From NCBI RefSeq assembly GCF_964355755.1, contig NC_092676.1:8285888-8349887 (forward strand): a stretch of DNA of 64,000 bases, in the 5' to 3' direction. Under the pieces are notes generated by a model. It made no database searches. It was not told the origin of the DNA and saw only the letters and a program-made list of their open reading frames with translations. The translations under genes and the position numbers were made by a program. How positions within the stretch are numbered: position 1 is the stretch's first letter; every line of letters starts with the position of its first letter. Source of the stretch: Antedon mediterranea. Taxonomy: Eukaryota; Animalia; Echinodermata. Shown here in pieces: positions 1-64,000 of the stretch.

Positions 1-992
1 CATGCATTTGACACTCTATAGTGGATGATCGACCAAAGTGTTGCAGTTTATCTTTCTGTGGTTATAGTCGGGATGGGGGGGGGGAGGGAGGGGTGGTAGT
101 TGAAAGTGGTGGTGGATGGGCATGTGGGATCTGCTTAGGTTAGCAAATAAAAGAAGTAAACAAATGAAAGAGGAGCTTCAAAATAAGAGAGGAGTAATCT
201 GTTGCAAAGACTAAAATTCACAACGATCTGATAATTTATTCAAATTTCCAGAGGATATAACCTATAAAATGACATTAAAACTGGAAATTACAGAATCTAT
301 AATTAAAAATTAATTTTTTTTCTCACAACACAACTAGAACTATATAAAACATTAAGAATTTTTCTGACCAATGAGTTTCAAATCAAATAATCAAAGAAAA
401 TAAAATGTTTTTACTAATATACCATGTTTTTTTTAATAAAAATGCCTATGTTTCTCGCAACACTGCTTGTAGATTTTAAATTTACCCCAGTATTTTATTT
501 TAGAAATCAATTATTAAACATTAGAACTACCTATTTGTAATAAATCAGCTAATAAAATACACCACTTTGGGCGTTATGGTGAAGTAAAGTTTAGTTGCAT
601 TGAACAATTAAAAAAAAGTGAAAAACACCCCTTTTTAAATAAATGGTATCTCCCAAAGTATGAAATAAAAAAAAATAAAAAAATTTGAAACAGGTACACA
701 ATGCATTGTTATTATGCATACACTAATTATTTTTTATAATTAAATGAACATCACAAAAATATCGTTCATCAAAGTAGTACCAATATCCATTTTTAAAAAC
801 CTTAAAAAAGGACAAAATTTGTCAAAAACACAAATTTTGCCGTTGCCATGGAAATATACGTGTGAAATAAAGAATACTTCATATTTGATTTCTCTCAACA
901 CATATATAGCCATGTGCAAAATTTGAAAGAAATCCATTTTTTGAGTCTGCCACTCTTTTTGATATTTCTTTGATTCTTACAGACAATGGCTC
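1..992 (-). mobile_element. Kolobok-like non-autonomous DNA transposon, partial (runs off window); inverted copy of 26294-30162
   Basis: Ends ...ACAGACAATGGCTC followed by TTAA (993-996). Near-identical reverse complement of 26294-27290. A purine-purine terminus with TTAA target is the Kolobok signature. Confidence 0.75.
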
Positions 993-1253
993 TTAAGTAT
1001 TTAATAATAATAATTAAATTTCTTTAAATGAAGACCAATTTTCAATTATTTTTATCTTTCAAAATTGAATAATTTATTGATAATTGTTAAATATTTTACT
1101 AATGCTAAGTGATTTTTAAAATATATACTGTATACTGTATGTTGATTAGATTATGAAATGATACAATGCATAATATGCATTGTTATCAATTATTTTATTA
1201 TCAATTTAAAAAAAAAAATTAAACAAAAAAATTGATGTGATCAAAATACTTAC

Positions 1254-1325
1254 AGTGTTGTCAGTGCTGTCAAACTATCAAATACATTGGCTGGCAATGT
1301 ACTTATTTGGTTATAGTGCAAACGC
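1254..1325 (-). CDS. 72-bp LRR exon RLHYNQISTLPANVFDSLTALTT(L), array 1
   Basis: Minus strand TTTTAAG|G CGT TTG CAC ... ACA CT|GTAAGT; open frame, phase 2/2. Confidence 0.8.
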
Positions 1326-2846
1326 CTTAAAAGTGAAAACAATGTACAGTAAAAATTACAATATGCAAGCTTTATACAACTTTGTTTTACTTTTAGCCAA
1401 TGAGACATTATCTACATAGTAAATGCTGATGAGTATACTTTAATTAGTATAAATAAACTATGTTAAAATAAGTAAAGTATTATTCTCATTAACACAATTT
1501 GTATAACAAATTCTAAATATTTGTTATTTTAATATATCTCTTTAAATCTCTTTAAATGAAGACCAATTTTCAATTATTTATATCTTAAAAAATTGCATAA
1601 TTTATTGATAATTGTTAAATATTTTACTAAAGGTTAGAGTCCAAATACCTTCAATTCAACAATGTACATTAAAAATTACAGTATTCAAGCTGTTCAGAAT
1701 CTCAACTTTTATTTTTCATACACATTTTGAATTATTTGTATAGTCTTTCAGTCAATGATAGGGACATTATCTACATAGTAAATGCTATTGAGTATACTTT
1801 AATTAAGCAAAAATAAACTATGTTAAAATAATTAGAATGTGTTATTGAACATAATTTGTATAACAAATAATAATGATAATGAATATAACCTAATCATAAA
1901 CATTTATTTTTCATATACATTTTGATTTTTTTTATAGTCTTTCAGGGACATTATCTAAATAGTAAATGCTGATGAGCTTACATTAATTAGGCAAAAATAA
2001 ACTGTTAAAATATGAAAAATGTTATTCTCATACACACAATTTCTTAATGTATTTAATAATTTAATAGTTAAATCTTTTTAAAGGAATGTTAAAATATTAA
2101 TAAAGTGTTATTCTCATGAACACCATTACTATAGCAAATTGTAAATATTTGTTACATATTAAAAAAAAGTATTTAATAATAATAATTAAATTTCTTTAAA
2201 TGAAGACCAATTTTCAATTATTTTTATCTTTCAAAATTGAATAATTTATTGATAATTGTTAAATATTTTACTAATGCTAAGTGATTTTTAAAATATATAC
2301 TGTATACTGTATGTTGATTACATTATGAAATGATACAATGCATATATTCATTGTTATCAATTATGTTATTATCAATTAAAAAAAAAAAATTAAACAAAGA
2401 AATTGATATGATCAAAATACTTACAGGGATATCAGTGCTGTCAAACTATCAAATACATAGTTTAGTTACGAGATAGGGACATTATATAAATAGTAAATGC
2501 TGATGATACTTTAATTAGGCAAAAATAAACTGTTAAATTAAGAAAATGTTATTCTCATTAATACAATTGTTTTAGCAAATTCTAAAAATGTGTTATCTTC
2601 TTTAATATATTAATAAAATAATAATTATATATCTTTAAATAATGACCAATTAACAATTAAAATCTTTAAAAAATGAATAATTAATATTGATGGTTAATAT
2701 TTTATTAAACCTAAGTTTTAAAAAAGTATATACTGTATGTATTGATCACATTATGAAATTATACAATTAGGAAGTAATATGAATTATTTTATTATGTATT
2801 TTTACAACAAATTAAACAAAGAAATTGATAAGAGCAAAATACTTAC

Positions 2847-2918
2847 AGATGTGTCAGTGCTGTCAATCTATCAAATACATTGGCTGGCAATGTTCTTATT
2901 TGGTTATTGTACAAATAC
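2847..2918 (-). CDS. 72-bp LRR exon YLYNNQIRTLPANVFDRLTALTH(L), array 1
   Basis: AG acceptor, GTAAGT donor, open frame, phase 2/2. Confidence 0.8.
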
Positions 2919-4009
2919 CTTAAAAGTGAAAACAATGTACAGTAAAAATTACAATATGCAAGCTGTATACAACTTTGTTTTACTTTTAGCCAATGAGACA
3001 TTATCTACATAGTAAATGCTGATGAGTATACTTTAATTAGTATAAATAAACTATGTTAAAATAAGTAAAGTATTATTCTCATTAACACAATTTGTATAAA
3101 AAATTCTAAATATTTGTTATTTTAATATATCTCTTTAAATCTCTTTAAATGAAGACCAATTTTCAATTATTTATATCTTAAAAAATTGCATAATTTATTG
3201 GTAATTGTTAAATATTTTACTAAAGATTAGAATCCAAATACCTTCAAAGTAAAAACAATGTACATTAAAAATTACACCATTCAAGCTGTTTAGAATCTCA
3301 ACTTTTATTTTCGATATAGATTTTTGAATTATTTGTATAGTCTTTGATAGGGACATTATCTACATAGTAAATGCTGATGAGCATACTTTAATTAAAGATA
3401 TATTTTCCCTCTGAAAAATATTCAGAGGGACAATTCAGATATTAATAATGAATAATTTATTTATAATGTTAAACACTTTACCAATGCCAGGTGGTTTTAA
3501 CATTTGTACTTTATATATTGATTAAATTATGAAATAACATTTTTAAAACAAATTAAACAAGGAAATTAATATGATAAAGATACATACAGGGATATCAGTG
3601 CTGTCGAACTATCAAATACATAGTTTAGTTAAGGGATAGGGACATTATATAAATAGTAAATGCTGATGATACTTTAATTAGGCAAAAATAAACTGTTAAA
3701 TTAAGAAAATGTTATTCTCATTAATACAATTGTTTTAGCAAATTCTAAAAATGTGTTATCTTCTTTAATATATTAATAAAATAATAATTATATATCTTTA
3801 AATAATGACCAATTAACAATTAAAATCTTTAAAAAATGAATAATTAATATTGATGGTTTATATTTCATTAAACCTAAGTTTTTAAAAAGTATATACTGTA
3901 TGTATTGATCACATTATGAAATTATACAATTAGGCAGTAATATGAATTATTTTATTATGTATTTTTACAAAAAATTAAACAAAGAAATTGATATGATCAA
4001 AATACTTAC

Positions 4010-4081
4010 AGCTTTGTCAGTGCTGTCAAACTATCAAATACATTGGCTGGCAATGTACTTATTTGGTTACCACCCAAACTC
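4010..4081 (-). CDS. 72-bp LRR exon SLGGNQISTLPANVFDSLTALTK(L), array 1
   Basis: AG acceptor, GTAAGT donor, open frame, phase 2/2. Confidence 0.8.
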
Positions 4082-5704
4082 CTTAAAAGTAAAAACAATG
4101 TACAGTAACAATTACATGCAAGCTGTATATAACTTTTATGTTTTACTTTTAGCCAATGAGACATTATCTACATAGTAAATGCTGATGAGTATACTTTAAT
4201 TAGTATAAATAAACTATGTTAAAATAAGTAAAGTATTATTCTCATTAACACAATTTGTATAACAAATTCTAAATATTTGTTATTTTAATATATCTCTTTA
4301 AATCTCTTTAAATGAAGACCAATTTTCAATTATTTATATCTTAAAAAATTGCATAATTTATTGATAATTGTTAAATATTTTACTAAAGGTGTTAGAGTCC
4401 AAATACCTTCAATTCAACAATGTTCATCAAAAATTACAGTATTCAAGCTGTTCAGAATCTCAACTTTTATTTTTCATACACATTTTGAATTATTTGTATA
4501 GTCTTTCAGTCAATGATAGGGACATTATCTACATAGTAAATGCTATTGAGTATACTTTATTAAGGCTAAAATAAACTGTTAAATTAAGAAAATGTTATTC
4601 TCATGGATGAACACAATTTGTATGACAAATTATTTGTTATCTTAATGTATTAATATAATAATTAAATCCAAATGAAGACCCAATATTATCAATAATATAT
4701 TTGTATATTGTATGTATTGGTCACATTATCTACATAGTAAATGCTATTGAGTATACTTTAATTAAGGCTAAAATAAACTATGTTAAAATAATTAGAATGT
4801 GTTATTGAACATAATTTGTATAACAAATAATAATGATAATGCATATAACCTAATCATAAACATTTATTTTTTATACACATTTTGATTTTTTTTATAGTCT
4901 TTCAGGGACACGATCTAACTAGTAAATGCTGATGAGCTTACATTAATTAGGCAAAAATAAACTGTTAAAATATGAAAAATGTTATTCTCATGAACACAAT
5001 TTCTTACTGTATTTAATAATTTAATATTTAAATCTTTTCAAATGAATGTTAAAATAATAAAGTGTTATTCTCATGAACACCATTTCTATAGCAAATTCTA
5101 ATATTTGTTTTCATATAATAATTATATTAATTAAATCTCTTTAATTAATGACCAATTAACACTTATTACATTATAAAATGATAAAATGCATAATGTTTAT
5201 TTTTATAAAAATATATTGTTATTTATTTTGAAAAAAATAATTAAACATAGAAATAAATAATTGCAAAATACTTTAGGCCTACAGCTAATGTCAGTGTTGT
5301 CAAACTATCAAATACCATGGGCTGGCAATGCACTTATTTGTTGATGTTCATAAAGGAATAACAGTGATATAGTGGTTGGGGTTAAGGTATAAAAAGTGTT
5401 AAAATAAGAAAGGGTCATGAGAAAATTGTAAATATTTGTTACATATTAAGTATTGAATAATAATACTTAAATTTCTTGAAATGGAGACCAATTTTCAATT
5501 ATTTTCATCTCTCAAAATTGAATAATTTATTGATAATTGTTAAATATTTTACTATATTATGCTAAAGTGATTTTTAAAATATAAACTGTATACTGTATGT
5601 TGATTACATTATGAAATGATACAATGATTAATATTCATTGTTTTAAATTATTTTATTTTCAACTTAAAACAAATTAAACAAAGAAATTATTATGAGCAAA
5701 ATAC

Positions 5705-5776
5705 AGTATTGTCAGTTTTGTCAATCTATCAAATACATTGGCTGGCAATGTTCTTATTTGGTTATTCCACAAAGAC
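5705..5776 (-). CDS. 72-bp LRR exon SLWNNQIRTLPANVFDRLTKLTI(L), array 1
   Basis: AG acceptor and open frame; donor weakened to GTATTT by a small deletion. Confidence 0.65.
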
Positions 5777-6170
5777 CTTAAAAGTAAAAACAATGTACAG
5801 TAACAATTACAATAATCAAGCTGTTTGATATGTCAACATTTATTTTTCATATACATTTTAATTTTTGTTATAGCCTTTCAATGACATTATCTACATAGTA
5901 AATGCTGATGAGCTTATAATATGAAAAATCTTGTACAATTTCTTTATAAAATCAAAATATTTGTTATCATCTTAATGTATTTAATAATGTAATATTTAAA
6001 TCTCTTTAAATGAATGTTAAAATAATAAAGTGTTATTCTCATGAACACCATTTCTATAGCAAATTGTAAATATTTTAATAATTATATTAATTAAATCTCT
6101 TTAATTAATGACCAATTAACACTTATTACATTATGAAATGATAAAATGCATAATGTTTATTTTTATTTAA

Positions 6171-7099
6171 TAAAAATATATATATAAATATAAATATATT
6201 TTATTCATTTTTTGTATAAAAATAATCAAAATATGCACATTTTCCATACAATTAGCTTCATAATTAAAAATGTTCAATACAAGTTGGGTAGCAATGGGTA
6301 GCATATTGTGTATGCTTTCATTTGATACCATACAGTTTGTCCATTGGCATTTTAAAGAATAATTTAACACAAAAATGTTTTTTTGGTTGTCATTTTTAGG
6401 TCAAAGGTCAGTAAAAGCATTTCCGGTCATTTTTTCGCTAAAAGTTGTGTTAGACGGAATATAAATATGTATATTCTGAACAATTTGACACAAAAAGAAC
6501 ACTTGAATTATTTAATATTATAAATAAACCAAAATAAATTTACACTATTTAAAATACTCATTTTAATAAAAATAATAAAATATGCACATTTTTAACAAAA
6601 TTAATATAATATTTACAGATTTTTAATACAAGTTGGGTATCAATGGATAGAATATTTTATGGGCTTTCATTTGATACCAAATATTTTTTCCAAACACTTA
6701 AATTATTTAATATTATATAAATAAACATAACAATTACACTCCCAAATATTCATTTTTTGTATAAAAATAATCAAAATATGTACATTTTCCATACAATTAG
6801 CTTCATAATTAAAAATGTTCAATACAAGTTGGGTAGCAATAGGTAGCATATTGTGTATGCTTTCATTTGATACCATTCAGTTTGTCCATTGGCATTTTAA
6901 AGAATAATTTAACCTGAAAATGTGTTTTTTGGGTCAAAGGTCAGTAAAAGCATTTTCAGTCATTTTTTTTGTGTTAGACCGAATATAAATATGTATAAAT
7001 CTGTACGACAAGTGGTTGTCGAGATATAAGAAGCACATATTTTTAACCTTTGACCCTGATTTTGGGCATGTTCGTCCCGGATAGCGAATTTGGCACACA
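6171..7099. mobile_element. Probable DNA-transposon remnant with internal direct repeats
   Basis: 6200-6490 is repeated at 6750-7000, with a third partial copy at 6555-6690; the block interrupts the LRR array abruptly. Confidence 0.4.
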
Positions 7100-8740
7100 T
7101 TCCATGTTGTTCGTTGGGGTCAAATTATCCTATAACAGTTGAGATATTCTCTCCTAAATTAAATGCATACAAATCTGACCCAGGTCCTAGACTATGTGGA
7201 ACACCTTTGAGGTTGCGGACTTTCGGGCAAAATAGCAAGCATTTGGATTTGGTTTCATTAAAAGTAATATCATGGTCACTAGCAAAACCTTCACAGAGTC
7301 CAATTGGGCTTTGTAAGCCAGTCACTGACGGAGCCAAAAGGACCAAGTCATCGGCAAAGCTTAGGCAATTCAGTTTAAGACTGTTAATTTCACAACCTTC
7401 TTTTGACTTAGTCAGTTCAACAGTTAACGGATCAGTGTACACATTGTAAAGTAGAGGGGACATAACGCCTCCCTGGCGAACCCCATTACGAACAGTGAAA
7501 GAATCGGAAACGGAACTTCCCCACCTGACAACAAATTCCTGATTCCTATACCATGACCTCAGTATCTTAACTACAGTTGAAGGGGTACCCCTGTCAATTA
7601 GGGTCTTGAAAAGTGTCCAGTGGTTCACTTTATCAAAGGCTTTGCTAGCGTCCAAGAAACAGCAATAAACTGGGCTACCATGATTGCTGTAATGCTCGAT
7701 AATCTGTTTAAGAGCAAATATACACAATTCGGTTGAGTGACCAGATTTGAAGGCAAACTGGTTGTCATGGGAGTCCAGTGAATTACCACAATGTTGTATC
7801 ATTACAGACTCTAGAAGTTTAGAAGCTACACATGCCAAAGCTATTGGCCGATAATTCCCTTTATCAGTGATATTCCCTGATTTAGATTTAATTACCGGCA
7901 CAAGCGTGACTTTTGTGAGATTACTTGGAACAAACCTGTGAACAAACATAGCCTTAAAACATACACTTAAAATAATACTAAGTCGCTCAGAAGCGAATTT
8001 GAAATGCTCATTGCATAGACCATCATATCCCGCTGCTTTAGCATTGGGCAATTTATCAATTAATAGCTTAATATTATGGGGTGAAACATCAATTTCACCG
8101 TCTGTTCAGTTTTCAAGAGTTTCATTAACAACAGTCTTATGCTCAGATGAGTCAATACTATTAAATAAATCGGAGAAATGTTGACGCCATAGGTCACAAA
8201 TGTCATTTTCCCCCTTAGCACTACCAATAATGTTAGACTGGGAATTGGCGTAGCTGGATTTCTTAACCTTACCCCAGAAACTATTATAGTCCTTATCATC
8301 AAAAGACTTGGCCATCGAGTCCGCCCTTAGCATTTCTTCGTTAGATTTATACTTTCTGAGGGCATTTTTTAAATTATATCTAGTGATTTTCATGTGTTCA
8401 TAGATGTGGCCATATCTGGGTTTACCCAACCCACGCCACTTCAAGAATGCTTCCCGGGCATGTTTATGAAATCCAGCTACTCGGTTATTCCACCCAGGGA
8501 CAACATTGACTTTTTGATTTTTAGTCGACTTAAAACACCACTCAGAACTGACTTTCAGACACTCAATAATATTGTCATATAAATCACTAATATCATTGCA
8601 ATGGCATTCATCTTTACATGAGGAATCATTACAAAGTATACCATCGCAATTGAGAGTAAGGTTACTAAGTAAGGATTCAGTTATCTCATTAAAATTGTTT
8701 ATATCCTCCCTCTTAACATTATTCCAGTTAACTTTGATAA
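7100..8740 (-). mobile_element. Decayed non-LTR retrotransposon (LINE, RTE-X-like) ORF2 fragment
   Basis: ORF 7125-8051 has RT motifs YRPIAL, FLDASKAFD, GVRQGGVMSPLLYNVY and FADD. The upstream part (8106-8444) is frameshifted, and both ends are truncated. Confidence 0.9.
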
Positions 8741-9090
8741 TTTTTTTAAAAAAATGTTATGTACCTTTTTTAAATGTTATTATATTATTTATTATTGTTT
8801 TATTTCAATGAAACTTCGCACCTTCCTTAATTAACTATTGTTCTATTATTATGCAAAATTTTCATTAAAATCAACCCAATGGAACACTTTCAATTTAAGC
8901 ATAAAACATATGTTTTATGAAAATCATACATAATTTACGCCATCTTTTTAACCAATATACTACACAAAATGTTAAAATGTATCTATTTATTTGTCTCAAA
9001 ATAGAAAAACACCAAGGTAATGTAAATAAATATTGTTTCAGCTATCATTTTCTGTAAAAATAAAAAAAATGTTATTTTTCAGCCTTTTAA

Positions 9091-9695
9091 CACGTTCACT
9101 GCCACGGCGTATTTATACGTCAAAAATTGCGTGTCGCTACTTGCCAAGACGTAATACTACGTCAAAATCGTAGCACTTTTGTATTGTATGTAGAATCGCT
9201 GGCAGTGGTGATTGGAACAGGAATTATCGCATGGCAGTTTATGAATGATGTACGTAAACGATAATCTAAAAATAAATGTCATATGTTTGTTTGTGTTTAT
9301 TCCCTCATGCATTGAATATGGTTGATACGATGGCGCCCTCACACTCAATATAATCATCTCAAACATGTCATAAATTGCACTAATAGTAAATAAAAATAAT
9401 AAAGGATGAAATGATTCAGTGTGGTTTACTGTTTTTATCTCTCGATGATAGGTTTGACCGATTTTAGCGCGGAAAATCCCCGACGTATATTTACGTTCCT
9501 GGCAAAGTCAATAAAATTGTTGGACCATTGCCAGTGACGTATTTATACGTCTCAACGGTTTTTCCCGCCATCGTATTTTGAATGACATCATGATAGTCTG
9601 TGACCAGATGTTACACTTTCAAACTGTAATTTAATATGTAAACGGGACTTGGCACTGGGACAGAAATTACGGAAAATGCCTTGGCAGTCAATGTG
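9091..9695. mobile_element. piggyBac-like MITE
   Basis: TTAA|CACGTTCACTGCCA ... TGGCAGTCAATGTG|TTAA: TIRs plus TTAA duplication. Confidence 0.75.
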
Positions 9696-9764
9696 TTAAT
9701 GTTTTTTCTTGTTTCTACAAATCTACAAATGCGATCACTTATGTCAGATTTCGCTTGCATGTGC

Positions 9765-11185
9765 CACATATACCTTTTTTAAATGTTATATACCTTTTAA
9801 ACTAATTCATTGCATATTACTGTGTTATAAGCTATAGTATGCTTGCATGAATTTATTTATTTATTTCATGCTTTTAATACTTTATTATTTATATCATGCT
9901 TATATTGAATAAAAACACTGTCAAACATTGAAAGTAAATAACTGTGTGAAGTATAGCTGATAATAAAGTTTGGTTCTAGCTAGGACGCAACGCAAGGCTG
10001 TAAGCCGAGATGAAAAGTTTGGTCTAGCTAGGACGCAACGCAAGGCTGTAAGCCGAGATGACCAATGACAAGCGACAGTTCTTGCGTTGTGCTTACGTCT
10101 TTACGATTGCGTCGTAGTGGGAACCATGCTTAAACAATGGTAGTGTTGAATCTAACCCAAGTAATGTACTGTACAGCATTAATACAACATCACAAATAAC
10201 ATTACAATCTATAACTAACTTGAAAATGTATGGTTTCTATGAATGACTGTAAAATTTTGTGGAAAAGGGCTTTGTTATTTTTTGTATTGTTTTATAATTA
10301 TAAATAGAAGTGAGTATACAAACTTTGAATGCAAGGTGATTTTCCTGTGTCTAGATGGAATCTGAAAGTATTGGAACAATAAACAAATAATAACTAATAA
10401 TTACTGTATGACTTTGTACTGAACTTTTTATTTATTTTGAACTTTTTTTATATTTATAATTACAAAAAAAAAACCCGTTTTCTTGGTAAAATAGAGAAGT
10501 GATTAAGAGTAAAAAATACAAAACTGATTGGCAGGATGAACCTCAAAACTATAATAAAAGTATTAACAGAAAAATGGCAAACAGGTTGAATTCAATGTAG
10601 TAATAAAGTTGATGCAGGATTAATAAATATACGTTTATTTCTAATATTGTAGTATTAGAAATAAATGTATTATCAATTATGTACATATCATAATGACTTT
10701 GAAGAAGCAATGGTCGTTGTACAGGAAGTTCAAAATATGCAAGTGGAACAGCATTGCCAAGTCAGCCAATCAACGACTCACAACAGTTACGAAGATTCAG
10801 CCAATCAAATCTAAGTCAAAGCTTGTTAATTTTTTACAGCATTCATCATCAAAGCCATTATGTTATATACATAATTGAAAGCAATACACTTTACATTATT
10901 ATTTTCCTGTTTCACTTCAAACTTCAAATCGATATATTAAATTAAGGCTGTTCGTCTTTTACATGGTTAAAGGGTCTTTCACACCTGCAAATAAACCGGA
11001 GCCAGACCAAAGCAAGTGTGAAAGAGGCTTTAGATAATATGAGCTTTTTTAAGGAAATTTTGCAGATTTGTGTACTATTAGTTTAAATTGTAAATATCTT
11101 TTCTATTATTTTCTATTTTCGTACAATAACTTTCTTAAATATTCCTCTTTAAGAGCAGGCTGGTCGCCTCCTGGACACTCCCTTT
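9765..11185. repeat. Segmental duplicate of about 33060-34440
   Basis: Colinear similarity starting at the 19-bp minisatellite and including a shared small MITE (9960-10130 vs 33250-33370). Confidence 0.85.
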
Positions 11186-12903
11186 ATACTTGGTGATATT
11201 CCGATCCTTTTGGAAATAAGTCCTTACTGTACTTTGATAAGTTCGGTCAATGTCCCACTTTTATTTCATCATCTTTTAAAGTATTGAAATACATTGCACG
11301 TAATAAATAAAATCAATAAATAATAGCGTTCAGCTTGATATGATATGATAATTGAGTATACAATCTTGGGTAATGGCAGGGAAGAGTGATATTTCCCTCT
11401 TCCCTGGTAATGGTTACTACAAGCTGTATGTTAAAGCAACCGATAGAAAACATCTTGATATACCGTATGGAACAATAGTGTGTGATCCTCTAAAAGCAGA
11501 TGGTACCATTGGCGAAACAGGAACAATCAAGCTCACGATAAAGCTTTATTTTAAAATTACTTTTTGTTTGACGAACTGTGTTGTGAATGTTTTGTTTGAA
11601 TACTCAAATTATAACACACTGCCCTCTAATTTATTTTCTTAATGCTGCTTTTAATAGTAATAATAAATATTAATGACAATCAAATACGAATATAATATAA
11701 TAATGGAACTTTGATTAAGTACTCCTCAAGTTTTTTGCATTTAGGTTTGGTACTCCTTAAGTTGTTAGAATTCAAAACATTTTACGAAAGTAGTACGTCA
11801 TAACATTACCAAACAACATCAATCAATTCTTTCTTTAAATCTACGAAATCGTCAAATAATTAATAATATTACTAAAATTGATGATTTAAATCTTCACATA
11901 TAATTTATGTTAATTAACTTTTCAAGTCTTTACTTAACGTTGTAGACAATTAGTACAACATACAGTACCGATTTTTACCAAGTAACTAAATTCAGGTTTC
12001 TTTAGAGTTGAGTTAAATAATTAGTTATTTGAAGTTAAAACAACTTCATCAAAAAATTGTACGTTTTTAGACACATTTAAAAAAACTAAAATATTCACAA
12101 ATCTACTTATACTGTATATAATACAATTAAGGAATGAAATTCAAAACCTTGTAATCAGATATTAGTCATTATTAAGAATGTAACATGTTTTATTTTCTAA
12201 TTTGCCGTTTTATAACATTCGACTTTCCATACCTCTAGCATACAATGTAATCATCACCATATCTGGTTAAACTTAAATGTTCTTAATATACTAGGTAAAG
12301 TTGTAAATAAATGGATTGAGAAACAACCAAATAATATTAATTGATACTTCCATAATATTATTTGATACTTTTATGATATACGTATTTAAACATTAGGCCT
12401 ACTGTATAAATATTGTTTGTACAGATGTCAAACAACTCGAGAGGTCGAGAAATTAAAAGACCTTGAATAATTTATAAAGCGTATTAATATAAACCAGTGA
12501 ATGATAAAATCGTAAAATATAAACAATTAGTGTTTGCCAACTTTAAACGTGCAGTATAATATTTTAAAAGGATTACAATTAAAGATAATCCATTGTTATC
12601 AGATATATATAATATTTTTAAATGTAAAGATTACATGAATACAATAGATGACAATTTTGTAAGCGAAAACAAGTTCAAATGTAGAGTTTTGCGCAATAAA
12701 TAATTAAATCACATTGTATTAAGTGGAATCTGTTCAACTGCCAGTTGACGCACTTTGCACTTAAACATATCGGCAATTGTGTAAAGATAAGTATTGTCTG
12801 AGAGGTTTATAGAAATGATCGATGTCGCTGCCCAAACATATCATCAGGAATCCTCATCCAATCCATCTCAGAACCAATTACCATTACAATTATCCGGAAC
12901 CAG

Positions 12904-12940
<37 letters not shown>

Positions 12941-13460
12941 TTCATCATCCACCCTGGTTTGCTTTCCATATTTATTTGATCTTGTTTCATATTCCGTTGA
13001 GAGTTGTCCATCATTTCTTATTGGACACGAATGCTTTGAGGTAACACACTGCAATTAAAATAAACCCAATGCTGTTAAATGAATAGAAATTACAATAAAA
13101 TCATCCTTTTCAGGGACTTCAGAGGCAGTGCAATCTTTATATTGCCTACTCATAATAATTTTCTCCAAAATATTATGTGTACAGATTCTCTTAATATTTT
13201 TTTTTAAAATTAATTAATTCATTTTTTTTAATATTGTCTTTACTTTTATGTATGGTTTGGACTTTCGAAAATATTAAATAGGTCAAGTTCTTAAAGCTAT
13301 AGTTAATTATTTGCTGTAGAGGGTGTAGATGCAAACAAATGTTTGTGGAACTAGGGTGGTAAATTAGGTCAAGGGTCATCGATCCATACCAAAATATTGG
13401 GGAAAAAAATTTACCTCCTACAAGCCACATTTTAAAGCAAATCTCTACCATCAACTAGAG
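11100..13460 (-). pseudogene. Heavily decayed LRR coding remnant
   Basis: Minus-strand fragments broken by stops and frameshifts: LQQIINYSFKNLTYL, IPDDMF, SIISINLSDN, LKILYISDN, FLDLSS, LVFLNVSKN, LNSNNLRS, LDCSC. Confidence 0.55.
12904..12949. repeat. (CAT)n microsatellite
   Basis: About 15 CAT units with one interruption. Confidence 0.95.
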
Positions 13461-13946
13461 GTTTGGATTTGTGTATACATTTCATTTTAAATAGTATTCA
13501 TACATTTTAACGTTAAAAGGAGATTGGACGCCATATTGGATTCTGGCATGATGATGTCATTGTTATCGACTCAATTTATCAACTACTATGAGAAGTAGTT
13601 ATTAAAGTAAGCCTCGGCTAATTTTAATCATCATAACACAACTCCAAGTAACAAAACCCGTTAATTGGTTTCCCTATCCCCTATATATAGGTATTTGTGT
13701 GTGTTAATAGGCATTTGTGTGCGTTATATAGGCCAAAATTTAAAAGTGCCATACAAAATTTGGGGGATTTTTTTTCTGACATTGTATATGGTATACTCTA
13801 TCAGAAAAACCCAAAAAGAATTTTCCTATACTTTTTTCCCGCACCATGGGTGAGCCACTTGATGGTGATTCTTTGCTTTTTACTAAAACCGTTGTGTCGA
13901 TTTTGTTTTTCCTCGACAAAATAAATAAAATGAAAAGAATAAAAAT

Positions 13947-14037
13947 CTATACTTCTCTTGTTTGTTCATCTTTACATGATGGTTGACAGTAATCAATAAC
14001 GCCTACGAGGCAACACAGTCTTGAACAATCTGTGTCC
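13947..14037 (-). CDS. Terminal exon (L)DTDCSRLCCLVGVIDYCQPSCKDEQTREV*
   Basis: Polypyrimidine acceptor TTTTGCTCTCATAG, phase 2. The LxTDxxxxCC..CxP pattern resembles the hinge that follows the LRRs in type-C LGRs (RXFP/GRL101-like). Confidence 0.7.
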
Positions 14038-17000
14038 CTATGAGAGCAAAAGTAAGCACACAGCAAATGAATGTCAATGATTTTTAGTTTCATTTTAACA
14101 GTGTTCAAACTTGAAGAAAATTTACTATTGTTTGTGTACTTGTTTCTCTTAGATCATAAAGATGGTTTAGAATATTCAAAGATTTTGAAGGTACATTTAA
14201 TTGATAACTATTCTGAATATCAAAATATTATGTGTAGTGTTATATATAATATAAATACACAAAGAATAAGAACATACTATCATGAACTGTAACATTTAAT
14301 CATAATAATTACTTATTAATTTTAATATGTTTATTTTAAATTGAACATAATCTAACATTCAAATTATTAATGTAGATTATTTGACATGATTACTGATAAC
14401 AGCATGCTAAAAATAAAAACTGACAAATTCAATGACAAAATTGAAACTGGTTAAACAACAGTGCCAACATTGTTTTAAAAAAGGTTTTTAAACCTATTAA
14501 AATAGCTGAAAGTTTTTAATGCAAGTTGCCACTGACGTTTTAGACATAAATTGACAAATTATTATATGATAGAACGCCAATAAACAATACATGAATTGAT
14601 TTAATTAACGGATCAATCAAAAGTGTCATGAGGTGTACTACAGTTGAAAATTGACCTCCTGAATGCAGTTGTACGAATTAAATGAAATTCAAATTCTTTT
14701 AAGAATTTAAAAATATTGATTTTCCTTGAAATAATAATAAGAGTAACATTGTGTATGCACACCTGTCATATACTTACAAACGTGTTAAGTTTGTTAATTG
14801 TTCAAAAGTTTTATCTTCGTAATAAAGCAAGCTGTTCCCATATAAAAATCTAAATAATGACAATGATTAGCCATAGTAAATTTTAATTTTAAAAATATTA
14901 ACATTTCAAAATGAAGGGTACTATTACCATGAGTTTAGGTTGTACAGGATGTTAATAACCAAGAGGCTCTTGTACTATAGGATATCATCCTTGTGAAATA
15001 ATGGGTGAAGCCAGAAGGAAAATTGGAATGAATATAATCAATGACAAAAGTACATTGTTGAATGTGTTTTCATTTATAAACTATTTAAACGTACCATTCT
15101 AGCGTTGCAATAAATTAAGTTAAGAATCTTGATGAAAACCTAATACATGTTTACACTTGTTTGCAAAGTTTCTCGTTCAATTCTAGTTGCATTTACATTT
15201 TAGAGTAAATAACTAGCTTTGTAATCCTAATGACAACCTGCAGTTTAAATTATTCCTTAAATAGCTACTTCATGGCATGAGTTATTTAAATTATAAATCA
15301 TATATTAATATTATGAACTTACAAATATGAAAGAGATGAAGCAAAAGAAGAAAATGCACCTGGTTCTATGGTAGTTATAGCATTGTTATCTAAATGCCTG
15401 TTGGGAGATAACCGATATGTATATGGTTTGTTTGTTAATCCTACAAAATTACTATATTATTATTATTCAATTGATTTTAAACAAATCTGTGAAAACAGTG
15501 ATTTACTAATAGACTGGTTATACTACAACAAACAGTGACGTCATTGGATATAAATTAAACAGTACACATTGGATCATATAAGATAAAAAATAACTAAATT
15601 TGTAAAATCAATCAATAAGAATAATTATTATTTAAGCCAAATATTGAATTCTTTCACACCACAACTATTTTAACCAGAAATGTATAATTTTTAACTTACC
15701 ATCAATATTACTATCTAATTTGTTTAATGTCATAATCAAAGTATTGAATTAAACCTTTGTATGATTCCACTGTAAAACTACGCCAATTAAAACATGAAGT
15801 TATTGATGGCGTTATTGTTATAATCTTACAAAAATATTGGTGCTGGTTCAATATTTTATTAAGTTATTTTCTTTATATTTATTTATAATCAATCAATCTA
15901 TAATAATTTATATTAGATGACTACCAAATTATTGGTGCTTGTTCGATATTGTATTAAGTTATTTTCTTTATATTATTTATAATCAATCAATCTATAATAA
16001 TTTATATTAGATGACTACATTTATTTTTTAATTTAACTGTTATTTGTATATGTTGTAAATTCAACAATGCTTTCCTTCTTGCAATCAAGAAAGTTTAATG
16101 AGTAAAATGTATACAACAATGTACAATAGAAAGTAGCTATTTGATGTCAAATTTACTTTTTATAGCAAATTCTATTTATGTTTGTTATTATTATCATCAT
16201 TATGTTTTTAATATTATTATTAAAGATATATTGTCCCTCTGAAAAATATTCAGAGGGACAATTCAGATATTAATAATAAATAATTGATTGATAATGTTAA
16301 ACATTTTACTACTGCCAAGTGGTTTTAAAATGTATACTGTATATATTGATTACATTATGAAATGATAACATTTTAAAAACAAATTAAAGAAGGAAATTAA
16401 TATGAGAAAGATACTTATTACAGGGATGTCAGTGCTGTCAAACTATCAAATACATTGGCTGGCAATGTACTTATTGGGTTTATTGCCCAAATGTCAAGCT
16501 GTTTGATAGGTCAACTTTTATTTTTCATTTTTTAATTAGTTTATAGTCTTTAGTAAAGGGATAGGGACATTATCTAAATAGTAAATGCTATTGAGTATAC
16601 TTTAATTAGACAAAAATAAACTGTTAAAAAAAGAAAATGTTATTCTCATTAATACAATTTTTTTAGCAAATTCTAAATATTTGTTATCTTCTTTAATGTA
16701 TTAATAAAATAATAATTATATATCTTTAAATAATGACCAATTAACAATTAAAATATTTAAAAAATGAATAATTAATATTGATGGTTAATATTTTATTAAA
16801 CCTAAGTTTTAAAAAAGTATATACTGTATGTATTGATCACATTATGAAATTATACAATTAGGAAGTAATATGAATTATTTTATTATGTATTTTTACAACA
16901 AATTAAACAAAGAAATTGTTATGAGCAAAATACTTACAGCCATGTCAGTGCTGTCAATCTATCAAATACATTGGCTGGCAATGTACTTATTTTGTTACCA

Positions 17001-20000
17001 CCCAAATTCCTTAAAAGTAAAAACAATGTACAGTAACAATTACATGCAAGCTGTATATAACTTTTATGTTTTACTTTCAGCCAATGAGACATTATCTACA
17101 TAGTAAATGCTGATGAGTATACTTTAATTAGTATAAATTATGTTAAAATAAGTAAAGTATTATTCTCATTAACACAATTTGTATAACAAATTCTAAATAT
17201 TTGTTATTTTAAAAAACTCTTTAAACCTCTTTAAATGAAGACAAATTTTCAATTATTTATATCTTAAAAAATTGAATAATTTATTGATAATTGTTAAATA
17301 TTTTACTAAAGGTTAGAATCCAAATACCTTCAAAGTAAAAACAATGTACATTAAAAATTACAGTATTCAAGCTGTTTAGAATCTCAACTTTTATTTTTCA
17401 TACACATTTTGAATTATTTGTATAGTCTTTCAGTCAATGATAGAGACATTATCTACATAGTAAATGCTGATGAGCATACTTTAATTAAAGATATATTGTC
17501 CCTCTGAAAAATATTCAGAGGAACAATTCAGATATTAATAATGAATAATTTATTTATAATGTTAAACATTTTACTAATGCCAGGTGGTTTTAACATTTGT
17601 ACTTTATATATTGATTAAATTATGAAATGATAACATTTTAAAAACAAATTAAACAAGGAAATTGATATGATCAAAATACTTACAGCGATATCAGTGCTGT
17701 CAAACTATCAAATACATAGTTTAGTTAAGAGATAGGGACATTATATAAATAGTAAATGCTGATGATACTTTAATTAGGCAAAAATAAACTGTTAAATTAA
17801 GAAAATGTTATTCTCATTAATACAATTGTTTTAGCAAATTCAAAAAATTTGTTATCTTCTTTAATATATTAATAAAATTATATATCTTTAAATAATGACC
17901 AATTAACAATTAAAATCTTTAAAAAATGAATAATTTATATTGATGGTTAATATTTTATTAAACCTAAGTTTTAAAAAAGTATATACTGTATGTATTGATC
18001 ACATTATGAAATTATACAATTAGGAAGTAATATGAATTATTTTATTATGTATTTTTACAAAAAATTAAACAAAGAAATTGATAAGAGCAAAATACTTACA
18101 GATGTGTCAGTGCTGTCAAACTATCAAATACATTGGCTGGTAATGTACTTATTTGGTTACCACCCAAACTCCTTAAAAGTAAAAACAATGTACAGTAACA
18201 ATTACAATATGCAAGCTGTATATAACTTTTATGTTTTACTTTTAGCCAATGAGACATTATCTACATAGTAAATGCTGATGAGTATACTTTAATTAGTATA
18301 AATAAACTATGTTAAAATAAGTAAAGTATTATTCTCATTAACACAATTTGTTTAACAAATTCTAAATATTTGTTATTTTAATAAATCTCTTTAAATCTCT
18401 TTAAATGAAGACCAATTTTCAATTATTTATATCTTAAAAAATTGAATAATTTATTGATAATTGTTAAATATTTTACTAAAGGTTAGAGTCCAAATACCTT
18501 CAATTTAACAATGTACATCAAAAATTACAGTATTCAAGCTGTTCAGAATCTCAACTTTTATTTTTCATACACATTTTGAATTATTTGTATAGTCTTTCAG
18601 TCAATGATAGGGACATTATCTACATAGTAAATGCTATTGAGTATACTTTAATTAAGGCTAAAATAAACTGTTAAAATAAGAAAGTGTTATTCTCATGAAT
18701 GAACTCAATTTGTATGACAAATTATTTGTTATCTTAATGTATTTAATATAATAATTAAATCCCTTTAAATGAAGACCCAATATTATCAATAATATATTTG
18801 TATATTGTATGTATTGATCACATTATCTACATAGTAAATGCTATTGAGTATACTTTAATTAAGGCTAAACTATGTTAAAATAATTAGAATGTGTTATTGA
18901 ACATAATTTGTATAACAAATAATAATGACAATGCATATAACCTAATCATAAACATTTATTTTTCATATACATTTTGATTTTTTTTATAGTCTTTCAGGGA
19001 CACTATCTAAATAGTAAATGCTGATGAGCTTACATTTGTTAGGCAAAAATAAACTGTTACAATTTGAAAAATGTTATTCTCATGAACACAATTTCTTAAT
19101 GTATTTAATAATTTAATAGTTAAATCTTTTTAAATGAATATTAAAATAATAAAGTGTTATTCTCATGAACACCATTTCTATAGCAAATTCTAAATATTTG
19201 TTTTCATATAATAATTATATTAATTAAAACTCTTTAATTAATGACCAATTAACACTTATTACATTATGAAATGATAAAATGCATAATGTTCATTTTTATA
19301 AATTATAGTTTTATTTATTTTGAAAAAAAATTAAACATAGAAATAAATAATTGCAAAATACTTAGGCCTACAGCTTTGTCAGTGTTGAAAAACTATCAAA
19401 TACCATGGGCTGGCAATGCACTTTTTTTTATGTTCATACAGGAATAACAGTGATATAGTGGTTGGGGTTAAGGTATAGAAATTGGTAAAAAAAGAAAGGG
19501 TCATAAGCAAATTGTAAATATTTGTTACATATTAAGTATTTAATAATAATTATTAAATTTCTTTAAATGAAGACCAATTTTCAATTATTTTTATCTTTCA
19601 AAATTGAATAATTTATTGATAATTGTTAAATATTTTACTAATGCTAAGTGATTTTTTAAATATATACTGTATACTGTATATTGATTACATTATGAAATGA
19701 TACAATGCATAATATGCATTGTTATAAATTATTTTATTATCAATTTAAAAAAAAAAATTAAACAAAGAAATTGATATGATCAAAATACTTACAGTCTTGA
19801 CAGTGCTGTCAAACTATCAAATACATTGGCTGGCAATGTACTTATTTGGTTATAGTTCAAATACCTTCAAAGTTAAAACAATGTACAGTAAAAATTACAA
19901 TATGCAAGCTGTATACAACTTTGTTTTACTTTTAGCCAATGAGACATTATCTACATAGTAAATGCTGATGAGAATACTTTAATTAGTATAAACTAGATGG

Positions 20001-23000
20001 TACGCTCGCTTCGCTCGCGTACCATCTAGGTCGTGCCCACAGATGGTTCTCGAATACACAGTAATTTCAGAGTAACAAAACTGGCGATTTCAAATGTACG
20101 TACCGCAGGACTATATACATTGTCGTTTACAGAAACGAATAAATAGACACGATGATTTATGTAGTCAACTAAAATTAGCAACCTGGGAATTACTTCCGAA
20201 GGAGAAACTTATCACAAAATGAGTCCAAGTTTTTGATTTGGACTCATTTAAAGAAACCCAATTTGTGTTTTGTATGTAACATTAGGGTTGAGGGATAGGA
20301 AAGCGAGGTACAAAGAGGAACAATTTTTAAATATATTCTTTATCCACTCAGTAACGAAATATTTTTTTCATGTTTTATAGGCCTATAAATAATATACCTC
20401 TAAATACAGTAAAACATTTGCGATTTAATACTTTTTTTATTTTATTTATTTATTTATTTCTTTTAAATATTCATTGTACACTAATTTTCCCCGTGTATGG
20501 CAAGAGATTCCTAATTATATTAGAGAACATTCTTTATTTAGTTTAGTTAAAACTGTCACTGTCATAATCGATTGAAATATTAAAGTACCATGTCACGATA
20601 CACCACTACGACGTTTATATTTGGTAATTATTAATTAATACAAACGTTGAGAAAGAACTGTCAGTATAAAGTTTATTTGTATATAATAATGTGTTTATAT
20701 ATCTAACAGTAGAGCCTATCCACAATATCGCAAGTTTATTCTGAAAGGGCCCATATATTTACCTACCGTATGTGTTAAACCAAGGGCTCATAAATTTACC
20801 TACAGTACTTGTGTTAAACCAAACTCTGGCAGACTGAGAGATTGGGATGTTTCATTCATCGCAAATCAATAGATTTGTATAATCGTATATTAAATCTATC
20901 AAAATAGTATTTTTTAAAGAAAATCGGCCTGTCTTCAACATTATGATGGTGTACTCTAGCTGTTCAACCGGTTTTCAGCTATTAAAAACAATTATCGTAG
21001 GAGGAGATAGGAAAATGCGAAGCCTCCTCGCATTTTTGTGGCGGGTATTTTTCAAGACGGACATCCATTATACAGTGTATACCACGGTCGGAAAACACCC
21101 CTATTTGGGGCAAATCTTGGAACCTAAATTCGTTTTAACCGTCAATAACTTATTATCTAACTTAATTTAATTAGTAAACAGGGTTACATCAGGTGGTTAA
21201 AATCAGTACCGAGAGTACGAACCAACTTTATATACCATCGAGTAAAAATTCTAGAAGTAAGGCGCGATTTACCGAATTTTGCCCTTACGTAAATTTATAT
21301 ATAGATTTGTTACATATTAAGTATTGAATAATAATAATTAAATTTCTTGAAATGGAGACGAATTTTCAATTATTTTCATCTCTCAAAATTGAATAATTTA
21401 TTGATAATTGTTAAATATTTTACTAATGCTAAAGTGATTTTTAAAATATATACTGTATACTGTATGTTGATTACATTATGAAATGATACAATGATTAATG
21501 TTCATTTTGTTATAAATTATTTTATTATCAATTTAAAAAGAAACTAAACAAAGAAATTGATATGATCAAAATACTTACAGGGATATCAGTTTTGTCAAAC
21601 TATCAAATACATTGGCTGGTAATGTACTTATTTGGTTATAGTGCAAACGCCTTAAAAGTGAAAACAATGTACAGTAAAAATTACAATATGCAAGCTGTAT
21701 ACAACTTTGTTTTACTTTCAGCCAATGAGACATTATCTACATAGTAAATGCTGATGAGTATACTTTAATTAGTATAAATAAACTATGTTAAAACAAGTAA
21801 AGTATTATTCTCATTAACACAATTTGTATAACAAATTCTAAATGTTTGTTATTTTAATATATCTCTTTAAATCTCTTTAAATGAAGACCAATTTTCAATT
21901 ATTTATATCTTAAAAAATTGAATAATTTATTGATAATTGTTAAATATTTTACTAAAGGTTACAGTCTAAATACTTTCAAAGTAAAAACAATGTACATTAA
22001 TCTAATCTGTACAATCTAAACTTTTATTTTTCATGAACATTTTGAATTATTTGTATAGTCTTTCAGTCAATGATAGGGACATTATCTACATAGTAAATGC
22101 TGATGAGCATACTTCAATTAAATAAACTGTTAAAATAAGAAAGTGTTATTCTCATGAATGAACACAATTTGTATGACAAATTATTTGTTATCTTAATGTA
22201 TTTAATTATAATAATTAAATTCCTTTAAATGAAGACCCATTATCAATAATATATTTGTATATTGTATGTATTGATCACATTATCTACATAGTAAATGCTA
22301 TTGAGTATACTTTAATTAAGCAAAAATAAACTATGTTAAAATAATTAGAATGTGTTATTGAACACAATTTGTGTAACAAATAATAATGATTACATTTTGA
22401 TTTTTTTTATAGTCTTTCAGGGACACTATCTAAATAGTAAATGCTGATGAGCTTACATTAATTAGGCAAAACTAAACTGTTAAAATTTGAAAAATGTTAT
22501 TCTCATGAACACAATTTCTTACTGTATTTAATAATTTAATAGTTAAATCTTTTTAAATGAATGTTAAAATAATAAAGTGTTATTCTCATGAACACCATTT
22601 CTATAGCAAATTCTAATATTTGTTTTCATATAATAATTATATTAATTAAAACTCTTTAATTAATGACCAGTTAACAGTTATTACATTATGAAATGATAAA
22701 ATGCATAATGTTCATTTTTATAAATTATATTTTTATTTATTTTGAAAAAAAATTAAACATAGAAATAAATAATTGCAAAATAATTTAGGCCTACAGCTTT
22801 GTCAGTGTTGTCAAACTATCAAATACCATAAGCTGGCAATGCACTTATTTTTTTATGGTCATACAGGAATAACAGTGATATAGTGGTTGGGGTTAAGGTA
22901 TAGAAAGTGTTAAAATAAGAAAGGGTCATAAGCAAATTGTAAATATTTGTTACATATTAAGTATTTAATAATAATAATAATTAAATTTCTTTAAATGAAG

Positions 23001-25273
23001 ACCAATTTTCAATTATTTTTATCTTTCAAAATTGAATAATTTATTTATAATTGTTAAATATTTTACTAATGCTAAGTGATTTTTAAAATATATACTGTAT
23101 ACTGTATGTTGATTACATTATGAAATCATACAATGCATAATATTCATTGTTATAAATTATTTTATTATCAATTTTAAAAACAAATTAGACAAAGAAATTG
23201 ATATAATCAAAATACTTACAGGTATGTCAGTGCTGTCAAACTATCAAATACATAGTTTAGTTAAGAGATAGGGACATTATATAAATAGTAAATGCTGATG
23301 ATACTTTAATTAGGCAAAAATAAACTGTTAAATTAAGAAAATGTTATTCTCATTAATACAATTGTTTTAGCAAATTTAAAAAATTTGTTATCTTCTTTAA
23401 TATATTAATAAAATTATATATCTTTAAATAATGACCAATTAACAATTAAAATCTTTAAAAAATGAATAATTAATATTGATTGGTTAATATTTTATTAAAC
23501 CTAAGTTTTAAAAAAGTATATACTGTATGTATTGATCACATTATGAAATTATACAATTAGGCAGTAATATGAATTATTTTATTATGTATTTTTACAAAAA
23601 ATTAAACAAAGAAATTGATATGACAAAGATACTTACAGTTCTTTCAGTGCTGTCAATCTATCAAATACATTGGCTGGTAATGTACTTATTTTGTTAGAGC
23701 CCAAATGCCTTAAAAGTAAAAACAATGTACAGTAACAATTACAATATTCAAGCTGTTTGATATGTCAACATTTATTTTTCATATACATTTTAATTTTTGT
23801 TATAGTCTTTCAAGGACATGATCTACATAGTAAATGCTGATGAGCTTAAAATATAAAAAATGTTATACAATTTCTTTATAAAATCTAAATATTTGTTATC
23901 ATCTTAATGTATTTAATAATTTAATATTTAAATCTCTTTAAATGAATGTTAAAATAATAAAGTGTTATTCTCATGAACACCATATAGCAAATTCTAAATA
24001 TTTGTTTTCATTTTAACATATTTAATAATTATATTAATTAAATCTCTTTAATTAATGACCAATTAACACTTATTACATTATGAAATGATAAAATGCATAA
24101 TGTTCAGTGTTAAATCTCTTTAAATGAATGTTAAAATAATAAAGTGTTATTCTCATGAACACCATATAGCAAATTCTAAATATTTGTTTTCATTTTAACA
24201 TATTTAATAATTATATTAATTAAATCTCTTTAATTAATGACCAATTAACACTTATTACATTATGAAATGATAAAATGCATATTGTTCAGTGTTGTCAAAC
24301 TACCAAATACATGGGGTGACAATGCACTTATTTATTTATGTTCTAGTCATACAGGTATAGAGTGATATAGTGGTTGGGGTTAGGGTATAGAAAGTGACCC
24401 CACAAAATGAAATTATTTCTGATAACAATAAGTACTAAATTTCAATTGTGCATTATATTTTAATCAATGGGTGCCAATAATAATAATTATATGTATACTC
24501 ATTATTACATATTTTTAAATATATATATTTTAAATTCCATGTTATAGTAGACATACAATGAAATAATTACACTGATAATAACCATATACTTACAATTGTG
24601 TTATTGGAACATGATCATTATACTCGTTGATAGTTGTGATGTTATTAATACTCCATGGAGGACGACATCCCACTTCGTGACGGTCAGCTAGCTGAGTACA
24701 AGTACAATAGGCTGGACATTCTGCTTGTTTAAAGAAAAAGACAACTCAGAGATACGTTTAGGAAAGGGAAAGGGGGGAAATGTATGTATTGTTACAAACG
24801 CAATCTTCCGTCAGTCAGACATGTCTAGCTGTGATAGGCAATTAAACATCAGCTAATAAATTAAATTCACAATCACAAAAACATACAAGTAAATACTGTA
24901 TAGTACTGTAGAATTAAAATTAAATCAGATGTTAAAAGTGAACAAGAGATTTAATTGCCTTTGAATCTTAGTAACAGTAAAGTTTGTAGAGGGTCTACTG
25001 TTAAAAAAGTATAAAAACACAGTATCAAATACCAAACAGCCAATTAATGAAAATAACACACTCGTTGGTATAATCATTATACTGTATTATAGTTATCAAT
25101 GCATAAAGAAAATTGTTAAAAAATGAAGTAATCATATCGGGAAGGGAATTAGAGCTGCTACTATAATACTCACTGACATTGCCACCATCACTATCACTAG
25201 AACAACGAGAACAAGGTAATACAGCCAATATAATAATACAATACAGTAGTATGATTCCTTTCAAGATGAACAT
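13947..25273 (-). CDS. Predicted secreted variable-LRR protein, 274 aa, 10 exons: 25273-25174, 24720-24594, 23708-23637, 21650-21579, 19864-19793, 18171-18100, 17009-16938, 15397-15323, 14849-14778, 14037-13947
   Basis: All introns are GT-AG with compatible phases, giving 825 nt from ATG to TAG without an internal stop. Order: signal peptide MFILKGIILLYCIIILAVLPC, LRRNT CPAYCTC..EVGC, 7 LRRs, cap LDTDCSRLCCL..YCQP. Confidence 0.8.
14778..14849 (-). CDS. 72-bp LRR exon FLYGNSLLYYEDKTFEQLTNLTR(L)
   Basis: TTTAG acceptor, GTAAGT donor, phase 2/2. Confidence 0.8.
15323..15397 (-). CDS. 75-bp LRR exon HLDNNAITTIEPGAFSSFASSLSY(L)
   Basis: CAACAG acceptor, GTAAGT donor, phase 2/2. Confidence 0.85.
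16938..17009 (-). CDS. 72-bp LRR exon NLGGNKISTLPANVFDRLTALTW(L)
   Basis: AG acceptor, GTAAGT donor, open frame, phase 2/2. Confidence 0.85.
18100..18171 (-). CDS. 72-bp LRR exon SLGGNQISTLPANVFDSLTALTH(L)
   Basis: AG acceptor, GTAAGT donor, open frame, phase 2/2. Confidence 0.85.
19793..19864 (-). CDS. 72-bp LRR exon YLNYNQISTLPANVFDSLTALSR(L)
   Basis: AG acceptor, GTAAGT donor, open frame, phase 2/2. Confidence 0.85.
19993..21305 (-). mobile_element. Non-autonomous Helitron
   Basis: Minus strand starts A|TCTATATATA and ends CTAG|T, with the hairpin CTAGATGGTACGC...GCGTACCATCTAG at the 3' end; no TSD. Confidence 0.85.
21579..21650 (-). CDS. 72-bp LRR exon RLHYNQISTLPANVFDSLTKLIS(L)
   Basis: AG acceptor, GTAAGT donor, open frame, phase 2/2. 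Confidence 0.85.
23637..23708 (-). CDS. 72-bp LRR exon HLGSNKISTLPANVFDRLTALKE(L)
   Basis: AG acceptor, GTAAGT donor, open frame, phase 2/2. Confidence 0.85.
24594..24720 (-). CDS. LRRNT exon (K)CPAYCTCTQLADRHEVGCRPPWSINNITTINEYNDHVPITQ(L)
   Basis: Polypyrimidine tract plus CAG acceptor (phase 1), GTAAGT donor (phase 2), CPxxCxC..VxC motif. Confidence 0.85.
25174..25273 (-). CDS. First coding exon, signal peptide MFILKGIILLYCIIILAVLPCSRCSSDSDGGNV
   Basis: AAGATG start, hydrophobic core, and a phase-1 donor CA|GTGAGT that matches the LRRNT exon. Confidence 0.8.
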
Positions 25274-25699
25274 CTTTTTAACTTAATTAACTCGTAATAA
25301 ATTTAATAAACTTTACTTCTGCGAGTCCGCTCAGCATATGAACAATATACTTTGTATATTGCTTTTAGATATTAAACATTTAAATGAAGTACATCACCAG
25401 ATGCAATAATACAATTAAAAATTAAATACTTCATACTATATTGATATTATATAATATTCGTATAAAGCACAAGATTTACAAAACACATGAACTAGTTAAC
25501 TAGGATTGTTGAAATGGGATAATAAACTGAACTACTGACTATGACGTCATGATGTATACTGTACAACCAAATTCATCCATGATTTGTGTTTTTTAGTTTC
25601 ATTAGATATAGGCAGAGTGAGGCTGGGTGTGTCTAGTTTCATTAAAAACTCAGATCTACTAAATGGATCATTTAATTATTATCCAGGGAAGGATTTTTT

Positions 25700-25828
25700 A
25701 TATGTTATTTACCTTTTTAAACGTTATATACCTTTTTAAATGTTATATACCTTTTTAAACGTTACCGTATATACCTTTTTAAATTTTATATACCTTTTTA
25801 AATGTTATATACCTTTTTAAATGTTATA
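25700..25828. repeat. 19-bp minisatellite AATGTTATATACCTTTTTA (left part)
   Basis: About 6 tandem units; the repeat resumes at 32640. Confidence 0.9.
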
Positions 25829-26293
25829 CCGTAAAACCTCGAAAAGAAGCCCAGCTCGAAATGAAGCCCCCTGGGCTTCTTTTCAAGATAGTATGGGCTT
25901 CTTTTCAAGATAGACTACTATACTGTATTAAGAATGTAGGTTTATTAACTGAACGTCAAAGGAACAGAAATAAACAATACAAACACATGATTAAGAGGTA
26001 CTGTAGTAGATAATTTAATGCCATATACTTCAGATGCAGACTGATGATAATAATTAATATGTATGATCGTGTTTATCATACATTTATTTTACAGTTTATT
26101 GTCGTCCAAATGGTGCTTTGAACGCATCTTGTATCTTTTTCTTGTCTACTTCGTTGGCAAATATGTAAAATCGGCAGGGAATTTCCACACCTCCACCAAG
26201 TACCCATTTTCCTTCTGGGGCCGTTTGTTCCATTCCAGTTATCTGGGCTTTAAGCTGCACTACTACCTATCTTTCATCAACGGAGGTATTTAA

Positions 26294-29200
26294 GAGCCAT
26301 TGTCTGTAAGAATCAAAGAAATATCAAAAAAAGTGGCAGACTCAAAAAAATGGATTTCTTTCAAATTTTGCACATGGCTATATATGTGTTGAGAGAAATC
26401 AAATATGAAGTATTTTTTATTTCACACGTATATTTCCATGGCAACGGCCAAATTTGTGTTTTTGACAAATTTTGTCCTTTTTTAAGGTTTTTTAAAATGG
26501 ATATTGGTACTACTTTGATGAACGATATTTTTGTGTTGTTCATTCAATTATAAAAAATAATTAGTGTATGCATAATAACAATGCATTGTGTACCTGTTTC
26601 AAATTTTTTTATTTTTTTTTATTTTATACTTTGGGAGATACCATTTATTTAAAAAGGGGTGTTTTTCACTTTTTTTAAATTGTTCAATGCAACTAAACTT
26701 TACTTCACCATAACGCCCAAAGTGGTGTATTTTTTTAGCTGATTTATTACAAATAGGTAGTTCTAATGTTTAATAATTGATTTCTAAAATAAAATACTGG
26801 GGTAAATTTAAAATCTACAAGCAGTGTTGCGAGAAACATAGGCATTTTTATAAAAAAAAAAACATGGTATATTAGTAAAAACATTTTATTTTCTTTGATT
26901 ATTTGATTTGAAACTCATTGGTCAGAAAAATTCTTAATGTTTTATATAGTTCTAGTTGTGTTGTGAGAAAAAAAAATTAATTTTTAATTATAGATTCTGT
27001 AATTCCCAGTTTTCATGTCATTTTATAGGTTATATCCTCTGGAAATTTGAATAAATTATCAGATCGTTGTGAATTTTAATCTTTGCAACAGATTACTCCT
27101 CTCTTATTTTGAAGCTCCTCTTTCATTTGTTTACTTCTTTTATTTGCTAACCTAAGCAGATCCCACATGCCCATCCACCACCACTTTCGACTACCACCCC
27201 TCTCCCCCCCCCCCACCCCAACTATAACCACAAAAAGATAAACTGCAACACTTTGGTCGATCATCCACTATAGAGTGTCAAATGCATGCATTCAAGCACC
27301 ACCCACACTGCCGCTACCATCGCCCCAATGAGTAGACGGATTCAAACTCCTCCATCCCACTCCATCCCACCCCTCCCCCTTTCTCCAAGCCCCCACCCAC
27401 CCCAAGTTAAAAATTGCAATGCAAAAGATAGGACATAAAGTTAAGTTTTTAGACCCTCGCCTTCAACCACCTAACTATTTAAAAGTCCTTGATCCACCAC
27501 TTTCCCCTCCCCAAAATAGAACCAATCAAAAGTCAATGATATACTCAGGTATGTTAATGCTACATAACAAATATTGAAGCCCTGATTTGAAATTTCATTT
27601 CATTTAAGGTCAGCATGTAAAATATCACACTTTATTATTAAATATTGGTTTTAAATTCTATATTTGTTTTACTGTGATGGTTGGATTCATTATTAATTAT
27701 TAATTAATAATTATCTGATAATTATTTAATTTCCCTTAGTTATGCATAGCAACAGTTACTATGGTAACTAAAAATGAGATATTCTTTAGATTTTGCATAT
27801 TTATCTCATACAAATTTAAATTTGTAGATTATTAGCAGGCATGCCTTATTTGCATTTTCAAATTACCGTTTCACAAGGTCATATTCGTAAGCACTTTCTT
27901 CTGTGATTATTTTTATTCATGAAAACCCCATATTTTATTTACAGCGGCCACCTCCCTTAACGGACGCACTTTGAAAAGCCTGTTTGTTCTTCCTATCTAA
28001 TTAGTGCATTTGGTGCTTACCGTAAGCAGCTGCGGGCACCTTTTTATACTAAAAATGAGATTTTTTGTAAGCGGCCAATCGAAAAATGTGATACTTATTG
28101 CATGGACCTATGAATTAGAGGTGCATGTTTATTGTATTTCTTTATATATTAGCTTTATTTTGAAGAGGTTTTAAAAACATTACTGTGAAGAGATGAGAAA
28201 ACTACACAGATTTTGACCGACCATTTTTCATATGATAAAAGTTTTTAAAATTTGTCTGAAAATGCTAAAAAATACTAAACCACCTGATTATAAATAATAA
28301 TAGGCCTACAATTAGCTGGAAAATTGAGACGCTCGTTTCGTTAAGAATATCGTATATAGCCATAATAAGTGATTTTGGCCCTTTATCGGCAGAACCTCCC
28401 GTAAGGGGTCACCGCCCGTAAGCGGCCACTTTTCCAGGTCCCGAGGGTGGCCACTTACGGGAGGTTCAACTGTATTTAAAAAAACAATTATCCTTAGTTA
28501 CGCATAGAAACAGGTTCTAAGATAACATAAATAATACATTTTGACATAACTTGACCCAACAAATGACCCTTTCACAAGGTCAGACATTTTCTGGGATTCA
28601 GTAGATAAGTAAATTTGGGAAGTTAGTAAAGCTATGTATTCAATTGTTTGTAGTCATGAAACCCCATATTAAAAATATTGTACTTAGTTACGTATAGAAA
28701 CAGTTGCTACAATACACTATAGGTAAAACGTTGATGTCATTTTACCTCAATATGTAAATTTTTTTTTTTTTCAGGAAACTCCATATTTAAATATCATTTG
28801 TTACATAAACAGGTTTAAGATAACACTAAACGCTTTTTTACCTTCATTCAGATTCGTCAAGACTTTCTTTCTGAGATTATTAGGATTCAGTATTTAAAGT
28901 AAATTTGGCAAAAAGTAGAAATGTAAAACTATGTAGAAAAAATGTTTTGTATTTATGAAAAACCCCTTATTTTTTTTAAATGTTCGCATAGAAACAGTTA
29001 CTATGGTAAAATGTTGACCTCAAAATGAATGAATTTACAAGGTCAAGTTTGTCATTAATGGAATGCAGTAGAAGTCAAATTGGGAAAAATTACAAATGCA
29101 ATCAATTCTTTGTATTTATAAAAACGCAATTTTTTACGTTTTTTTTTAAATTACTTTCCTTAGTTACACATAGAAATGGTTGCTAAGGTAACACTATAGG

Positions 29201-30162
29201 TAAAATATAAAAATTGTTGAGAATTGTTATGAACTATCTTGTAAATTTTGATCAAACATTAATAGTTGTAGTAAAGTGGGGACCTGTCCTGTTTTGCATT
29301 CTGACCCCTTTTGACCTCAAATGACCTATTTACAAGGTCAGATTTTTTGGGAGGTCTTTGTATCTCTTTACACAAAATAGATTTAAAAATTTATAAAAAC
29401 CATTGACTCAATTATTTCCAAGTTTAACATTATTTTCCATCAACTAAATATTTCAATGCAAAATACTGTTTTTCTGGCAATTAATTGAAATAAACCTGGC
29501 AACACATTCTCCTATTTTATCTAAACTATTCGTATGACTCTAGTAGCATTATGACAAGCCATATATACATTTTATTATTGAATTAGCCATATTTAAATTG
29601 TGTTTCATGTGTTTTGTTTGTTGATATTTTCCTGGCAACACAAAACCTATGTACGAAATTTACCCCAGTGTTTTTTTCGTGATTATTGTTGACAAACCTA
29701 TTGACTATCAAATTAAAAAACCTCATTGATTTAAAAACACCACTTTGGAAGTTATAGGTACGTTTATGAGGTATACTTTTATAAAAAAAATATTTTTTAA
29801 AAACACCCCTTTTTAAAATAATGGTATCAACCAAACTCCATTTTGTAATTTATTTTTTTTCTACATTAAATGGAACTCAATACATGTTGTTTACACTGCT
29901 ATAAACAAAAACTGTATACTGTAAGTATTTTTGGTTAAAATAGTATACAAGTTTGTACTTTTTCACTATAGAAAATCTGTGAAAAATGGCAAAAACATCA
30001 AAATTTGGATAATTGACCGTTGTCATGGCAACGGAGGCTAAAAATTAAAATGAATGTTGTAGATATGCTTTTTATTGAAATGTCTATTCATGGTAAAAAT
30101 TTGAGAGAAATCCATTTTTTTACATCTGCCACCAAATCTTTGATTTTTACAGACAATGGCTC
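26294..30162 (+). mobile_element. Kolobok-like non-autonomous DNA transposon, full length (3.87 kb)
   Basis: TTAA|GAGCCATTGTCTGTAA ... TTACAGACAATGGCTC|TTAA with long imperfect subterminal inverted repeats; no transposase ORF. Confidence 0.8.
27942..28472. mobile_element. Tigger/pogo-like MITE nested in the Kolobok-like element
   Basis: Right end CTTACGGGAGGTTCAACTG|TA with repeated TAAGCGGCCAC motifs; left end partly deleted. Confidence 0.6.
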
Positions 30163-30952
30163 TTAATATCTGAGCCAAACATTCAGGAACATGTCCAACA
30201 TCAGCACCATCCAATGAACATACCTTGATTGCATTTCTTGTTTTATTTGACGGTGAATCATAGGACTGTTTTTTTGCTTTTTATATTGTTTTTTAATTGA
30301 GTATATTAAACATAATTTCATGGTTGAAAAAATGTCTCAAAAGTCATATTATTGTAGTAGAAATTCACAAAATTTACAGCATTCATTTCGAAAAGAAGAC
30401 CTCTCTACAGTTTGTTTGTTTGTTTTGTTTATTAATTCTTTTCCACACACATCAATATATATTTTACTTAAATATTCAGATTTAAAAAAAGTATGATGAG
30501 TGTGGAAGGTGACCAAATAAGTTGAAAACTTTAGGATATGGTCACCTTCGTTAATCAGTATTTAGTTTGGATACCCAGACAAGCACACGGGAGAAAAATT
30601 ATCACTTAAACAATAATTACAGATAAATATACGAAAATGATAAAACAAATGAAGCGTTCAAGTTAGAAACCATTAATTGTAACAGGAGTCGATCAGATTA
30701 CAGACCGACCGAGTTAAGTTGAACGCATCAAAAAATAATATTTAAAAACAAAATAAATAAATAAAATTAAGAAATATAGTAAAAAATTATAGAATATATT
30801 ATGTAAATCCAAATATAAATAATTTACAATTCATTTTAAACTCTTTAAATCCAATACAAAAAATATAAAAAGAAGGAAAGAGGAGACTACTCACCATACA
30901 CTGAGACCAAGAGGCTTTTATAATGATATTTAAATGATGAAAGAGAATGTTT

Positions 30953-31415
30953 ATTTTTAGTCGCGTGGAAGCGACTCTATAGTTCACTATGTCGGTCGGT
31001 CGGTCTGTCGGTCTGTCGGTCCGGTATCACTATGCGTTTTATCGCTTTCTGACCTTATCTTGATATCAGTTTAATCTAGCTAGGTCAATTTTTCACAGTA
31101 TATTCCCTATGGCCAGGAATCGATGTGGTTATGTTTTCACGGTGCGCAATAAAAAATTACGCGGTCTACTCACGATTTAACGAAATCACGTTTGTAATCA
31201 TATCTTCACAACCATGAATCACAATTAAATAAAATTTGGTACTCGTAAATTTCAGGGCTTACATCATCATATGGCAATACAATTACGTGCGCATGCATGC
31301 GTACGCGCGCTTAACATTTTCAAAATTTATTTTCTATGAAATAAGACTACGTTTCAGGCAATTTTAAGCGTTTACAAAATTGCCATGAGTGCGCATATTT
31401 TTGCGCGCGCACTGT
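30953..31415 (+). mobile_element. Helentron-associated (HINE/DINE-1-like) element fragment
   Basis: TTTTTAGTCGCGTGGAAGCGACTCTATAG subterminal hairpin followed by a (GTCG/GTCT)n microsatellite. Confidence 0.65.
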
Positions 31416-31738
31416 CAAACAAAGCCATAAAATGGCGGCGTGTGCATTTTTAACTCCCGAGTCGTAAACATAAATTTTCTAAAGTAAGGCCTAAGATTAG
31501 TTTGTAAAATAATTGTCTAATTAAAGGAATAATAGTCAATACAAATAAAGTTTCTAGTTGTGAACACAAGCTCAGCTTGCCTACTCGTTTTCTTTGAATG
31601 TATAGGCGACTCCTCCATTTCGCCATTTCCCCGCTACAAATCGAAGTTTAAAGGCCCATTTACACTAGGGCGATAACGATCGACGATAAAAAGATAAATA
31701 TGCATTTTCCATACCTAAAACAAAAGATTTTAAAAAGT

Positions 31739-31960
31739 TTTCATCCTAGAACTATGGGATTATCATCTATGCTGTCTTTGATGAAAATAATATTTCCACA
31801 CGTCCAATCAAATGACGTCATGATTAGTAAGAGCAATAATATCGTTACAATACAACGATTTTATTGTTTTATTGATCATGACGTCATTTGATTGGACGTG
31901 TGGAAATATTATTTTCATCAAAGGCAGCATAGATGATAATCCTATAGTTCTAAGATGAAA
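31739..31960. mobile_element. Palindromic foldback MITE
   Basis: Arms of about 85 bp are nearly perfect reverse complements. Confidence 0.75.
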
Positions 31961-32340
31961 AGCTAGAAATGTTGGAATTAAAAGAGTTTAATGGGAGATC
32001 AGGGGGACGATAAATTACACTCAGTACTATATTTTGAGGTTTAGCATTTAATTCAACAAAAATAGATTCAGAGTTAGAGGAAATAATAGAACTGAGATCA
32101 TTACGTAACGTGTGTTGAAACCTCTGGTCCAAGTATATGGTTACACCGCCCCCATGTCTTTTACTTCTTGAAGATTGCAGTAAACCTATATCTAGAAATA
32201 TTATAAAAAGAAAAGTTGGTTTTGGTTTAGTTAAAAATAGTTTCTGTGAAACATAATGCTTTAAAAGTATGATTTATAGCACTTAAGAAATTATTAACGT
32301 CATTAAAATGTTTAACTAAACTACGTACATTCATATGAAA
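31961..32340 (-). mobile_element. LINE (CR1/L2-like) endonuclease fragment
   Basis: ESIFVEL..NIVLSVIYRPP, with GGVTIY upstream. Confidence 0.75.
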
Positions 32341-32639
32341 TAAGCTAGTCATCTGACTAACTGTTTTTTAATTGGTATATTAAACATAATTTCATGGTTG
32401 AAAAAATGTCTCAAAAGTCATATTATTGTAGTAGAAATTCACAAAATTGACAGCATTCATTTCGAAAAGAAGCCCTCTCTACAGTTTGCAAAAGTACTCT
32501 CGAAAAGAAGCCCATCTCGAAAAGAAGCCCATCTCGAAAAGAAGCCCATCACGAAAACAAGCCCACCCAAGAGCACTAAAAAAAGAAGAAGCCCATGGGC
32601 TGCTTTTTGAGGTTTTACGGTATAGGCCTACATGTTGTA

Positions 32640-33107
32640 AAACCTTTTTAAATGTTATATACCTTTTTAAATGTTATATACCTTTTTAAATGTTATATAC
32701 CTTTTTAAATGTTATATACCTTTTTAAATGTTATATACCTTTTTAAATGTTATATACCGTACCTTTTAAAACGTTATATACCTTTTCAAATATTATATAC
32801 CTTTTTAAATGTTATATACCTTTTTAAATGTTATATACCTTTTTAAATGTTATATACCGTACCTTTTAAAACGTTATATACCTTTTTAAATGTTATATAC
32901 CGTACCTTTTAAAACGTTATATACCTTTTTAAATGTTATATACCTTTTTAAATGTTATATACCTTTTTAAATGTTATATACCTTTTTAAACGTTATATAC
33001 CTTTTAAAACGTTATATACCTTTTTAAATGTTATATACCTTTTTAAATGTTATATACCGTACCTTTTAAAACGTTATATACCTTTTCAAATATTATATAC
33101 CTTTTAA
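32640..33107. repeat. 19-bp minisatellite AATGTTATATACCTTTTTA (right part)
   Basis: More than 20 tandem units, some with a TACCG expansion. Confidence 0.95.
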
Positions 33108-34440
33108 ACTAATTCATTGCATATTACTGTGTTATGCTCACTAGGGCTGGCATGAATTTATTTATTTATTTCTACTTTTAATACTTTTATTTATATCATC
33201 CTTATATTGAATAAAGACACTGTCAAACTGTATGAAGTATAACTGATAATAAAGTTTGGTTCTAGCTAGGACGCAACGCAAGGCTGTAAGCTGAGATGAC
33301 CAATGACAAGCGACAGTTCTTGTGTTGTGCTTACGTCTTTACGATTGCGTCCTAGTGGGAACCATGCTTAAATGATGGTAGTGTTGAATCTAACCCAAGT
33401 AACGTACTGTACATCATTAATACAACATCACAAATAATTGTTACTAGTTTTAAACCATTTAATACCATCTTGATAACTAACTTGGAAAAAGTCATTATTT
33501 GATATTAAAAAATAGGGATGTGATTTCTATGAATGGCTGTCAAATTTTGTGGAAAAGGGCTTCATTAATTTTGTATAGATTGTATAAACAGAAGTGAGTA
33601 TACAAACTTTGAATGCAAAATGATTTTCCTGTGTCTAGATTTAATCTGAAAGTATTGGAACAAAAAAAAATAATAACAATTACTGTATGACTTTGTACTG
33701 AACGTTTTATTTATTTTGAACTTATTTTATATTTATAATTTAAAAGAAACCCCATTTTCTGGGTTAAATAGAGAAGTGATTAAGACTAAAAAATACAAAA
33801 CTGGTTGGTAGGATGAACCTCAAAACTTTAATAAAAAGTATTAACAGAAGAAAGACGAATTCAATATAATAATAAAGTTGGAGGATTAATAAATATATGT
33901 TTATTTCTAATATGTAGTATTAGAAATAAACGAATTATCAATTATGCACATATCATAATGGCTTTGAAGAAGCAATGGTTGTTGTACAGGAAGTTCAAAA
34001 TACTCAAGTGGAACAGCATTGCCAGGTCAGCCAATAAACAACTCACAACAGTTACCGGAAAGATCAAATCAAAATTTAAGTCGAAGCTTGTTAATTTTTT
34101 ATGGAAATATATGTCAACATCATTATCAAAGCCATTATGTTATATGCATAATTGATAACAATGCACTTTATTATTTTGTTGTCACAACTTCAAATCGATA
34201 TATTGAATTCAGGCTGTTCGTCTTTTTCAGGGTCTTTCACACCTGAAAATAAATAAACCAGAGTAGGTGTGAAAGAGGCTTTAGATAATATGAGCTTTTT
34301 TAGGGAAATCTCCCAGATTTGTGTACTATTAGTTTAAATTGTAAATATCTTTTCAATTATTATTTTCTTAGTTTTTATGAACTTTCTTGTATATATTCCC
34401 ACCCCTTTAACAGCAGGCTGATTGCTTCCTGGACCCTCCG
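33060..34440. repeat. Segmental duplicate of about 9765-11185
   Basis: Colinear similarity; ORF-track shadows 10693-10878 and 33958-34155 are homologous. Confidence 0.85.
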
Positions 34441-35433
34441 ATCCTTACGGTTGACGTTTATAAGAAAAATGATAACTGTTTACTTCTTTTTTTTTTTTCA
34501 TTTCTGACTTGTTGCTTAATGTTGATTAGTTTTTTGATGTTTTTTATAATTGTTTGTACTCTACTCTTTTTTTTTTCCATTTTTCTCCTCAACGCCATTA
34601 ACTTACAACATGGCAAAGCTAAGTTTGGGGGTTGTATTGCGTTAAGGATTATCTTAACTGTGATTGAATGAATATTGGTCCCCTTTATGAATCGTTTGAC
34701 GGTGGATGATCTTAATTTTGGATGAATCTTTGGTCCTCTTTATGTTTTGTATGGTGTTGGGTCTTAACTTTGATTGGATGAATCTTTGATCACTTCCTTT
34801 CAATCTTTTATAGACTTATAGTGACGTTCAACCTGTGTACTTTCTCTGAACAATGATTTTTTTTTTCTGCTGTTAATATTTAACTATGCGATTTTGCTTA
34901 ATACACACTTTTAAGTGTTACGCATTGTATAACATCATAATATAATACATAAAAATTGTATTTCTTCTGTTTTGTCTTACTATCGGATGTTCGTTTTATT
35001 TGGACCTCATTTTAAGCATTGCTTACAGTGCGGTGGGGTTTTCCCATTACGTAATCCTAATGTTTTATCAGCAACGTTATAGCACTAGGGTGTTCTTTTT
35101 TTTGTTTTTGGTAGAAATATGTTTTATGAATTTCTTACAAGATTAAACTAGCGTTGGTAAATGATGAACTGGATCTAGTTTAGGTGCGATAATGATGTCA
35201 GTTTAGGGTGACCCTTACCAAAGCTGAATGCCTTTGCTTACTAGCATTCGAATGCTACTCCTGGAATGCTATTATTGGCATTCGAAGGGCTATACTTAGC
35301 ATTCGAATACTAGTGGTATATAAGTATTCAATGATTGAATTTAGCCTTCGAATGCTTCTTAGCATTCGCTAAGCCTTCGCTAAGCCTTCCAGGGAGCCGA
35401 ATTATTTAAATGAGCTTAAGCATGCGAATGATA

Positions 35434-35604
35434 GCACTAGCATTCGAATGCTAGTGGGTGAATGCTACACTAGCATTCGAATGCTAGTGGGTGAATGCTA
35501 CACTAGCATTCGAATGCTAGTGGGTGAATGCTACACTAGCATTCGAATACTAGTGGGTGAATGCTACACTAGCATTCGAATGCTAGTGGGTGAATGCTAC
35601 ACTA
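35434..35604. repeat. 33-bp tandem repeat containing the palindrome CACTAGCATTCGAATGCTAGTG (about 5 copies), within a GCATTCGAATGC-rich element starting near 35212
   Basis: Direct reading; the spacer GGTGAATGCTA is invariant. Confidence 0.9.
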
Positions 35605-38066
35605 ATACTATGCAAACTAGTGAGAAAATTAAATGTTAGCAGGGAAATGCTACATAGCATTACGCTACAGTATTGTAATAGGAATTCATGATTGCAACAA
35701 AACAAGTTAAAACTCTCATCAGACTACTGTACAGTATGTTATGATGTTAAACTAGGACCTAAAATAATAGGCAATTCAACACAATATTCGGGAAAAAAGT
35801 ACAACCCCTTTTTACTTTAATTGTTTTGATATATTAATAAGATGCTTCATTTATCATCTAATGGGGTAAGGACGTTACCTCGCTGAGGTCTTATGTCCCA
35901 CATACCCTACCGTGTTTAATTAATTGTTTAGTACATCTATTCAAACTTTTATTTATTTTTTATTTGTTGTTCAAGCAACTCGCTTCTACTTTGGCATTAT
36001 TCTCCGAGAATCAGTCTGAAAGATAACAAAAATCAAGACAATTATTTGCAAAGGAGACTTGTTTCTTTATGTACAGTCAGTATATAGCAGATAAAACTGA
36101 ATTATGCACTATTAGTCTAGTCTGTAGGAGGACTATTAATTTATTTAATATTTACCCTTTGAAATAAATACTTGTTGTGTTACTGTTTGTATTCATTTCA
36201 AATGTTGGAATTAGGAAATAATCTGCCATGGCATAAAAAATGCCTCCACCATCCCATGGTCTTACATGGGTCTTATAATAAAATAAATGATGCCAGAGTG
36301 AAAACTGCTTTTATTTAAAAGTGCTTTTATATAGTTTAGTTAGCCCTCCTCTTTGATCAGTGATACAATGTGGTAGCTAGATTATAATATAACTAGCCGA
36401 TGTACGTATTAATGAGGAACAGTGATCGAGGGCTTAACACTAACAGTCACAAAACAACAATTATTTTTGTTTTACGTTTGAAAGTCTCCATCTTAAACCC
36501 ATTTTATAAATCCCAAATTTATCCAAAGATTATTTTATTTTTGTTTAAATTTGTGTTTGTTTTATATAAGCTTAGATATTAAATTTTAAAATGTCTTAAA
36601 TATAAATGTATAAGGATAGGCCTACTATTACCGATCGACTAACTAGAGTTCAAATAATGCATCGCTTGTGATTGGTCAAATACTTTATTTTTATTTATAT
36701 TCTTTTACTTTACTTGGCTTTCTGTGAATATGTCATGTATATGGTTTTACTCTGCTCTTATGTTATTATTGCGATTAAATATTCTTCCCTATATTGAAAT
36801 AAATGAAAAAACGCCTGTTCTATCAAAACCTCAACCAATGCTCATGGCTGTTAGTAGGACTCCAAACCTTCAGTATAACGTATTAACAGAAAACAAAACA
36901 TGTTTAATTCAAAAGGATAATGATTAATAATGTAAGTTGTGATGCAGGAAGATAATATAACACGTGCATTTCTAATATTGTGTGATAAATCGGGAAGTTT
37001 TGCAAAATATCTTTTTACAAATACTATTGGTGGCGCACTGTCACATTGCATTGATACTGTTTGACTGGCAATCGTGTAAATTTGCATATAAGGTGAAGCA
37101 TATAATGAATTGGTTTCGGCAGATGATTAGTTGTTGTCGTTTCTTTCTTTAAGATGTGATTTTTTGCCAATACTTTAATTAAGGTGATATATTGTATACG
37201 TTCTAATAATATGAAAGTTGTAACAATGTATTTATTACAACGAATGAAAGTTGTTATTGTTGTTGTTGTTTATTGTTCATTATTTTGTAACAGTACCGTT
37301 CGATCATGGAGGTATATCTCAATGTTTCGATAATTTCTCTTATTCTGCTTTATGACTACAAACGTAATAAGTTGTGATTATCAATGCATTTTTACTCTTT
37401 TTAATACAGCTTTGCCCTATTGTCCTTGTTGAAGGTAATACATGAATTTGGTGTTATGGATCCAGGTATTAAAGTCCCATTCCCTACGTTTTTTTATCTA
37501 ATCTAACTACATTTAATGTAAAAATAAATACTATATGGTCATATTGAGATAACAATTTTTGTCTTTAAACGGTTAAAAATGTGAAAAATAACTCAATTCT
37601 AATAATTTAAATCCCAACATGCATTGCTCAGGATTGATATTTTCTTCTTTTTTTCTGTATCTCACCCACTTTTCGATCGATTGTTAAGCCAAAACAAATG
37701 GAAAACTCCTAACCTTTCAGCGAAAATATCGGGTTTTCCCCAATTTGTATCAACAGGTTGTGGCAAAAACAGAAAGACAAAAATTCAGCAACTATATACA
37801 ACATCAGGCTAGGACTATAGCTAGCGTACGATGTTCGTACGTTACCGATGTTTACCAGCTAGGCCTACAAAACTAAGCCTAGCTAGACTAGGCCTAAAGA
37901 CCATCCACGAGAGGACATTCACCGTGAACTAGGTAGCGCATTATTGTATCTCTCTTTTATCATAACCAAATTGTAGAGAATGGGTTTTTATGTTTGAACT
38001 TAGTTATAATGTTATTCTTTATATCACTATAGTATAATCAATAGTTACTGACCATGTTATAGTAAA

Positions 38067-40683
38067 CAGGGGCGGTCGCAGGACTATTTTAAGGGGGTTG
38101 CCCAAGAGTCCTCAGAGGGCCGTAGATACTGACGGTATTTGCAGCAGGGAATTTTTGTTAAATGACACACCTAGATGGCCAGAAATGGTAGTCTCGCACG
38201 TAAAATTCACAATAAATAGAAACGACACTCTATATCGGGCTACAGTAGCAAACAGGTCGTATCAGGCCTGTTTTTGCCGCTGGTAAAACACATGCGATAA
38301 ATAATAGGAAAACATTTTTTTGCATTCAATGCGAAGGTCAGAGGAGGTCTCCGACGAAGGTTCTTCCGGTAATGTAATAAATTCTATGAATTAAAATCAA
38401 TTAATACAAATTAATTATTATTAATTAATAACTAAAACAATTTAGAAAAGAATGTGAAGCTGCTGCTATATTGAGCAAAACGTTGAAATTGTATTATTTT
38501 GAAATAAATGTTTACTAAGTCATTACAATTTCCAAAATTAATTTTCATTTATCCACTATAAACTGTACAACCACACTCGAGAAAAGAAAATATGATCGAA
38601 ATTTGCAGAAAGAAGCAATTAAACACTGTTTTTTCAAAGTTCGAACGTCCATAATTATTACGTAGGGAAATGAAGATAAATAATTATGGTACTATGGAAA
38701 TACTGATGGGGAATGGGGGAAAATACCATGATTATGGAGAAATCAACTACCCATATGACGGAATTTACCTCGAACACAGTGTATAGTGGCCTTTCGTACC
38801 TTCTCATGGACACAAGCAATCCAAGCAGTCAACAAACAACAAAAACGCTGACCGCCGCACAGTGGGCCAGAATTGGTTCAAAGTGTGCCAAAAGTCTATA
38901 CGCATGAATAAATACTGATTACGTTAATTTTTAAAGGATCTAAGGGGTTTTCAGACCCGTAGAATTTAATGGAAGTATTTTTAAATAGGTATGACGTAAT
39001 ACAAATGGTGTTTTCTGATTGGTTGAGACGAATGTCCTTGTAATTCTTAAGTCGATCAATATTACATTCACTATTGGAAGTGTAAGGGTTTCTATTACCC
39101 AGAGAATCGTGGAATAAACATTTCCCTCTTCCTTGCTACACCCAATAAATCCAACTGGAACATTTTCTTAATATATTAGACGTCATAAAATACTAACTTT
39201 GATACGATGGCTTTAATTCTCATTGCAATATCATGTGTGATTAATTTGCATCCATGATTGAAACGTACTTAAATTATTTAAGATCCACTTAAAGTTCAAT
39301 GAAACCATCTTTTTAATGTACAGTATTATGTCATTACAAATACTGTTTTCTGATTGTGTGAATAATATTTTAATATTGAAAATATGTTTTTATTGCATGT
39401 TACAAGTTAGGGTTTAAATGACTGAAATACATTACTTATGTTGTCCTGAACCCTATTTAGGTTCATTTACTTTCAGTCATATTTCTTCTTTAAATCGATC
39501 GTGTTTTTTTTTCTTCATATCGGCAACGATAGCTTTTTCACTATCAGACAAAATACACAACTTTTTTATTCTGTACCCAATATGAATTAGCATTTCGAAG
39601 CACCTACTCCATTTGTGTAGTGGAGAGAGTCCTATAGCTGTAGGCTTCTTCACTTAACTTAACTTAACTTAACATACATCGCAGGCTAGTTCAATGTAGG
39701 TAATTAAACCAGCCGAATAAACAGCTTCAAAAGTTGTATTTTGATATGGAGTCCATGTTACGTGTACCTACACTTATGAATACTTATTCTCACACTGGTA
39801 ATATTCCCTTTTCCAATACAGACGCGCCATGGAAAGGTTTTCTCTTCGTCAAGTTCGTGCGATTGCGGTACATTAATGTGTCAATGAATGCATTTATTTT
39901 AAAACGGCACGTATACGGACATTTAAATCGCTTCCTATATGCAATGTCGCAAATTGTCGCAGCCAAATTTGGTATTAACGTAAAGCTCAAGCTTTGCTCG
40001 AAATATTAATGTCAAAATTAGCGCGCGAATCGACGCGAATCCAAACTATTTTAGTAGTTTTACTTAAAATATACGATTTTTTGGTATTTTTTTGCTATAT
40101 TTGGTGCCTTTTAACCCCAAAATAAAGCAATAATGGAAATTTTAATTTTACTGCCTAATATGATTAATAACAGACAACAATTCTATGCAGTATCAAATCC
40201 ATTGCTTTTTTCTAGAAAAAATAACAGCGAATTTATCAAAACTGTTGTTTTTGCTCATTTTAAGTGAAATGTCATGGTTTATTCAAGTTTCCATGGTTAC
40301 AAGACACTATTAAAAATTACAAAATATAAAATGATTAGTGGATTTGTATAATTTAAGATGTCTTCTCCTAATTCAATATTAAAAAGTTTGGATTGTCACA
40401 TTTACCATTTTGGACTTTTGGCACACTTTGAATTGATTCTGGCCCGCTGTGCGCCGGTAAATTATGCACGGTATTGTTGACTGCTGGTTAATTTTGCGCT
40501 GCAGTCTGTCAATTTACATATGCCTATAGTTTTTTCCAATCTTGGACTTCTATAACGTTAATAGTTAATATATAATATGATGAAATGGGATCTAAATTTT
40601 AATTAGTGGCAGAAAAAAACATTTAGTATGAAATTTAGGGTGTTGCCCGGGCAACTGGGGCAACACCCCTGCGTCTGCCCCTG
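38067..40683. mobile_element. hAT-like MITE copy 1 (interrupted by a Transib-like element)
   Basis: CAGGGGCGG...GCCCCTG termini; reverse-complement homolog of 40760-41728; TSD not clear. Confidence 0.7.
38858..40451. mobile_element. Transib-like non-autonomous element
   Basis: CGCCG|CACAGTGGGCCAGAAT...ATTCTGGCCCGCTGTG|CGCCG: TIRs of about 39 bp and a 5-bp GC-rich TSD. Confidence 0.85.
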
Positions 40684-40759
40684 GTATATGATATCTTGTG
40701 ATTGTTTGGATCAATGACATTATCAGAATATTGTAACACTGTGATAAATATTAATAATA

Positions 40760-41728
40760 CAGGGGCGGACGCAGGGGGGTTGGCCCAGTTGCCCGGGCAA
40801 CACCCTTAATTTCATGCTAGTCCAGTTTTGGAAGAGCCTATGTAAATTGACAGACTGCAGCGTAAAATTGACCAGCATTACAATACCGCGCACAATTTAT
40901 CGCCGGCTGTATTTTGTTGTTGATATATTTCTGAATATGCTCAGAATGAATTTCTGACTGTTTGGATTGCTTGTGTGCATCATGAGAAGGTACGAAAGGC
41001 CACTACACACTGTGTTCGTGGAAAACCCTGTCATATGGGTCGTTGATTTGTCCATAATTATTGCATTTTGCCGGGGATTCCCCATCATTTAAGCATTTCC
41101 GTAGTACCCTATTTATCTTCTGGGCCAAATTTCCATATAATAGTAATTACAGACGCTCCAAACTTTGAAATAACAGTGTTTAACTGCTTCTTTTTGCAAA
41201 TTTCAATCATATTTTTATTTCTGAAGCAACACTGTTGTACAGTTTATAGTGGATAAATGAAAATGAATTTTGGGTATTGTGGTTTTACTGACTTATTGAT
41301 CAAAATAATACAATTGAACGTTTTGCTCAATATATTTATAGCAGTAGCTTCATATTTTTTGTCTAATTTTTTAAAATTATTAATTGATAATAATAATTAA
41401 TTTGTATTTATTTTTTATAATTGCCAGAATTTATTAGCTTACCGGAAGTACCTTCGTCGGAGACTTCCTGTGACGTTAAAAATGTCACGTGTGTTTTACC
41501 GGCAGAAAAAATAGGCTGATACGATGGTGGTATTGTTGTTTGGTAGCCCGATATACAGTGTAATTTCCGGCTAATTATAGGTGCCATTTATTGTGAATTT
41601 TACGTGCGAGATTACCATTTCCGGCCATCTAGGGGTGTCTTTTAACAAAATTCGCTTCTCAAAAACTTGTTGTTTACGGTCCTGGACTTGTGAGCAACCC
41701 CCTTAAAATAGTTCTGCGATCGCCCCTG
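40760..41728. mobile_element. hAT-like MITE copy 2
   Basis: CAGGGGCGG...CGCCCCTG termini; flanks TAATAATA and TAATATAC form an imperfect TSD. Confidence 0.7.
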
Positions 41729-42033
41729 TAATATACCATGTTGTACTCTAGGGTTTTTATTTCTGCTGTGTGGGGAAAGAAATCAAATTCCAGTGAGCAA
41801 ACACAACCTCGCCTTGTATATCATCTTGTTCTGTTGCATGGGATATCTGGTCTCACACACCAAACCTTAAATGGTCCAATCTGATCAAATCAATGTTGAA
41901 GGATTCCTGAACCACAATTTAAAAATATATACTGTATGTATTGATCACATAATTAAATGATACAATGCATCATATTCATTGTTATAAATTATTTTATTAT
42001 TTATTTTTAAATAATTAACAATTAAACACTTAC

Positions 42034-42105
42034 AGCCATATCAGTTCTATCAAACTATCAATTACATTGGCTGGCAATACTTATTTTGTTCCAGCCCAAT
42101 ATACC
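42034..42105 (-). pseudogene. Isolated degenerate copy of the 72-bp LRR exon with its intron flank (from 41915)
   Basis: LPANVIDSLIELIW(L)|GTAAGT retained; 2-nt deletion and extra bases in the 5' half. Confidence 0.8.
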
Positions 42106-43039
42106 CTAAAAAGAAAATGAAGCTAATGGTAGCTTGACAGTCAAGATGTGTGTACGTTTAACTTTTACTTATGTCTGAAGTTGTTTATATAAATAAATGT
42201 GTATATAATTAGATTAAGTAAATTATATAATTCTCTTTTACTTAAAGAACTGCCTTGATATTTTTTCATATTCATTGAATCAGTTTAAGAAGTTTTAAGT
42301 TTATCATAATGTTCAAATGCTAGGTGTACCTTATTATTTAGGCATTTGTTCTTGTATTTGTATCCGTTTTGTTTTGTATGTTAACCCTCCTGTTATTGGC
42401 AAATTTTTTGTTGCTGTTGGTTGGGTTTTGAAATAAAGTAAATAAATAAATATAATAAATAATATAAAATATATAAAAACCAAATATGTGAATTAGATAA
42501 TTAGATATTCAAGAAACTAAAGTGATAATAATATTTATTAATCCCTACCACAAATAATTGCTGATACATAATAAAATAAATATTAATGCTTATACATCAA
42601 TTCATTTCCTGTTACAATTGGTCAAAATATATATTCCGAGTTTAATTTTCAGACCAATATCTTTGTTGACAGACCAAAGGGTTACAGAGATACTGTAGGG
42701 CAATTTGGGTGCCATTTTTAAATGTGGCTGTGAAAATGTGTTACATTTTTGTTATTTGTGTAAAATCAAGTTAAGTTTCACTTTGGGCAAGAGTTTTGCC
42801 TAAGGATACAAGTAATTCGGCGAGAGTTGGATTCAAACTCACAATCTCACATCCTGACATTAATGGATCAGACATGTCTAAAATACAAGAAATATTAATA
42901 TTTTCTAGACCTGGAAAGTTTAATTTCTGAAATAGAAAAGTGGACAAAAACTAGATTTTTGTGTACATTCCTAAGTTTTGATTTGATTTTGTTTTTTTTG
43001 CTCTTGATTTTAGTTCTTTTATTTATTTTTATCTTGAAG

Positions 43040-46000
43040 ATGTGTGGTTGACACCAGCTCCATACTATGGGGGCCTACTTACAGACTCTTGTCTCAGAGC
43101 CAAAGTTGACATCTTCCCTGTTCATCTGTATTCAAAAGTGAGTTAAAATTGATAGTGGGGATCAAGATTTATTGTATTCTCTTTCATTCAGATTAAATCA
43201 TGTTTTCGAAATACTGAATAAATTTAAATGATATCACCTTTATTACAGATAGAAGAAAATGAAACTCAACAGTATGAACTAACACCTGAAAAACTTGAGA
43301 AATGTTTAAAAGATGCCAGGTCAAAGGTCAGTTGGTTTACATTATATCCACCAATAGAAAGTAGTCATCCAATCAGTAAATCAATCAGTGCCTACATTTC
43401 GGCTCCCTTGACCCTGACCACTCTCTTGGCTCCGGCCGCTCTCTTGACCCAGGCCACTATCTTGGCTTTGCCCACTAGCTCTCTTACGCCCGTATTCTTA
43501 AACCGGACTTTAGTTGTAGTTCGAAGTTCGACTTGAAAAACTCATAGTTCGAGCTATTACTGTACTTCAAATTCGATTAAAAAACGAAGTAGTCGAAGTT
43601 TGCAGTTCGACTTAATGAAGTCGAGCTTTTAGTCGAGTTGCACACGTCTGGGTAACAAAGGCTATACATTGGCCAATGACAAGAGAGTATTTGAGGAGCA
43701 GACGATATTTTGCGCACTGATATCACTTTCCATTTTCTTACAACACTTTTTACGCATCAGGACTATATACATGAAAAATAATTTTAATCGTTAATTATTA
43801 GAACAAGATCAGTATTAATTTAACAGTGAAGTACTTTTGATTAACAACAAACAAAATCTTCGAAATATTATATTTAGGAACCATGGCGGTACGGTAACTT
43901 TCATATTTTTTAGGCCTCCAACAAAGTATGATTGCGACGAACCACGACTTGCGCTAAGAAAATAATGTAATTTGTATACAGCGGTTGTAAATAAAGATGA
44001 TTTTCATTATTATAACATATACCAATGTATATTTAATTAAGCTAATATAAAAATAGATATTTCATTCTTCAACTCAACAACTCAATGACTGTTACGTTTT
44101 TCATAAACATCGTTTAAAAACCATTTAGTCAACCATTTAGCCTGCCCCCTCCAGGACTAAAAAAATCGATCAAAATCCGTTTTGATTTAGTCGAGGTTGG
44201 CCTGAATTAGTCGGCGATTTAGTTGAAGTTCGGTTTATGAATTAAAATGACGTCATTTTTAAAGTTTTAGCTCGAACTACGACTAAAGTCCGGTTTAAGA
44301 ATACGGGCGTTAGCCCCGGCCACTCTCTTTACCAGGGCCAGGCCACTTTTTGGACCCGGGCCAATCTTTATTCTGGCCCCTCTCTTGGCTTTGGTCACTG
44401 TATTATAGATATAAGATTTTATTTTAACTTTTTTTCTGTAAATACTCTCTAATATTGCCTAAAACCATCCTCACTTCTCTTTTCAGGATTTGAATGTACG
44501 TGGTCTTTTCCTCATGAATCCTCAAAATCCTCTTGGTATCATTTATTCAAAAGAAGTTATCAGTGCTTGTCTTAAGTTCTGTAATAAGTATGTTATACTA
44601 ATAATGAAACTTTTTGGGTGTGAGTTTAGTATAAAATAGCTAATGTGTCTCTTGTGACCGTAGCCCAGAATGGTCCTTATTTGACCAATACCAATTTTGC
44701 TTCAAACACTTTCACAGATGTTGCACTTACTAAATCATGTAGCAATGTATTCTAATGATTGATTATTCTCAAACTACAAAAAAAAAATGTTTTCTCAGTT
44801 CCAATCCCTTCTTCACTGCAGGCTTATATATTTTCAAAGTATGTCTATGGGTAATTATATAGGGTACAAAATATTGAAGATCTTGTATCCACATACACTT
44901 TTTAAACAATAATATTAATAATAATGTATTCATTTATAATAAACATTTTTATTGGTCATTAGAGTTTTGCTAGGTGATGTGAAAGGGATATGTTAATTAA
45001 TATTAATATTCTGGATCTATGTAGCACCTTTTGTGAGACCTCTAAGCACTGTGCATAAAAATTGAGAATTGATATGTTGATAAAGGTGCATCCAAATTAT
45101 AGTCTTCTTACTTTTTGACAGGCATTCACTTCATATTATATTTGATGAGATTTACCTGACTGGTGGTTTTGTTGAAGATGTCCAAACCACCAGCATCCTT
45201 CAGTTCAAACCAGAAGATATACCAGACCCTGAAAGAACACATTTTATCTGGGGCTTTAGTAAGGTAAAGTAAAGTACTAAGTGCTATTTAGGTGTACAAG
45301 AAAGTAAAAAATTATCAGATAATTTGAGAATTCAACCACGTTTTTAACCACATACAAAATTCCATCCCTTGTAATATACTTTTTGTATCTAAGCGATGCA
45401 AGAAACATGAATTATTTGTTAGTTATATTTCGCAAACTTATTGAGTTTGCATTAGGTGTGATATAAGAATTTACCTGACTACATTTCACTAATACAAACA
45501 AGCCTTTTGTGTAGCCAAATGGTTTTGCATGTCGATCCATGGGGTTCGAATCCCATGAGCAACTTCTTTCATACTTTATAGTGAGACAGATTATTTAGAG
45601 GGTTAGGTTAAATTATATTTAAGGAGTCGGCTATCTTGTAATTCTTTCACATAAAAAATAATGAATAATTGATGATTTCTGCATCGCTTACCTACGAGAA
45701 AAAAATTTGCATCCCTGGAAAGAAAAGTTTAAATGACATAAAATCTTAATCCTTTTATTTAATTTCGATTATATGAGATCCCGCCCACACATGCACATCT
45801 ATACGCTCATTATTTTCAATTATATCCATCTTAATTGTTACATAGGATTTTGCGATGTCAGGGATGCGTGTTGGTTTGTACTATGGTTTTTCAGATGTTG
45901 TCCGCAAGCAGATTTTAAGTCAATGTCGTTTTACCCAGATACCTGGATTTATCCAAATTATGCTGTCCAAGATGTTAAAAGATGAAGGTAAACCTCACTC

Positions 46001-47414
46001 GCTCTGGTGGTAGGATAAGGATTATTAACCGTACTGTAGGTCTGTGTACACATCTGGCTCATGTGCACTTTAAAGAACCTAGTACATCTTTCGGGGGTTA
46101 CCCCGGTCACACACAGACAGTTATCATAACTCATCATGAGGGCCCCTTGATTGTGAGCATACGCTGTTCAGAGTCACCCTCTATAAATAAGGTTGAATAA
46201 AAAAAATTAACAAAATGATCTATAAAAATAATGGCATTGTTTTTTATCACATCACTACATCACATTCAGATTCTGTTTGTCATGCTACAACTTCAGGCCA
46301 TTTTGTTTAATTTTGATGAATTATTGAAAGAATAGTTTTAAAATTATCACTGTTTTTGGTAAAATTATTTTTCAGATTGGGTAGACAATGTGTACTATCC
46401 AACCAATCAGAAGAGGTTGAAAGAAGGTTATGAAATTGTGACCCGGGAACTTAAATCTATAGGTGTCCCGTATTTAGAGGCGTGCAGTGGTCTTTATGTC
46501 TATTGTGATTTTAGGAAGGTACATACACTTTGATATTTTACAATTTTTGTACTCAATTTATACATGCATTTTCTCTTTCCCTGTTACCTTCACTCGCTCC
46601 ATGGTTCTGGTGGTGAAACAAGTGTTTCGGATAAAGAATATAAACTGTAGGTCCCGTGCACACATCTAACCAGTATAAATAAATAATAACAAACACGCTC
46701 ATTATGATTAAAATTCTTTGTCTTTACTAGTTCCTTAAGGAAAACACCATAGAAATGGAAGAGGATCTGTGGATGAAATTCATTGCAGCTGGTGTTTACA
46801 TCTGCCCAAGTCAAGCTTTTTTTAGTGACGAATTTGGCTGGTTCCGTGTTATTTTTGCAGATGAAAAAGTTAAGCTTGAATTAAGTAAGTAAGCTTGACT
46901 CCTATTAGATTTAAAAAATAGGAGTTTGGACTGCTGACGTTAGAGTAATCTTGGTCTGGCTGAATTTCATTCTTTTGTGTTTTGTTAATTAAAATATCTC
47001 ATGCCAAGTTGAGTGCACAACATGACATTATTTTCTCCCACAAACTTTAAGGGCATTAAGTAATGTCTTCCTTCTTTTAAACCCATACCACCTTCTGTCT
47101 ACACTATCAAACTAGTTTGACAAAAAAAGTGTGATGTGCCCAAATATGGTAATGAAATTACATCATCATGTGCATATATGGGCACATCACATTATTTGTC
47201 ACATAAAGTTTGACAGAGCTTTCTTACAAACTTTTAAACAAACACAATAAAGTTAAATTGAAACACTTTCCCAAGAACACTCTGAATAACAGATTATTGC
47301 ATATTAATTTACATTATTTAAAATGATTATTATTAGTATTATGATTATTCATATGATTTATTTTCAGGTATGGAGCGTATAAAGAAAGTTTGTTCTGAAC
47401 TTCAACGAGGCTAA
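43040..47414 (+). CDS. ACCS: ACC-synthase-like PLP-dependent enzyme, 3' eight exons: 43040-43137, 43249-43326, 44487-44587, 45122-45263, 45846-45987, 46376-46518, 46731-46884, 47368-47414; 5' exons not located
   Basis: In-frame GT-AG joins give PAPYYG, NPQNPLG, HIIFDEIY, WGFSKDFAMSGMRVG (PLP lysine), GWFRVIFA and stop TAA. Confidence 0.9.
43487..44309. mobile_element. PIF/Harbinger-like MITE in an ACCS intron
   Basis: TTA|CGCCCGTATTCTTAAACCGGACTTTAG ... CTAAAGTCCGGTTTAAGAATACGGGCG|TTA; 3-bp TSD. Confidence 0.8.
47096..47220. mobile_element. Short MITE family (second copy 61839-61999)
   Basis: GTCTACACTATCAAAC...GTTTGATAGTGTAGAC-type inverted ends; shared internal sequence. Confidence 0.6.
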
Positions 47415-49159
47415 ACCTACACATCACATGATTATAAAACAACTCAAGAATCAAAATGTTTTAAGTGTAAAAAGTACTATCGATTGTATGATAATTTTAA
47501 TATGGTCTTTTAAAATAGTTTTGCGTCAGAGAGTTAATTCGTCATTTGCTTGAGATATTTGCCATACTCTGTGGTAGTACTGAACCTATTGGGGAATACT
47601 TTAAAAAAGTAATTTTCAGCATGTGATGATTTCTAGAGTTAGAATATAGGCCAAGCAGGCAGAATGTACTGCTCCAACAGATATGATAATTTTATAGCTT
47701 CGGTACTGGCATGAATTTTAAATATAATATTTGGTTAATTGTACATAAATCAAATATGTGTAACATGAAAAAACATGAATTTCCCTTAAAATGGTTAAAT
47801 ATAAAATTTGGAAAAATTCTGCTATAAAAACCAGAGTTTTTTTAGTAGTTAGGTAGTTTCAGATAATGTAATAACATGCCTGGTGACTCCCTAGAAAGTG
47901 AAAAAAGATGGTGGGTATACGGTGGATATTTTTGTCTATAGCACAAATTACAAATCTGAAGTTGAATAAAAACACCAAAAACGTTAAAAAAAAGTAATAT
48001 AGTTAGTAGTAAGTTAGTATTAGTAGTATATATAATATATTATATTATATTACCTATATTTAGTCATCTGATATAATTTTTCTCACACCGTTTATTTTTC
48101 ATAGTATTTAAAAATGCCTCTCTATTAACAACATTTGTGCACAAAAGAATAGAGATTTTACTGTGTAATTTGAACTATCCCCCGACTGATAAGAAAGTGC
48201 TTATTTTCAACAAGATCGTGTAACAAAATAAAATCCCCAAAACTAGGAAACATGGGGAAACTATAGATCGATAATTATTGGAATATATGATCAATAGAAA
48301 CTTTTTGTCCGCACCTAGTCTTTAAATCAATCAGTTTCTGTTTATAATTATAATATACATCTATATTAAAGAAATATTGTGCTAAACTTAAAAACTGCAC
48401 AAAAAAACTTACAGCATTATAAATGAAAATTGGGTCAATATTTTAAGCTGAAATTCAACTCAGGAATTAAAGAATTAAAAAATCAACTCAGGAATTAAAG
48501 AATAAAATCAACTCAGGAATTGAAGGTGTAGAATACTACATGATTGTATATAATTATAATTAGTTACACAGAGGTAATTATTTACATTCCTGGCACCTTA
48601 GTGAGCCTCATCACACTCTTTCTTTACTCATTCATACGCCACTGGTTTTTAATCATTGGTCAGGAAAAGTTTGACACGGCGTAGGTAGGTTTCTCACATT
48701 TTGTACTACAGTAATTTAAACCCATTTTCATAAAAATTGGTAGCTTGGTAATTTATCAAAATAATTTATATTAACATTAAAGATGTATTGTTCCCCTGAA
48801 AAAATAATTCTTTTAAAAAAAATTGTTCTGAGTATGCCATTTTAATGTCACATTAAATAGTTATCCACTTTGACCAAAACATGAAAAAACTGTAATTTAA
48901 AGCAAAAAAATAGTATAATAAATATAAATAATTGGTTTTTGGTTGGCTTTGTTTACAATTTTTTTGGTCATTTTACAGAAGTGATTAACTTTATTAAAAC
49001 TACAAAATAACCTAGTCAAACTCTGATTTAATTTATTCTTCATTTTTCATGTTTTTCGGGGACAATACATCTTTAATAATTTTGTACACTAAAATATACA
49101 CTTTTTTTCAGATTCGCTATATTTTAATTTGCGATAATATAAACGTGTGACTATTGATA

Positions 49160-49700
49160 ATCAAATAAACGTATTCTGTCAAATAAGTGCTGCCTCAATC
49201 TTGATTTATTTCACTAAGCACTTTATTTGAATAAGGTATCACAGTAGAATAAGTCAGCTGTATCAATCTTGTTTGGCTTACTTCACTCTGCATCAGTCGA
49301 ATAAGTATCCTGTTGAATTGAGTGCTGCCTTAATCTTGATTTATTTCACTAAGCATTTTAGTTTAATAAGTATTCAGTTTAATAAGTATCACAGTCGAAT
49401 AAGTGCTTCTTCAATCTTGCTTTATTTCCCTAAGTACTTCGGTTTAATAAGTATTGTAGTTGATTAAGTGCTGCCTTGATCTTGCACTTCAGTCAATAAG
49501 TAGGCCTGTAATTGTACTGTTAGTCGAATAAATGCTTCACCGATCTTGACTTACTTCACTATATGAATCACTCAAATAATTTTCTAATATATCGCAAAAG
49601 AAATGCTTCCTCAATCTTGACTTTATTTCACTAATATTGGTTGTAATTATACCATAGGATTGAATGTTATATTTATCTTGACTTATTGCGCCTCAATAGA
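49160..49700. repeat. Degenerate repeat of about 60-80 bp (AATAAGTGCTGCCTCAATCTTGATTTATTTCACTAAG)
   Basis: About 8 diverged copies. Confidence 0.75.
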
Positions 49701-51717
49701 ACTACTACTACTACTACTTTAATCTTAATACTTTTAAGCACTTTATTATACTAGCATCTTTGTACTTAAAAAACAAAATAAAGAAATAAAATGTATAGAA
49801 TTGAATTGTTTAATCTGCTAATTTCGAAGTAGGTCTAAGCATAGAGATATTATAATATCTCTATGGTCTAAGCATCGCTATAAAATAATATGCGCGCAAT
49901 TCGTATAGATTGGAATTTAATTATTAAAATACCAAAGTAAAAACCTATTTATTGAAATACTGAATTCATACTTTAGTAACCCAACAAATTATCGAGCGCC
50001 AAAATTTATTGAAATGTGTATGAATAGAAAGCACGAAAACGTTTTATTTTAAATTGTTTGTTTCTTAATATTGCACGCAAAGATAGACTATTTAAAATAT
50101 GTTTTACATCAATAAAAACTTAGAGGAAATATTTAAGATAATGGTGCCTATGAAGACAACTATGAAAACCATACGACAGAAAAAAAGTTAACCTGGGCCA
50201 AAATGTGTATACTGCCCTCATTCGACCAATGAATAAGTATACAAACTTATGTAGCTGCGGCTGTCAAAAGGATATTGTCAGTAAGTCTCTAGATAAAGCA
50301 GCTAAAACAGAGGAAAGAAGAGAAGCTATTGTAGATTTGCCATGCTTTGATGTTTATATTAGTAAAACAGAAGTAAATCGAGACTGCTATTGTTATAGTA
50401 CTGTAAGTATAATGCGTTATATAACAGTATCATATGTTTAGTTTTAACTTTAAGCCTCACCATGTTGTATGTTGTAAAACTATCGCCTTGCGAAGTTGTT
50501 GTGGTCCTCTCATTGTTCGTGTGCATGCGTAGGTGTTGTGGTCGAACCGTGCTTAGCCTCTAGGCTAAAACTTTAGCAATAGAATTGAATCATTTTTCTT
50601 ATTTATTTGTAAAGTTTCATTAAATACACACGGATATAATACTAAAATAGTTTTTCCACCAAAAAGCCCCACAGATTTCAGGCTACTAAAGTTATGAACA
50701 ATTTTTATTTTATGATATTATAATAAATGGCATTAATTTTATTCAATAAGGTACAGTCAGTCATAGTATCTATTTAATATTCACCATTAAAAACAAATAC
50801 AAAATTATCTAAAACTTTCATTTATTACTTTAAATAGATTGTGCCTAAATACACAATGTTCATTGATTTTGTTATTCAAAATAAACACAACATATGGAAA
50901 ATAAAAAACAAAATCTGTACAAAAGTAGTTTCAATTGGAGAAGTTACATTAAAAATTAAGAAAATAAAATTGTTAATGATACCACTTTGTACGCTTCCAT
51001 TCAAAGTTACAGTTCTTTCCTATCGATTTAACTAAAGCAAGAAACACAAACAAACACATAATTGTGCATACATCTGTAAACGCCCAAACAATAAGCATTA
51101 TACTGTACAAGCTTTTAGAAATTATAGTCATTGCCCTGAAACTGATCATTAGATATAGCTGATCTTGTCACTTATATGGTTTGTGACAAGAGATAGGATG
51201 TTATTTTATTAGGGTACTTAATGTACATCCATGACCTTTCACCTGGATGTTAACATTTTATTGATAGTGTGCTGTATGGAATTAAAGAACAACGAAATTT
51301 AAAAAGGTGTTTTCACACCTTCTTTGTTTATAACTTCTTGTGGTTATTCTATATTAACATTTCAAAGACATGACTTATAACACAGTCAATACATTAAAGT
51401 ATGGCTGGTATTTTAATTACTTTCTGCAGAATTCTTGAAATGGAGACCAAGTGGAAATTATGCTTAAAATTGCAAATGAAATTATTTAAATTATTATTCT
51501 GCTGCAGTAACTACATTTACTACAGTAACTACATTTACTGCAGTAACTTATGATTTTAGTTTGTTTCAATAAAGATGTATTTTGTCCCCCAGAAACATGA
51601 AAAATGAAGATTAATGATCCACTAATTTTATTAAAAAAATAAAATCAACTAGAAATACATTAAATACAGTTCAGTATTGAATAACCCAAGGCAATCTAAC
51701 AGTATGCTTAGCTACAG

Positions 51718-51837
51718 AGATCAAAGGGTTTATCTGTGGCTGCGACACGATAAGTTCCAAGTCCCTTAAACAGACACTGCGCACTGCAAGAATACAGTAT
51801 TGTTGGTATTTGTCGCAGCCAGACATAAGATCAAAGG
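51718..51837 (+). promoter_or_regulatory. Pair of TCF/LEF consensus sites AGATCAAAGG upstream of the TPBG-like CDS
   Basis: Exact 10-mers at 51718-51727 and 51828-51837. Confidence 0.5.
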
Positions 51838-52052
51838 ACAGTTATGAGTTCCTATCTTGGCAAGGCGAGCTCAGTGTCCTTTTGCCTTGCTAATACCATG
51901 GAGGAATTTAAATCATTCCTCCATGCCAATTATTACATTGTTAGAGTTCTTTCTGTTTTTGATTGTACTGTATAAGAAATTCTGTGGTGAAAACTTAAAT
52001 AAATGATTCTTTGTTATTTTCAGTAATATTTGAAGTGTTGAGAGGCCTGACA

Positions 52053-53204
52053 ATGTTACTTCTACTCCTATTCGCAATCCCTGTTGTTTCTGGTCTGAAC
52101 TGCACAACACTTGCAAGTTTGTGTGATTGTACTGATCTGCAAAATAATTTGTTGAAACTTGTATGTAATGGTAAAGGAATACCAGATAAGGAATCCCTAC
52201 CAGACAACACAGCCGAGCTGCATATAAGTGGTAATACCATCGAAAACCTTACAGCACATTTTTTAAACAAAGAAATGTTGCAACTAACGGTTTTAAACCT
52301 GACCAATAATGAGATAAAAGACGTGAATGAAAGTGCCTTCATACATGCAGATTTTAAAGCTCTAGAGGTTCTTATACTGGACAACAATAAATTGGTTTTA
52401 AATGGAAATAGACTTATTAAAGGATTAAACAAATTAAAAACATTGAGTATGAGAAATGCATTTTATAACGGTACATTTGCAAGTCTTGTTGGTACGGCAC
52501 TCCGAAAATCACATACAGCATCATTGGAAAATATAATACTTGATAATAACGATTTCAGTGGTGGACTTCTACCGACAACGTTTAACTTTAGCTTGACCGG
52601 TAAAGGAAGTAAACCGAACATTAAAAGTATATCTTTGCGTAATACATCCCTGGAGATACTGTTCCCAGGGACCTTCAACAAGACACATTTGCCAGGTCTG
52701 ATAAATCTGAGTCTGAGCGACAACAACCTTCAAAATGTCGAAAAAGATGTTGTCAACGATTTTAAACAATTCCCAAACACCACGATCGATTTCTTAGGAA
52801 ACCCTTTCACCTGTAATTGTCGTTTATACAACTTTACTACGTGGATAAACGAAAGTTCTTTTGTCAGTAATCGGGAAAATTACACGTGTAGTGACGAATC
52901 ACCCAAAAGGAACTCTGGTCGAAAACTGTTAGAATTAGATCCTATTAACGACCTCAGAGATTTATGCTATGATATAGAGCCGGAAAATCCAAACGAAACG
53001 CTTTACGCATCGTACATTGCCCTCAGTGTTGTGTTTGGTATTGTAGCTATACTTGCAATGGTTATTCTATTTCTACGGCGAGGTGAGATCAAAGGATATT
53101 TCATGAGAATGTTCAACGTAGCTCACGAAACGCTTAGTGACAAAGGAGGTTACACAGACATGGATAACCCATACATACCAGAGACGCCTGCTGTTGATGT
53201 TTAG
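52053..53204 (+). CDS. TPBG: Trophoblast glycoprotein (5T4/WAIF1)-like single-pass LRR protein, 383 aa
   Basis: Signal peptide, LRRNT, LRRs, LRRCT (GNPFTCNCRL..W..TC), then LYASYIALSVVFGIVAILAMVILFLRRGEIKGYF matching the 5T4 TM/juxtamembrane pattern. ATG at 52053 follows a TTTTCAG acceptor. Confidence 0.8.
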   Translation: MLLLLLFAIPVVSGLNCTTLASLCDCTDLQNNLLKLVCNGKGIPDKESLPDNTAELHISGNTIENLTAHFLNKEMLQLTVLNLTNNEIKDVNESAFIHADFKALEVLILDNNKLVLNGNRLIKGLNKLKTLSMRNAFYNGTFASLVGTALRKSHTASLENIILDNNDFSGGLLPTTFNFSLTGKGSKPNIKSISLRNTSLEILFPGTFNKTHLPGLINLSLSDNNLQNVEKDVVNDFKQFPNTTIDFLGNPFTCNCRLYNFTTWINESSFVSNRENYTCSDESPKRNSGRKLLELDPINDLRDLCYDIEPENPNETLYASYIALSVVFGIVAILAMVILFLRRGEIKGYFMRMFNVAHETLSDKGGYTDMDNPYIPETPAVDV

Positions 53205-53437
53205 TTATTAGGTAAGTTACAGTACAATGGTACAGATTCCATAAAAAAACAGACTGAACCAGTGGAGTAACGCAGATGTGTGAGGCCCTGGTTTATGGAC
53301 TCTTAACTATTAAATTGGCTTTCAAATGATGGAGACCTCTGGCGTTTAACCTTTTTCGACATATTTAATGCTTTTTTTTTCTCTCCGGGCCATACTCAAG
53401 GGCCCCTACTGTATAAGCTCCTGGACCCCTGATATTA

Positions 53438-56019
53438 GGGTCATTCCATCTCAGTTCACCCAAAAAAAATGGAATTTTAAACCCTACCTCTTCCAATTTT
53501 GATGAAATTTGGTATATGGGTGATTCATAGCAATTAAAGCCAAAATTTCAAATTTTAACTTTATCGGACCAACGGTTTTCGAGATATCGCAATTTCAATT
53601 TTCGGTTTTTACGCAAAAAAGCGCGCGGCCGCCACGTTTCAAAGAGCTGTATCTCGGGAACTATAGGTTCGATTTTAAAAACAAAGGTATTTTTGTAAAG
53701 GGGAGACCATAAGGAACCTAAATATACTAATTGTGTGTGTTTTATGTTAATTTTAAGTTGAATAAAACTTTGACATATATTTTGACCTTGAAATTGACCC
53801 CGTGGAACACGCCCGATTTGTTGGTGACTATCACGAAAAATGTAGCCCTACGTGACAACTACAACATATAAAAAAATTGGAGGGGTTTTTTTCTTTGTTT
53901 CCATGAAATTACAATTTGAAGTTGACATACCTCTTCCTTTTAGTGTATTTTTGGTGTTGTTATACTTATACACAGTGTGAACACTAACTGTTAAGGTGTC
54001 TTATTGTTACGCTTTCTCATCAGGCCCACTTAAACAGTAGATGTATTTTGATATGAGAAATACTGGGTAACTCACATACTTTTCAAATCAATTTTGACAC
54101 ATAGTTTAGTGTCCTTACTATGTTATTATGCACATTAACATATGCATAATAAGTGATTGCAGAGAACATACAACAGTTACTGTATATGCCTTTTTAAAGG
54201 TTGTCATCCCCTATATAAAAACAAAACTACCAACCATGAAAAAAGTTCATTATTTCACAGATGGATGTGGCGGCCAATACAAAAACAAATATAACTTTAT
54301 TAACCTTTGCCACTACCAGGAAGATTTTGGTTTAGACGCAGAGTGGAATTTTTTTGCTACATCACATGGCAAGAGTGCGTGTGATGGCATAGGTGGAACA
54401 GTTAATAGGCTTGTCACTAAGAGAAGCTTACAGCGTTTGACTGAATGTCATATTATCACATCTCTCAGTATGTTCGACTACTGTGTAATTTTTTATTTCT
54501 ATTTTATGTCTTTAGGCAATGTGGCCAAGGATTATCAATAGTGAATTAGTCACTGTCCTATCAGATAGGTGGTAATCCCCCTGATACAGGGGCTATTGTG
54601 TGAACCAGTTCACCGGGGTAACCCCCTACTCTTTTTCGAATAATGAACTGGGTCCTTTAAAGTACACACATGTTATAACTGTGTACACTGGACTATGGTT
54701 TATAGTCCTTATCCGAGAAGACTTGAAGAGAGGAGCGAGTCGGCCTCGAACCCTTGCCGATGTTGTTTTCTTTTAGGTACGGTAAACGGCGCCCCTGCCT
54801 TAACCGCTCGGCCATATGACTCGCTCATATGGACATTCCAGGCATCAACTTTTTTCATGTGGGAATAGATGAGGTATCTACTGTAGAAAAAGAAATAAAG
54901 CCGAGATTCAACCTCGCCCAGACCATCAAGGGTACATTACAATATCATCGCTTTGTTCCCGTTTCTCTGGCACAGATGCAGGTCTACAAACTTAGTACCC
55001 AGATAAACCCTCCGGATGTGGTAGTGATTCAAGAATCTTTCAGTGATGAAAATGAAATTGTTGCTGATACACAACCCACCATTATTAGACTTAAGAATTT
55101 TGTGTGCTGTAGTTATGATGGTGTCCCATGGATTGGTTTGGTGGTGGATGTCTCACTCTCAGAAGAGTTTGGGGATTTTCAAATTAAATTTATGCATCCT
55201 CATGGGTCAGCGAAAACCTTTTATTGGCCGTCCAAAGAAGACTGTTGCTGGATTCCTGAATCAAATGTACATTGTATTATAGCCTCTCCGTTTATAAATC
55301 CTCTCCGTTTATAAAATCCTCTTCGACTAGGAATTACAGTATTTCCCAAAATGATCGCCACAACATTTCTAAATACTGTTTGAATTGTCCAGATGACAAG
55401 GAGTAAAGGCCAGACATAGACAATTGTAACATTATAATAATATATTTAGTTTGTAAATAAAATTAATTTTGGAATACATCAAATTGACATTGAAGTAATG
55501 CATGGACAGACACCAAAAATACACTAAAAGGAAGAGGTATGTCAACTTCAAATTGTAATTTCATGGAAACAAAGAAAAAAACCCCTCCAATTTTTTTATA
55601 TGTTGTAGTTGACACGTAGGGCTACATTTTTCATGATAGTCACCAACAAAACGGGCATGTTCCACGGGTCAATTTCAAGGTCAAAATATATGTCAAAGTT
55701 TTATTCAACTTAAAATTAACATAAAACACACACAATTAGTATATTTAGATTCCTTATGGTCTCCCCTTTACAAAAATACCTTTGCTTTTAAAATCGAACC
55801 TATAGTTCCCGAGATACAGCTCTTTGAAACGTGGCGGACGCGCCCTTTTTTGCGTAAAAACCGAAAATTGAAATTGCGATATCTTGAAAACCGTTGGTCC
55901 GATAAAGTTAAAATTTGAAATTTTGGCTTTAATTGCTATGAATCACCCATATACCAAATTTCATCAAAATTGGAAGAGGTAGGGTTTAACTCATTGGGTG
56001 ATCTGAGATGGAATGACCC
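53438..56019 (+). mobile_element. Sola2-like DNA transposon, internally deleted
   Basis: ATTA|GGGTCATTCCATCTCAG ... CTGAGATGGAATGACCC|ATTA; TIRs of about 500 bp; transposase fragment FTDGCGGQYKN..FFATSHGKSACDGIGG (54128-54490) continuing at 54829-55400. Confidence 0.85.
54487..54827 (-). mobile_element. tRNA-derived SINE inserted in the Sola2 transposase
   Basis: Minus-strand A box TGGCCGAGCGGTTAAGG and B box GGTTCGAGGCC; A-rich tail; splits the transposase frame. Confidence 0.7.
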
Positions 56020-56104
56020 ATTAACCACCCGCATAGCCATTACAAATTCTCCCTCCCCACGCTGATGTACAGTAAACTACTGTAACTATACTCAAAATAC
56101 AATA

Positions 56105-58289
56105 CAGTACCAGCGAGAATTACTGCCCAATTCGGACGCGGCAGACGCGGCATGAATACGTCCATGACGCGTCCACTTCGCGTCCATTATATCGACGCGT
56201 CTGACGTGATTTGACCTTAGACCAACGTCCTTTGTGTTTGAGCTAACCGGGAGCTAACCACGCCGGTGTTGACGTAAACAAAAGCTCCGCATTGTTACTG
56301 TACTACAGTTATATTCTGTACGATGTTTTCTCAACCCGTGAAAACCTGTATTAAACGAAATGTATTTTATACTACAGTAGTTAATAACATGCACAAAAAA
56401 ACCTCTAAAAAACGAATTAATGAATAAGTGCGTATAGATACCAGTTCATTAGTACTACAGCTTACTATATGGGCAAGAAAGACTGATTTTTTGTGAGTAA
56501 AATTATTATCGGATGTCAAAAAACTTCTTTGGCACGCCGCCTAAAAAGAAACCGCTGAACGAGACTTGCGGGAAATGCAGTGCTGAAACCACGTGTGCCT
56601 GCCATGCAGTAAAACCACGTGATAGCATATTTACCAAACTCGAACAATCGGCGACCCGAGTGTGTGAAAATATGTTGCTTTCGCTGTCCGAGCGAAGCAA
56701 TGAATTGTGAGTATCGAATGTCAAAAAACTTCTTTGGCACGCCGCCTAAAAAGAAACCGCCGAACGGGACTTGCGGGAAATGTAGTGCTGAAACCACGTG
56801 TGCCTGCCATGCATGCAGTAAAACCACGTGATAGCATATTTACCTAACTCGACCGTTCGGCGACCCGAGTGTGTGAAAAATAGTTTGCTTTCGCTGTCCG
56901 AGCGAAGCAATGAATTTTATATACTAATTAAAAAATCGACACATTGTAATGGACAAAAATGGTGCAGTACATGTAGTTTTGTAACACTATAAATATCCTC
57001 AACCTATTTTTATTCATTATATTAAATTCTAGCACCCGCCCTTGGCTTTTTTGTTTTAAATCGCTTTTGTACCAAGCCTTAATGCCTTTGTGTTGTTCCG
57101 TGTCCTATTGTCTTTTTCTATTCAGTGTATCAAATTCTAACACCCGCCCTTGTTTTTTTGTACCAATTTTGGGGTCTAAGCATAGAGATATTATAGTGAC
57201 AATTTTGGGGTCTAAGCATAGAGATATTATAGTGAACTTCACTATAATATCTCTATGCTTAGACCCCAAAATTGGTACAAAATAACATTAACTAAAAAAA
57301 TATTATTACAGTCATTATTACAACATGGAGGTATACCTCCATGATTACAATTATACAAACACTGTAATCTTAACATGATCAGAGAGGAACATCATTATAG
57401 CGTAAAAAAAATATTTCTTAATATTTATAAGCAAAGCGTACACAGAATGCCTAGTGTTGTACTGTACGTCATCAACAGGGTCATCAACCCGCTTTTCAGC
57501 AGCGGTAGTAGAACATGGTTGCAATATTGCTGGGATCCAATGGAGTAGAAAAATATCACGTGCTCTTTGTTGCGCGCTACTGTATATGACGACCATGGAG
57601 ATATAAATTGACAGTGTACAGTACATACTGTAGGCTACATGATTTTGTTGAGCCTTCTTCCACAGTTTTAACTCATCATATGACATTTAAATATAACTTA
57701 TTTCTCTATGATCATATCAATAATTCAACATGAAATAGAGGCCTCGTTATTAAAAAAATATTCTTCCATAAAATGATTCATATGAACAAAATATACTGTA
57801 TCATGACGATGATTATTGATCGAGCACGCTAGGCCGATCTCAGGCGGTGGTGTACGTGCTAGACAGTGAACCGGCCGGCTAGATCCCACGGCGGGCTAGC
57901 GATGGATATAAACACAGTTTCGCACGAAACTGGCTTTTTGGACGAATTATTCGGCAGATAAAAATAAACACAACACACACAAGTCGTAGGCTAACTTTAT
58001 TTATTTTTTAATCATATTGTTTGTGAATGTGAAAGTATTTTATAAACAAACACCAATACAGCCAACCCTGCTCAACATTCAGGCTTAGTTTTCCGATGTC
58101 ATTTGAATATGAATACGGTCGCGAACAATAACAAAAACAGACTCAGGTAGCGAGGTCACGGCCCGCCCGACAAAAGTGCGTCCAAATCATTGGTTTAGTT
58201 TATGAATGGACGCGTCGTGGACGCAAATTGGACGGACACTCGACGCGTCCGTCGCGTCCAAAAAGGGGCAGTAATTCTCGCTGGTACTG
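56105..58289. mobile_element. TA-target non-autonomous DNA transposon (Tc1/mariner-like)
   Basis: TA|CAGTACCAGCGAGAATTACTGCCC ... GGGCAGTAATTCTCGCTGGTACTG|TA; subterminal GACGCGTC repeats. Confidence 0.8.
56506..56915. repeat. Tandem duplication of about 205 bp (2 copies)
   Basis: TATCGGATGTCAAAAAACTTC...GCGAAGCAATGAATT occurs twice. Confidence 0.9.
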
Positions 58290-59062
58290 TATACATTAGG
58301 TCAATGAAAAAGATTATATCGAGTAAAACAATTAACACACCATTCTCCCTTCAATTCTCCTTTATTCGTACAGTAGTTCCCAAGGTAAGGATGTACAGTA
58401 AGTGAGTTACTGTAAATGTAACCAGTCAGTGGACAGTTTGGATGAAGTCGTGTTATTGGTCAAATTCGGCTATGTTTCAACGTAAATTTGTTGTAAAAAA
58501 TTCATGTGTTTTGACAAATGCCATGTTCAGTTTTATTCAATACATCAAAATCGGGTCGCAGGGATGTCATCATGAATTAACTTAGATCTGTAACCGTATT
58601 TGACGGGTAAACTGCTACTAATCTACAGTAATTTTCAAATTTTAAGTGCCGTAAGTAAATCAAATATATTTACTGTAACTGGATACTGGATAATGATTAT
58701 TAATATTAAACATTCCTTTTATAAATAAAAACATGATTATATAATTATCAACAGAGAGTCACCTAGTTATATAGTAAAGTAATACTGTAGTAGTGACATG
58801 GACCTATAAATTGTCCATGATACTGTAGTAGACGCAGTGTTCTATCAATATTAATTTTCTATAATAGAAACACAACTGGTATGGTATAAAGGCCTCACAG
58901 CATGTTAAATGCCATAGAGGAAATAGGCTTTGCTTTACTGATACTGATGTCATTTTCACTAATTCAATAAGACTGAATTATTTGTTAATTTTACATACAG
59001 TACACTACTTAGTATATTCATGGATCTATAAATTAGATCTAGATCTAATTAATAGGTCCTAA

Positions 59063-59768
59063 CGCCCGTATTCTTAAACCGGACTACCGGTCGTAGTTCG
59101 AGCTAAAACTTTAAAAATTATGTCATTTTAATTCATAAACCGAACTTCAACTAAATCGCCGACTAATTCAGGCCAACCTCGACTAAATCGAGACGGATTT
59201 TGATCGATTTTTTTAGTCCTGGAGTTGGCAGGCTAAATGGTTGACTAAATGGTTTTTAAACGTTGTTTATGTAAAAACGTAACAGTCATTGAGTTGTTAT
59301 ATTGGCCAGATATTGAAGAATGAAATATCTATTTTTATATTAGCTTAATTAAATATATACATTGGTATAAGTTATAATAATGAAAATCATCTTTATTTAC
59401 AACCGTATACAAATTACATTATTTTCTTCGCGCAAGTCCGACTTGAACTACGTCACGTCATAGCGACAATGGCAGATGCACGCGATGGAATGTTAAGGGG
59501 GCCTAGCGCTTTCTTGTCACGCTATGAAGTGTGTGGTTTGTCGCGATCATACTTAGTTGGGGGCCTAGAAAATATAAAAGTTACTGTACCGCCATGGTTC
59601 CTAAATATATTTTGAAGATTTTGTTTGTTGTTAATCAAAAGTACTTCACTGTTAAATTAATACTGATCTTGTTCTAATAATTAACGATTACAATTATTTT
59701 TCATGTACAGTATATAGTCCTGATGCGTAAAAAGTGGAAAGTGATATCAATGCGCAAAATTTCGTCTT
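59063..59768. mobile_element. Truncated inverted copy of the Harbinger-like MITE at 43487-44309
   Basis: TAA|CGCCCGTATTCTTAAACCGGAC; colinear reverse complement of about 43700-44309 with a small extra segment. Confidence 0.8.
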
Positions 59769-62700
59769 TTTTGGAGCAAAAAATTATGTTTTACTCCAAA
59801 AATGAGTAGCTAACAGTAGAAATTTAATTTTTTTTTTTACATGGATATACCCAGTGGATTGTACACTACATGATTCAATCACTTTTATGTTGGTTCGGTG
59901 GGGTTTGCTATGTTTTTTTTTTAGGTTTGCGGGGGTTTGCGGGGTTTGCGGTGTTTAGCAATACCCATTCAATCACTTTTATGTTGGTTCAGTGGAGTTT
60001 GCTATGTTTTTTTGGAGGTTTGCGGGGATTTAGCAATACCCATTTTCTAACTCCAAATTCAGATTAATCATAAGTTAAGGAGAATACAATTTTTTATTGA
60101 TAATGTTCCCTGCTACTGTACTGTACCACCATTAAAATGTACTGTAGCTGACATACTCTACTGTACATTACCACAGAATCTAAAGAGAAATGAACGAATA
60201 ATTAAATTATATTATCAATAAATTTAACTATCATTTTGATTTAGATTTCTAGATAGACTTTGTTTCAAGTACTGGTCTTGTATTAAAGAAATATTTATTT
60301 CATTTTTTTTATATGCCATTTTATGTCATGTATTTTATATATTCACATTCATATTTGACCCAAAAAATGGGTCAGAAAACTATTTACCTGAAAAACTGTA
60401 ATTTAAAGAAAAAATAGTCACATTGACTGCCAGCCAATAAGTTTTTGGTTGAGTTTAACCATATATTTCATCTTTTTTACTGTATATGTGAAAACATTTT
60501 TTTTTCTATGGACGTGAATACATCGTTAAACATTCAATAAATCAGGAATCGACCACCGTAAATACTGTATCCTTTAATATTCATAAGCTTTAACATACTC
60601 TAGATACAACATGAAAAACAAGTCAAGCTTTATTGATCAAGCATATCCTAGACACTAAAGAAAACATTGCAAAAAAAACATTGCATGAAATAGATAACAT
60701 GATGTAGTTGTAAAAAAACATTAATGTTTAAATGACATACTGTCCCCGTGTTACAAATCTATTAGAAAAATTAGAACAATCAATAAATTTAAACCCTGTG
60801 GAGATTGTTTTTCATGTATCGTTTGAAAATTTAATGCGTGACGCATGCAAATCGCGGTAGTTGTTTCCTGTCGCTACGGGATTAACTCTTCAAATTCTCA
60901 TCTTCATATCTCTTGTGTCCGTGCCACAAAGTGTGCGTTATTGATTTTTTACAAGTGCCATACTTCGGCGATTCAAGATAAATAGTGGAAATAGATCTAC
61001 TGCAGTAAAAAGATGTAAACAGCAGTTTATAATTGAGTTAAATGTGAAGTGTTTGATTTTGTTATTTGTTCTGCCACAAGTGGTTGAATAATGGCAATAT
61101 ATAATATTACAAGTTATGGATTTTGTTTAAAAATTAACTCTACTTCAAAGCAAGCCTATGTATGTTGTTATCAGTGATGACAATTTTATGAGAATTATGA
61201 ATTGCGACTGAAACACAATATTAAATATTAACTATTTCCCCCCAAATTGACTATGTCAGTGACTGTATCCACGAGAAATAAAAATGGTGAGGTGGTCGCA
61301 AGAAAAGAGAACAATCTCTTTGCGGGCCATAGGGTTGTCAAAGGCCCCTAAAAGTAGTCAGGTTGAAACCGTACAAACCATACTGGTGGCTATGGTCTTG
61401 TTGACGACTGATGACCATAAAATCAACCAACCCCAAATTTTGGAGCAGCATGACAAATTGTTTTATTACTGTAGAGTATTCAATGAAAAAAGGGGGAAAA
61501 TTGTTCAGTTTTTCATCAATGATTCTGTTAAAATATCATTCTTATGTTTAATACTCACTAAAATCTAATTTAGCAATAGAAAAATGTGTGTGTATTTATT
61601 TATTGCTTTGACTAAATTTGCTTTCTTTCAAAATATCTTCAATCTATTAGACAATAATTATCATGTGAACATGAACAAATTACTTTCTTTAATAATGCAA
61701 TTAACTATTGTGCTTTGTTTTTCTTTAGATTAATCAAGGAAAATATAGTTCAGAATGAAGTTGAGGAATTGCAGAACTTGAGTACTGAAGAAGAAAACTG
61801 AATAACGTACTGTTAAACCATGGACCTGGTTAACAACTGTCTCACTATCAAACTAGTTTGACAAAAAACAAATTTGTGCCCAAATATGGTAGTGATATAC
61901 CGTATATACTGTATACCTAAATATGGTAGTGATATGATGTCATCATGTCCATATGTGCACATCACATTTTGTTTTCACATAAAGTTTGATAGTGTAGACT
62001 ACAAAATTAATTACATTTTCCAAGTATTAAGATTACAGAAATCAGGTCTTTTCGAACGATTGTCATTTTGTAATGTTATTTAAACCGAACATTATCAACA
62101 TTTAAATAGATGATCTATTAAATCTTTGTACTGTAACACATTTTACAATTCACCTTGTGAGAACTATTTCTATGAAACCTTGTAATATTAGTAGTGTATT
62201 TAATATTTATTATTATGATATACAGTATGTATATATGCTTTTACAGTATAAGCCCTATAATAGGAGACACCATTGTGACCCTTAAAATCATCCCCTTACT
62301 TGGGGTATCCCCTGAATGGCCATAGTGGTAAAACATATTCTTCTTGTTTGTTTCATTGGAAATTGTCTCCTTAAACTCAACTCGGACAGCTTCATATGAC
62401 GAGGCCCGACAAGACAATTAAACATGCATGTACAGTATATAGTTCTCCCAATAACCTAAAAAACTATCCCTATACGCTATCCCAAGATGACTTGTCTCGT
62501 CGGAATTCAACTCGGAAAACACCAACGAGTTATGCCGTTTCGTCGGGCCTTGTCGTACGATGATGTCCGAGTTGGTTGGCCTTAATATCTACATTCTACT
62601 GTCATGGTTTCTATTTTTATGTAAAAAGGAAAAAAAATACTATACTTAGAAGAAAGGAAAATAGTTTAGAGATCTTGTAGTTATACTGTATTCTCTGAAA

Positions 62701-63243
62701 TAATTGTCTCTAACTGTACAGTAACTTGTAAGTATAGTAAAGTATACAGTGTACTGTATAAAAGTGTATTCACCCTTTCCCAGTTGAATACTACTCTTTT
62801 GAATATTTCTAAAATTGATCCATACTGTATAACACATTACTTAATCTGGCTCTCAGAAGTTGTATATATCAAATTTCTAATGTAAATTCATTGCATGTTG
62901 AGTATTTTAATTAGCTTAATTTTTGTTGACAGTTCCCTTGCCTCGTGAACAGATGTAATTGTGATGTAGCTAGTAACACATGCATGTATTATATCATTGA
63001 GTACACATGTTTTTAAGAGACTGAGAACTAGTAATTGAATACCTTAATTTGAGATTTTAAACTTGATGTTGTACAGTACAAGTATAGTATATGACTTTAT
63101 CTTGCCAAATTTGTATTAGTTTAGATTAGTACCCTTTGCAAAAAGTGTATCAATAAATTTTGAAGAACATTTTGTAATTAGTTGTCATAATTTGGAATAT
63201 TGTTTGTAATTTCATTCATTTTATCCCAGAAACAATTTCAGTA

Positions 63244-63431
63244 AAGCTTGGTTCCCACTAGAACGTAACGCAAGGACATAAACGCAACGCAAACGTTTTA
63301 ACCAATGACAAGCAAAGTTATAGACAGTTAGCAATCACAAGCGAATAAGCCATCGCTTGTGATTGGTCGATTCACTTGCGCTGCGTTGTTACGTCCTCCT
63401 TGTGGTGCATCGCTAGTGGGAGCCACGCTTT
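63244..63431. mobile_element. Short MITE (AAGCTTGGTTCCCACTAG...CTAGTGGGAGCCACGCTT), related to 9960-10130 and 33250-33370
   Basis: Imperfect TIRs, internal CGCAA repeats, shared ACCAATGACAAGC. Confidence 0.6.
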
Positions 63432-63459
63432 AATAAGATTCTGTTTTTACACACATAGA

Positions 63460-63926
63460 TCCGGCTTCTTTTCAAGATAGTATGGGCTTCTTTTCGAAAT
63501 AGACTGTATTTGAATGTCTGATCGTGAAAATGTATGCAACTGTAACAAAATATTAATGACCTTACAACCCTTAATTATCTTAATGATCAAGCCTCATAAT
63601 ATTATGTTTAGTTTTCAAATGGTGTTTTGATTGCATCTTGTATCTTCTTGTCTGCTTCCTTGGCAAATATGTAAAATTTGGCAGGGAATGTCTTAAAATC
63701 ATATTACCGTATTGTAGCAATTTACAGCATTCAATTTGAAAAGAAGCGCCCCTTCTTCAGTTTGCAAACGTAATCTTGAAAAGAAGCCCACTATAGAGTC
63801 CTAAAAGAAGAAGCCCACTATAGAGTCCTAAAAGAAGAAGCCCACTATAGAGTCCTAAAAGAAGAAGCCCATTATAGAGTCCTAAAAGAAGAAGCCACCT
63901 ATGGGATTCTTTTTGAGGTTTTACTG
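63460..63926. mobile_element. Partial copy of the 25829-32620 MITE with an expanded 30-bp repeat (63780-63897)
   Basis: Shares GGCTTCTTTTCAAGATAGTATGGGCTTC and the end GAGGTTTTACTG|TA; AAGAAGCCCACTATAGAGTCCTAAAAGAAG occurs 4 times. Confidence 0.7.
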
Positions 63927-64000
63927 TAATTGTGCTTCAGGTATGATCACCCACCCCAAGTTTTCCACCCAATTTCAATATGCACCACTCAAAAAACAAA

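What the first reader, a model, noticed from the sequence alone, without database searches (positions are those of the whole stretch)
1254..23708. Variation among the nine intact cassette exons is concentrated in concave-face codons
Seen: across the 9 intact 72-bp exons, the framework (L, N, I, TLPANVFD, LT, L) is invariant apart from a synonymous TTG/TTA change and binary Q/K, S/R and A/K swaps. In contrast, position 1 (R,Y,S,S,N,S,Y,R,H), positions 3-4 (HY,YN,GG,WN,GG,GG,NY,HY,GS) and positions 22-23 (TT,TH,TK,TI,TW,TH,SR,IS,KE) change by multi-base non-synonymous substitutions. Known: these are the x positions of LxxLxLxxN that line the ligand-binding beta-sheet, and aromatic residues (Y/W/H) are typical of binding surfaces. 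Inference: diversifying selection or targeted diversification of a binding surface.
Basis: partly seen in the sequence, partly recalled or inferred. Interest (0 to 1): 0.85.

Follow-up and report, generated by a model that had tools for sequence, protein, structure and literature searches.

The report
Receptor gene with fast-changing binding face
A gene from what is probably a feather-star-type animal contains nine near-identical 72-base exons, each encoding one leucine-rich repeat. The five residues per repeat predicted to face the ligand differ about ten times more than the neighbouring introns, which likely reflects selection for new binding specificities, a pattern already known from brown-algal and plant receptors.

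Summary
On the minus strand, nine 72-bp exons (1254-23708) each encode one 24-residue leucine-rich repeat. All have AG/GT splice sites, the same phase and one open frame. 15 of 24 residues are invariant. Variation sits at positions 22, 23, 1, 3 and 4, the five x of xxLxLxx.

Upstream lie a start/signal-peptide exon and a cysteine-cap exon in matching phase. The 3' end lies outside the window.

The exon-intron units are recent duplicates. In a duplicated 3.5-kb block, introns differ 4.2%, framework 4.1% and variable codons 40% (p=2e-13). Among four near-identical units the figures are 3.3% for introns and 38% for variable codons.

The repeat profile matches lamprey/hagfish VLR modules best. However, the modules are spliceable germline exons, not VLR-type donor cassettes.

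Best reading: a germline extracellular LRR receptor gene, probably of a crinoid. It grows by tandem exon duplication, with selection for diversity on the predicted concave face, probably helped by short exchanges between copies.

The pattern is known from brown-algal ROCO genes, which also have 72-bp phase-2 LRR exons. This is therefore a new animal variant of a known kind.

Nothing shows alternative or somatic use of the exons. No RNA data and no 3D model could be obtained.

The parts
25174..25273 (-). Exon 1: ATG at 25273, hydrophobic signal-peptide-like start, ends in phase 1 before gtgagt
   Evidence: Read from sequence. Signal peptide is inferred from the hydrophobic stretch and was not tested with a predictor.
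24594..24720 (-). Exon 2: N-terminal cysteine cap (C-P-x-x-C-x-C-x10-C), LRRNT-like. Tandem acceptor (alternative start 24723). Ends with two bases TT before gtaagt, so it joins in frame to the G that opens every LRR exon.
   Evidence: No Pfam or PDB sequence hit for this exon, so the LRRNT call rests on cysteine spacing and position.
23637..23708 (-). LRR exon E1 (72 nt, phase 2/2)
21579..21650 (-). LRR exon E2
19793..19864 (-). LRR exon E3
18100..18171 (-). LRR exon E4
16938..17009 (-). LRR exon E5
5705..5776 (-). LRR exon E6. Open frame intact, but the donor is changed from gtaagt to gtattt by a 4-bp deletion.
4010..4081 (-). LRR exon E7
2847..2918 (-). LRR exon E8
1254..1325 (-). LRR exon E9, the last seen. 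The gene runs on beyond the window's left edge; no C-terminal cap was found.
2387..24339 (-). Eleven intronic exon relics, all on the coding strand. 3' halves with donor: 23181-23255, 17645-17719, 3549-3623, 2387-2460. Acceptor plus the first ~17 nt: 17311-17365, 3226-3278. Frameshifted or degenerate copies: 24282-24339, 22749-22859, 19327-19428, 5239-5346. 5'-truncated copy: 16380-16493.
42024..42115 (-). Isolated degenerate exon copy (frameshift, in-frame stop) about 17 kb upstream of the gene's start
2461..5912 (-). Three-exon block (E6-E7-E8), duplicate of 16549-19972 (E3-E4-E5), 92.9% identical over 3486 aligned positions
16549..19972 (-). Partner copy of the three-exon block
7125..8105 (-). 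Reverse-transcriptase ORF (retroelement) inside the 10.6-kb intron between E5 and E6
   Evidence: Pfam RVT_1, E = 5.3e-33

Best explanation
This is a germline gene, probably of a crinoid, that likely encodes an extracellular leucine-rich-repeat receptor. Each 24-residue repeat is its own 72-bp, phase-symmetric exon, and the five residues per repeat predicted to line the concave binding face have likely been kept different by diversifying selection.

Shown:
- A start exon, a cysteine-cap exon and nine LRR exons lie on one strand in mutually compatible phases.
- The exon-intron units are recent tandem and segmental duplicates.
- The xxLxLxx codons differ about 10 times more than introns and framework in the youngest duplicates.
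- The exon is a mosaic of variants shared between copies.

Inferred:
- The array grows by unequal crossing-over.
- Short-tract exchange between exon copies (and possibly relics) moves variants around.
- Selection favours arrays whose repeats differ at the ligand-facing positions.
- All exons are normally spliced together into one long solenoid that binds ligand, perhaps microbial, through its concave sheet.

Each hypervariable beta-strand patch would be put together across a splice junction: two residues come from the end of one exon and three from the start of the next.
For: Anatomy. Nine exons have conserved AG/GT sites, all are 72 nt, and all open with G and end with CT, so the split codon is always Leu. 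One open frame of three is shared by all nine. Exon 2 ends with TT before gtaagt and so joins in frame. Exon 1 has an ATG and a hydrophobic leader.

Recent duplication. Two 3.5-kb blocks are 92.9% identical. Four units have flanks differing by 1.6-2.8%.

Excess at positions defined beforehand by the motif.
- Block duplicate: variable codons 18/45, framework 7/171, intron 132/3174, Fisher p = 2.3e-13.
- 18 of 25 exon mismatches fall in 45 of 216 exon sites, p = 5.7e-8. Only 1.3% of 2890 intron windows reach the 11 mismatches seen in two of the three exon pairs, and those windows lie at the block's ragged end.
- Four near-identical units: the exon's sum of pairwise differences is 47, against an intron-window mean of 13.8 and maximum of 40 (0 of 683 reach it). 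34 of the 47 differences lie in the variable codons, p = 5e-14.
- Nei-Gojobori counts: variable codons pN 0.574; framework pN 0.051 and pS 0.040.

Framework constraint across the array. Minimum changes per site are 0.105 for framework against 0.453 for intron.

Mosaicism. The minimum number of recombination events (Hudson-Kaplan Rm) is 12, and 5 of the 12 intervals touch the 72-nt exon.

Face and composition.
- The profile aligns end to end with VLR LRRV modules.
- VLR variable residues lie on the concave sheet (PMC3900441, passages).
- Variable residues here are G7 T7 S6 Y6 H5 N4 R3 K2 I2 W2 E1, of 45.
- An aromatic and Asn bias is reported for VLR concave positions (PMC4552221, passage).

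Same pattern elsewhere. Brown-algal LRR exons show it, with selected sites at x3, x5, x7 and x8 of LxxLxLxxN (PMC3341825, section 22).
Against: - With post-hoc choice allowed, 67 of 286 intron windows match the exon's 15 most variable sites by minimum changes in the nine-copy alignment. The signal rests on the young duplicates.
- In the block duplicate, framework (4.1%) equals intron (4.2%), so purifying selection is not visible on that time scale.
- Several variable-codon states are shared with diverged relics. The E2 state occurs in relics 2387 and 3549, and the E7 state in relics 22749 and 19327. Variable-codon divergence is saturated regardless of intron divergence. The states may therefore be old rather than newly selected.
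- Nothing shows transcription or splicing. E6 has a damaged donor. The 3' part of the gene is unseen.
- The N-cap exon has no Pfam or PDB sequence match.
- No orthologue was found.
- The concave-face assignment is by motif register only, not by a model of this protein.
Confidence: 0.6

Rival explanations
1. Concerted evolution with retention. The variable-codon states would be old. Introns and framework would look young only because gene conversion and unequal crossing-over keep homogenising the units, while selection merely removes conversions that erase differences at the binding positions. No accelerated substitution would be involved.
For: Variable-codon states are shared between intact exons and relics that are about 20-25% diverged. 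Variable-codon divergence is unrelated to intron divergence. Four-gamete violations are dense in the exon. Framework synonymous difference (0.040) is lower than the all-pairs intron difference of 0.08-0.16.
Against: Conversion tracts would have to homogenise sequence on both sides of the 9-nt and 6-nt variable patches at the exon ends while sparing them, repeatedly. In the 3.5-kb block the whole introns, not only the exon-proximal parts, differ by just 4.2%, which fits a single recent block duplication better than patchwise homogenisation. This rival still needs selection for diversity at the same sites.
Confidence: 0.22
2. Splicing repertoire. The phase-symmetric exons would be optional cassettes. 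Different subsets would be included in different transcripts or cells, giving receptors of different length and new junctional beta-strand patches, as reported for brown-algal ROCO genes.
For: Every exon is 72 nt and phase 2/2, so any subset keeps the frame. The variable patch spans the exon junction. Brown-algal 72-bp phase-2 LRR exons show multiple splice variants (PMC11378527, passages).
Against: Eight of nine exons have near-identical, consensus-like splice sites and polypyrimidine tracts, which suggests constitutive use. Docking/selector-type complementarity is not above shuffled controls: at 10-mers, 4 against a mean of 1.93 and a maximum of 10. No RNA data exist for either reading.
Confidence: 0.08
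3. Somatic or targeted diversification. This would be VLR-like copy choice from the intronic relic pool, or enzyme-driven hypermutation of the variable codons.
For: The repeats are VLR-type. Intronic half-exons and degenerate copies form a pool that shares variable-codon states with intact exons.
Against: The germline gene appears complete at its 5' end and each module is a spliceable exon. The differences are in germline sequence. The transition/transversion ratio at variable sites is 124:154, not deaminase-like. No deaminase or other machinery could be looked for, because no genome is held.
Confidence: 0.03
4. Decaying or misassembled array. It would be a pseudogene remnant or a repeat-collapse artefact with no present function.
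For: There are twelve relics, a damaged donor at E6, a retroelement in a 10.6-kb intron, no C-terminal part in view and no RNA support.
Against: Nine of nine exons keep the same single open frame and 15 invariant residues, while the relics show what decay looks like: frameshifts and truncations. Framework changes per site are 4 times fewer than in introns. Short contigs from four independent runs cover all 30 bins in three runs and 21 of 30 in the fourth. This is only weak support, because the contigs are short and repeats attract them.
Confidence: 0.07

Closest known systems
Brown-algal ROCO and other 'shuffling LRR exon' genes (Ectocarpus, Saccharina): PMC3341825 (abstract, sections 15, 22, 27 read); PMC11378527 (passages read)
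   Same: One 24-residue LRR per 72-nt exon, phase 2. Their 'type II' exon has the same register as here (xLxxNxL...LxxL). Inactivated LRR exon copies lie in the introns. The LRR region is a recombination hot spot. Positive selection acts on the concave-face x positions (x3, x5, x7, x8).
   Different: Those proteins are cytosolic GTPases (ROC-COR), kinases or LRR-only proteins of an alga. Here the gene starts with a signal-peptide-like exon and a cysteine cap, and the repeat is of the animal VLR/Slit type. In Ectocarpus ROCO genes many relics lie on the opposite strand; here 21 of 21 copies lie on the coding strand. Alternative splicing is documented there and is untested here. No homology between the two is implied.
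Variable lymphocyte receptors of lampreys and hagfish (LRRV modules, germline donor cassettes)
   Same: The 24-residue module consensus is the best match in the PDB: VLRs and VLR-derived repebodies dominate the hits, with single modules aligning 1-24. Variability is confined to concave beta-strand positions (PMC3900441, passages). Aromatic and Asn-rich variable residues are reported there too (PMC4552221, passage).
   Different: VLR genes are incomplete in the germline and are assembled somatically from unspliced flanking cassettes (PMC12264053, PMC3900441, abstracts). Here every module is a conventional exon in a gene whose 5' part appears complete. Connecting peptide, LRRCT and stalk are unseen. 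The organism is not a vertebrate.
Germline VLR-like / Slit2-N-type LRR receptors of amphioxus (Bf66946, PMC4731796; FrLRR, PMC10199209; passages read)
   Same: Invertebrate deuterostome. LRRNT plus 24-residue LRRV-type repeats, germline-encoded. Ligand (bacteria) binding occurs through the concave face. Exon shuffling of LRR exons is invoked.
   Different: Those have 2-9 repeats. In the passages I read, no tandem array of near-identical exon-intron units and no hypervariable-codon test against introns is described.
Plant R-gene / NLR LRR domains with hypervariable solvent-exposed xxLxLxx residues
   Same: The same five motif positions carry the excess of non-synonymous change. Tandem duplication and unequal crossing-over occur.
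   Different: Repeats are usually not one per exon. Different LRR class and kingdom.
Arthropod Dscam clusters of duplicated, mutually exclusive exons (recalled; mentioned in a PMC11378527 passage)
   Same: Tandem arrays of duplicated exons of equal length encode variants of a binding module.
   Different: Dscam exons are mutually exclusive and are governed by docking/selector RNA pairing. Here the exons are in-frame and additive, and no such pairing exceeds chance.

Membership tests
Agnathan VLR | 24-residue LRRV-type module (xLxLxxNQLxxLPxGVFDxLTxLxxL) | tested here: met
   A profile of the nine exons matches VLR A/B/C and repebody modules over positions 1-24, with E down to 3.5e-25 for whole chains.
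Agnathan VLR | Incomplete germline gene completed somatically from non-spliced donor cassettes | tested here: not met
   Each module is flanked by a conserved acceptor and donor in a common phase, and follows a start exon and a cap exon in phase.
Agnathan VLR | LRRNT cap at the N-terminus | tested here: inconclusive
   Four-cysteine spacing C-P-x-x-C-x-C-x10-C read from sequence. No Pfam or PDB sequence hit.
Agnathan VLR | Connecting peptide, LRRCT and GPI/stalk at the C-terminus; CDA-type deaminases in the genome | not testable with these tools
   The gene leaves the window at its left edge, and no genome is held.
Brown-algal type 'shuffling LRR exon' arrays | One LRR per 72-nt exon, phase 2 | tested here: met
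   Nine of nine exons are 72 nt and open with the third base of a split codon. Compare PMC11378527 (passage) and PMC3341825 (section 15).
Brown-algal type 'shuffling LRR exon' arrays | Inactivated exon copies within the introns of the LRR region | tested here: met
   Eleven relics lie between the exons.
Brown-algal type 'shuffling LRR exon' arrays | Exon copies on the non-coding strand (ROCO loci) | tested here: not met
   21 of 21 profile hits are on the minus (coding) strand.
Brown-algal type 'shuffling LRR exon' arrays | Excess non-synonymous change at concave-face x positions | tested here: met
   Tested by counts against introns, not by codeml.
Brown-algal type 'shuffling LRR exon' arrays | ROC-COR GTPase (or kinase / NB-ARC) partner domain; alternative splicing of the LRR exons | not testable with these tools
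   The 3' part of the gene is outside the window. No RNA holder was listed, and the laid contigs showed no splice joints.
Dscam-type mutually exclusive exon cluster | Docking site complementary to selector sequences upstream of each variant exon | tested here: not met
   10-mers complementary to the upstream flank of at least 5 of 8 exons: 4 observed; shuffles mean 1.93, maximum 10.
Slit-type extracellular LRR domain (LRRNT-LRRs-LRRCT) | LRRCT cap closing the array | not testable with these tools
   Not present in 1-1253; the gene continues off the window. That Slit genes have one 72-bp exon per LRR is recalled, not tested.

The most novel reading that the evidence does not exclude
A non-chordate deuterostome carries VLR-type LRRV modules as an array of symmetric, interchangeable exons whose hypervariable beta-strands are assembled across splice junctions. 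Variable exon inclusion, or exchange with the intronic pool of half-exons, would give each animal or cell a repertoire of receptors. This would be an exon-based forerunner or parallel of the lamprey cassette system.
Probability: 0.07. Interest if true: 0.85.

Novelty: new variant of a known kind. Interest (0 to 1): 0.45.

Why it matters
If the reading holds, crinoids, the earliest-branching living echinoderms, have an extracellular receptor gene built from VLR-type repeat modules. The gene is being enlarged by exon duplication and diversified on its binding face.

This would be an animal counterpart of the one-repeat-per-exon receptor arrays known from brown algae. It would add a data point on how LRR-based recognition diversity is made in deuterostomes outside the vertebrates. 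It would also name a concrete candidate immune receptor to test in an understudied group.

It does not, as it stands, show any new diversification mechanism.

Tried and rejected
RNA evidence. The look-up of sequencing runs listed 13 runs and no RNA holder. One run is only guessed to be RNA.
- The second, on 15900-24500 with four runs, returned only short contigs (the longest listed pieces are 100-386 nt). None of the 15 joints shown links two exons; 218 joints were not shown.
- It therefore gives no information on splicing or expression.

Own genome. None is held, so there is no copy census, no 3' end of the gene and no search for deaminases.

Homologues.
- The 24-residue alignment was too short for the search for homologous proteins.
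- The 53-aa open frame holding E9 found 2 of 15 candidates, both long metagenome proteins.
- The HMMER scan of 1.84 billion representatives gave 1559 hits at E <= 0.001. The top 150 are proteins of 495-7992 aa with many repeats.
- 10 of these were looked up and none has a name. The two that I read have a similar ...STLPAGVFDxLTxL... repeat in uninterrupted metagenome ORFs, probably prokaryotic.
- This is motif likeness, not orthology.
- The cap-exon frame found no candidate at all, no Pfam family and no PDB relative.

Other tests.
- Dscam-like docking/selector pairing is not above shuffles.
- Deaminase-type mutation bias is not seen.

Structure. The spliced protein is not a contiguous reading of the window, so it was not submitted for folding. 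The sites were mapped by motif register only.

Earlier scan notes. None exist for this genome or for look-alike sequence.
Full report
OBSERVATION

The window is AT-rich (20-39% G+C in 2-kb bins) and eukaryotic. A six-frame search for the core motif found 11 minus-strand copies and one chance-like plus-strand hit. A nucleotide profile built from the nine intact copies found 21 hits, all on the minus strand: nine full-length (E <= 4e-41) and twelve partial.

The nine intact units are 23637-23708, 21579-21650, 19793-19864, 18100-18171, 16938-17009, 5705-5776, 4010-4081, 2847-2918 and 1254-1325. I call them E1 to E9 in gene order. Their outer limits are exactly the finding's coordinates.
- Each is 72 nt and is preceded by a pyrimidine-rich tract ending in aag.
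- Each opens with G and closes with CT.
- Each is followed by gtaagt, except E6, where a 4-bp deletion leaves gtattt.
- Only one of the three frames is open, and it is the same frame in all nine.

The protein alignment has 15 invariant columns of 24. The only other changes are Q/K, S/R, S/R, A/K and one synonymous TTG/TTA.

THE GENE

Upstream on the same strand lies an ATG at 25273. It is followed by a hydrophobic leader and a gtgagt donor after 25174, in phase 1.

A second exon (24594-24720, with a tandem acceptor three bases further up) completes that codon. It encodes a four-cysteine cap with the spacing C-P-x-x-C-x-C-x10-C. It ends with the two bases TT before gtaagt, so it joins in frame to the G that opens every LRR exon.

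All phases therefore fit one transcript: leader, cap, then at least nine repeats. The cap has no Pfam or PDB sequence match, so calling it LRRNT rests on cysteine spacing and position. No C-terminal cap lies in 1-1253, so the gene leaves the window.

Because the exon boundary falls inside the codon of the middle leucine of xxLxLxx, each hypervariable strand is made of the last two residues of one exon and residues 1, 3 and 4 of the next.

THE ARRAY

The exons sit in tandemly repeated exon-intron units of 1.1-2.1 kb, with nested similarities of 67-97%.
- A three-exon block (2461-5912; E6-E8) is a 92.9% copy of 16549-19972 (E3-E5).
- Four units (E4, E5, E7, E8) share both flank types and differ by 1.6-2.8% in the 250 nt on each side.
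- The introns hold eleven exon relics on the coding strand: half-exons with an intact donor, acceptor-plus-17-nt stubs, and frameshifted copies.
- One more relic lies at 42024-42115.
- A retroelement (RVT_1, E = 5e-33) sits in the 10.6-kb intron between E5 and E6.

IS THE VARIATION MORE THAN NEUTRAL?

Over all nine copies, mean pairwise difference is 0.51 at the 15 variable-codon sites, 0.046 at the 57 framework sites and 0.08-0.16 in the flanks. Minimum changes per site are 1.73, 0.105 and 0.453 respectively, and 0 of 100000 draws of 15 intron sites reach the observed total.

A control against my own reading weakens the nine-copy contrast. If each intron window may choose its own 15 most variable sites, 67 of 286 windows match the exon by minimum changes, though 0 of 286 match it by diversity. 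This happens because the flanks fall into deep classes.

The young duplicates are decisive, and there the positions are defined beforehand by the LRR motif.
- In the duplicated block, introns differ at 132/3174 sites (4.2%), framework at 7/171 (4.1%) and variable codons at 18/45 (40%). Fisher p = 2.3e-13.
- 18 of the 25 exon mismatches fall in 45 of 216 exon sites (p = 5.7e-8).
- Only 1.3% of 2890 intron windows reach the 11 mismatches seen in two of the three exon pairs. Those windows lie at the ragged end of the block.
- Among the four near-identical units, intron difference is 0.033 per site per pair and variable-codon difference is 0.378. No intron window of 683 reaches the exon's total, and 34 of 47 exon differences are in the variable codons (p = 5e-14).
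- Nei-Gojobori counts give pN 0.574 at the variable codons, against pN 0.051 and pS 0.040 in the framework.

The framework equals the intron rate in the block comparison, so purifying selection shows only at the scale of the whole array.

HOW THE DIFFERENCES AROSE

The exon is a mosaic. The four-gamete test gives a minimum of 12 recombination events (Hudson-Kaplan Rm) over about 570 aligned columns, and five of the twelve intervals touch the 72-nt exon.

Variable-codon states are shared between intact exons and older relics. The 3' state of E2 recurs in two half-exon relics. That of E7 recurs in two degenerate relics. E4 and E8 share one, and E4, E5 and E7 share the codon 3-4 state.

The 'multi-base substitutions' are thus at least partly exchanged or inherited states, not fresh point mutations. 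Transition/transversion counts at these sites (124:154) give no sign of a deaminase-type process.

WHICH FACE?

The five positions are the x of xxLxLxx. A profile of the nine exons aligns end to end with single LRRV modules of lamprey and hagfish VLRs and of VLR-derived repebodies, which make up most of the best PDB matches. In VLRs, variable residues lie predominantly on the concave beta-sheet (PMC3900441, passages).

The residues used here are G7 T7 S6 Y6 H5 N4 R3 K2 I2 W2 E1, of 45. This resembles the aromatic and Asn-rich bias reported for VLR concave positions (PMC4552221, passage).

I could not fold the spliced protein, so the mapping is by register, not by model.

ORGANISM AND RELATIVES

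An intronless 383-residue TPBG-like LRR membrane protein at 52053-53201 has one relative in the protein search besides itself: 'trophoblast glycoprotein-like' of the crinoid Anneissia japonica, at 59% identity. Hence 'probably a crinoid'.

No orthologue of the LRR gene was found. Searches with the frame holding E9 returned only long, nameless, many-repeat metagenome proteins with a similar motif. The cap exon found nothing.

No RNA holder was listed, and the laid contigs were too short to show splicing.

MECHANISM AND RIVALS

Best reading (0.6). This is a germline extracellular LRR receptor gene. Its repeat array grows by unequal crossing-over between exon-intron units. Variants are moved by short exchanges. 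Selection keeps the ligand-facing residues of the repeats different. The exons are spliced together into one solenoid.

Rivals:
- Old variable states retained while everything else is homogenised (0.22). This rival also needs selection at the same sites.
- Optional inclusion of the symmetric exons, giving a splicing repertoire (0.08). No docking/selector signal was found, and splice sites are uniformly strong.
- Somatic or enzyme-targeted diversification (0.03).
- A decaying or misassembled array (0.07). The nine intact frames and the invariant framework speak against it.

COMPARISON AND NOVELTY

The closest known system is the brown-algal set of LRR genes. In these, each 24-residue repeat is a 72-nt, phase-2 exon, the introns carry dead exon copies, the LRR region is a recombination hot spot, and x3, x5, x7 and x8 of LxxLxLxxN are positively selected (PMC3341825, sections 15, 22, 27; PMC11378527, passages).

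This locus behaves like those, but it is an animal gene with a leader, a cysteine cap and VLR-type repeats, and all its relics are on the coding strand.

It is not a VLR in the defining sense, because its modules are spliceable exons of a gene whose 5' part appears complete. Germline VLR-like and Slit2-N-type receptors are known from amphioxus (PMC4731796, PMC10199209, passages).

Earlier notes of this scan (unchecked) describe similar one-repeat-per-exon arrays in several protists, a fungus and a sea squirt. That lowers the novelty of the pattern itself.

My three literature searches listed no report of such an array in crinoids or other echinoderms, but I saw listings only:
- 15 of 158 papers listed;
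- 7 of 7 listed;
- 12 of 112 listed.

A Tetrahymena paper (PMC6564038) appeared in a listing and was not read. That Slit and glycoprotein-hormone-receptor genes have one roughly 72-bp exon per LRR is recalled, not checked. Supplementary tables of the algal papers were not read.

VERDICT

Selection for diversity on the predicted binding face is well supported. 'Cassette' use and targeted diversification are not shown. This is a new animal variant of a known kind, of moderate interest.

Noticed in passing
52053-53201 (+): Intronless 383-residue type-I membrane LRR protein: leader, cysteine caps, LRR_8 (E = 3.7e-12), transmembrane stretch and a short tail. Its only database relative besides itself is 'trophoblast glycoprotein-like' of the crinoid Anneissia japonica (59% identity). 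This is the basis for the organism guess.
   Followed up: partly
1-999 and 26287-27288: Inverted copies, 97.6% identical, bracket the whole visible part of the LRR gene. The right copy lies about 1 kb upstream of the ATG. A related ORF fragment also lies near 30038-30280 (-). Probably a dispersed repeat.
   Followed up: partly
19918-21352: This stretch of the E2-E3 intron draws contig depth hundreds of times that of its neighbours in all four laid runs, so it is a high-copy repeat of these genomes. It holds a 95-aa ORF with no Pfam match.
   Followed up: no
7125-9507 (-) and 9768-11181: Retroelement with a reverse-transcriptase ORF (RVT_1) and adjacent ORFs in the 10.6-kb intron. 9768-11181 is 78.8% like 33076-34439.
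   Followed up: no
54110-55314 (+): Two ORFs of 143 and 164 residues have no Pfam match. They have the look of a transposon-derived gene, but this is unconfirmed.
   Followed up: no
23928-24111 / 24110-24293: 184-bp tandem duplicate, 99.5% identical, in the intron between the cap exon and E1, next to a degenerate exon relic.
   Followed up: no
24720-24725 (-): Tandem (NAGNAG-type) acceptor at exon 2. Both sites keep the frame and would differ by one residue.
   Followed up: no
proteins P0009-P0158 (not in the window): Metagenome proteins of up to 7992 residues carry dozens of repeats with almost the same ...STLPAGVFDxLTxLxxL motif as VLR-type modules. They are probably prokaryotic surface proteins. 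The motif likeness is striking, but no relationship is shown.
   Followed up: partly

Follow-up and report, generated by a model that had tools for sequence, protein, structure and literature searches.

Mosaic exons in a tandem array of single-repeat LRR exons from the echinoderm Antedon mediterranea

The VLRs of lamprey and hagfish are built from cysteine-capped, 24-residue leucine-rich repeat (LRR) modules in which an invariant scaffold presents variable residues on the concave face. In those loci the donor cassettes occur in either orientation and have no splice sites, and their sequence is copied in somatic cells into a gene that is incomplete. Concerted evolution by unequal crossing-over and gene conversion is known from the LRR regions of plant NLR/RLP genes and from the LRR exons of gonadotropin receptors. 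The gonadotropin-receptor LRR exons are also mentioned in a passage of PMC11378527. For the ROCO genes of Ectocarpus, passages of PMC3341825 and PMC11378527 describe LRRs encoded by one 72-nt exon each, inactivated LRR copies within the introns and positive selection at binding-face sites. In sea-urchin Toll-like receptor families, the positively selected residues reside mainly in the concave-face beta-strands, according to the relevant part of PMC3367398. A limited open-access search by title and abstract, which is not proof of absence, returned no crinoid or echinoderm LRR array with one repeat per exon.

The window analysed here (the whole stretch of 64,000 nucleotides from contig NC_092676.1 of Antedon mediterranea) contains one predicted minus-strand gene, made up of a hydrophobic start exon, an exon resembling an LRRNT and nine LRR exons of 72 bases each. 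Exon 1 (25174..25273, minus strand) starts with an ATG at 25273 and ends in phase 1 at a GTGAGT donor; its translated N-terminus (MFILKGIILLYCIIILAVLPCSRCSS..) is hydrophobic, suggesting a putative signal peptide. Exon 2 (24594..24723, minus strand; 130 nt) encodes an LRRNT-like cysteine cap with the motif ECPAYCTCT..EVGC.. and possesses an AG acceptor and a GTAAGT donor, handing phase 1 on to the LRR array. It was the sole match in a scan of the minus strand for CPxxCxC. Pfam assigned no family to the 42-aa exon 2 piece, and a word-based search recovered no homologue of it.

The nine live LRR exons, denoted by their lowest coordinate, all lie on the minus strand. In gene order they are e23637 (23637..23708, HLGSNKISTLPANVFDRLTALKE; AG acceptor, GTAAGT donor, LRR_8 at 17.7 bits), e21579 (21579..21650, RLHYNQISTLPANVFDSLTKLIS), e19793 (19793..19864, YLNYNQISTLPANVFDSLTALSR), e18100 (18100..18171, SLGGNQISTLPANVFDSLTALTH), e16938 (16938..17009, NLGGNKISTLPANVFDRLTALTW), e5705 (5705..5776, SLWNNQIRTLPANVFDRLTKLTI), e4010 (4010..4081, SLGGNQISTLPANVFDSLTALTK), e2847 (2847..2918, YLYNNQIRTLPANVFDRLTALTH) and, as the final live exon, e1254 (1254..1325, RLHYNQISTLPANVFDSLTALTT). 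Each is 72 bases long, has phase 1/1 and encodes one 24-residue repeat (9/9). An AG acceptor is present in 9/9 and a GTAAGT donor in 8/9, the donor of e5705 being weakened to GTATTT, with 4 bases fewer than in the other units. The repeat belongs to the typical 24-residue LRR class: the consensus LxxLxLxxN(x)I/LxxLxxxxFxxL is kept in 9/9 exons, with L, L, N, I, L, F, L and L at the consensus codons and a junction codon CT|G that encodes Leu. With single exons as queries, LRR_8 was the best Pfam family for 9/9, at 15.5-18.9 bits each against a cut-off of 27 bits; one exon spans only a third of the 61-position LRR_8 model.

The array ends near position 993, where it stops against an inverted copy of 26287-27288 (self-BLAST). 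A motif scan of the minus strand within the window recovered neither an LRRCT nor a membrane anchor or any further 3' exon. The gene's 3' end falls outside the window, and an LRRCT may lie beyond the window's left end. Because the array stops near 993 and the window holds no 3' exon, this gene copy may be truncated or dead.

Besides the live exons, nhmmer detected 10 decayed copies, bringing the total to 19 exon copies, all on the minus strand and in gene order. The decayed copies sit in the introns of the array, on the same strand as the gene. One type is represented by the 3' half exon at 2413..2460, which ends in ..LIS, has lost the acceptor and the 5' half by deletion and retains its donor; further 3' half exons of this type lie at 3578-3623, 17673-17719 and 23208-23255 (all minus strand). 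The other type, exemplified by 5278..5344, carries a frameshift and has no acceptor; similar copies reside at 16417-16493, 19366-19428, 22789-22859 and 24282-24339, and an isolated one at 42025-42111 (all minus strand). As a side observation on copy abundance, short contigs of four public runs were placed on region 16400-24450, and in run X1 the summed contig depth in most of the bins that contain a live exon or the 3' half exon at 17684 was approximately 2-100x that of adjoining intron bins. This depth is not a copy number, and further exon copies elsewhere in the genome are a lead only.

In this design the locus resembles the brown-algal LRR-ROCO type I arrays of Ectocarpus and Saccharina, for which passages of PMC3341825 and PMC11378527 likewise report one 72-nt exon per LRR, symmetric phase, tandem exon duplication with shuffling, dead intronic copies and binding-face variability. 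It differs from those genes in several respects. The host is an animal, not a brown alga. The gene starts with a hydrophobic exon and an LRRNT-like cap, so that its product is predicted to be of the extracellular type, and no ORF for a ROC-COR GTPase is visible in the window. Intron phase is 1 here, whereas 2 is reported for ROCO genes in those passages, and every dead copy has the orientation of the coding strand; in Ectocarpus, some are described as lying on the opposite strand. The Antedon array works like the ROCO-type shuffled arrays and is not a ROCO gene.

Exons of symmetric phase and equal length (9/9 live exons) might also suggest combinatorial alternative splicing, in which any exon subset keeps the frame and differing repeat sets vary the binding surface; splicing of this kind is reported for brown-algal ROCO genes in part of PMC11378527. 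However, symmetric phase is equally a plain consequence of tandem exon duplication, and alternative splicing would leave unexplained the mosaic exons described below. We consider it an unlikely account of the locus, albeit one compatible with the explanation that we favour.

The array contains a multi-unit segmental duplication. An earlier note on this sequence had described two colinear and very similar blocks; these are present and extend further than noted, block A spanning 2461..5912 and block B 16549..19972. Self-BLAST gave 92.857% identity over 3486 columns, and global alignment found 253/3486 columns to differ (identity 92.7-92.9%). As the earlier note also held, exons at matching positions in the two blocks nevertheless differ: e2847 (YLYNNQIRTLPANVFDRLTALTH) is the positional partner of e16938 (NLGGNKISTLPANVFDRLTALTW), and e4010, ending in ..TK, is that of e18100, ending in ..TH.

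The mosaic structure of e18100 is apparent at the level of individual sites. Its first 17 bases are those of e4010 (0/17 differences), and the resemblance continues up to exon base 52. Its 3' end and intron flank match e2847 instead, the two having in common a 27-mer (GATAAGAGCAAAATACTTACAGATGTG) found in no other unit. At up to 2 mismatches this 27-mer has exactly two sites in the window, 2827-2853 and 18080-18106, and 0/100 shuffles gave a match. At exon bases 68 and 70 and at intron site +16 (alignment position 88), e18100 agrees with e2847 alone; the shared tract is short, with sites 52 and 111 as its limits. A triplet test placed the breakpoint of e18100 between 52 and 68 (0/5000).

A comparable pattern was found in e21579. 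Exon bases 1-17 are identical to those of e1254 (0/17 differences), and the upstream intron is also e1254-like, while the exon end (CTGATATCCCT, ..LIS) is of the kind seen in two 3' half exons, at 2425 and at 3588. The first of these positions is as originally recorded; the second half exon had been placed at 3589 and starts at 3588. The ..LIS end and 30 intron bases resemble the half exon at 2425, and the K codon and distal flank are e5705-like. For its part, e5705 has flanks of two affinities, e23637-like upstream and e21579-like downstream (0/5000), and e2847 combines an e1254-like upstream flank with a downstream flank of class D2, with a breakpoint between 17 and 52 (0/5000). Reassortment is likewise seen in the end types themselves: the 5' type RLHY is found with the 3' types ..TT and ..IS, SLGG with ..TK and ..TH, and the 3' type ..TH with both YLYN and SLGG. 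We conclude that the mosaic exons, read from one haplotype of one individual, are real.

Tests on the whole array agree. Over 101 informative sites the PHI statistic was 0.137, compared with a permuted mean of 0.496, and 0/2000 permutations gave a value as low. The informative sites fall into blocks with differing partitions. Approximately 38 upstream and 40 downstream sites form two sets, each showing almost no internal conflict. Incompatible pairs numbered 3/861 among upstream sites, 123/903 among downstream sites, 68/120 among exon sites and 1572/1806 between upstream and downstream sites. The flank trees agree with these tests. The tree of the upstream intron makes sisters of e5705 and e23637 (100/100) and groups e2847 with e1254, e19793 and e21579 (96/89). 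That of the downstream intron pairs e5705 with e21579 (99/98) within the D1 clade, and places e2847 and e23637 in the opposing D2 clade (100/100). Congruent trees for flanks and exon halves had been named as the outcome that would speak against recombination; the flank trees were instead found to conflict at 100/100 support.

Six triplets chosen by hand gave 0/5000 in 5/6 cases and 57/5000 in the sixth. A full scan by maximum chi-square identified 61/252 triplets as recombinant at 0/10000 permutations, these triplets sharing sequences and hence not being independent tests. Breakpoint intervals overlapped the exon in 34/61 significant triplets; they lay in the upstream intron in 13/61, mostly at -39..-27, and in the downstream intron in 14/61, mostly at +112..+115. 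The breakpoint hot zone is thus the exon plus approximately 40 bases on either side. The proposal that the invariant exon centre serves as the crossover or conversion point that reassorts the two variable ends is therefore borne out as to reassortment, which end types, trees, PHI and triplets all indicate; confinement of the breakpoints to the centre is not, given the 13/61 and 14/61 that fall in introns. Since few informative sites lie in the invariant centre, breakpoints are not placeable within it.

Could errors made when the repetitive sequence was assembled or polished have produced the mosaics, or could they stem from independent point mutations? The units are 85-97% alike, a setting in which consensus errors can arise, and among the short public-run contigs listed on 16400-24450 none spans a mosaic exon; a 386-letter X5 contig on 17735-18114 enters exon 18100 by 15 letters only and does not bridge it. 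Against this, each flank carries dozens of linked sites, and point mutation cannot yield such partitions. Furthermore, the switches occur on a scale of 20-100 bases while hypervariable sites stay distinct, the opposite of collapse, and the contig measures 30.56 Mb. An artefactual or mutational origin is, in our judgement, extremely improbable.

Diversity is distributed very unevenly along each exon. The core (bases 18-57) is near-invariant, whereas the 17 bases at the start of the exon and the 15 at its end are 3-10x as diverse as the neighbouring introns. Among seven units of one upstream class, segregating sites numbered 8/17 in the exon end against 6/104 in the intron (Fisher p 5e-5); the corresponding values were 4/15 against 7/101 for class D2 (p 0.035) and 7/15 against 17/100 for class D1 (p 0.015). 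The variable ends encode the residues of the LxxLxLxxN strand that are predicted to be solvent-facing. At variable codons pN was 0.495 and pS 0.267, compared with 0.044 and 0.041 at scaffold codons; the variable-codon pN/pS is 1.85 only, from small counts.

These figures bear on how the ends came to differ. On one reading, recombination is real and the variable ends are old, purifying selection on binding-face residues rejecting the tracts that would overwrite them, without positive selection. Within classes, introns differ by 1-4%, as expected if they and the core have been homogenised, and exon ends by 17-29%; many breakpoints fall at the rims of the variable ends (-9..2 in 5 triplets, 60..68 in 4 triplets); and pS is raised at variable codons, as expected of older codons. 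However, the same ends recur on differing backgrounds (..TH in e2847 and e18100, ..LIS in e21579 and the half exons), implying that exon ends are sometimes overwritten, and codon 23 encodes eight different residues across the nine exons. Old, protected ends are a possible but not a probable account.

We propose instead that the mosaics most probably arose in the germline, by unequal crossing-over and short-tract gene conversion, taken jointly, among the units of the tandem array, and that selection maintained or drove the diversity of the binding face. The conserved core and the splice-site flanks would be the longest identical stretches between diverged units, and misaligned homologous recombination would resolve within them, so that one unit's 5' variable end becomes joined to the 3' variable end of a different unit. 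The introns are each taken to split the beta-strand motif as LxxL|xLxxN, so that a crossover in the exon centre would re-pair whole binding-face patches. Conversion would homogenise all but the solvent-facing positions, and selection would keep or drive differences at x2, x3, x5, x7, x8 and x10. Dead half exons may serve as donors, the ..LIS end of e21579 being an example.

The 10 decayed copies, a store of sequence alongside the 9 live exons, and a live exon (e21579) bearing an end typical of half exons, raise the question of somatic diversification in the style of the lamprey VLR or of chicken immunoglobulin pseudogene conversion, with dead copies patching live exons and the assembly recording one state. 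The repeat consensus with its N-terminal cysteine cap also resembles VLR-type repeats, and a somatic idea has been raised for the brown-algal arrays in part of PMC3341825. The locus itself shows no sign of VLR-like somatic use: 19/19 copies lie on one strand in gene order, and the live exons have canonical splice sites and would therefore be expressible without an assembly step. The mosaics, moreover, reside in a 30.56 Mb contig, as expected of inherited sequence, and no deaminase or recombinase candidate was seen within the window. We regard somatic patching as very improbable.

The likeness to VLR loci, drawn in part from one passage of PMC3341825, consists in 24-residue LRR modules behind a cysteine cap (here LRRNT-like), in a constant scaffold that carries variable concave-face residues, in hybrid modules joined in conserved module sequence and in a local store of partial modules. 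The Antedon modules differ in being exons that can be spliced, arranged in gene order along a single strand, and a somatic step is neither shown nor needed. No donor cassettes devoid of splice sites and pointing both ways around an incomplete germline gene were found at the locus; the units that the earlier note called cassettes are ordinary same-strand spliceable exons of one gene, not VLR-type donors. It is highly doubtful that this is a VLR-like diversification locus in a non-vertebrate deuterostome, that is, a capped LRR receptor whose patches are re-paired and overwritten by short conversion tracts from live and dead exons, in the germline, perhaps somatically, or with exon-choice splicing, such that the receptor surface differs per animal or cell.

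Sea-urchin Toll-like receptors share the phylum and an LRR ectodomain with the Antedon gene, but the relevant part of PMC3367398 describes them as mostly intronless and diversifying as whole-gene families, whereas the diversity here is among exons of one gene. Toll-like receptors also have a TIR domain that follows a transmembrane segment; no TIR match was seen among 8 sequences scanned, the 3' end of the gene lying outside the window. From plant NLR/RLP and gonadotropin-receptor LRRs there is no difference in principle: all have chimeric repeats and duplicated blocks, sequence that is homogenised where selection does not act, and retained or selected variation at ligand contacts. The Antedon locus is an especially clean example because every 72-base exon is flanked by introns that provide a neutral reference. 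The mechanism is ordinary for tandem arrays, and the design has already been described in other eukaryotes. What the locus displays is two processes in one repeat-protein gene, a scaffold homogenised by recombination and ligand-facing residues that stay or become diverse, with crossovers inside a repeat re-pairing binding-face patches. If the gene is expressed in echinoderm immune cells, a phylum noted for its expansions of intronless TLRs would gain an extracellular LRR receptor of exon-modular design, one that could be compared, in a testable way, with how VLR-type receptors originated.

The surroundings of the array yielded some minor observations. Sequence unrelated to the array (5913..16278) lies inside the 11-kb intron from e16938 to e5705. 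Rfam gave no match within the window. The unrelated sequence includes a LINE-type reverse transcriptase ORF at 7125-8105 (minus strand; RVT_1, E 5.3e-33), adjoined by another ORF at 8106-8756. An arthropod affinity of the neighbouring gene, suggested by protein-atlas clusters, was discounted in favour of an alignment-based match of its protein, at 59% identity, to a protein of the crinoid Anneissia japonica.

The minus strand of the eukaryotic, AT-rich window reads as a single gene, predicted from its sequence. A start exon (25273-25174), encoding a hydrophobic opening stretch, MFILKGIILLYCIIILAVLPCSRCSS, and ending in a GTGAGT donor, is followed by a 130-base exon (24723-24594) specifying an LRRNT-like cysteine cap (ECPAYCTCT...EVGC) and by nine LRR exons of exactly 72 bases each, with starts at 23637, 21579, 19793, 18100, 16938, 5705, 4010, 2847 and 1254 (each named below by its start, as in e18100). 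All nine possess an AG acceptor and eight a GTAAGT donor, the remaining donor (e5705) being GTATTT. Introns are in phase 1: the first base of every live LRR exon finishes a leucine codon split CT|G, and every product, xLxxN(Q/K)I(S/R)TLPANVFD(S/R)LT(A/K)LxxL, is one typical 24-residue leucine-rich repeat. Pfam LRR_8 was the best family for all nine exons, at 15.5-18.9 bits each against a 27-bit cut-off, a shortfall arising because a single exon spans only one third of the model. No LRRCT or further 3' exon of the LRR gene was found within the window. GC content was 0.20-0.22 in the array vs 0.28-0.39 elsewhere. The intron between e16938 and e5705 extends for 11 kb and contains a LINE-type element (7125-8756, minus strand), made up of a reverse-transcriptase ORF (RVT_1, E 5.3e-33) and an adjoining 216-aa ORF without a Pfam match.

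Two multi-unit blocks of the array, 2461-5912 and 16549-19972, were 92.857% identical over 3486 columns by self-BLAST, with 253 of the 3486 columns differing in a global alignment. Together with a comparison of the exons, this bore out the claim of the earlier note that the blocks are colinear duplicates whose matched exons differ. Two exons described there as mosaics proved to be so. Bases 1-17 of e18100 are those of e4010 (0/17 differences), while the 27-mer at its boundary occurs in the window only at 18080-18106 and near e2847, at 2827-2853 (0 matches in 100 shuffles). In a four-way comparison, e2847 alone matched e18100 at exon bases 68 and 70 and at intron site +16 (alignment position 88); the shared tract, which lies between sites 52 and 111, agrees with a short conversion tract in a unit that otherwise resembles e4010. 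Similarly, bases 1-17 of e21579 are those of e1254 (0/17 differences), and its ..LIS end (CTGATATCCCT) and the following 30 intron bases are identical to the half exon at 2425, an inactivated intronic copy.

Recombination between array units as the origin of these mosaics is supported by alignment of the nine live units (each an exon with flanking intron), taking in 110 bases on the upstream side and 230 on the downstream side. Informative sites fell into blocks with differing partitions. The far-upstream sites set {5705, 23637} against all other units, those from -27 to exon base 9 set {1254, 2847, 19793, 21579} against all others, and those downstream separated two intron classes, D1 {1254, 5705, 19793, 21579} and D2 {2847, 4010, 16938, 18100, 23637}; all four combinations of upstream and downstream class were present. 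The proportion of incompatible site pairs was 3/861 in the upstream intron, 123/903 in the downstream intron and 68/120 in the 72-base exon itself, and 1572/1806 when upstream sites were paired with downstream ones. The PHI statistic was 0.137, whereas permutations averaged 0.496 and 0/2000 of them were as low. Maximum-likelihood trees of the two introns conflicted at 100/100 support, backing the recombination reading in the tree comparison set beforehand by the earlier note.

Six hand-picked triplets of units gave 0/5000 permutations in five cases and 57/5000 in one. When all 252 triplets were scanned without selection, 61 stood at 0/10000 permutations; since triplets have sequences in common, these counts describe a pattern and not independent events. 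Breakpoints were not confined to the exon: the interval overlapped the exon (72 of the 440 columns) in 34 of the 61 and lay in the upstream intron in 13, mostly at -39..-27, and in the downstream intron in 14, mostly at +112..+115.

Mean pairwise diversity was 0.302 at exon bases 1-17, 0.036 at bases 18-57 and 0.250 at bases 58-72, compared with 0.177 in the upstream intron (-110..-1), 0.121 in the downstream intron (+1..+110) and 0.145 beyond +110. The contrast between exon ends and introns persisted among units of the same intron class: segregating sites numbered 8/17 in the exon end vs 6/104 in the intron among seven units of one upstream class (Fisher p 5e-5), 4/15 vs 7/101 in D2 (p 0.035) and 7/15 vs 17/100 in D1 (p 0.015). 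The variable codons of each LRR exon, 1, 3, 4, 6, 22 and 23, are respectively x5, x7, x8, x10, x2 and x3 of the motif L-x2-x3-L-x5-L-x7-x8-N-x10, positions which in LRR structures generally face solvent on the concave sheet. Variable codons had pN 0.495 and pS 0.267; scaffold codons had pN 0.044 and pS 0.041. As the intron splits the beta-strand motif (LxxL|xLxxN), each putative binding-face patch is encoded jointly by an exon's 3' end and the 5' end of the exon that follows.

A profile built from the nine live exons detected 19 exon copies across the window, every one of them minus-strand. Besides the live exons, these are four 3' half exons whose acceptor and 5' half are deleted (2413-2460, 3578-3623, 17673-17719 and 23208-23255), five frameshifted copies without an acceptor (5278-5344, 16417-16493, 19366-19428, 22789-22859 and 24282-24339) and an isolated decayed copy (42025-42111) which retains AG and GTAAGT and is frameshifted. 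This last copy is situated 17 kb upstream of the gene start and possibly derives from a different array; its end, ..ATATGGCT, is similar to the ..TW end of e16938. Small minus-strand remnants at 1632-1654, 3226-3252, 4389-4412, 17311-17338, 18481-18503 and 21957-21984 retain the acceptor plus about 17 initial exon bases (such as GTATTTGGACTCTAACC) before passing into distal intron sequence; these pieces complement the 3' half exons and form a second reservoir of 5' variable ends. Where the array has its 5' edge, adjoining the decayed copy 24282-24339, a 182-base unit is present as two tandem copies with 99% identity (23928-24293), a very recent, local duplication.

We propose a mechanism that is usual for arrays of tandem exons, in which misaligned homologous recombination would both enlarge and reshuffle the array. 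Multi-unit unequal exchange is indicated by the 3.5-kb block duplication and by the propagation of dead units, and gene conversion by the short unique tracts. Because diverged units would share no longer identical stretches than the exon core and splice-site flanks, exchanges would tend to resolve there, joining the 5' end of one unit to the 3' end of another. The ..LIS end common to live e21579 and dead half exons suggests that dead copies participate. Homogenisation would remove differences everywhere but at the binding-face codons, where selection may either drive change or shield old differences; both are compatible with the data.

Excerpts of two papers (PMC3341825, PMC11378527) describe brown-algal ROCO 'type I' arrays in which every LRR has its own 72-nt exon, phase is symmetric, introns contain inactivated copies and binding-face sites vary; the present array matches this design. 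It does not belong to a ROCO gene: secretory-type and cysteine-cap exons stand at the start, the phase is 1 as opposed to the 2 given for ROCO, and no GTPase module was seen. VLR modules have a similar consensus and likewise form hybrids, but the defining features of a VLR-type locus are absent, since the copies have splice sites, lie on one strand and follow gene order. In sea-urchin TLRs, probably from the same phylum, positive selection on the concave face is described for mostly intronless genes in an excerpt of PMC3367398. A limited open-access search of titles and abstracts found no description of one-repeat-per-exon LRR arrays in crinoids or echinoderms; the locus joins a known class of one-repeat exon arrays, in an animal lineage for which no description was found.

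There is an inverted repeat of ~1 kb (1-999 vs 27288-26287, 97.6% identity). The left copy extends past the window edge, with the array beginning exactly at its inner end (~993), and the right copy lies ~1 kb upstream of the ATG. As the array adjoins an inverted copy of gene-upstream sequence, this LRR gene copy may be truncated; the repeat could represent a gene-truncating inverted segmental duplication or two mobile-element copies. In the intron upstream of e19793, 19897-21510 had a summed contig depth of 10^5-10^6 in public sequencing runs X1 and X5, vs 10^2-10^4 around it, which marks this stretch as a very high-copy repeat; it is probably a transposon that inserted into the array.

On the plus strand, 52053-53204 is an intact single-exon LRR membrane-protein gene of 383 aa with LRR_8, an LRRCT-like GNPFTCNC and a hydrophobic segment near the C-terminus. 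Of 5256 candidates searched with its protein, two matched at E <= 1e-5: the window's own protein, on a 30.56-Mb contig, and, with 59% identity, the crinoid protein 'trophoblast glycoprotein-like [Anneissia japonica]'. This single gene points to an echinoderm, probably crinoid, genome; a feature-based protein atlas pointed instead to arthropod clusters, a result given less weight. Nearby, a 520-base inverted repeat (53438-53957 and 55510-56019, 95.6% identity) encloses ORFs at 54110-54541 and 54820-55314 which matched no Pfam family; 53438-56019 is a candidate for a DNA transposon of the type that has long terminal inverted repeats. Another repeat, of ~1.4 kb, is dispersed in direct orientation (9768-11181 and 33076-34439, 78.8% identity) and is presumably an interspersed element.

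What the first reader, a model, noticed from the sequence alone, without database searches (positions are those of the whole stretch)
13947..25273. Hidden VLR-like gene: a secreted LRR protein built from tandem 72-bp variable cassette exons
Seen: the apparent AT-rich satellite is, on the minus strand, a series of 72-bp exons with AG and GTAAGT boundaries. They join in frame into signal peptide + LRRNT + 5 near-identical 24-aa LRRs (HLGSNK.., RLHYNQ.., YLNYNQ.., SLGGNQ.., NLGGNK..ISTLPANVFDxLTxLxxL) + 2 divergent LRRs + a Cys cap, 274 aa in total. The exons are too short for the ORF track. Known: jawless-vertebrate VLRs have this overall layout and a similar module (LxxNQLxSLPxGVFDxLTxLxxL), and one-exon-per-LRR shuffling has been described for brown-algal ROCO proteins. 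Inference: a convergent, diversified recognition protein (immunity or allorecognition) in an invertebrate.
Basis: partly seen in the sequence, partly recalled or inferred. Interest (0 to 1): 0.92.

Follow-up and report, generated by a model that had tools for sequence, protein, structure and literature searches.

The report
Unannotated cassette-exon LRR gene, VLR-like repeats
An AT-rich, probably echinoderm genome carries a gene model absent from the protein collection searched, with one 72-base exon per leucine-rich repeat; it is predicted to give a small secreted binding protein, amino-acid changes cluster on the likely ligand-binding face, and expression and any immune role are untested.

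Summary
On the minus strand, ten exons (25273-13947) with AG acceptors and GT(A/G)AGT donors join in frame into 825 nt / 274 aa. The parts are a hydrophobic N-terminus, a four-Cys N-cap, five near-identical 24-residue LRRs each on its own 72-nt exon, two divergent LRRs and a short five-Cys tail.

The "satellite" is 27 variable repeat units, all on the minus strand. Nine keep an intact cassette exon: five in the gene and four in a second array (1254-5776) that has no 5' exons in the window. The other units hold decayed exon relics or none.

Between a 3.5-kb duplicate pair, cassette exons differ about three times more than introns. Nearly all of these differences change amino acids, and they sit in the five xxLxLxxN concave-face codons.

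A profile of the cassettes ranks lamprey/hagfish VLRs and VLR-derived scaffolds far above every other solved LRR protein.

It is not a VLR. The germline gene is complete and spliceosomal, and no LRRCT or stalk was found. The closest architectural analogue is the brown-algal ROCO 72-nt LRR exon array.

The protein collection holds a neighbouring gene but no protein with these exons. Expression, fold and function remain untested.

The parts
25174..25273 (-). Exon 1 (100 nt): ATG and a hydrophobic N-terminus, a predicted signal peptide; donor GTGAGT
   Evidence: 11-residue Kyte-Doolittle means of 2.2-3.35 over residues 1-14, falling below 0 after residue 19. No signal-peptide predictor was run.
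24594..24720 (-). Exon 2 (127 nt): four-Cys N-cap (C-x3-C-x-C-x10-C), one NIT sequon and the start of the first LRR
   Evidence: The Cys spacing resembles the LRRNT disulfide pattern quoted for amphioxus Bf66946. No Pfam, PDB or phmmer match for this exon alone.
23637..23708 (-). Cassette exon A3 (72 nt, one 24-residue LRR)
   Evidence: Pfam LRR_8 E 0.0031 for this exon alone
21579..21650 (-). Cassette exon A4
19793..19864 (-). Cassette exon A5
18100..18171 (-). Cassette exon A6
   Evidence: LRR_8 E 0.0055
16938..17009 (-). Cassette exon A7
15323..15397 (-). Exon 8 (75 nt): divergent 25-residue LRR, unique in the window
   Evidence: LRR_8 E 0.0028
14778..14849 (-). Exon 9 (72 nt): divergent LRR with an NLT sequon, unique in the window
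   Evidence: no Pfam match alone
13947..14037 (-). Exon 10 (91 nt): 29-residue tail with five Cys, stop TAG; not a recognisable LRRCT
   Evidence: no Pfam or PDB match; no LRRCT-like open frame further downstream to 8800; nearest AATAAA/ATTAAA at 13628
16411..16491 (-). Decayed cassette after A7: nearly full length, but with one extra base, no AG acceptor and donor GTAATA
23208..23253 (-). Decayed cassette in intron 3 (3' half with donor). Similar relics lie at 22792-22855 and 17676-17717; 5' stubs lie near 21990, 18500 and 17340
19998..21306 (.). About 1.3-kb high-copy insertion inside intron 4
   Evidence: The homology between units breaks at these points. Summed depth is hundreds of times that of neighbouring bins in all four runs, and loose ends fall at 19998 and 21306/21307.
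993..6166 (-). Array B: 12 repeat units with four intact 72-nt cassettes (5776-5705 with a damaged donor GTATTT; 4081-4010; 2918-2847; 1325-1254). No copy of exons 1, 2, 8, 9 or 10 in the window.
   Evidence: B 5912-2461 aligns to A 19972-16549 at 92.9% over 3486 columns
42036..42110 (-). Orphan cassette unit with AG and GTAAGT borders but an in-frame stop

Best explanation
This is a ten-exon minus-strand gene model in which five near-identical 72-nt exons each encode one 24-residue leucine-rich repeat, and it likely encodes a small secreted LRR-only binding protein whose concave face is inferred to be under diversifying selection. Shown: exon borders, frame and repeat register; a locus built from 27 tandem units, of which 9 keep an intact cassette exon and the rest hold relics or none; a second array without 5' exons that is a 93%-identical duplicate of part of the first; and cassette exons that differ about three times more than their introns, almost only by amino-acid changes in the x positions of xxLxLxxN. 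Inferred: the product enters the secretory pathway (hydrophobic N-terminus, Cys caps, two N-glycosylation sequons) and folds as a seven-repeat LRR arc like the VLR-type modules it resembles. Also inferred: it binds a variable ligand on its concave sheet. All cassette exons and exons 8-9 start and end in the same codon phase, so duplication, loss, exchange or skipping of any of them would keep the frame. This gives a germline route, and possibly a splicing route, to variants. An immune or self/non-self role is the most likely use but is a guess from analogy.
For: Gene model. Selection for an intact frame: 9 of the 27 units keep AG, 72 open nt and (for 8 of them) GTAAGT. Neighbouring units of the same age have lost half the exon, the frame or the splice sites. 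Scaffold conservation: for old unit pairs (A3 against the other A cassettes and B2-B4) flanks differ by 21-31% but exons by 12.5-16.7%, and 14 of 23 codon columns are invariant. Diversification: in the 3.5-kb A/B duplicate, exons carry 25/216 substitutions and introns 132/3174 (Fisher p 1.2e-5). For the three positional pairs, pS is 0.048 (intron rate 0.042) and pN is 0.142 (Fisher against intron, p 7e-7). In those pairs 18 of 45 nt changed in the five concave codons against 7 of 162 elsewhere (p 8e-9). In the youngest unit group (A6, A7, B2, B3) flanks differ by 1.6-3.1% and exons by 4.2-15.3%. Pooled over the 36 pairs, pN/pS is 2.43 in the ten end codons and 0.56 in the middle. LRR identity: LRR_8 hits for single exons; generic LRR clusters in the Atlas. 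In the PDB profile search, all 43 rows ranked above the first ordinary natural protein are VLR-type or designed chains.
Against: The N-cap and the C-tail match nothing in Pfam, PDB or 1.84 billion representative proteins, so the ends of the model rest on splice signals, frame and Cys pattern alone. A seven-repeat LRR arc without a recognisable C-cap is unusual. The source genome has annotated proteins in the collection, yet no protein there carries exon 2 or the cassette; this could mean the annotators had no transcript support. Two thirds of the units are already dead, so the locus is eroding. Exchange (gene conversion) between cassettes is visible: B1 and B3 share N4 and R8, and A7 shares GG with A6. 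This inflates pairwise pN for positional pairs, and pooled pairs are not independent. No whole-product domain scan, signal-peptide prediction or structure prediction was run, because the tools take only unspliced window translations.
Confidence: 0.6

Rival explanations
1. A dead or dying locus: a tandem repeat that once carried LRR exons, where the ten-exon model is an accidental survivor that is no longer transcribed or translated.
For: 18 of 27 units have lost their exon. Array B lacks 5' exons in the window, and its first cassette has a damaged donor. A LINE-like RT and a 1.3-kb repeat have inserted in or beside the arrays. No protein with these exons is in the collection.
Against: Neutral decay cannot make exons diverge three times faster than introns while synonymous sites match the intron rate. 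It also cannot keep 14 of 23 codons invariant while old flanks reach 21-35% divergence. All ten exons keep frame and splice signals, whereas neighbouring relics show how fast unselected copies break.
Confidence: 0.15
2. An ordinary extracellular-matrix or adhesion LRR protein (small leucine-rich proteoglycan-like) with no recognition role; the exon-limited differences come from neutral patchy gene conversion among cassettes.
For: The size, the N-terminal C-x3-C-x-C-x10-C cluster and the few repeats recall small LRR matrix proteins (recalled, not tested). Shared patches between cassettes show conversion. Chondroadherin and Slit appear among weak PDB rows.
Against: Conversion alone homogenises. 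It does not explain why diversity persists only at the five concave codons while flanks of the same units are 97-98% identical. The matrix LRR proteins in the PDB score at E of 0.2 or worse, against 1e-22 for natural VLRs.
Confidence: 0.17
3. A true VLR-type system: array B and the intronic relics are donor cassettes that are copied somatically into the gene.
For: VLR-like module. A cassette array without 5' exons lies 8 kb downstream. Mosaic sharing of variable patches between cassettes.
Against: The germline gene is already complete and each cassette keeps its own splice sites and homologous intron, which is what tandem duplication leaves. VLR germline genes are incomplete and are assembled by a cytidine-deaminase-dependent, gene-conversion-like process (passages of PMC13428168). 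No somatic data exist here.
Confidence: 0.03

Closest known systems
Agnathan variable lymphocyte receptors (VLRA/B/C) and VLR-derived repebodies
   Same: 24-residue module with the same spine (xLxxNQ-xx-LP-xx-VFD-x-LT-x-L-xx), about 12-13 of 23 residues identical to the repeats printed. Variable residues fall at the x positions of xxLxLxxN. The product is small and LRR-only with a Cys-rich N-cap. Natural VLR chains score E 3e-22 to 1e-6, while the best ordinary protein (SLITRK1) scores 4.4e-4.
   Different: The germline gene is complete and the repeats are joined by RNA splicing, not by somatic cassette copying. No connecting peptide, LRRCT or Thr/Pro stalk was found. The module list for VLRs is taken from passages of PMC4731796. 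The host is an AT-rich, probably echinoderm genome.
Brown-algal ROCO (LRR-ROC-COR) genes with shuffled LRR exons
   Same: Each LRR sits on its own 72-nt exon with the same phase at both ends. Inactivated LRR exons lie inside the introns. Positive selection is reported on concave-face residues, and alternative splicing of cassette exons has been reported (passages of PMC3341825; PMC11378527).
   Different: Those are cytoplasmic GTPase receptors of an alga. Here there is a predicted signal peptide, Cys caps and no other domain. There the codons run over nt 3-71 of the exon, here over nt 2-70, so the intron cuts the repeat at another point. That argues for independent origin.
Amphioxus VLR-like LRR-only proteins (Bf66946)
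   Same: Germline-encoded small LRR-only protein of an invertebrate deuterostome, with an N-cap of similar Cys spacing (21/25/27/39 there, 35/39/41/52 here).
   Different: Bf66946 has a 51-residue LRRCT with two disulfides and only two 24-residue LRRVs. No exon-per-repeat array is described in the passages read.
Crab Eriocheir sinensis VLR2 isoforms
   Same: An invertebrate LRR protein called VLR, whose diversity is ascribed to alternative splicing that changes LRR number (abstract and passages of PMC10045472).
   Different: The longest form has an LRRCT and a transmembrane domain. Its isoforms were shown by cDNA; no transcript data exist here.
Exonic modularity of LRR domains in human NLRs (NLRP3)
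   Same: LRR units coincide with exons, which permits in-frame exon skipping (abstract of PMC6642158).
   Different: A different LRR class in cytoplasmic sensors, with no tandem near-identical cassettes or dead exons in the introns.

Membership tests
Extracellular 'typical' LRR proteins (Pfam LRR_8 type) | Tandem 24-residue LxxLxLxxNxL repeats | tested here: met
   Seven repeats of 24-25 residues in register. Single exons hit LRR_8 at E 0.0028-0.0055, below the gathering score as expected for one repeat. The profile of 9 cassettes hits solved LRR proteins down to 1.2e-32.
Extracellular 'typical' LRR proteins (Pfam LRR_8 type) | Cys-rich N-terminal cap (LRRNT) | tested here: inconclusive
   The C-x3-C-x-C-x10-C spacing fits, but exon 2 alone gives no Pfam or PDB match.
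Agnathan VLR | LRRV module consensus | tested here: met
   of the 43 rows above SLITRK1, 31 are named VLR, repebody or internalin-VLR fusion. The other 12 are clones or designed chains whose names the table does not explain.
Agnathan VLR | LRRNT-LRR1-LRRV-LRRVe-CP-LRRCT-stalk layout | tested here: not met
   The C-terminal 29 residues have no LRRCT match. No LRRCT-like frame lies downstream. The model stops 29 residues after the last LRR.
Agnathan VLR | Incomplete germline gene completed by somatic copying of flanking cassettes | tested here: not met
   The window holds a complete open model with canonical splice sites at all nine introns. The somatic state cannot be tested with these tools.
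Agnathan VLR | Cytidine-deaminase (CDA) dependent assembly in lymphocyte-like cells | not testable with these tools
   No whole genome is held and there are no cell data.
Brown-algal shuffled-exon ROCO receptors | One LRR per 72-nt exon with matching phases, and inactivated exons in introns | tested here: met
   compared with passages.
Brown-algal shuffled-exon ROCO receptors | ROC-COR GTPase domains | tested here: not met
   No such domain in the model nor in 97 of the 134 window open frames of 62 aa or more scanned (the most relevant others were scanned).
Amphioxus-type 'VLR-like' LRR-only proteins | LRRNT plus LRRCT, LRR-only, LRRV consensus (criteria in PMC4731796) | tested here: not met
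   The LRR-only and consensus criteria are met and LRRNT is inconclusive. LRRCT was not found.
Small leucine-rich proteoglycans | Class-specific N-terminal Cys cluster and C-terminal ear repeat with two Cys | not tested
   This resemblance is recalled only. Chondroadherin scores E 0.25.

The most novel reading that the evidence does not exclude
An echinoderm keeps a germline cassette system for a VLR-like binding surface. One-repeat exons are born, die and swap patches between a complete gene and a neighbouring array without 5' exons. Because every cassette exon starts and ends in the same codon phase, they could be combined by splicing into many receptor variants. This would be an invertebrate counterpart of the lamprey VLR cassette locus, and perhaps the kind of precursor from which it arose.
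Probability: 0.12. Interest if true: 0.85.

Novelty: new variant of a known kind. Interest (0 to 1): 0.55.

Why it matters
If the gene is expressed, it would extend the exon-per-repeat, shuffle-and-select way of evolving LRR binding surfaces, described for brown-algal ROCO genes, to a secreted animal LRR protein. Four literature searches found no description of such a locus in an echinoderm. The cassette is also the closest match to VLR variable modules that I could find outside jawless vertebrates with the solved-structure library. That makes the locus a concrete place to ask whether VLR-type modules and cassette arrays predate vertebrates or arose twice. It also shows that annotation can miss genes made only of 72-100-nt exons inside repeat arrays. 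If it is not expressed, it is a tidy example of exon birth and death in a decaying tandem array.

Tried and rejected
So no whole-protein Pfam scan, signal-peptide prediction or structure prediction was run, and only single exons by window reference were used.

Genome: no whole genome is held, so family size and other loci could not be counted.

RNA: no RNA holder is listed. The second, on 13600-24500 with X8, X1, X5 and X9, showed no exon-exon joint among the 15 joints printed (214 were not shown). The run guessed to be RNA (X8) also covers intron (for example 17556-17831 and 14038-14084). Nothing can therefore be said on expression. The depths there are sums over repeats and were not used as copy numbers.

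Homologues:
- Exon 2 peptide: no candidate in the word-indexed search.
- Exon 2 peptide by phmmer against 1.84 billion representatives: one hit, P0002, a repetitive protein matching 13 residues four times. I rejected it as spurious.
- Cassette alignment: too short for the word-indexed search.
- Natural 54-aa open frame around cassette A6: 10 candidates, none scoring.
- ESM Atlas: only generic LRR clusters.

Other searches that gave nothing useful:
- A 20-nt cassette core in metagenome contigs gave two GC-rich, unrelated chance matches.
- Earlier findings of this scan: nothing.
- Rfam: nothing.
- A second copy of exons 1, 2, 8, 9 or 10 in the window: none.
- An LRRCT-like exon downstream of exon 9: none.
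- A cassette-like fragment at 58670-58641 (E 0.0068 in the window's six frames) has no unit context and was dropped as chance.
- The neighbouring LRR protein P0001 is not a close relative of the model (blastp E 0.18).

Full report
**Observation.** The ten exons are 25273-25174, 24720-24594, 23708-23637, 21650-21579, 19864-19793, 18171-18100, 17009-16938, 15397-15323, 14849-14778 and 14037-13947.
- All nine acceptors are AG. Eight donors are GTAAGT and one is GTGAGT.
- The pieces sum to 825 nt, open from ATG to TAG, giving 274 aa.
- Exon GC is 35.9% and intron GC 23.4%.
- The pattern AG + 72 open nt + GT[AG]AGT occurs 9 times on the minus strand, always in the same frame offset, and never on the plus strand. 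Thirty Markov-resampled windows gave a mean of 0.83 and a maximum of 4.

**Predicted product, by part**.
- A hydrophobic N-terminus, read as a predicted signal peptide (hydropathy only).
- A four-Cys cluster C-x3-C-x-C-x10-C, close to the LRRNT disulfide spacing quoted for amphioxus Bf66946.
- Five near-identical 24-residue LRRs.
- One 25-residue and one 24-residue divergent LRR.
- A 29-residue tail with five Cys.
- Two N-x-S/T sequons.

Single LRR exons hit Pfam LRR_8 weakly (E 0.003-0.006). Exons 2, 9 and 10 hit nothing. Exon 2 and the tail also find nothing among solved structures. No LRRCT-like frame lies downstream of exon 9. Secretion and fold are therefore inferred from the parts.

**Anatomy of the repeat.** A 12-nt intron motif marks 27 units, all on the minus strand and 146-976 nt apart. 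Fifteen lie in the gene (array A) and twelve at 993-6166 (array B).
- Nine units hold an intact cassette exon: five in A and four in B, the first B cassette having a damaged donor.
- The other units hold 3' halves with a donor, 5' stubs, a frameshifted near-complete copy at 16491-16411, or nothing.
- The recently copied unit is a block of one live exon plus one to three dead ones. B 5912-2461 aligns to A 19972-16549 at 92.9% over 3486 columns.
- Array B has no copy of exons 1, 2, 8, 9 or 10 in the window.
- Upstream of B lie a 196-nt tandem repeat and a LINE-like reverse transcriptase. At its lower end, homology to array A stops at 993, about 1 kb before the window edge.
- A 1.3-kb high-copy element sits in intron 4.
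- One orphan dead cassette lies at 42110-42036.

**Selection.** Across the nine cassettes, 14 of 23 whole codons are invariant, and the split codon at every junction is CT|G, Leu. Variation sits at codons 22, 23, 1, 3 and 4, with two states each at codons 6, 8, 17 and 20. Read across the junction, the five main variable codons are the x positions of xxLxLxxN, the concave sheet of an LRR arc.

| Comparison | Exons | Introns or flanks | Test |
|---|---|---|---|
| 3.5-kb A/B duplicate, substitutions | 25/216 | 132/3174 | Fisher p 1.2e-5 |
| Three positional pairs (A5/B1, A6/B2, A7/B3) | pS 0.048, pN 0.142 | 0.042 | pN against intron, p 7e-7 |
| Youngest units (A6, A7, B2, B3), divergence | 4.2-15.3% | 1.6-3.1% | none run |
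| Oldest comparisons (A3 against the other A cassettes and B2-B4), divergence | 12.5-16.7% | 21-31% | none run |

In the three positional pairs, 18 of 45 nt changed in the five concave codons against 7 of 162 elsewhere (p 8e-9). The scaffold is therefore held while the concave positions are pushed apart.

Caveats: the pooled pairs are not independent. Patches are clearly exchanged between cassettes (for example, B1 and B3 share N4 and R8), which inflates pN for positional pairs. Conversion alone would homogenise, however. It does not explain diversity that persists only at these codons between units whose flanks are 97-98% identical. The excess over the intron rate also cannot come from relaxed constraint in a dead array B.

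**What it resembles.** A profile of the nine cassettes was searched against all PDB chains.
- The 43 best rows run from E 1.2e-32 to 5e-5.
- Of these, 31 are named VLR, repebody or internalin-VLR fusion. From recollection, the other 12 are VLR clones or designed repeat proteins; the table does not say.
- The first ordinary natural protein is SLITRK1 at 4.4e-4. Slit2, chondroadherin, SHOC-2 and the Nogo receptor follow at 0.2-0.55.
- In the printed alignments, 12-13 of 23 residues are identical to the VLR-type repeat.
- Part of the gap arises because VLR-type chains repeat a near-consensus module several times, so scores add up. Single-repeat scores are of similar size (15-20 bits against 22.6 for SLITRK1's one stretch).

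**Why it is not a VLR.** By the module list and mechanism quoted, a VLR has an LRRCT, a connecting peptide and a stalk. Its germline gene is incomplete and is finished by somatic cassette copying. Here the germline model is complete, every cassette has its own splice sites, and no LRRCT or stalk was found.

The nearest architecture in print is the brown-algal ROCO family: 72-nt single-LRR exons, inactivated LRR exons inside introns, positive selection on the concave face and alternative splicing of cassettes (passages read). Those proteins are cytoplasmic GTPases, and their codon register in the exon differs (nt 3-71 there, nt 2-70 here). The likeness is therefore one of design, not descent. 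Amphioxus VLR-like proteins, crab VLR2 isoforms and exonic modularity in human NLRs are further partial parallels.

**Source and annotation.**
- No genome is held for the window.
- A single-exon LRR-transmembrane gene at 52053-53201 is present letter for letter in the protein collection, from NCBI/UniRef, on a 30.56-Mb contig.
- Its only other relative at E 1e-5 or better is a 59%-identical protein named trophoblast glycoprotein-like from the crinoid Anneissia japonica. The window therefore probably comes from an echinoderm, perhaps a crinoid.
- No protein of 73-2000 aa shares even three 5-residue words with exon 2, and none of 96-2000 aa scores with the cassette frame. As far as these word-based searches go, the gene and any close paralogue are missing from annotated proteomes.
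- Four literature searches found no description of such a locus in echinoderms. Only listings, abstracts and the passages named above were read.

**Verdict.** The locus is best read as a real, fast-evolving, germline-encoded secreted LRR-only gene built from cassette exons, with a VLR-like repeat and a ROCO-like gene architecture (confidence 0.6). Its expression, fold and function are open. An immune or self/non-self role is an analogy. A VLR-type somatic mechanism is unlikely (0.03).

Noticed in passing
window 51999-53204 (+); protein from 52053: Single-exon 383-aa LRR protein with a signal-like start, LRR_8 (E 3.7e-12) and a C-terminal hydrophobic segment. It is present in the protein collection. 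Its nearest named relative (59%) is 'trophoblast glycoprotein-like' of the crinoid Anneissia japonica. It is not a close relative of the cassette gene (blastp E 0.18).
   Followed up: partly
window 7125-8756 (-): LINE-like reverse transcriptase (RVT_1, E 5.3e-33) with its frame broken by a stop at 8105/8106. It lies between the gene's 3' end and array B.
   Followed up: partly
window 19998-21306: About 1.3-kb insertion in intron 4 with a palindromic end. It has by far the highest summed depth in all four sequencing runs laid, so it is a very abundant repeat of this genome and its relatives. Two of its open frames had no Pfam match.
   Followed up: partly
window 42036-42110 (-): Orphan cassette unit 17 kb upstream of the gene, with AG and GTAAGT borders and unit-like downstream intron sequence but an in-frame stop. 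It suggests that units have been dispersed.
   Followed up: partly
window 23928-24293: 182-nt tandem duplication, two copies, 99% identical, inside intron 2. This is a very recent local duplication.
   Followed up: no
window 30041-30280 (-): Open frame with a weak HIRAN-domain match (E 2e-4, below Pfam's cut-off). It is possibly an exon of a neighbouring gene upstream of the LRR gene.
   Followed up: no
window 32642-33109 and 25706-25826: A 19-nt tandem repeat (about 23 copies) whose unit recurs at 25.7 kb. Other short arrays lie at 35426-35604 (33 nt) and 63781-63896 (27 nt).
   Followed up: no
window 13600-24500, runs X1 and X5: Contigs of the same and of a related organism join unit sequences in other orders (for example 23788 to 17407 in X5, and 16914 to 22502 in X1). 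This hints at further arrays or structural variants of this repeat elsewhere.
   Followed up: no
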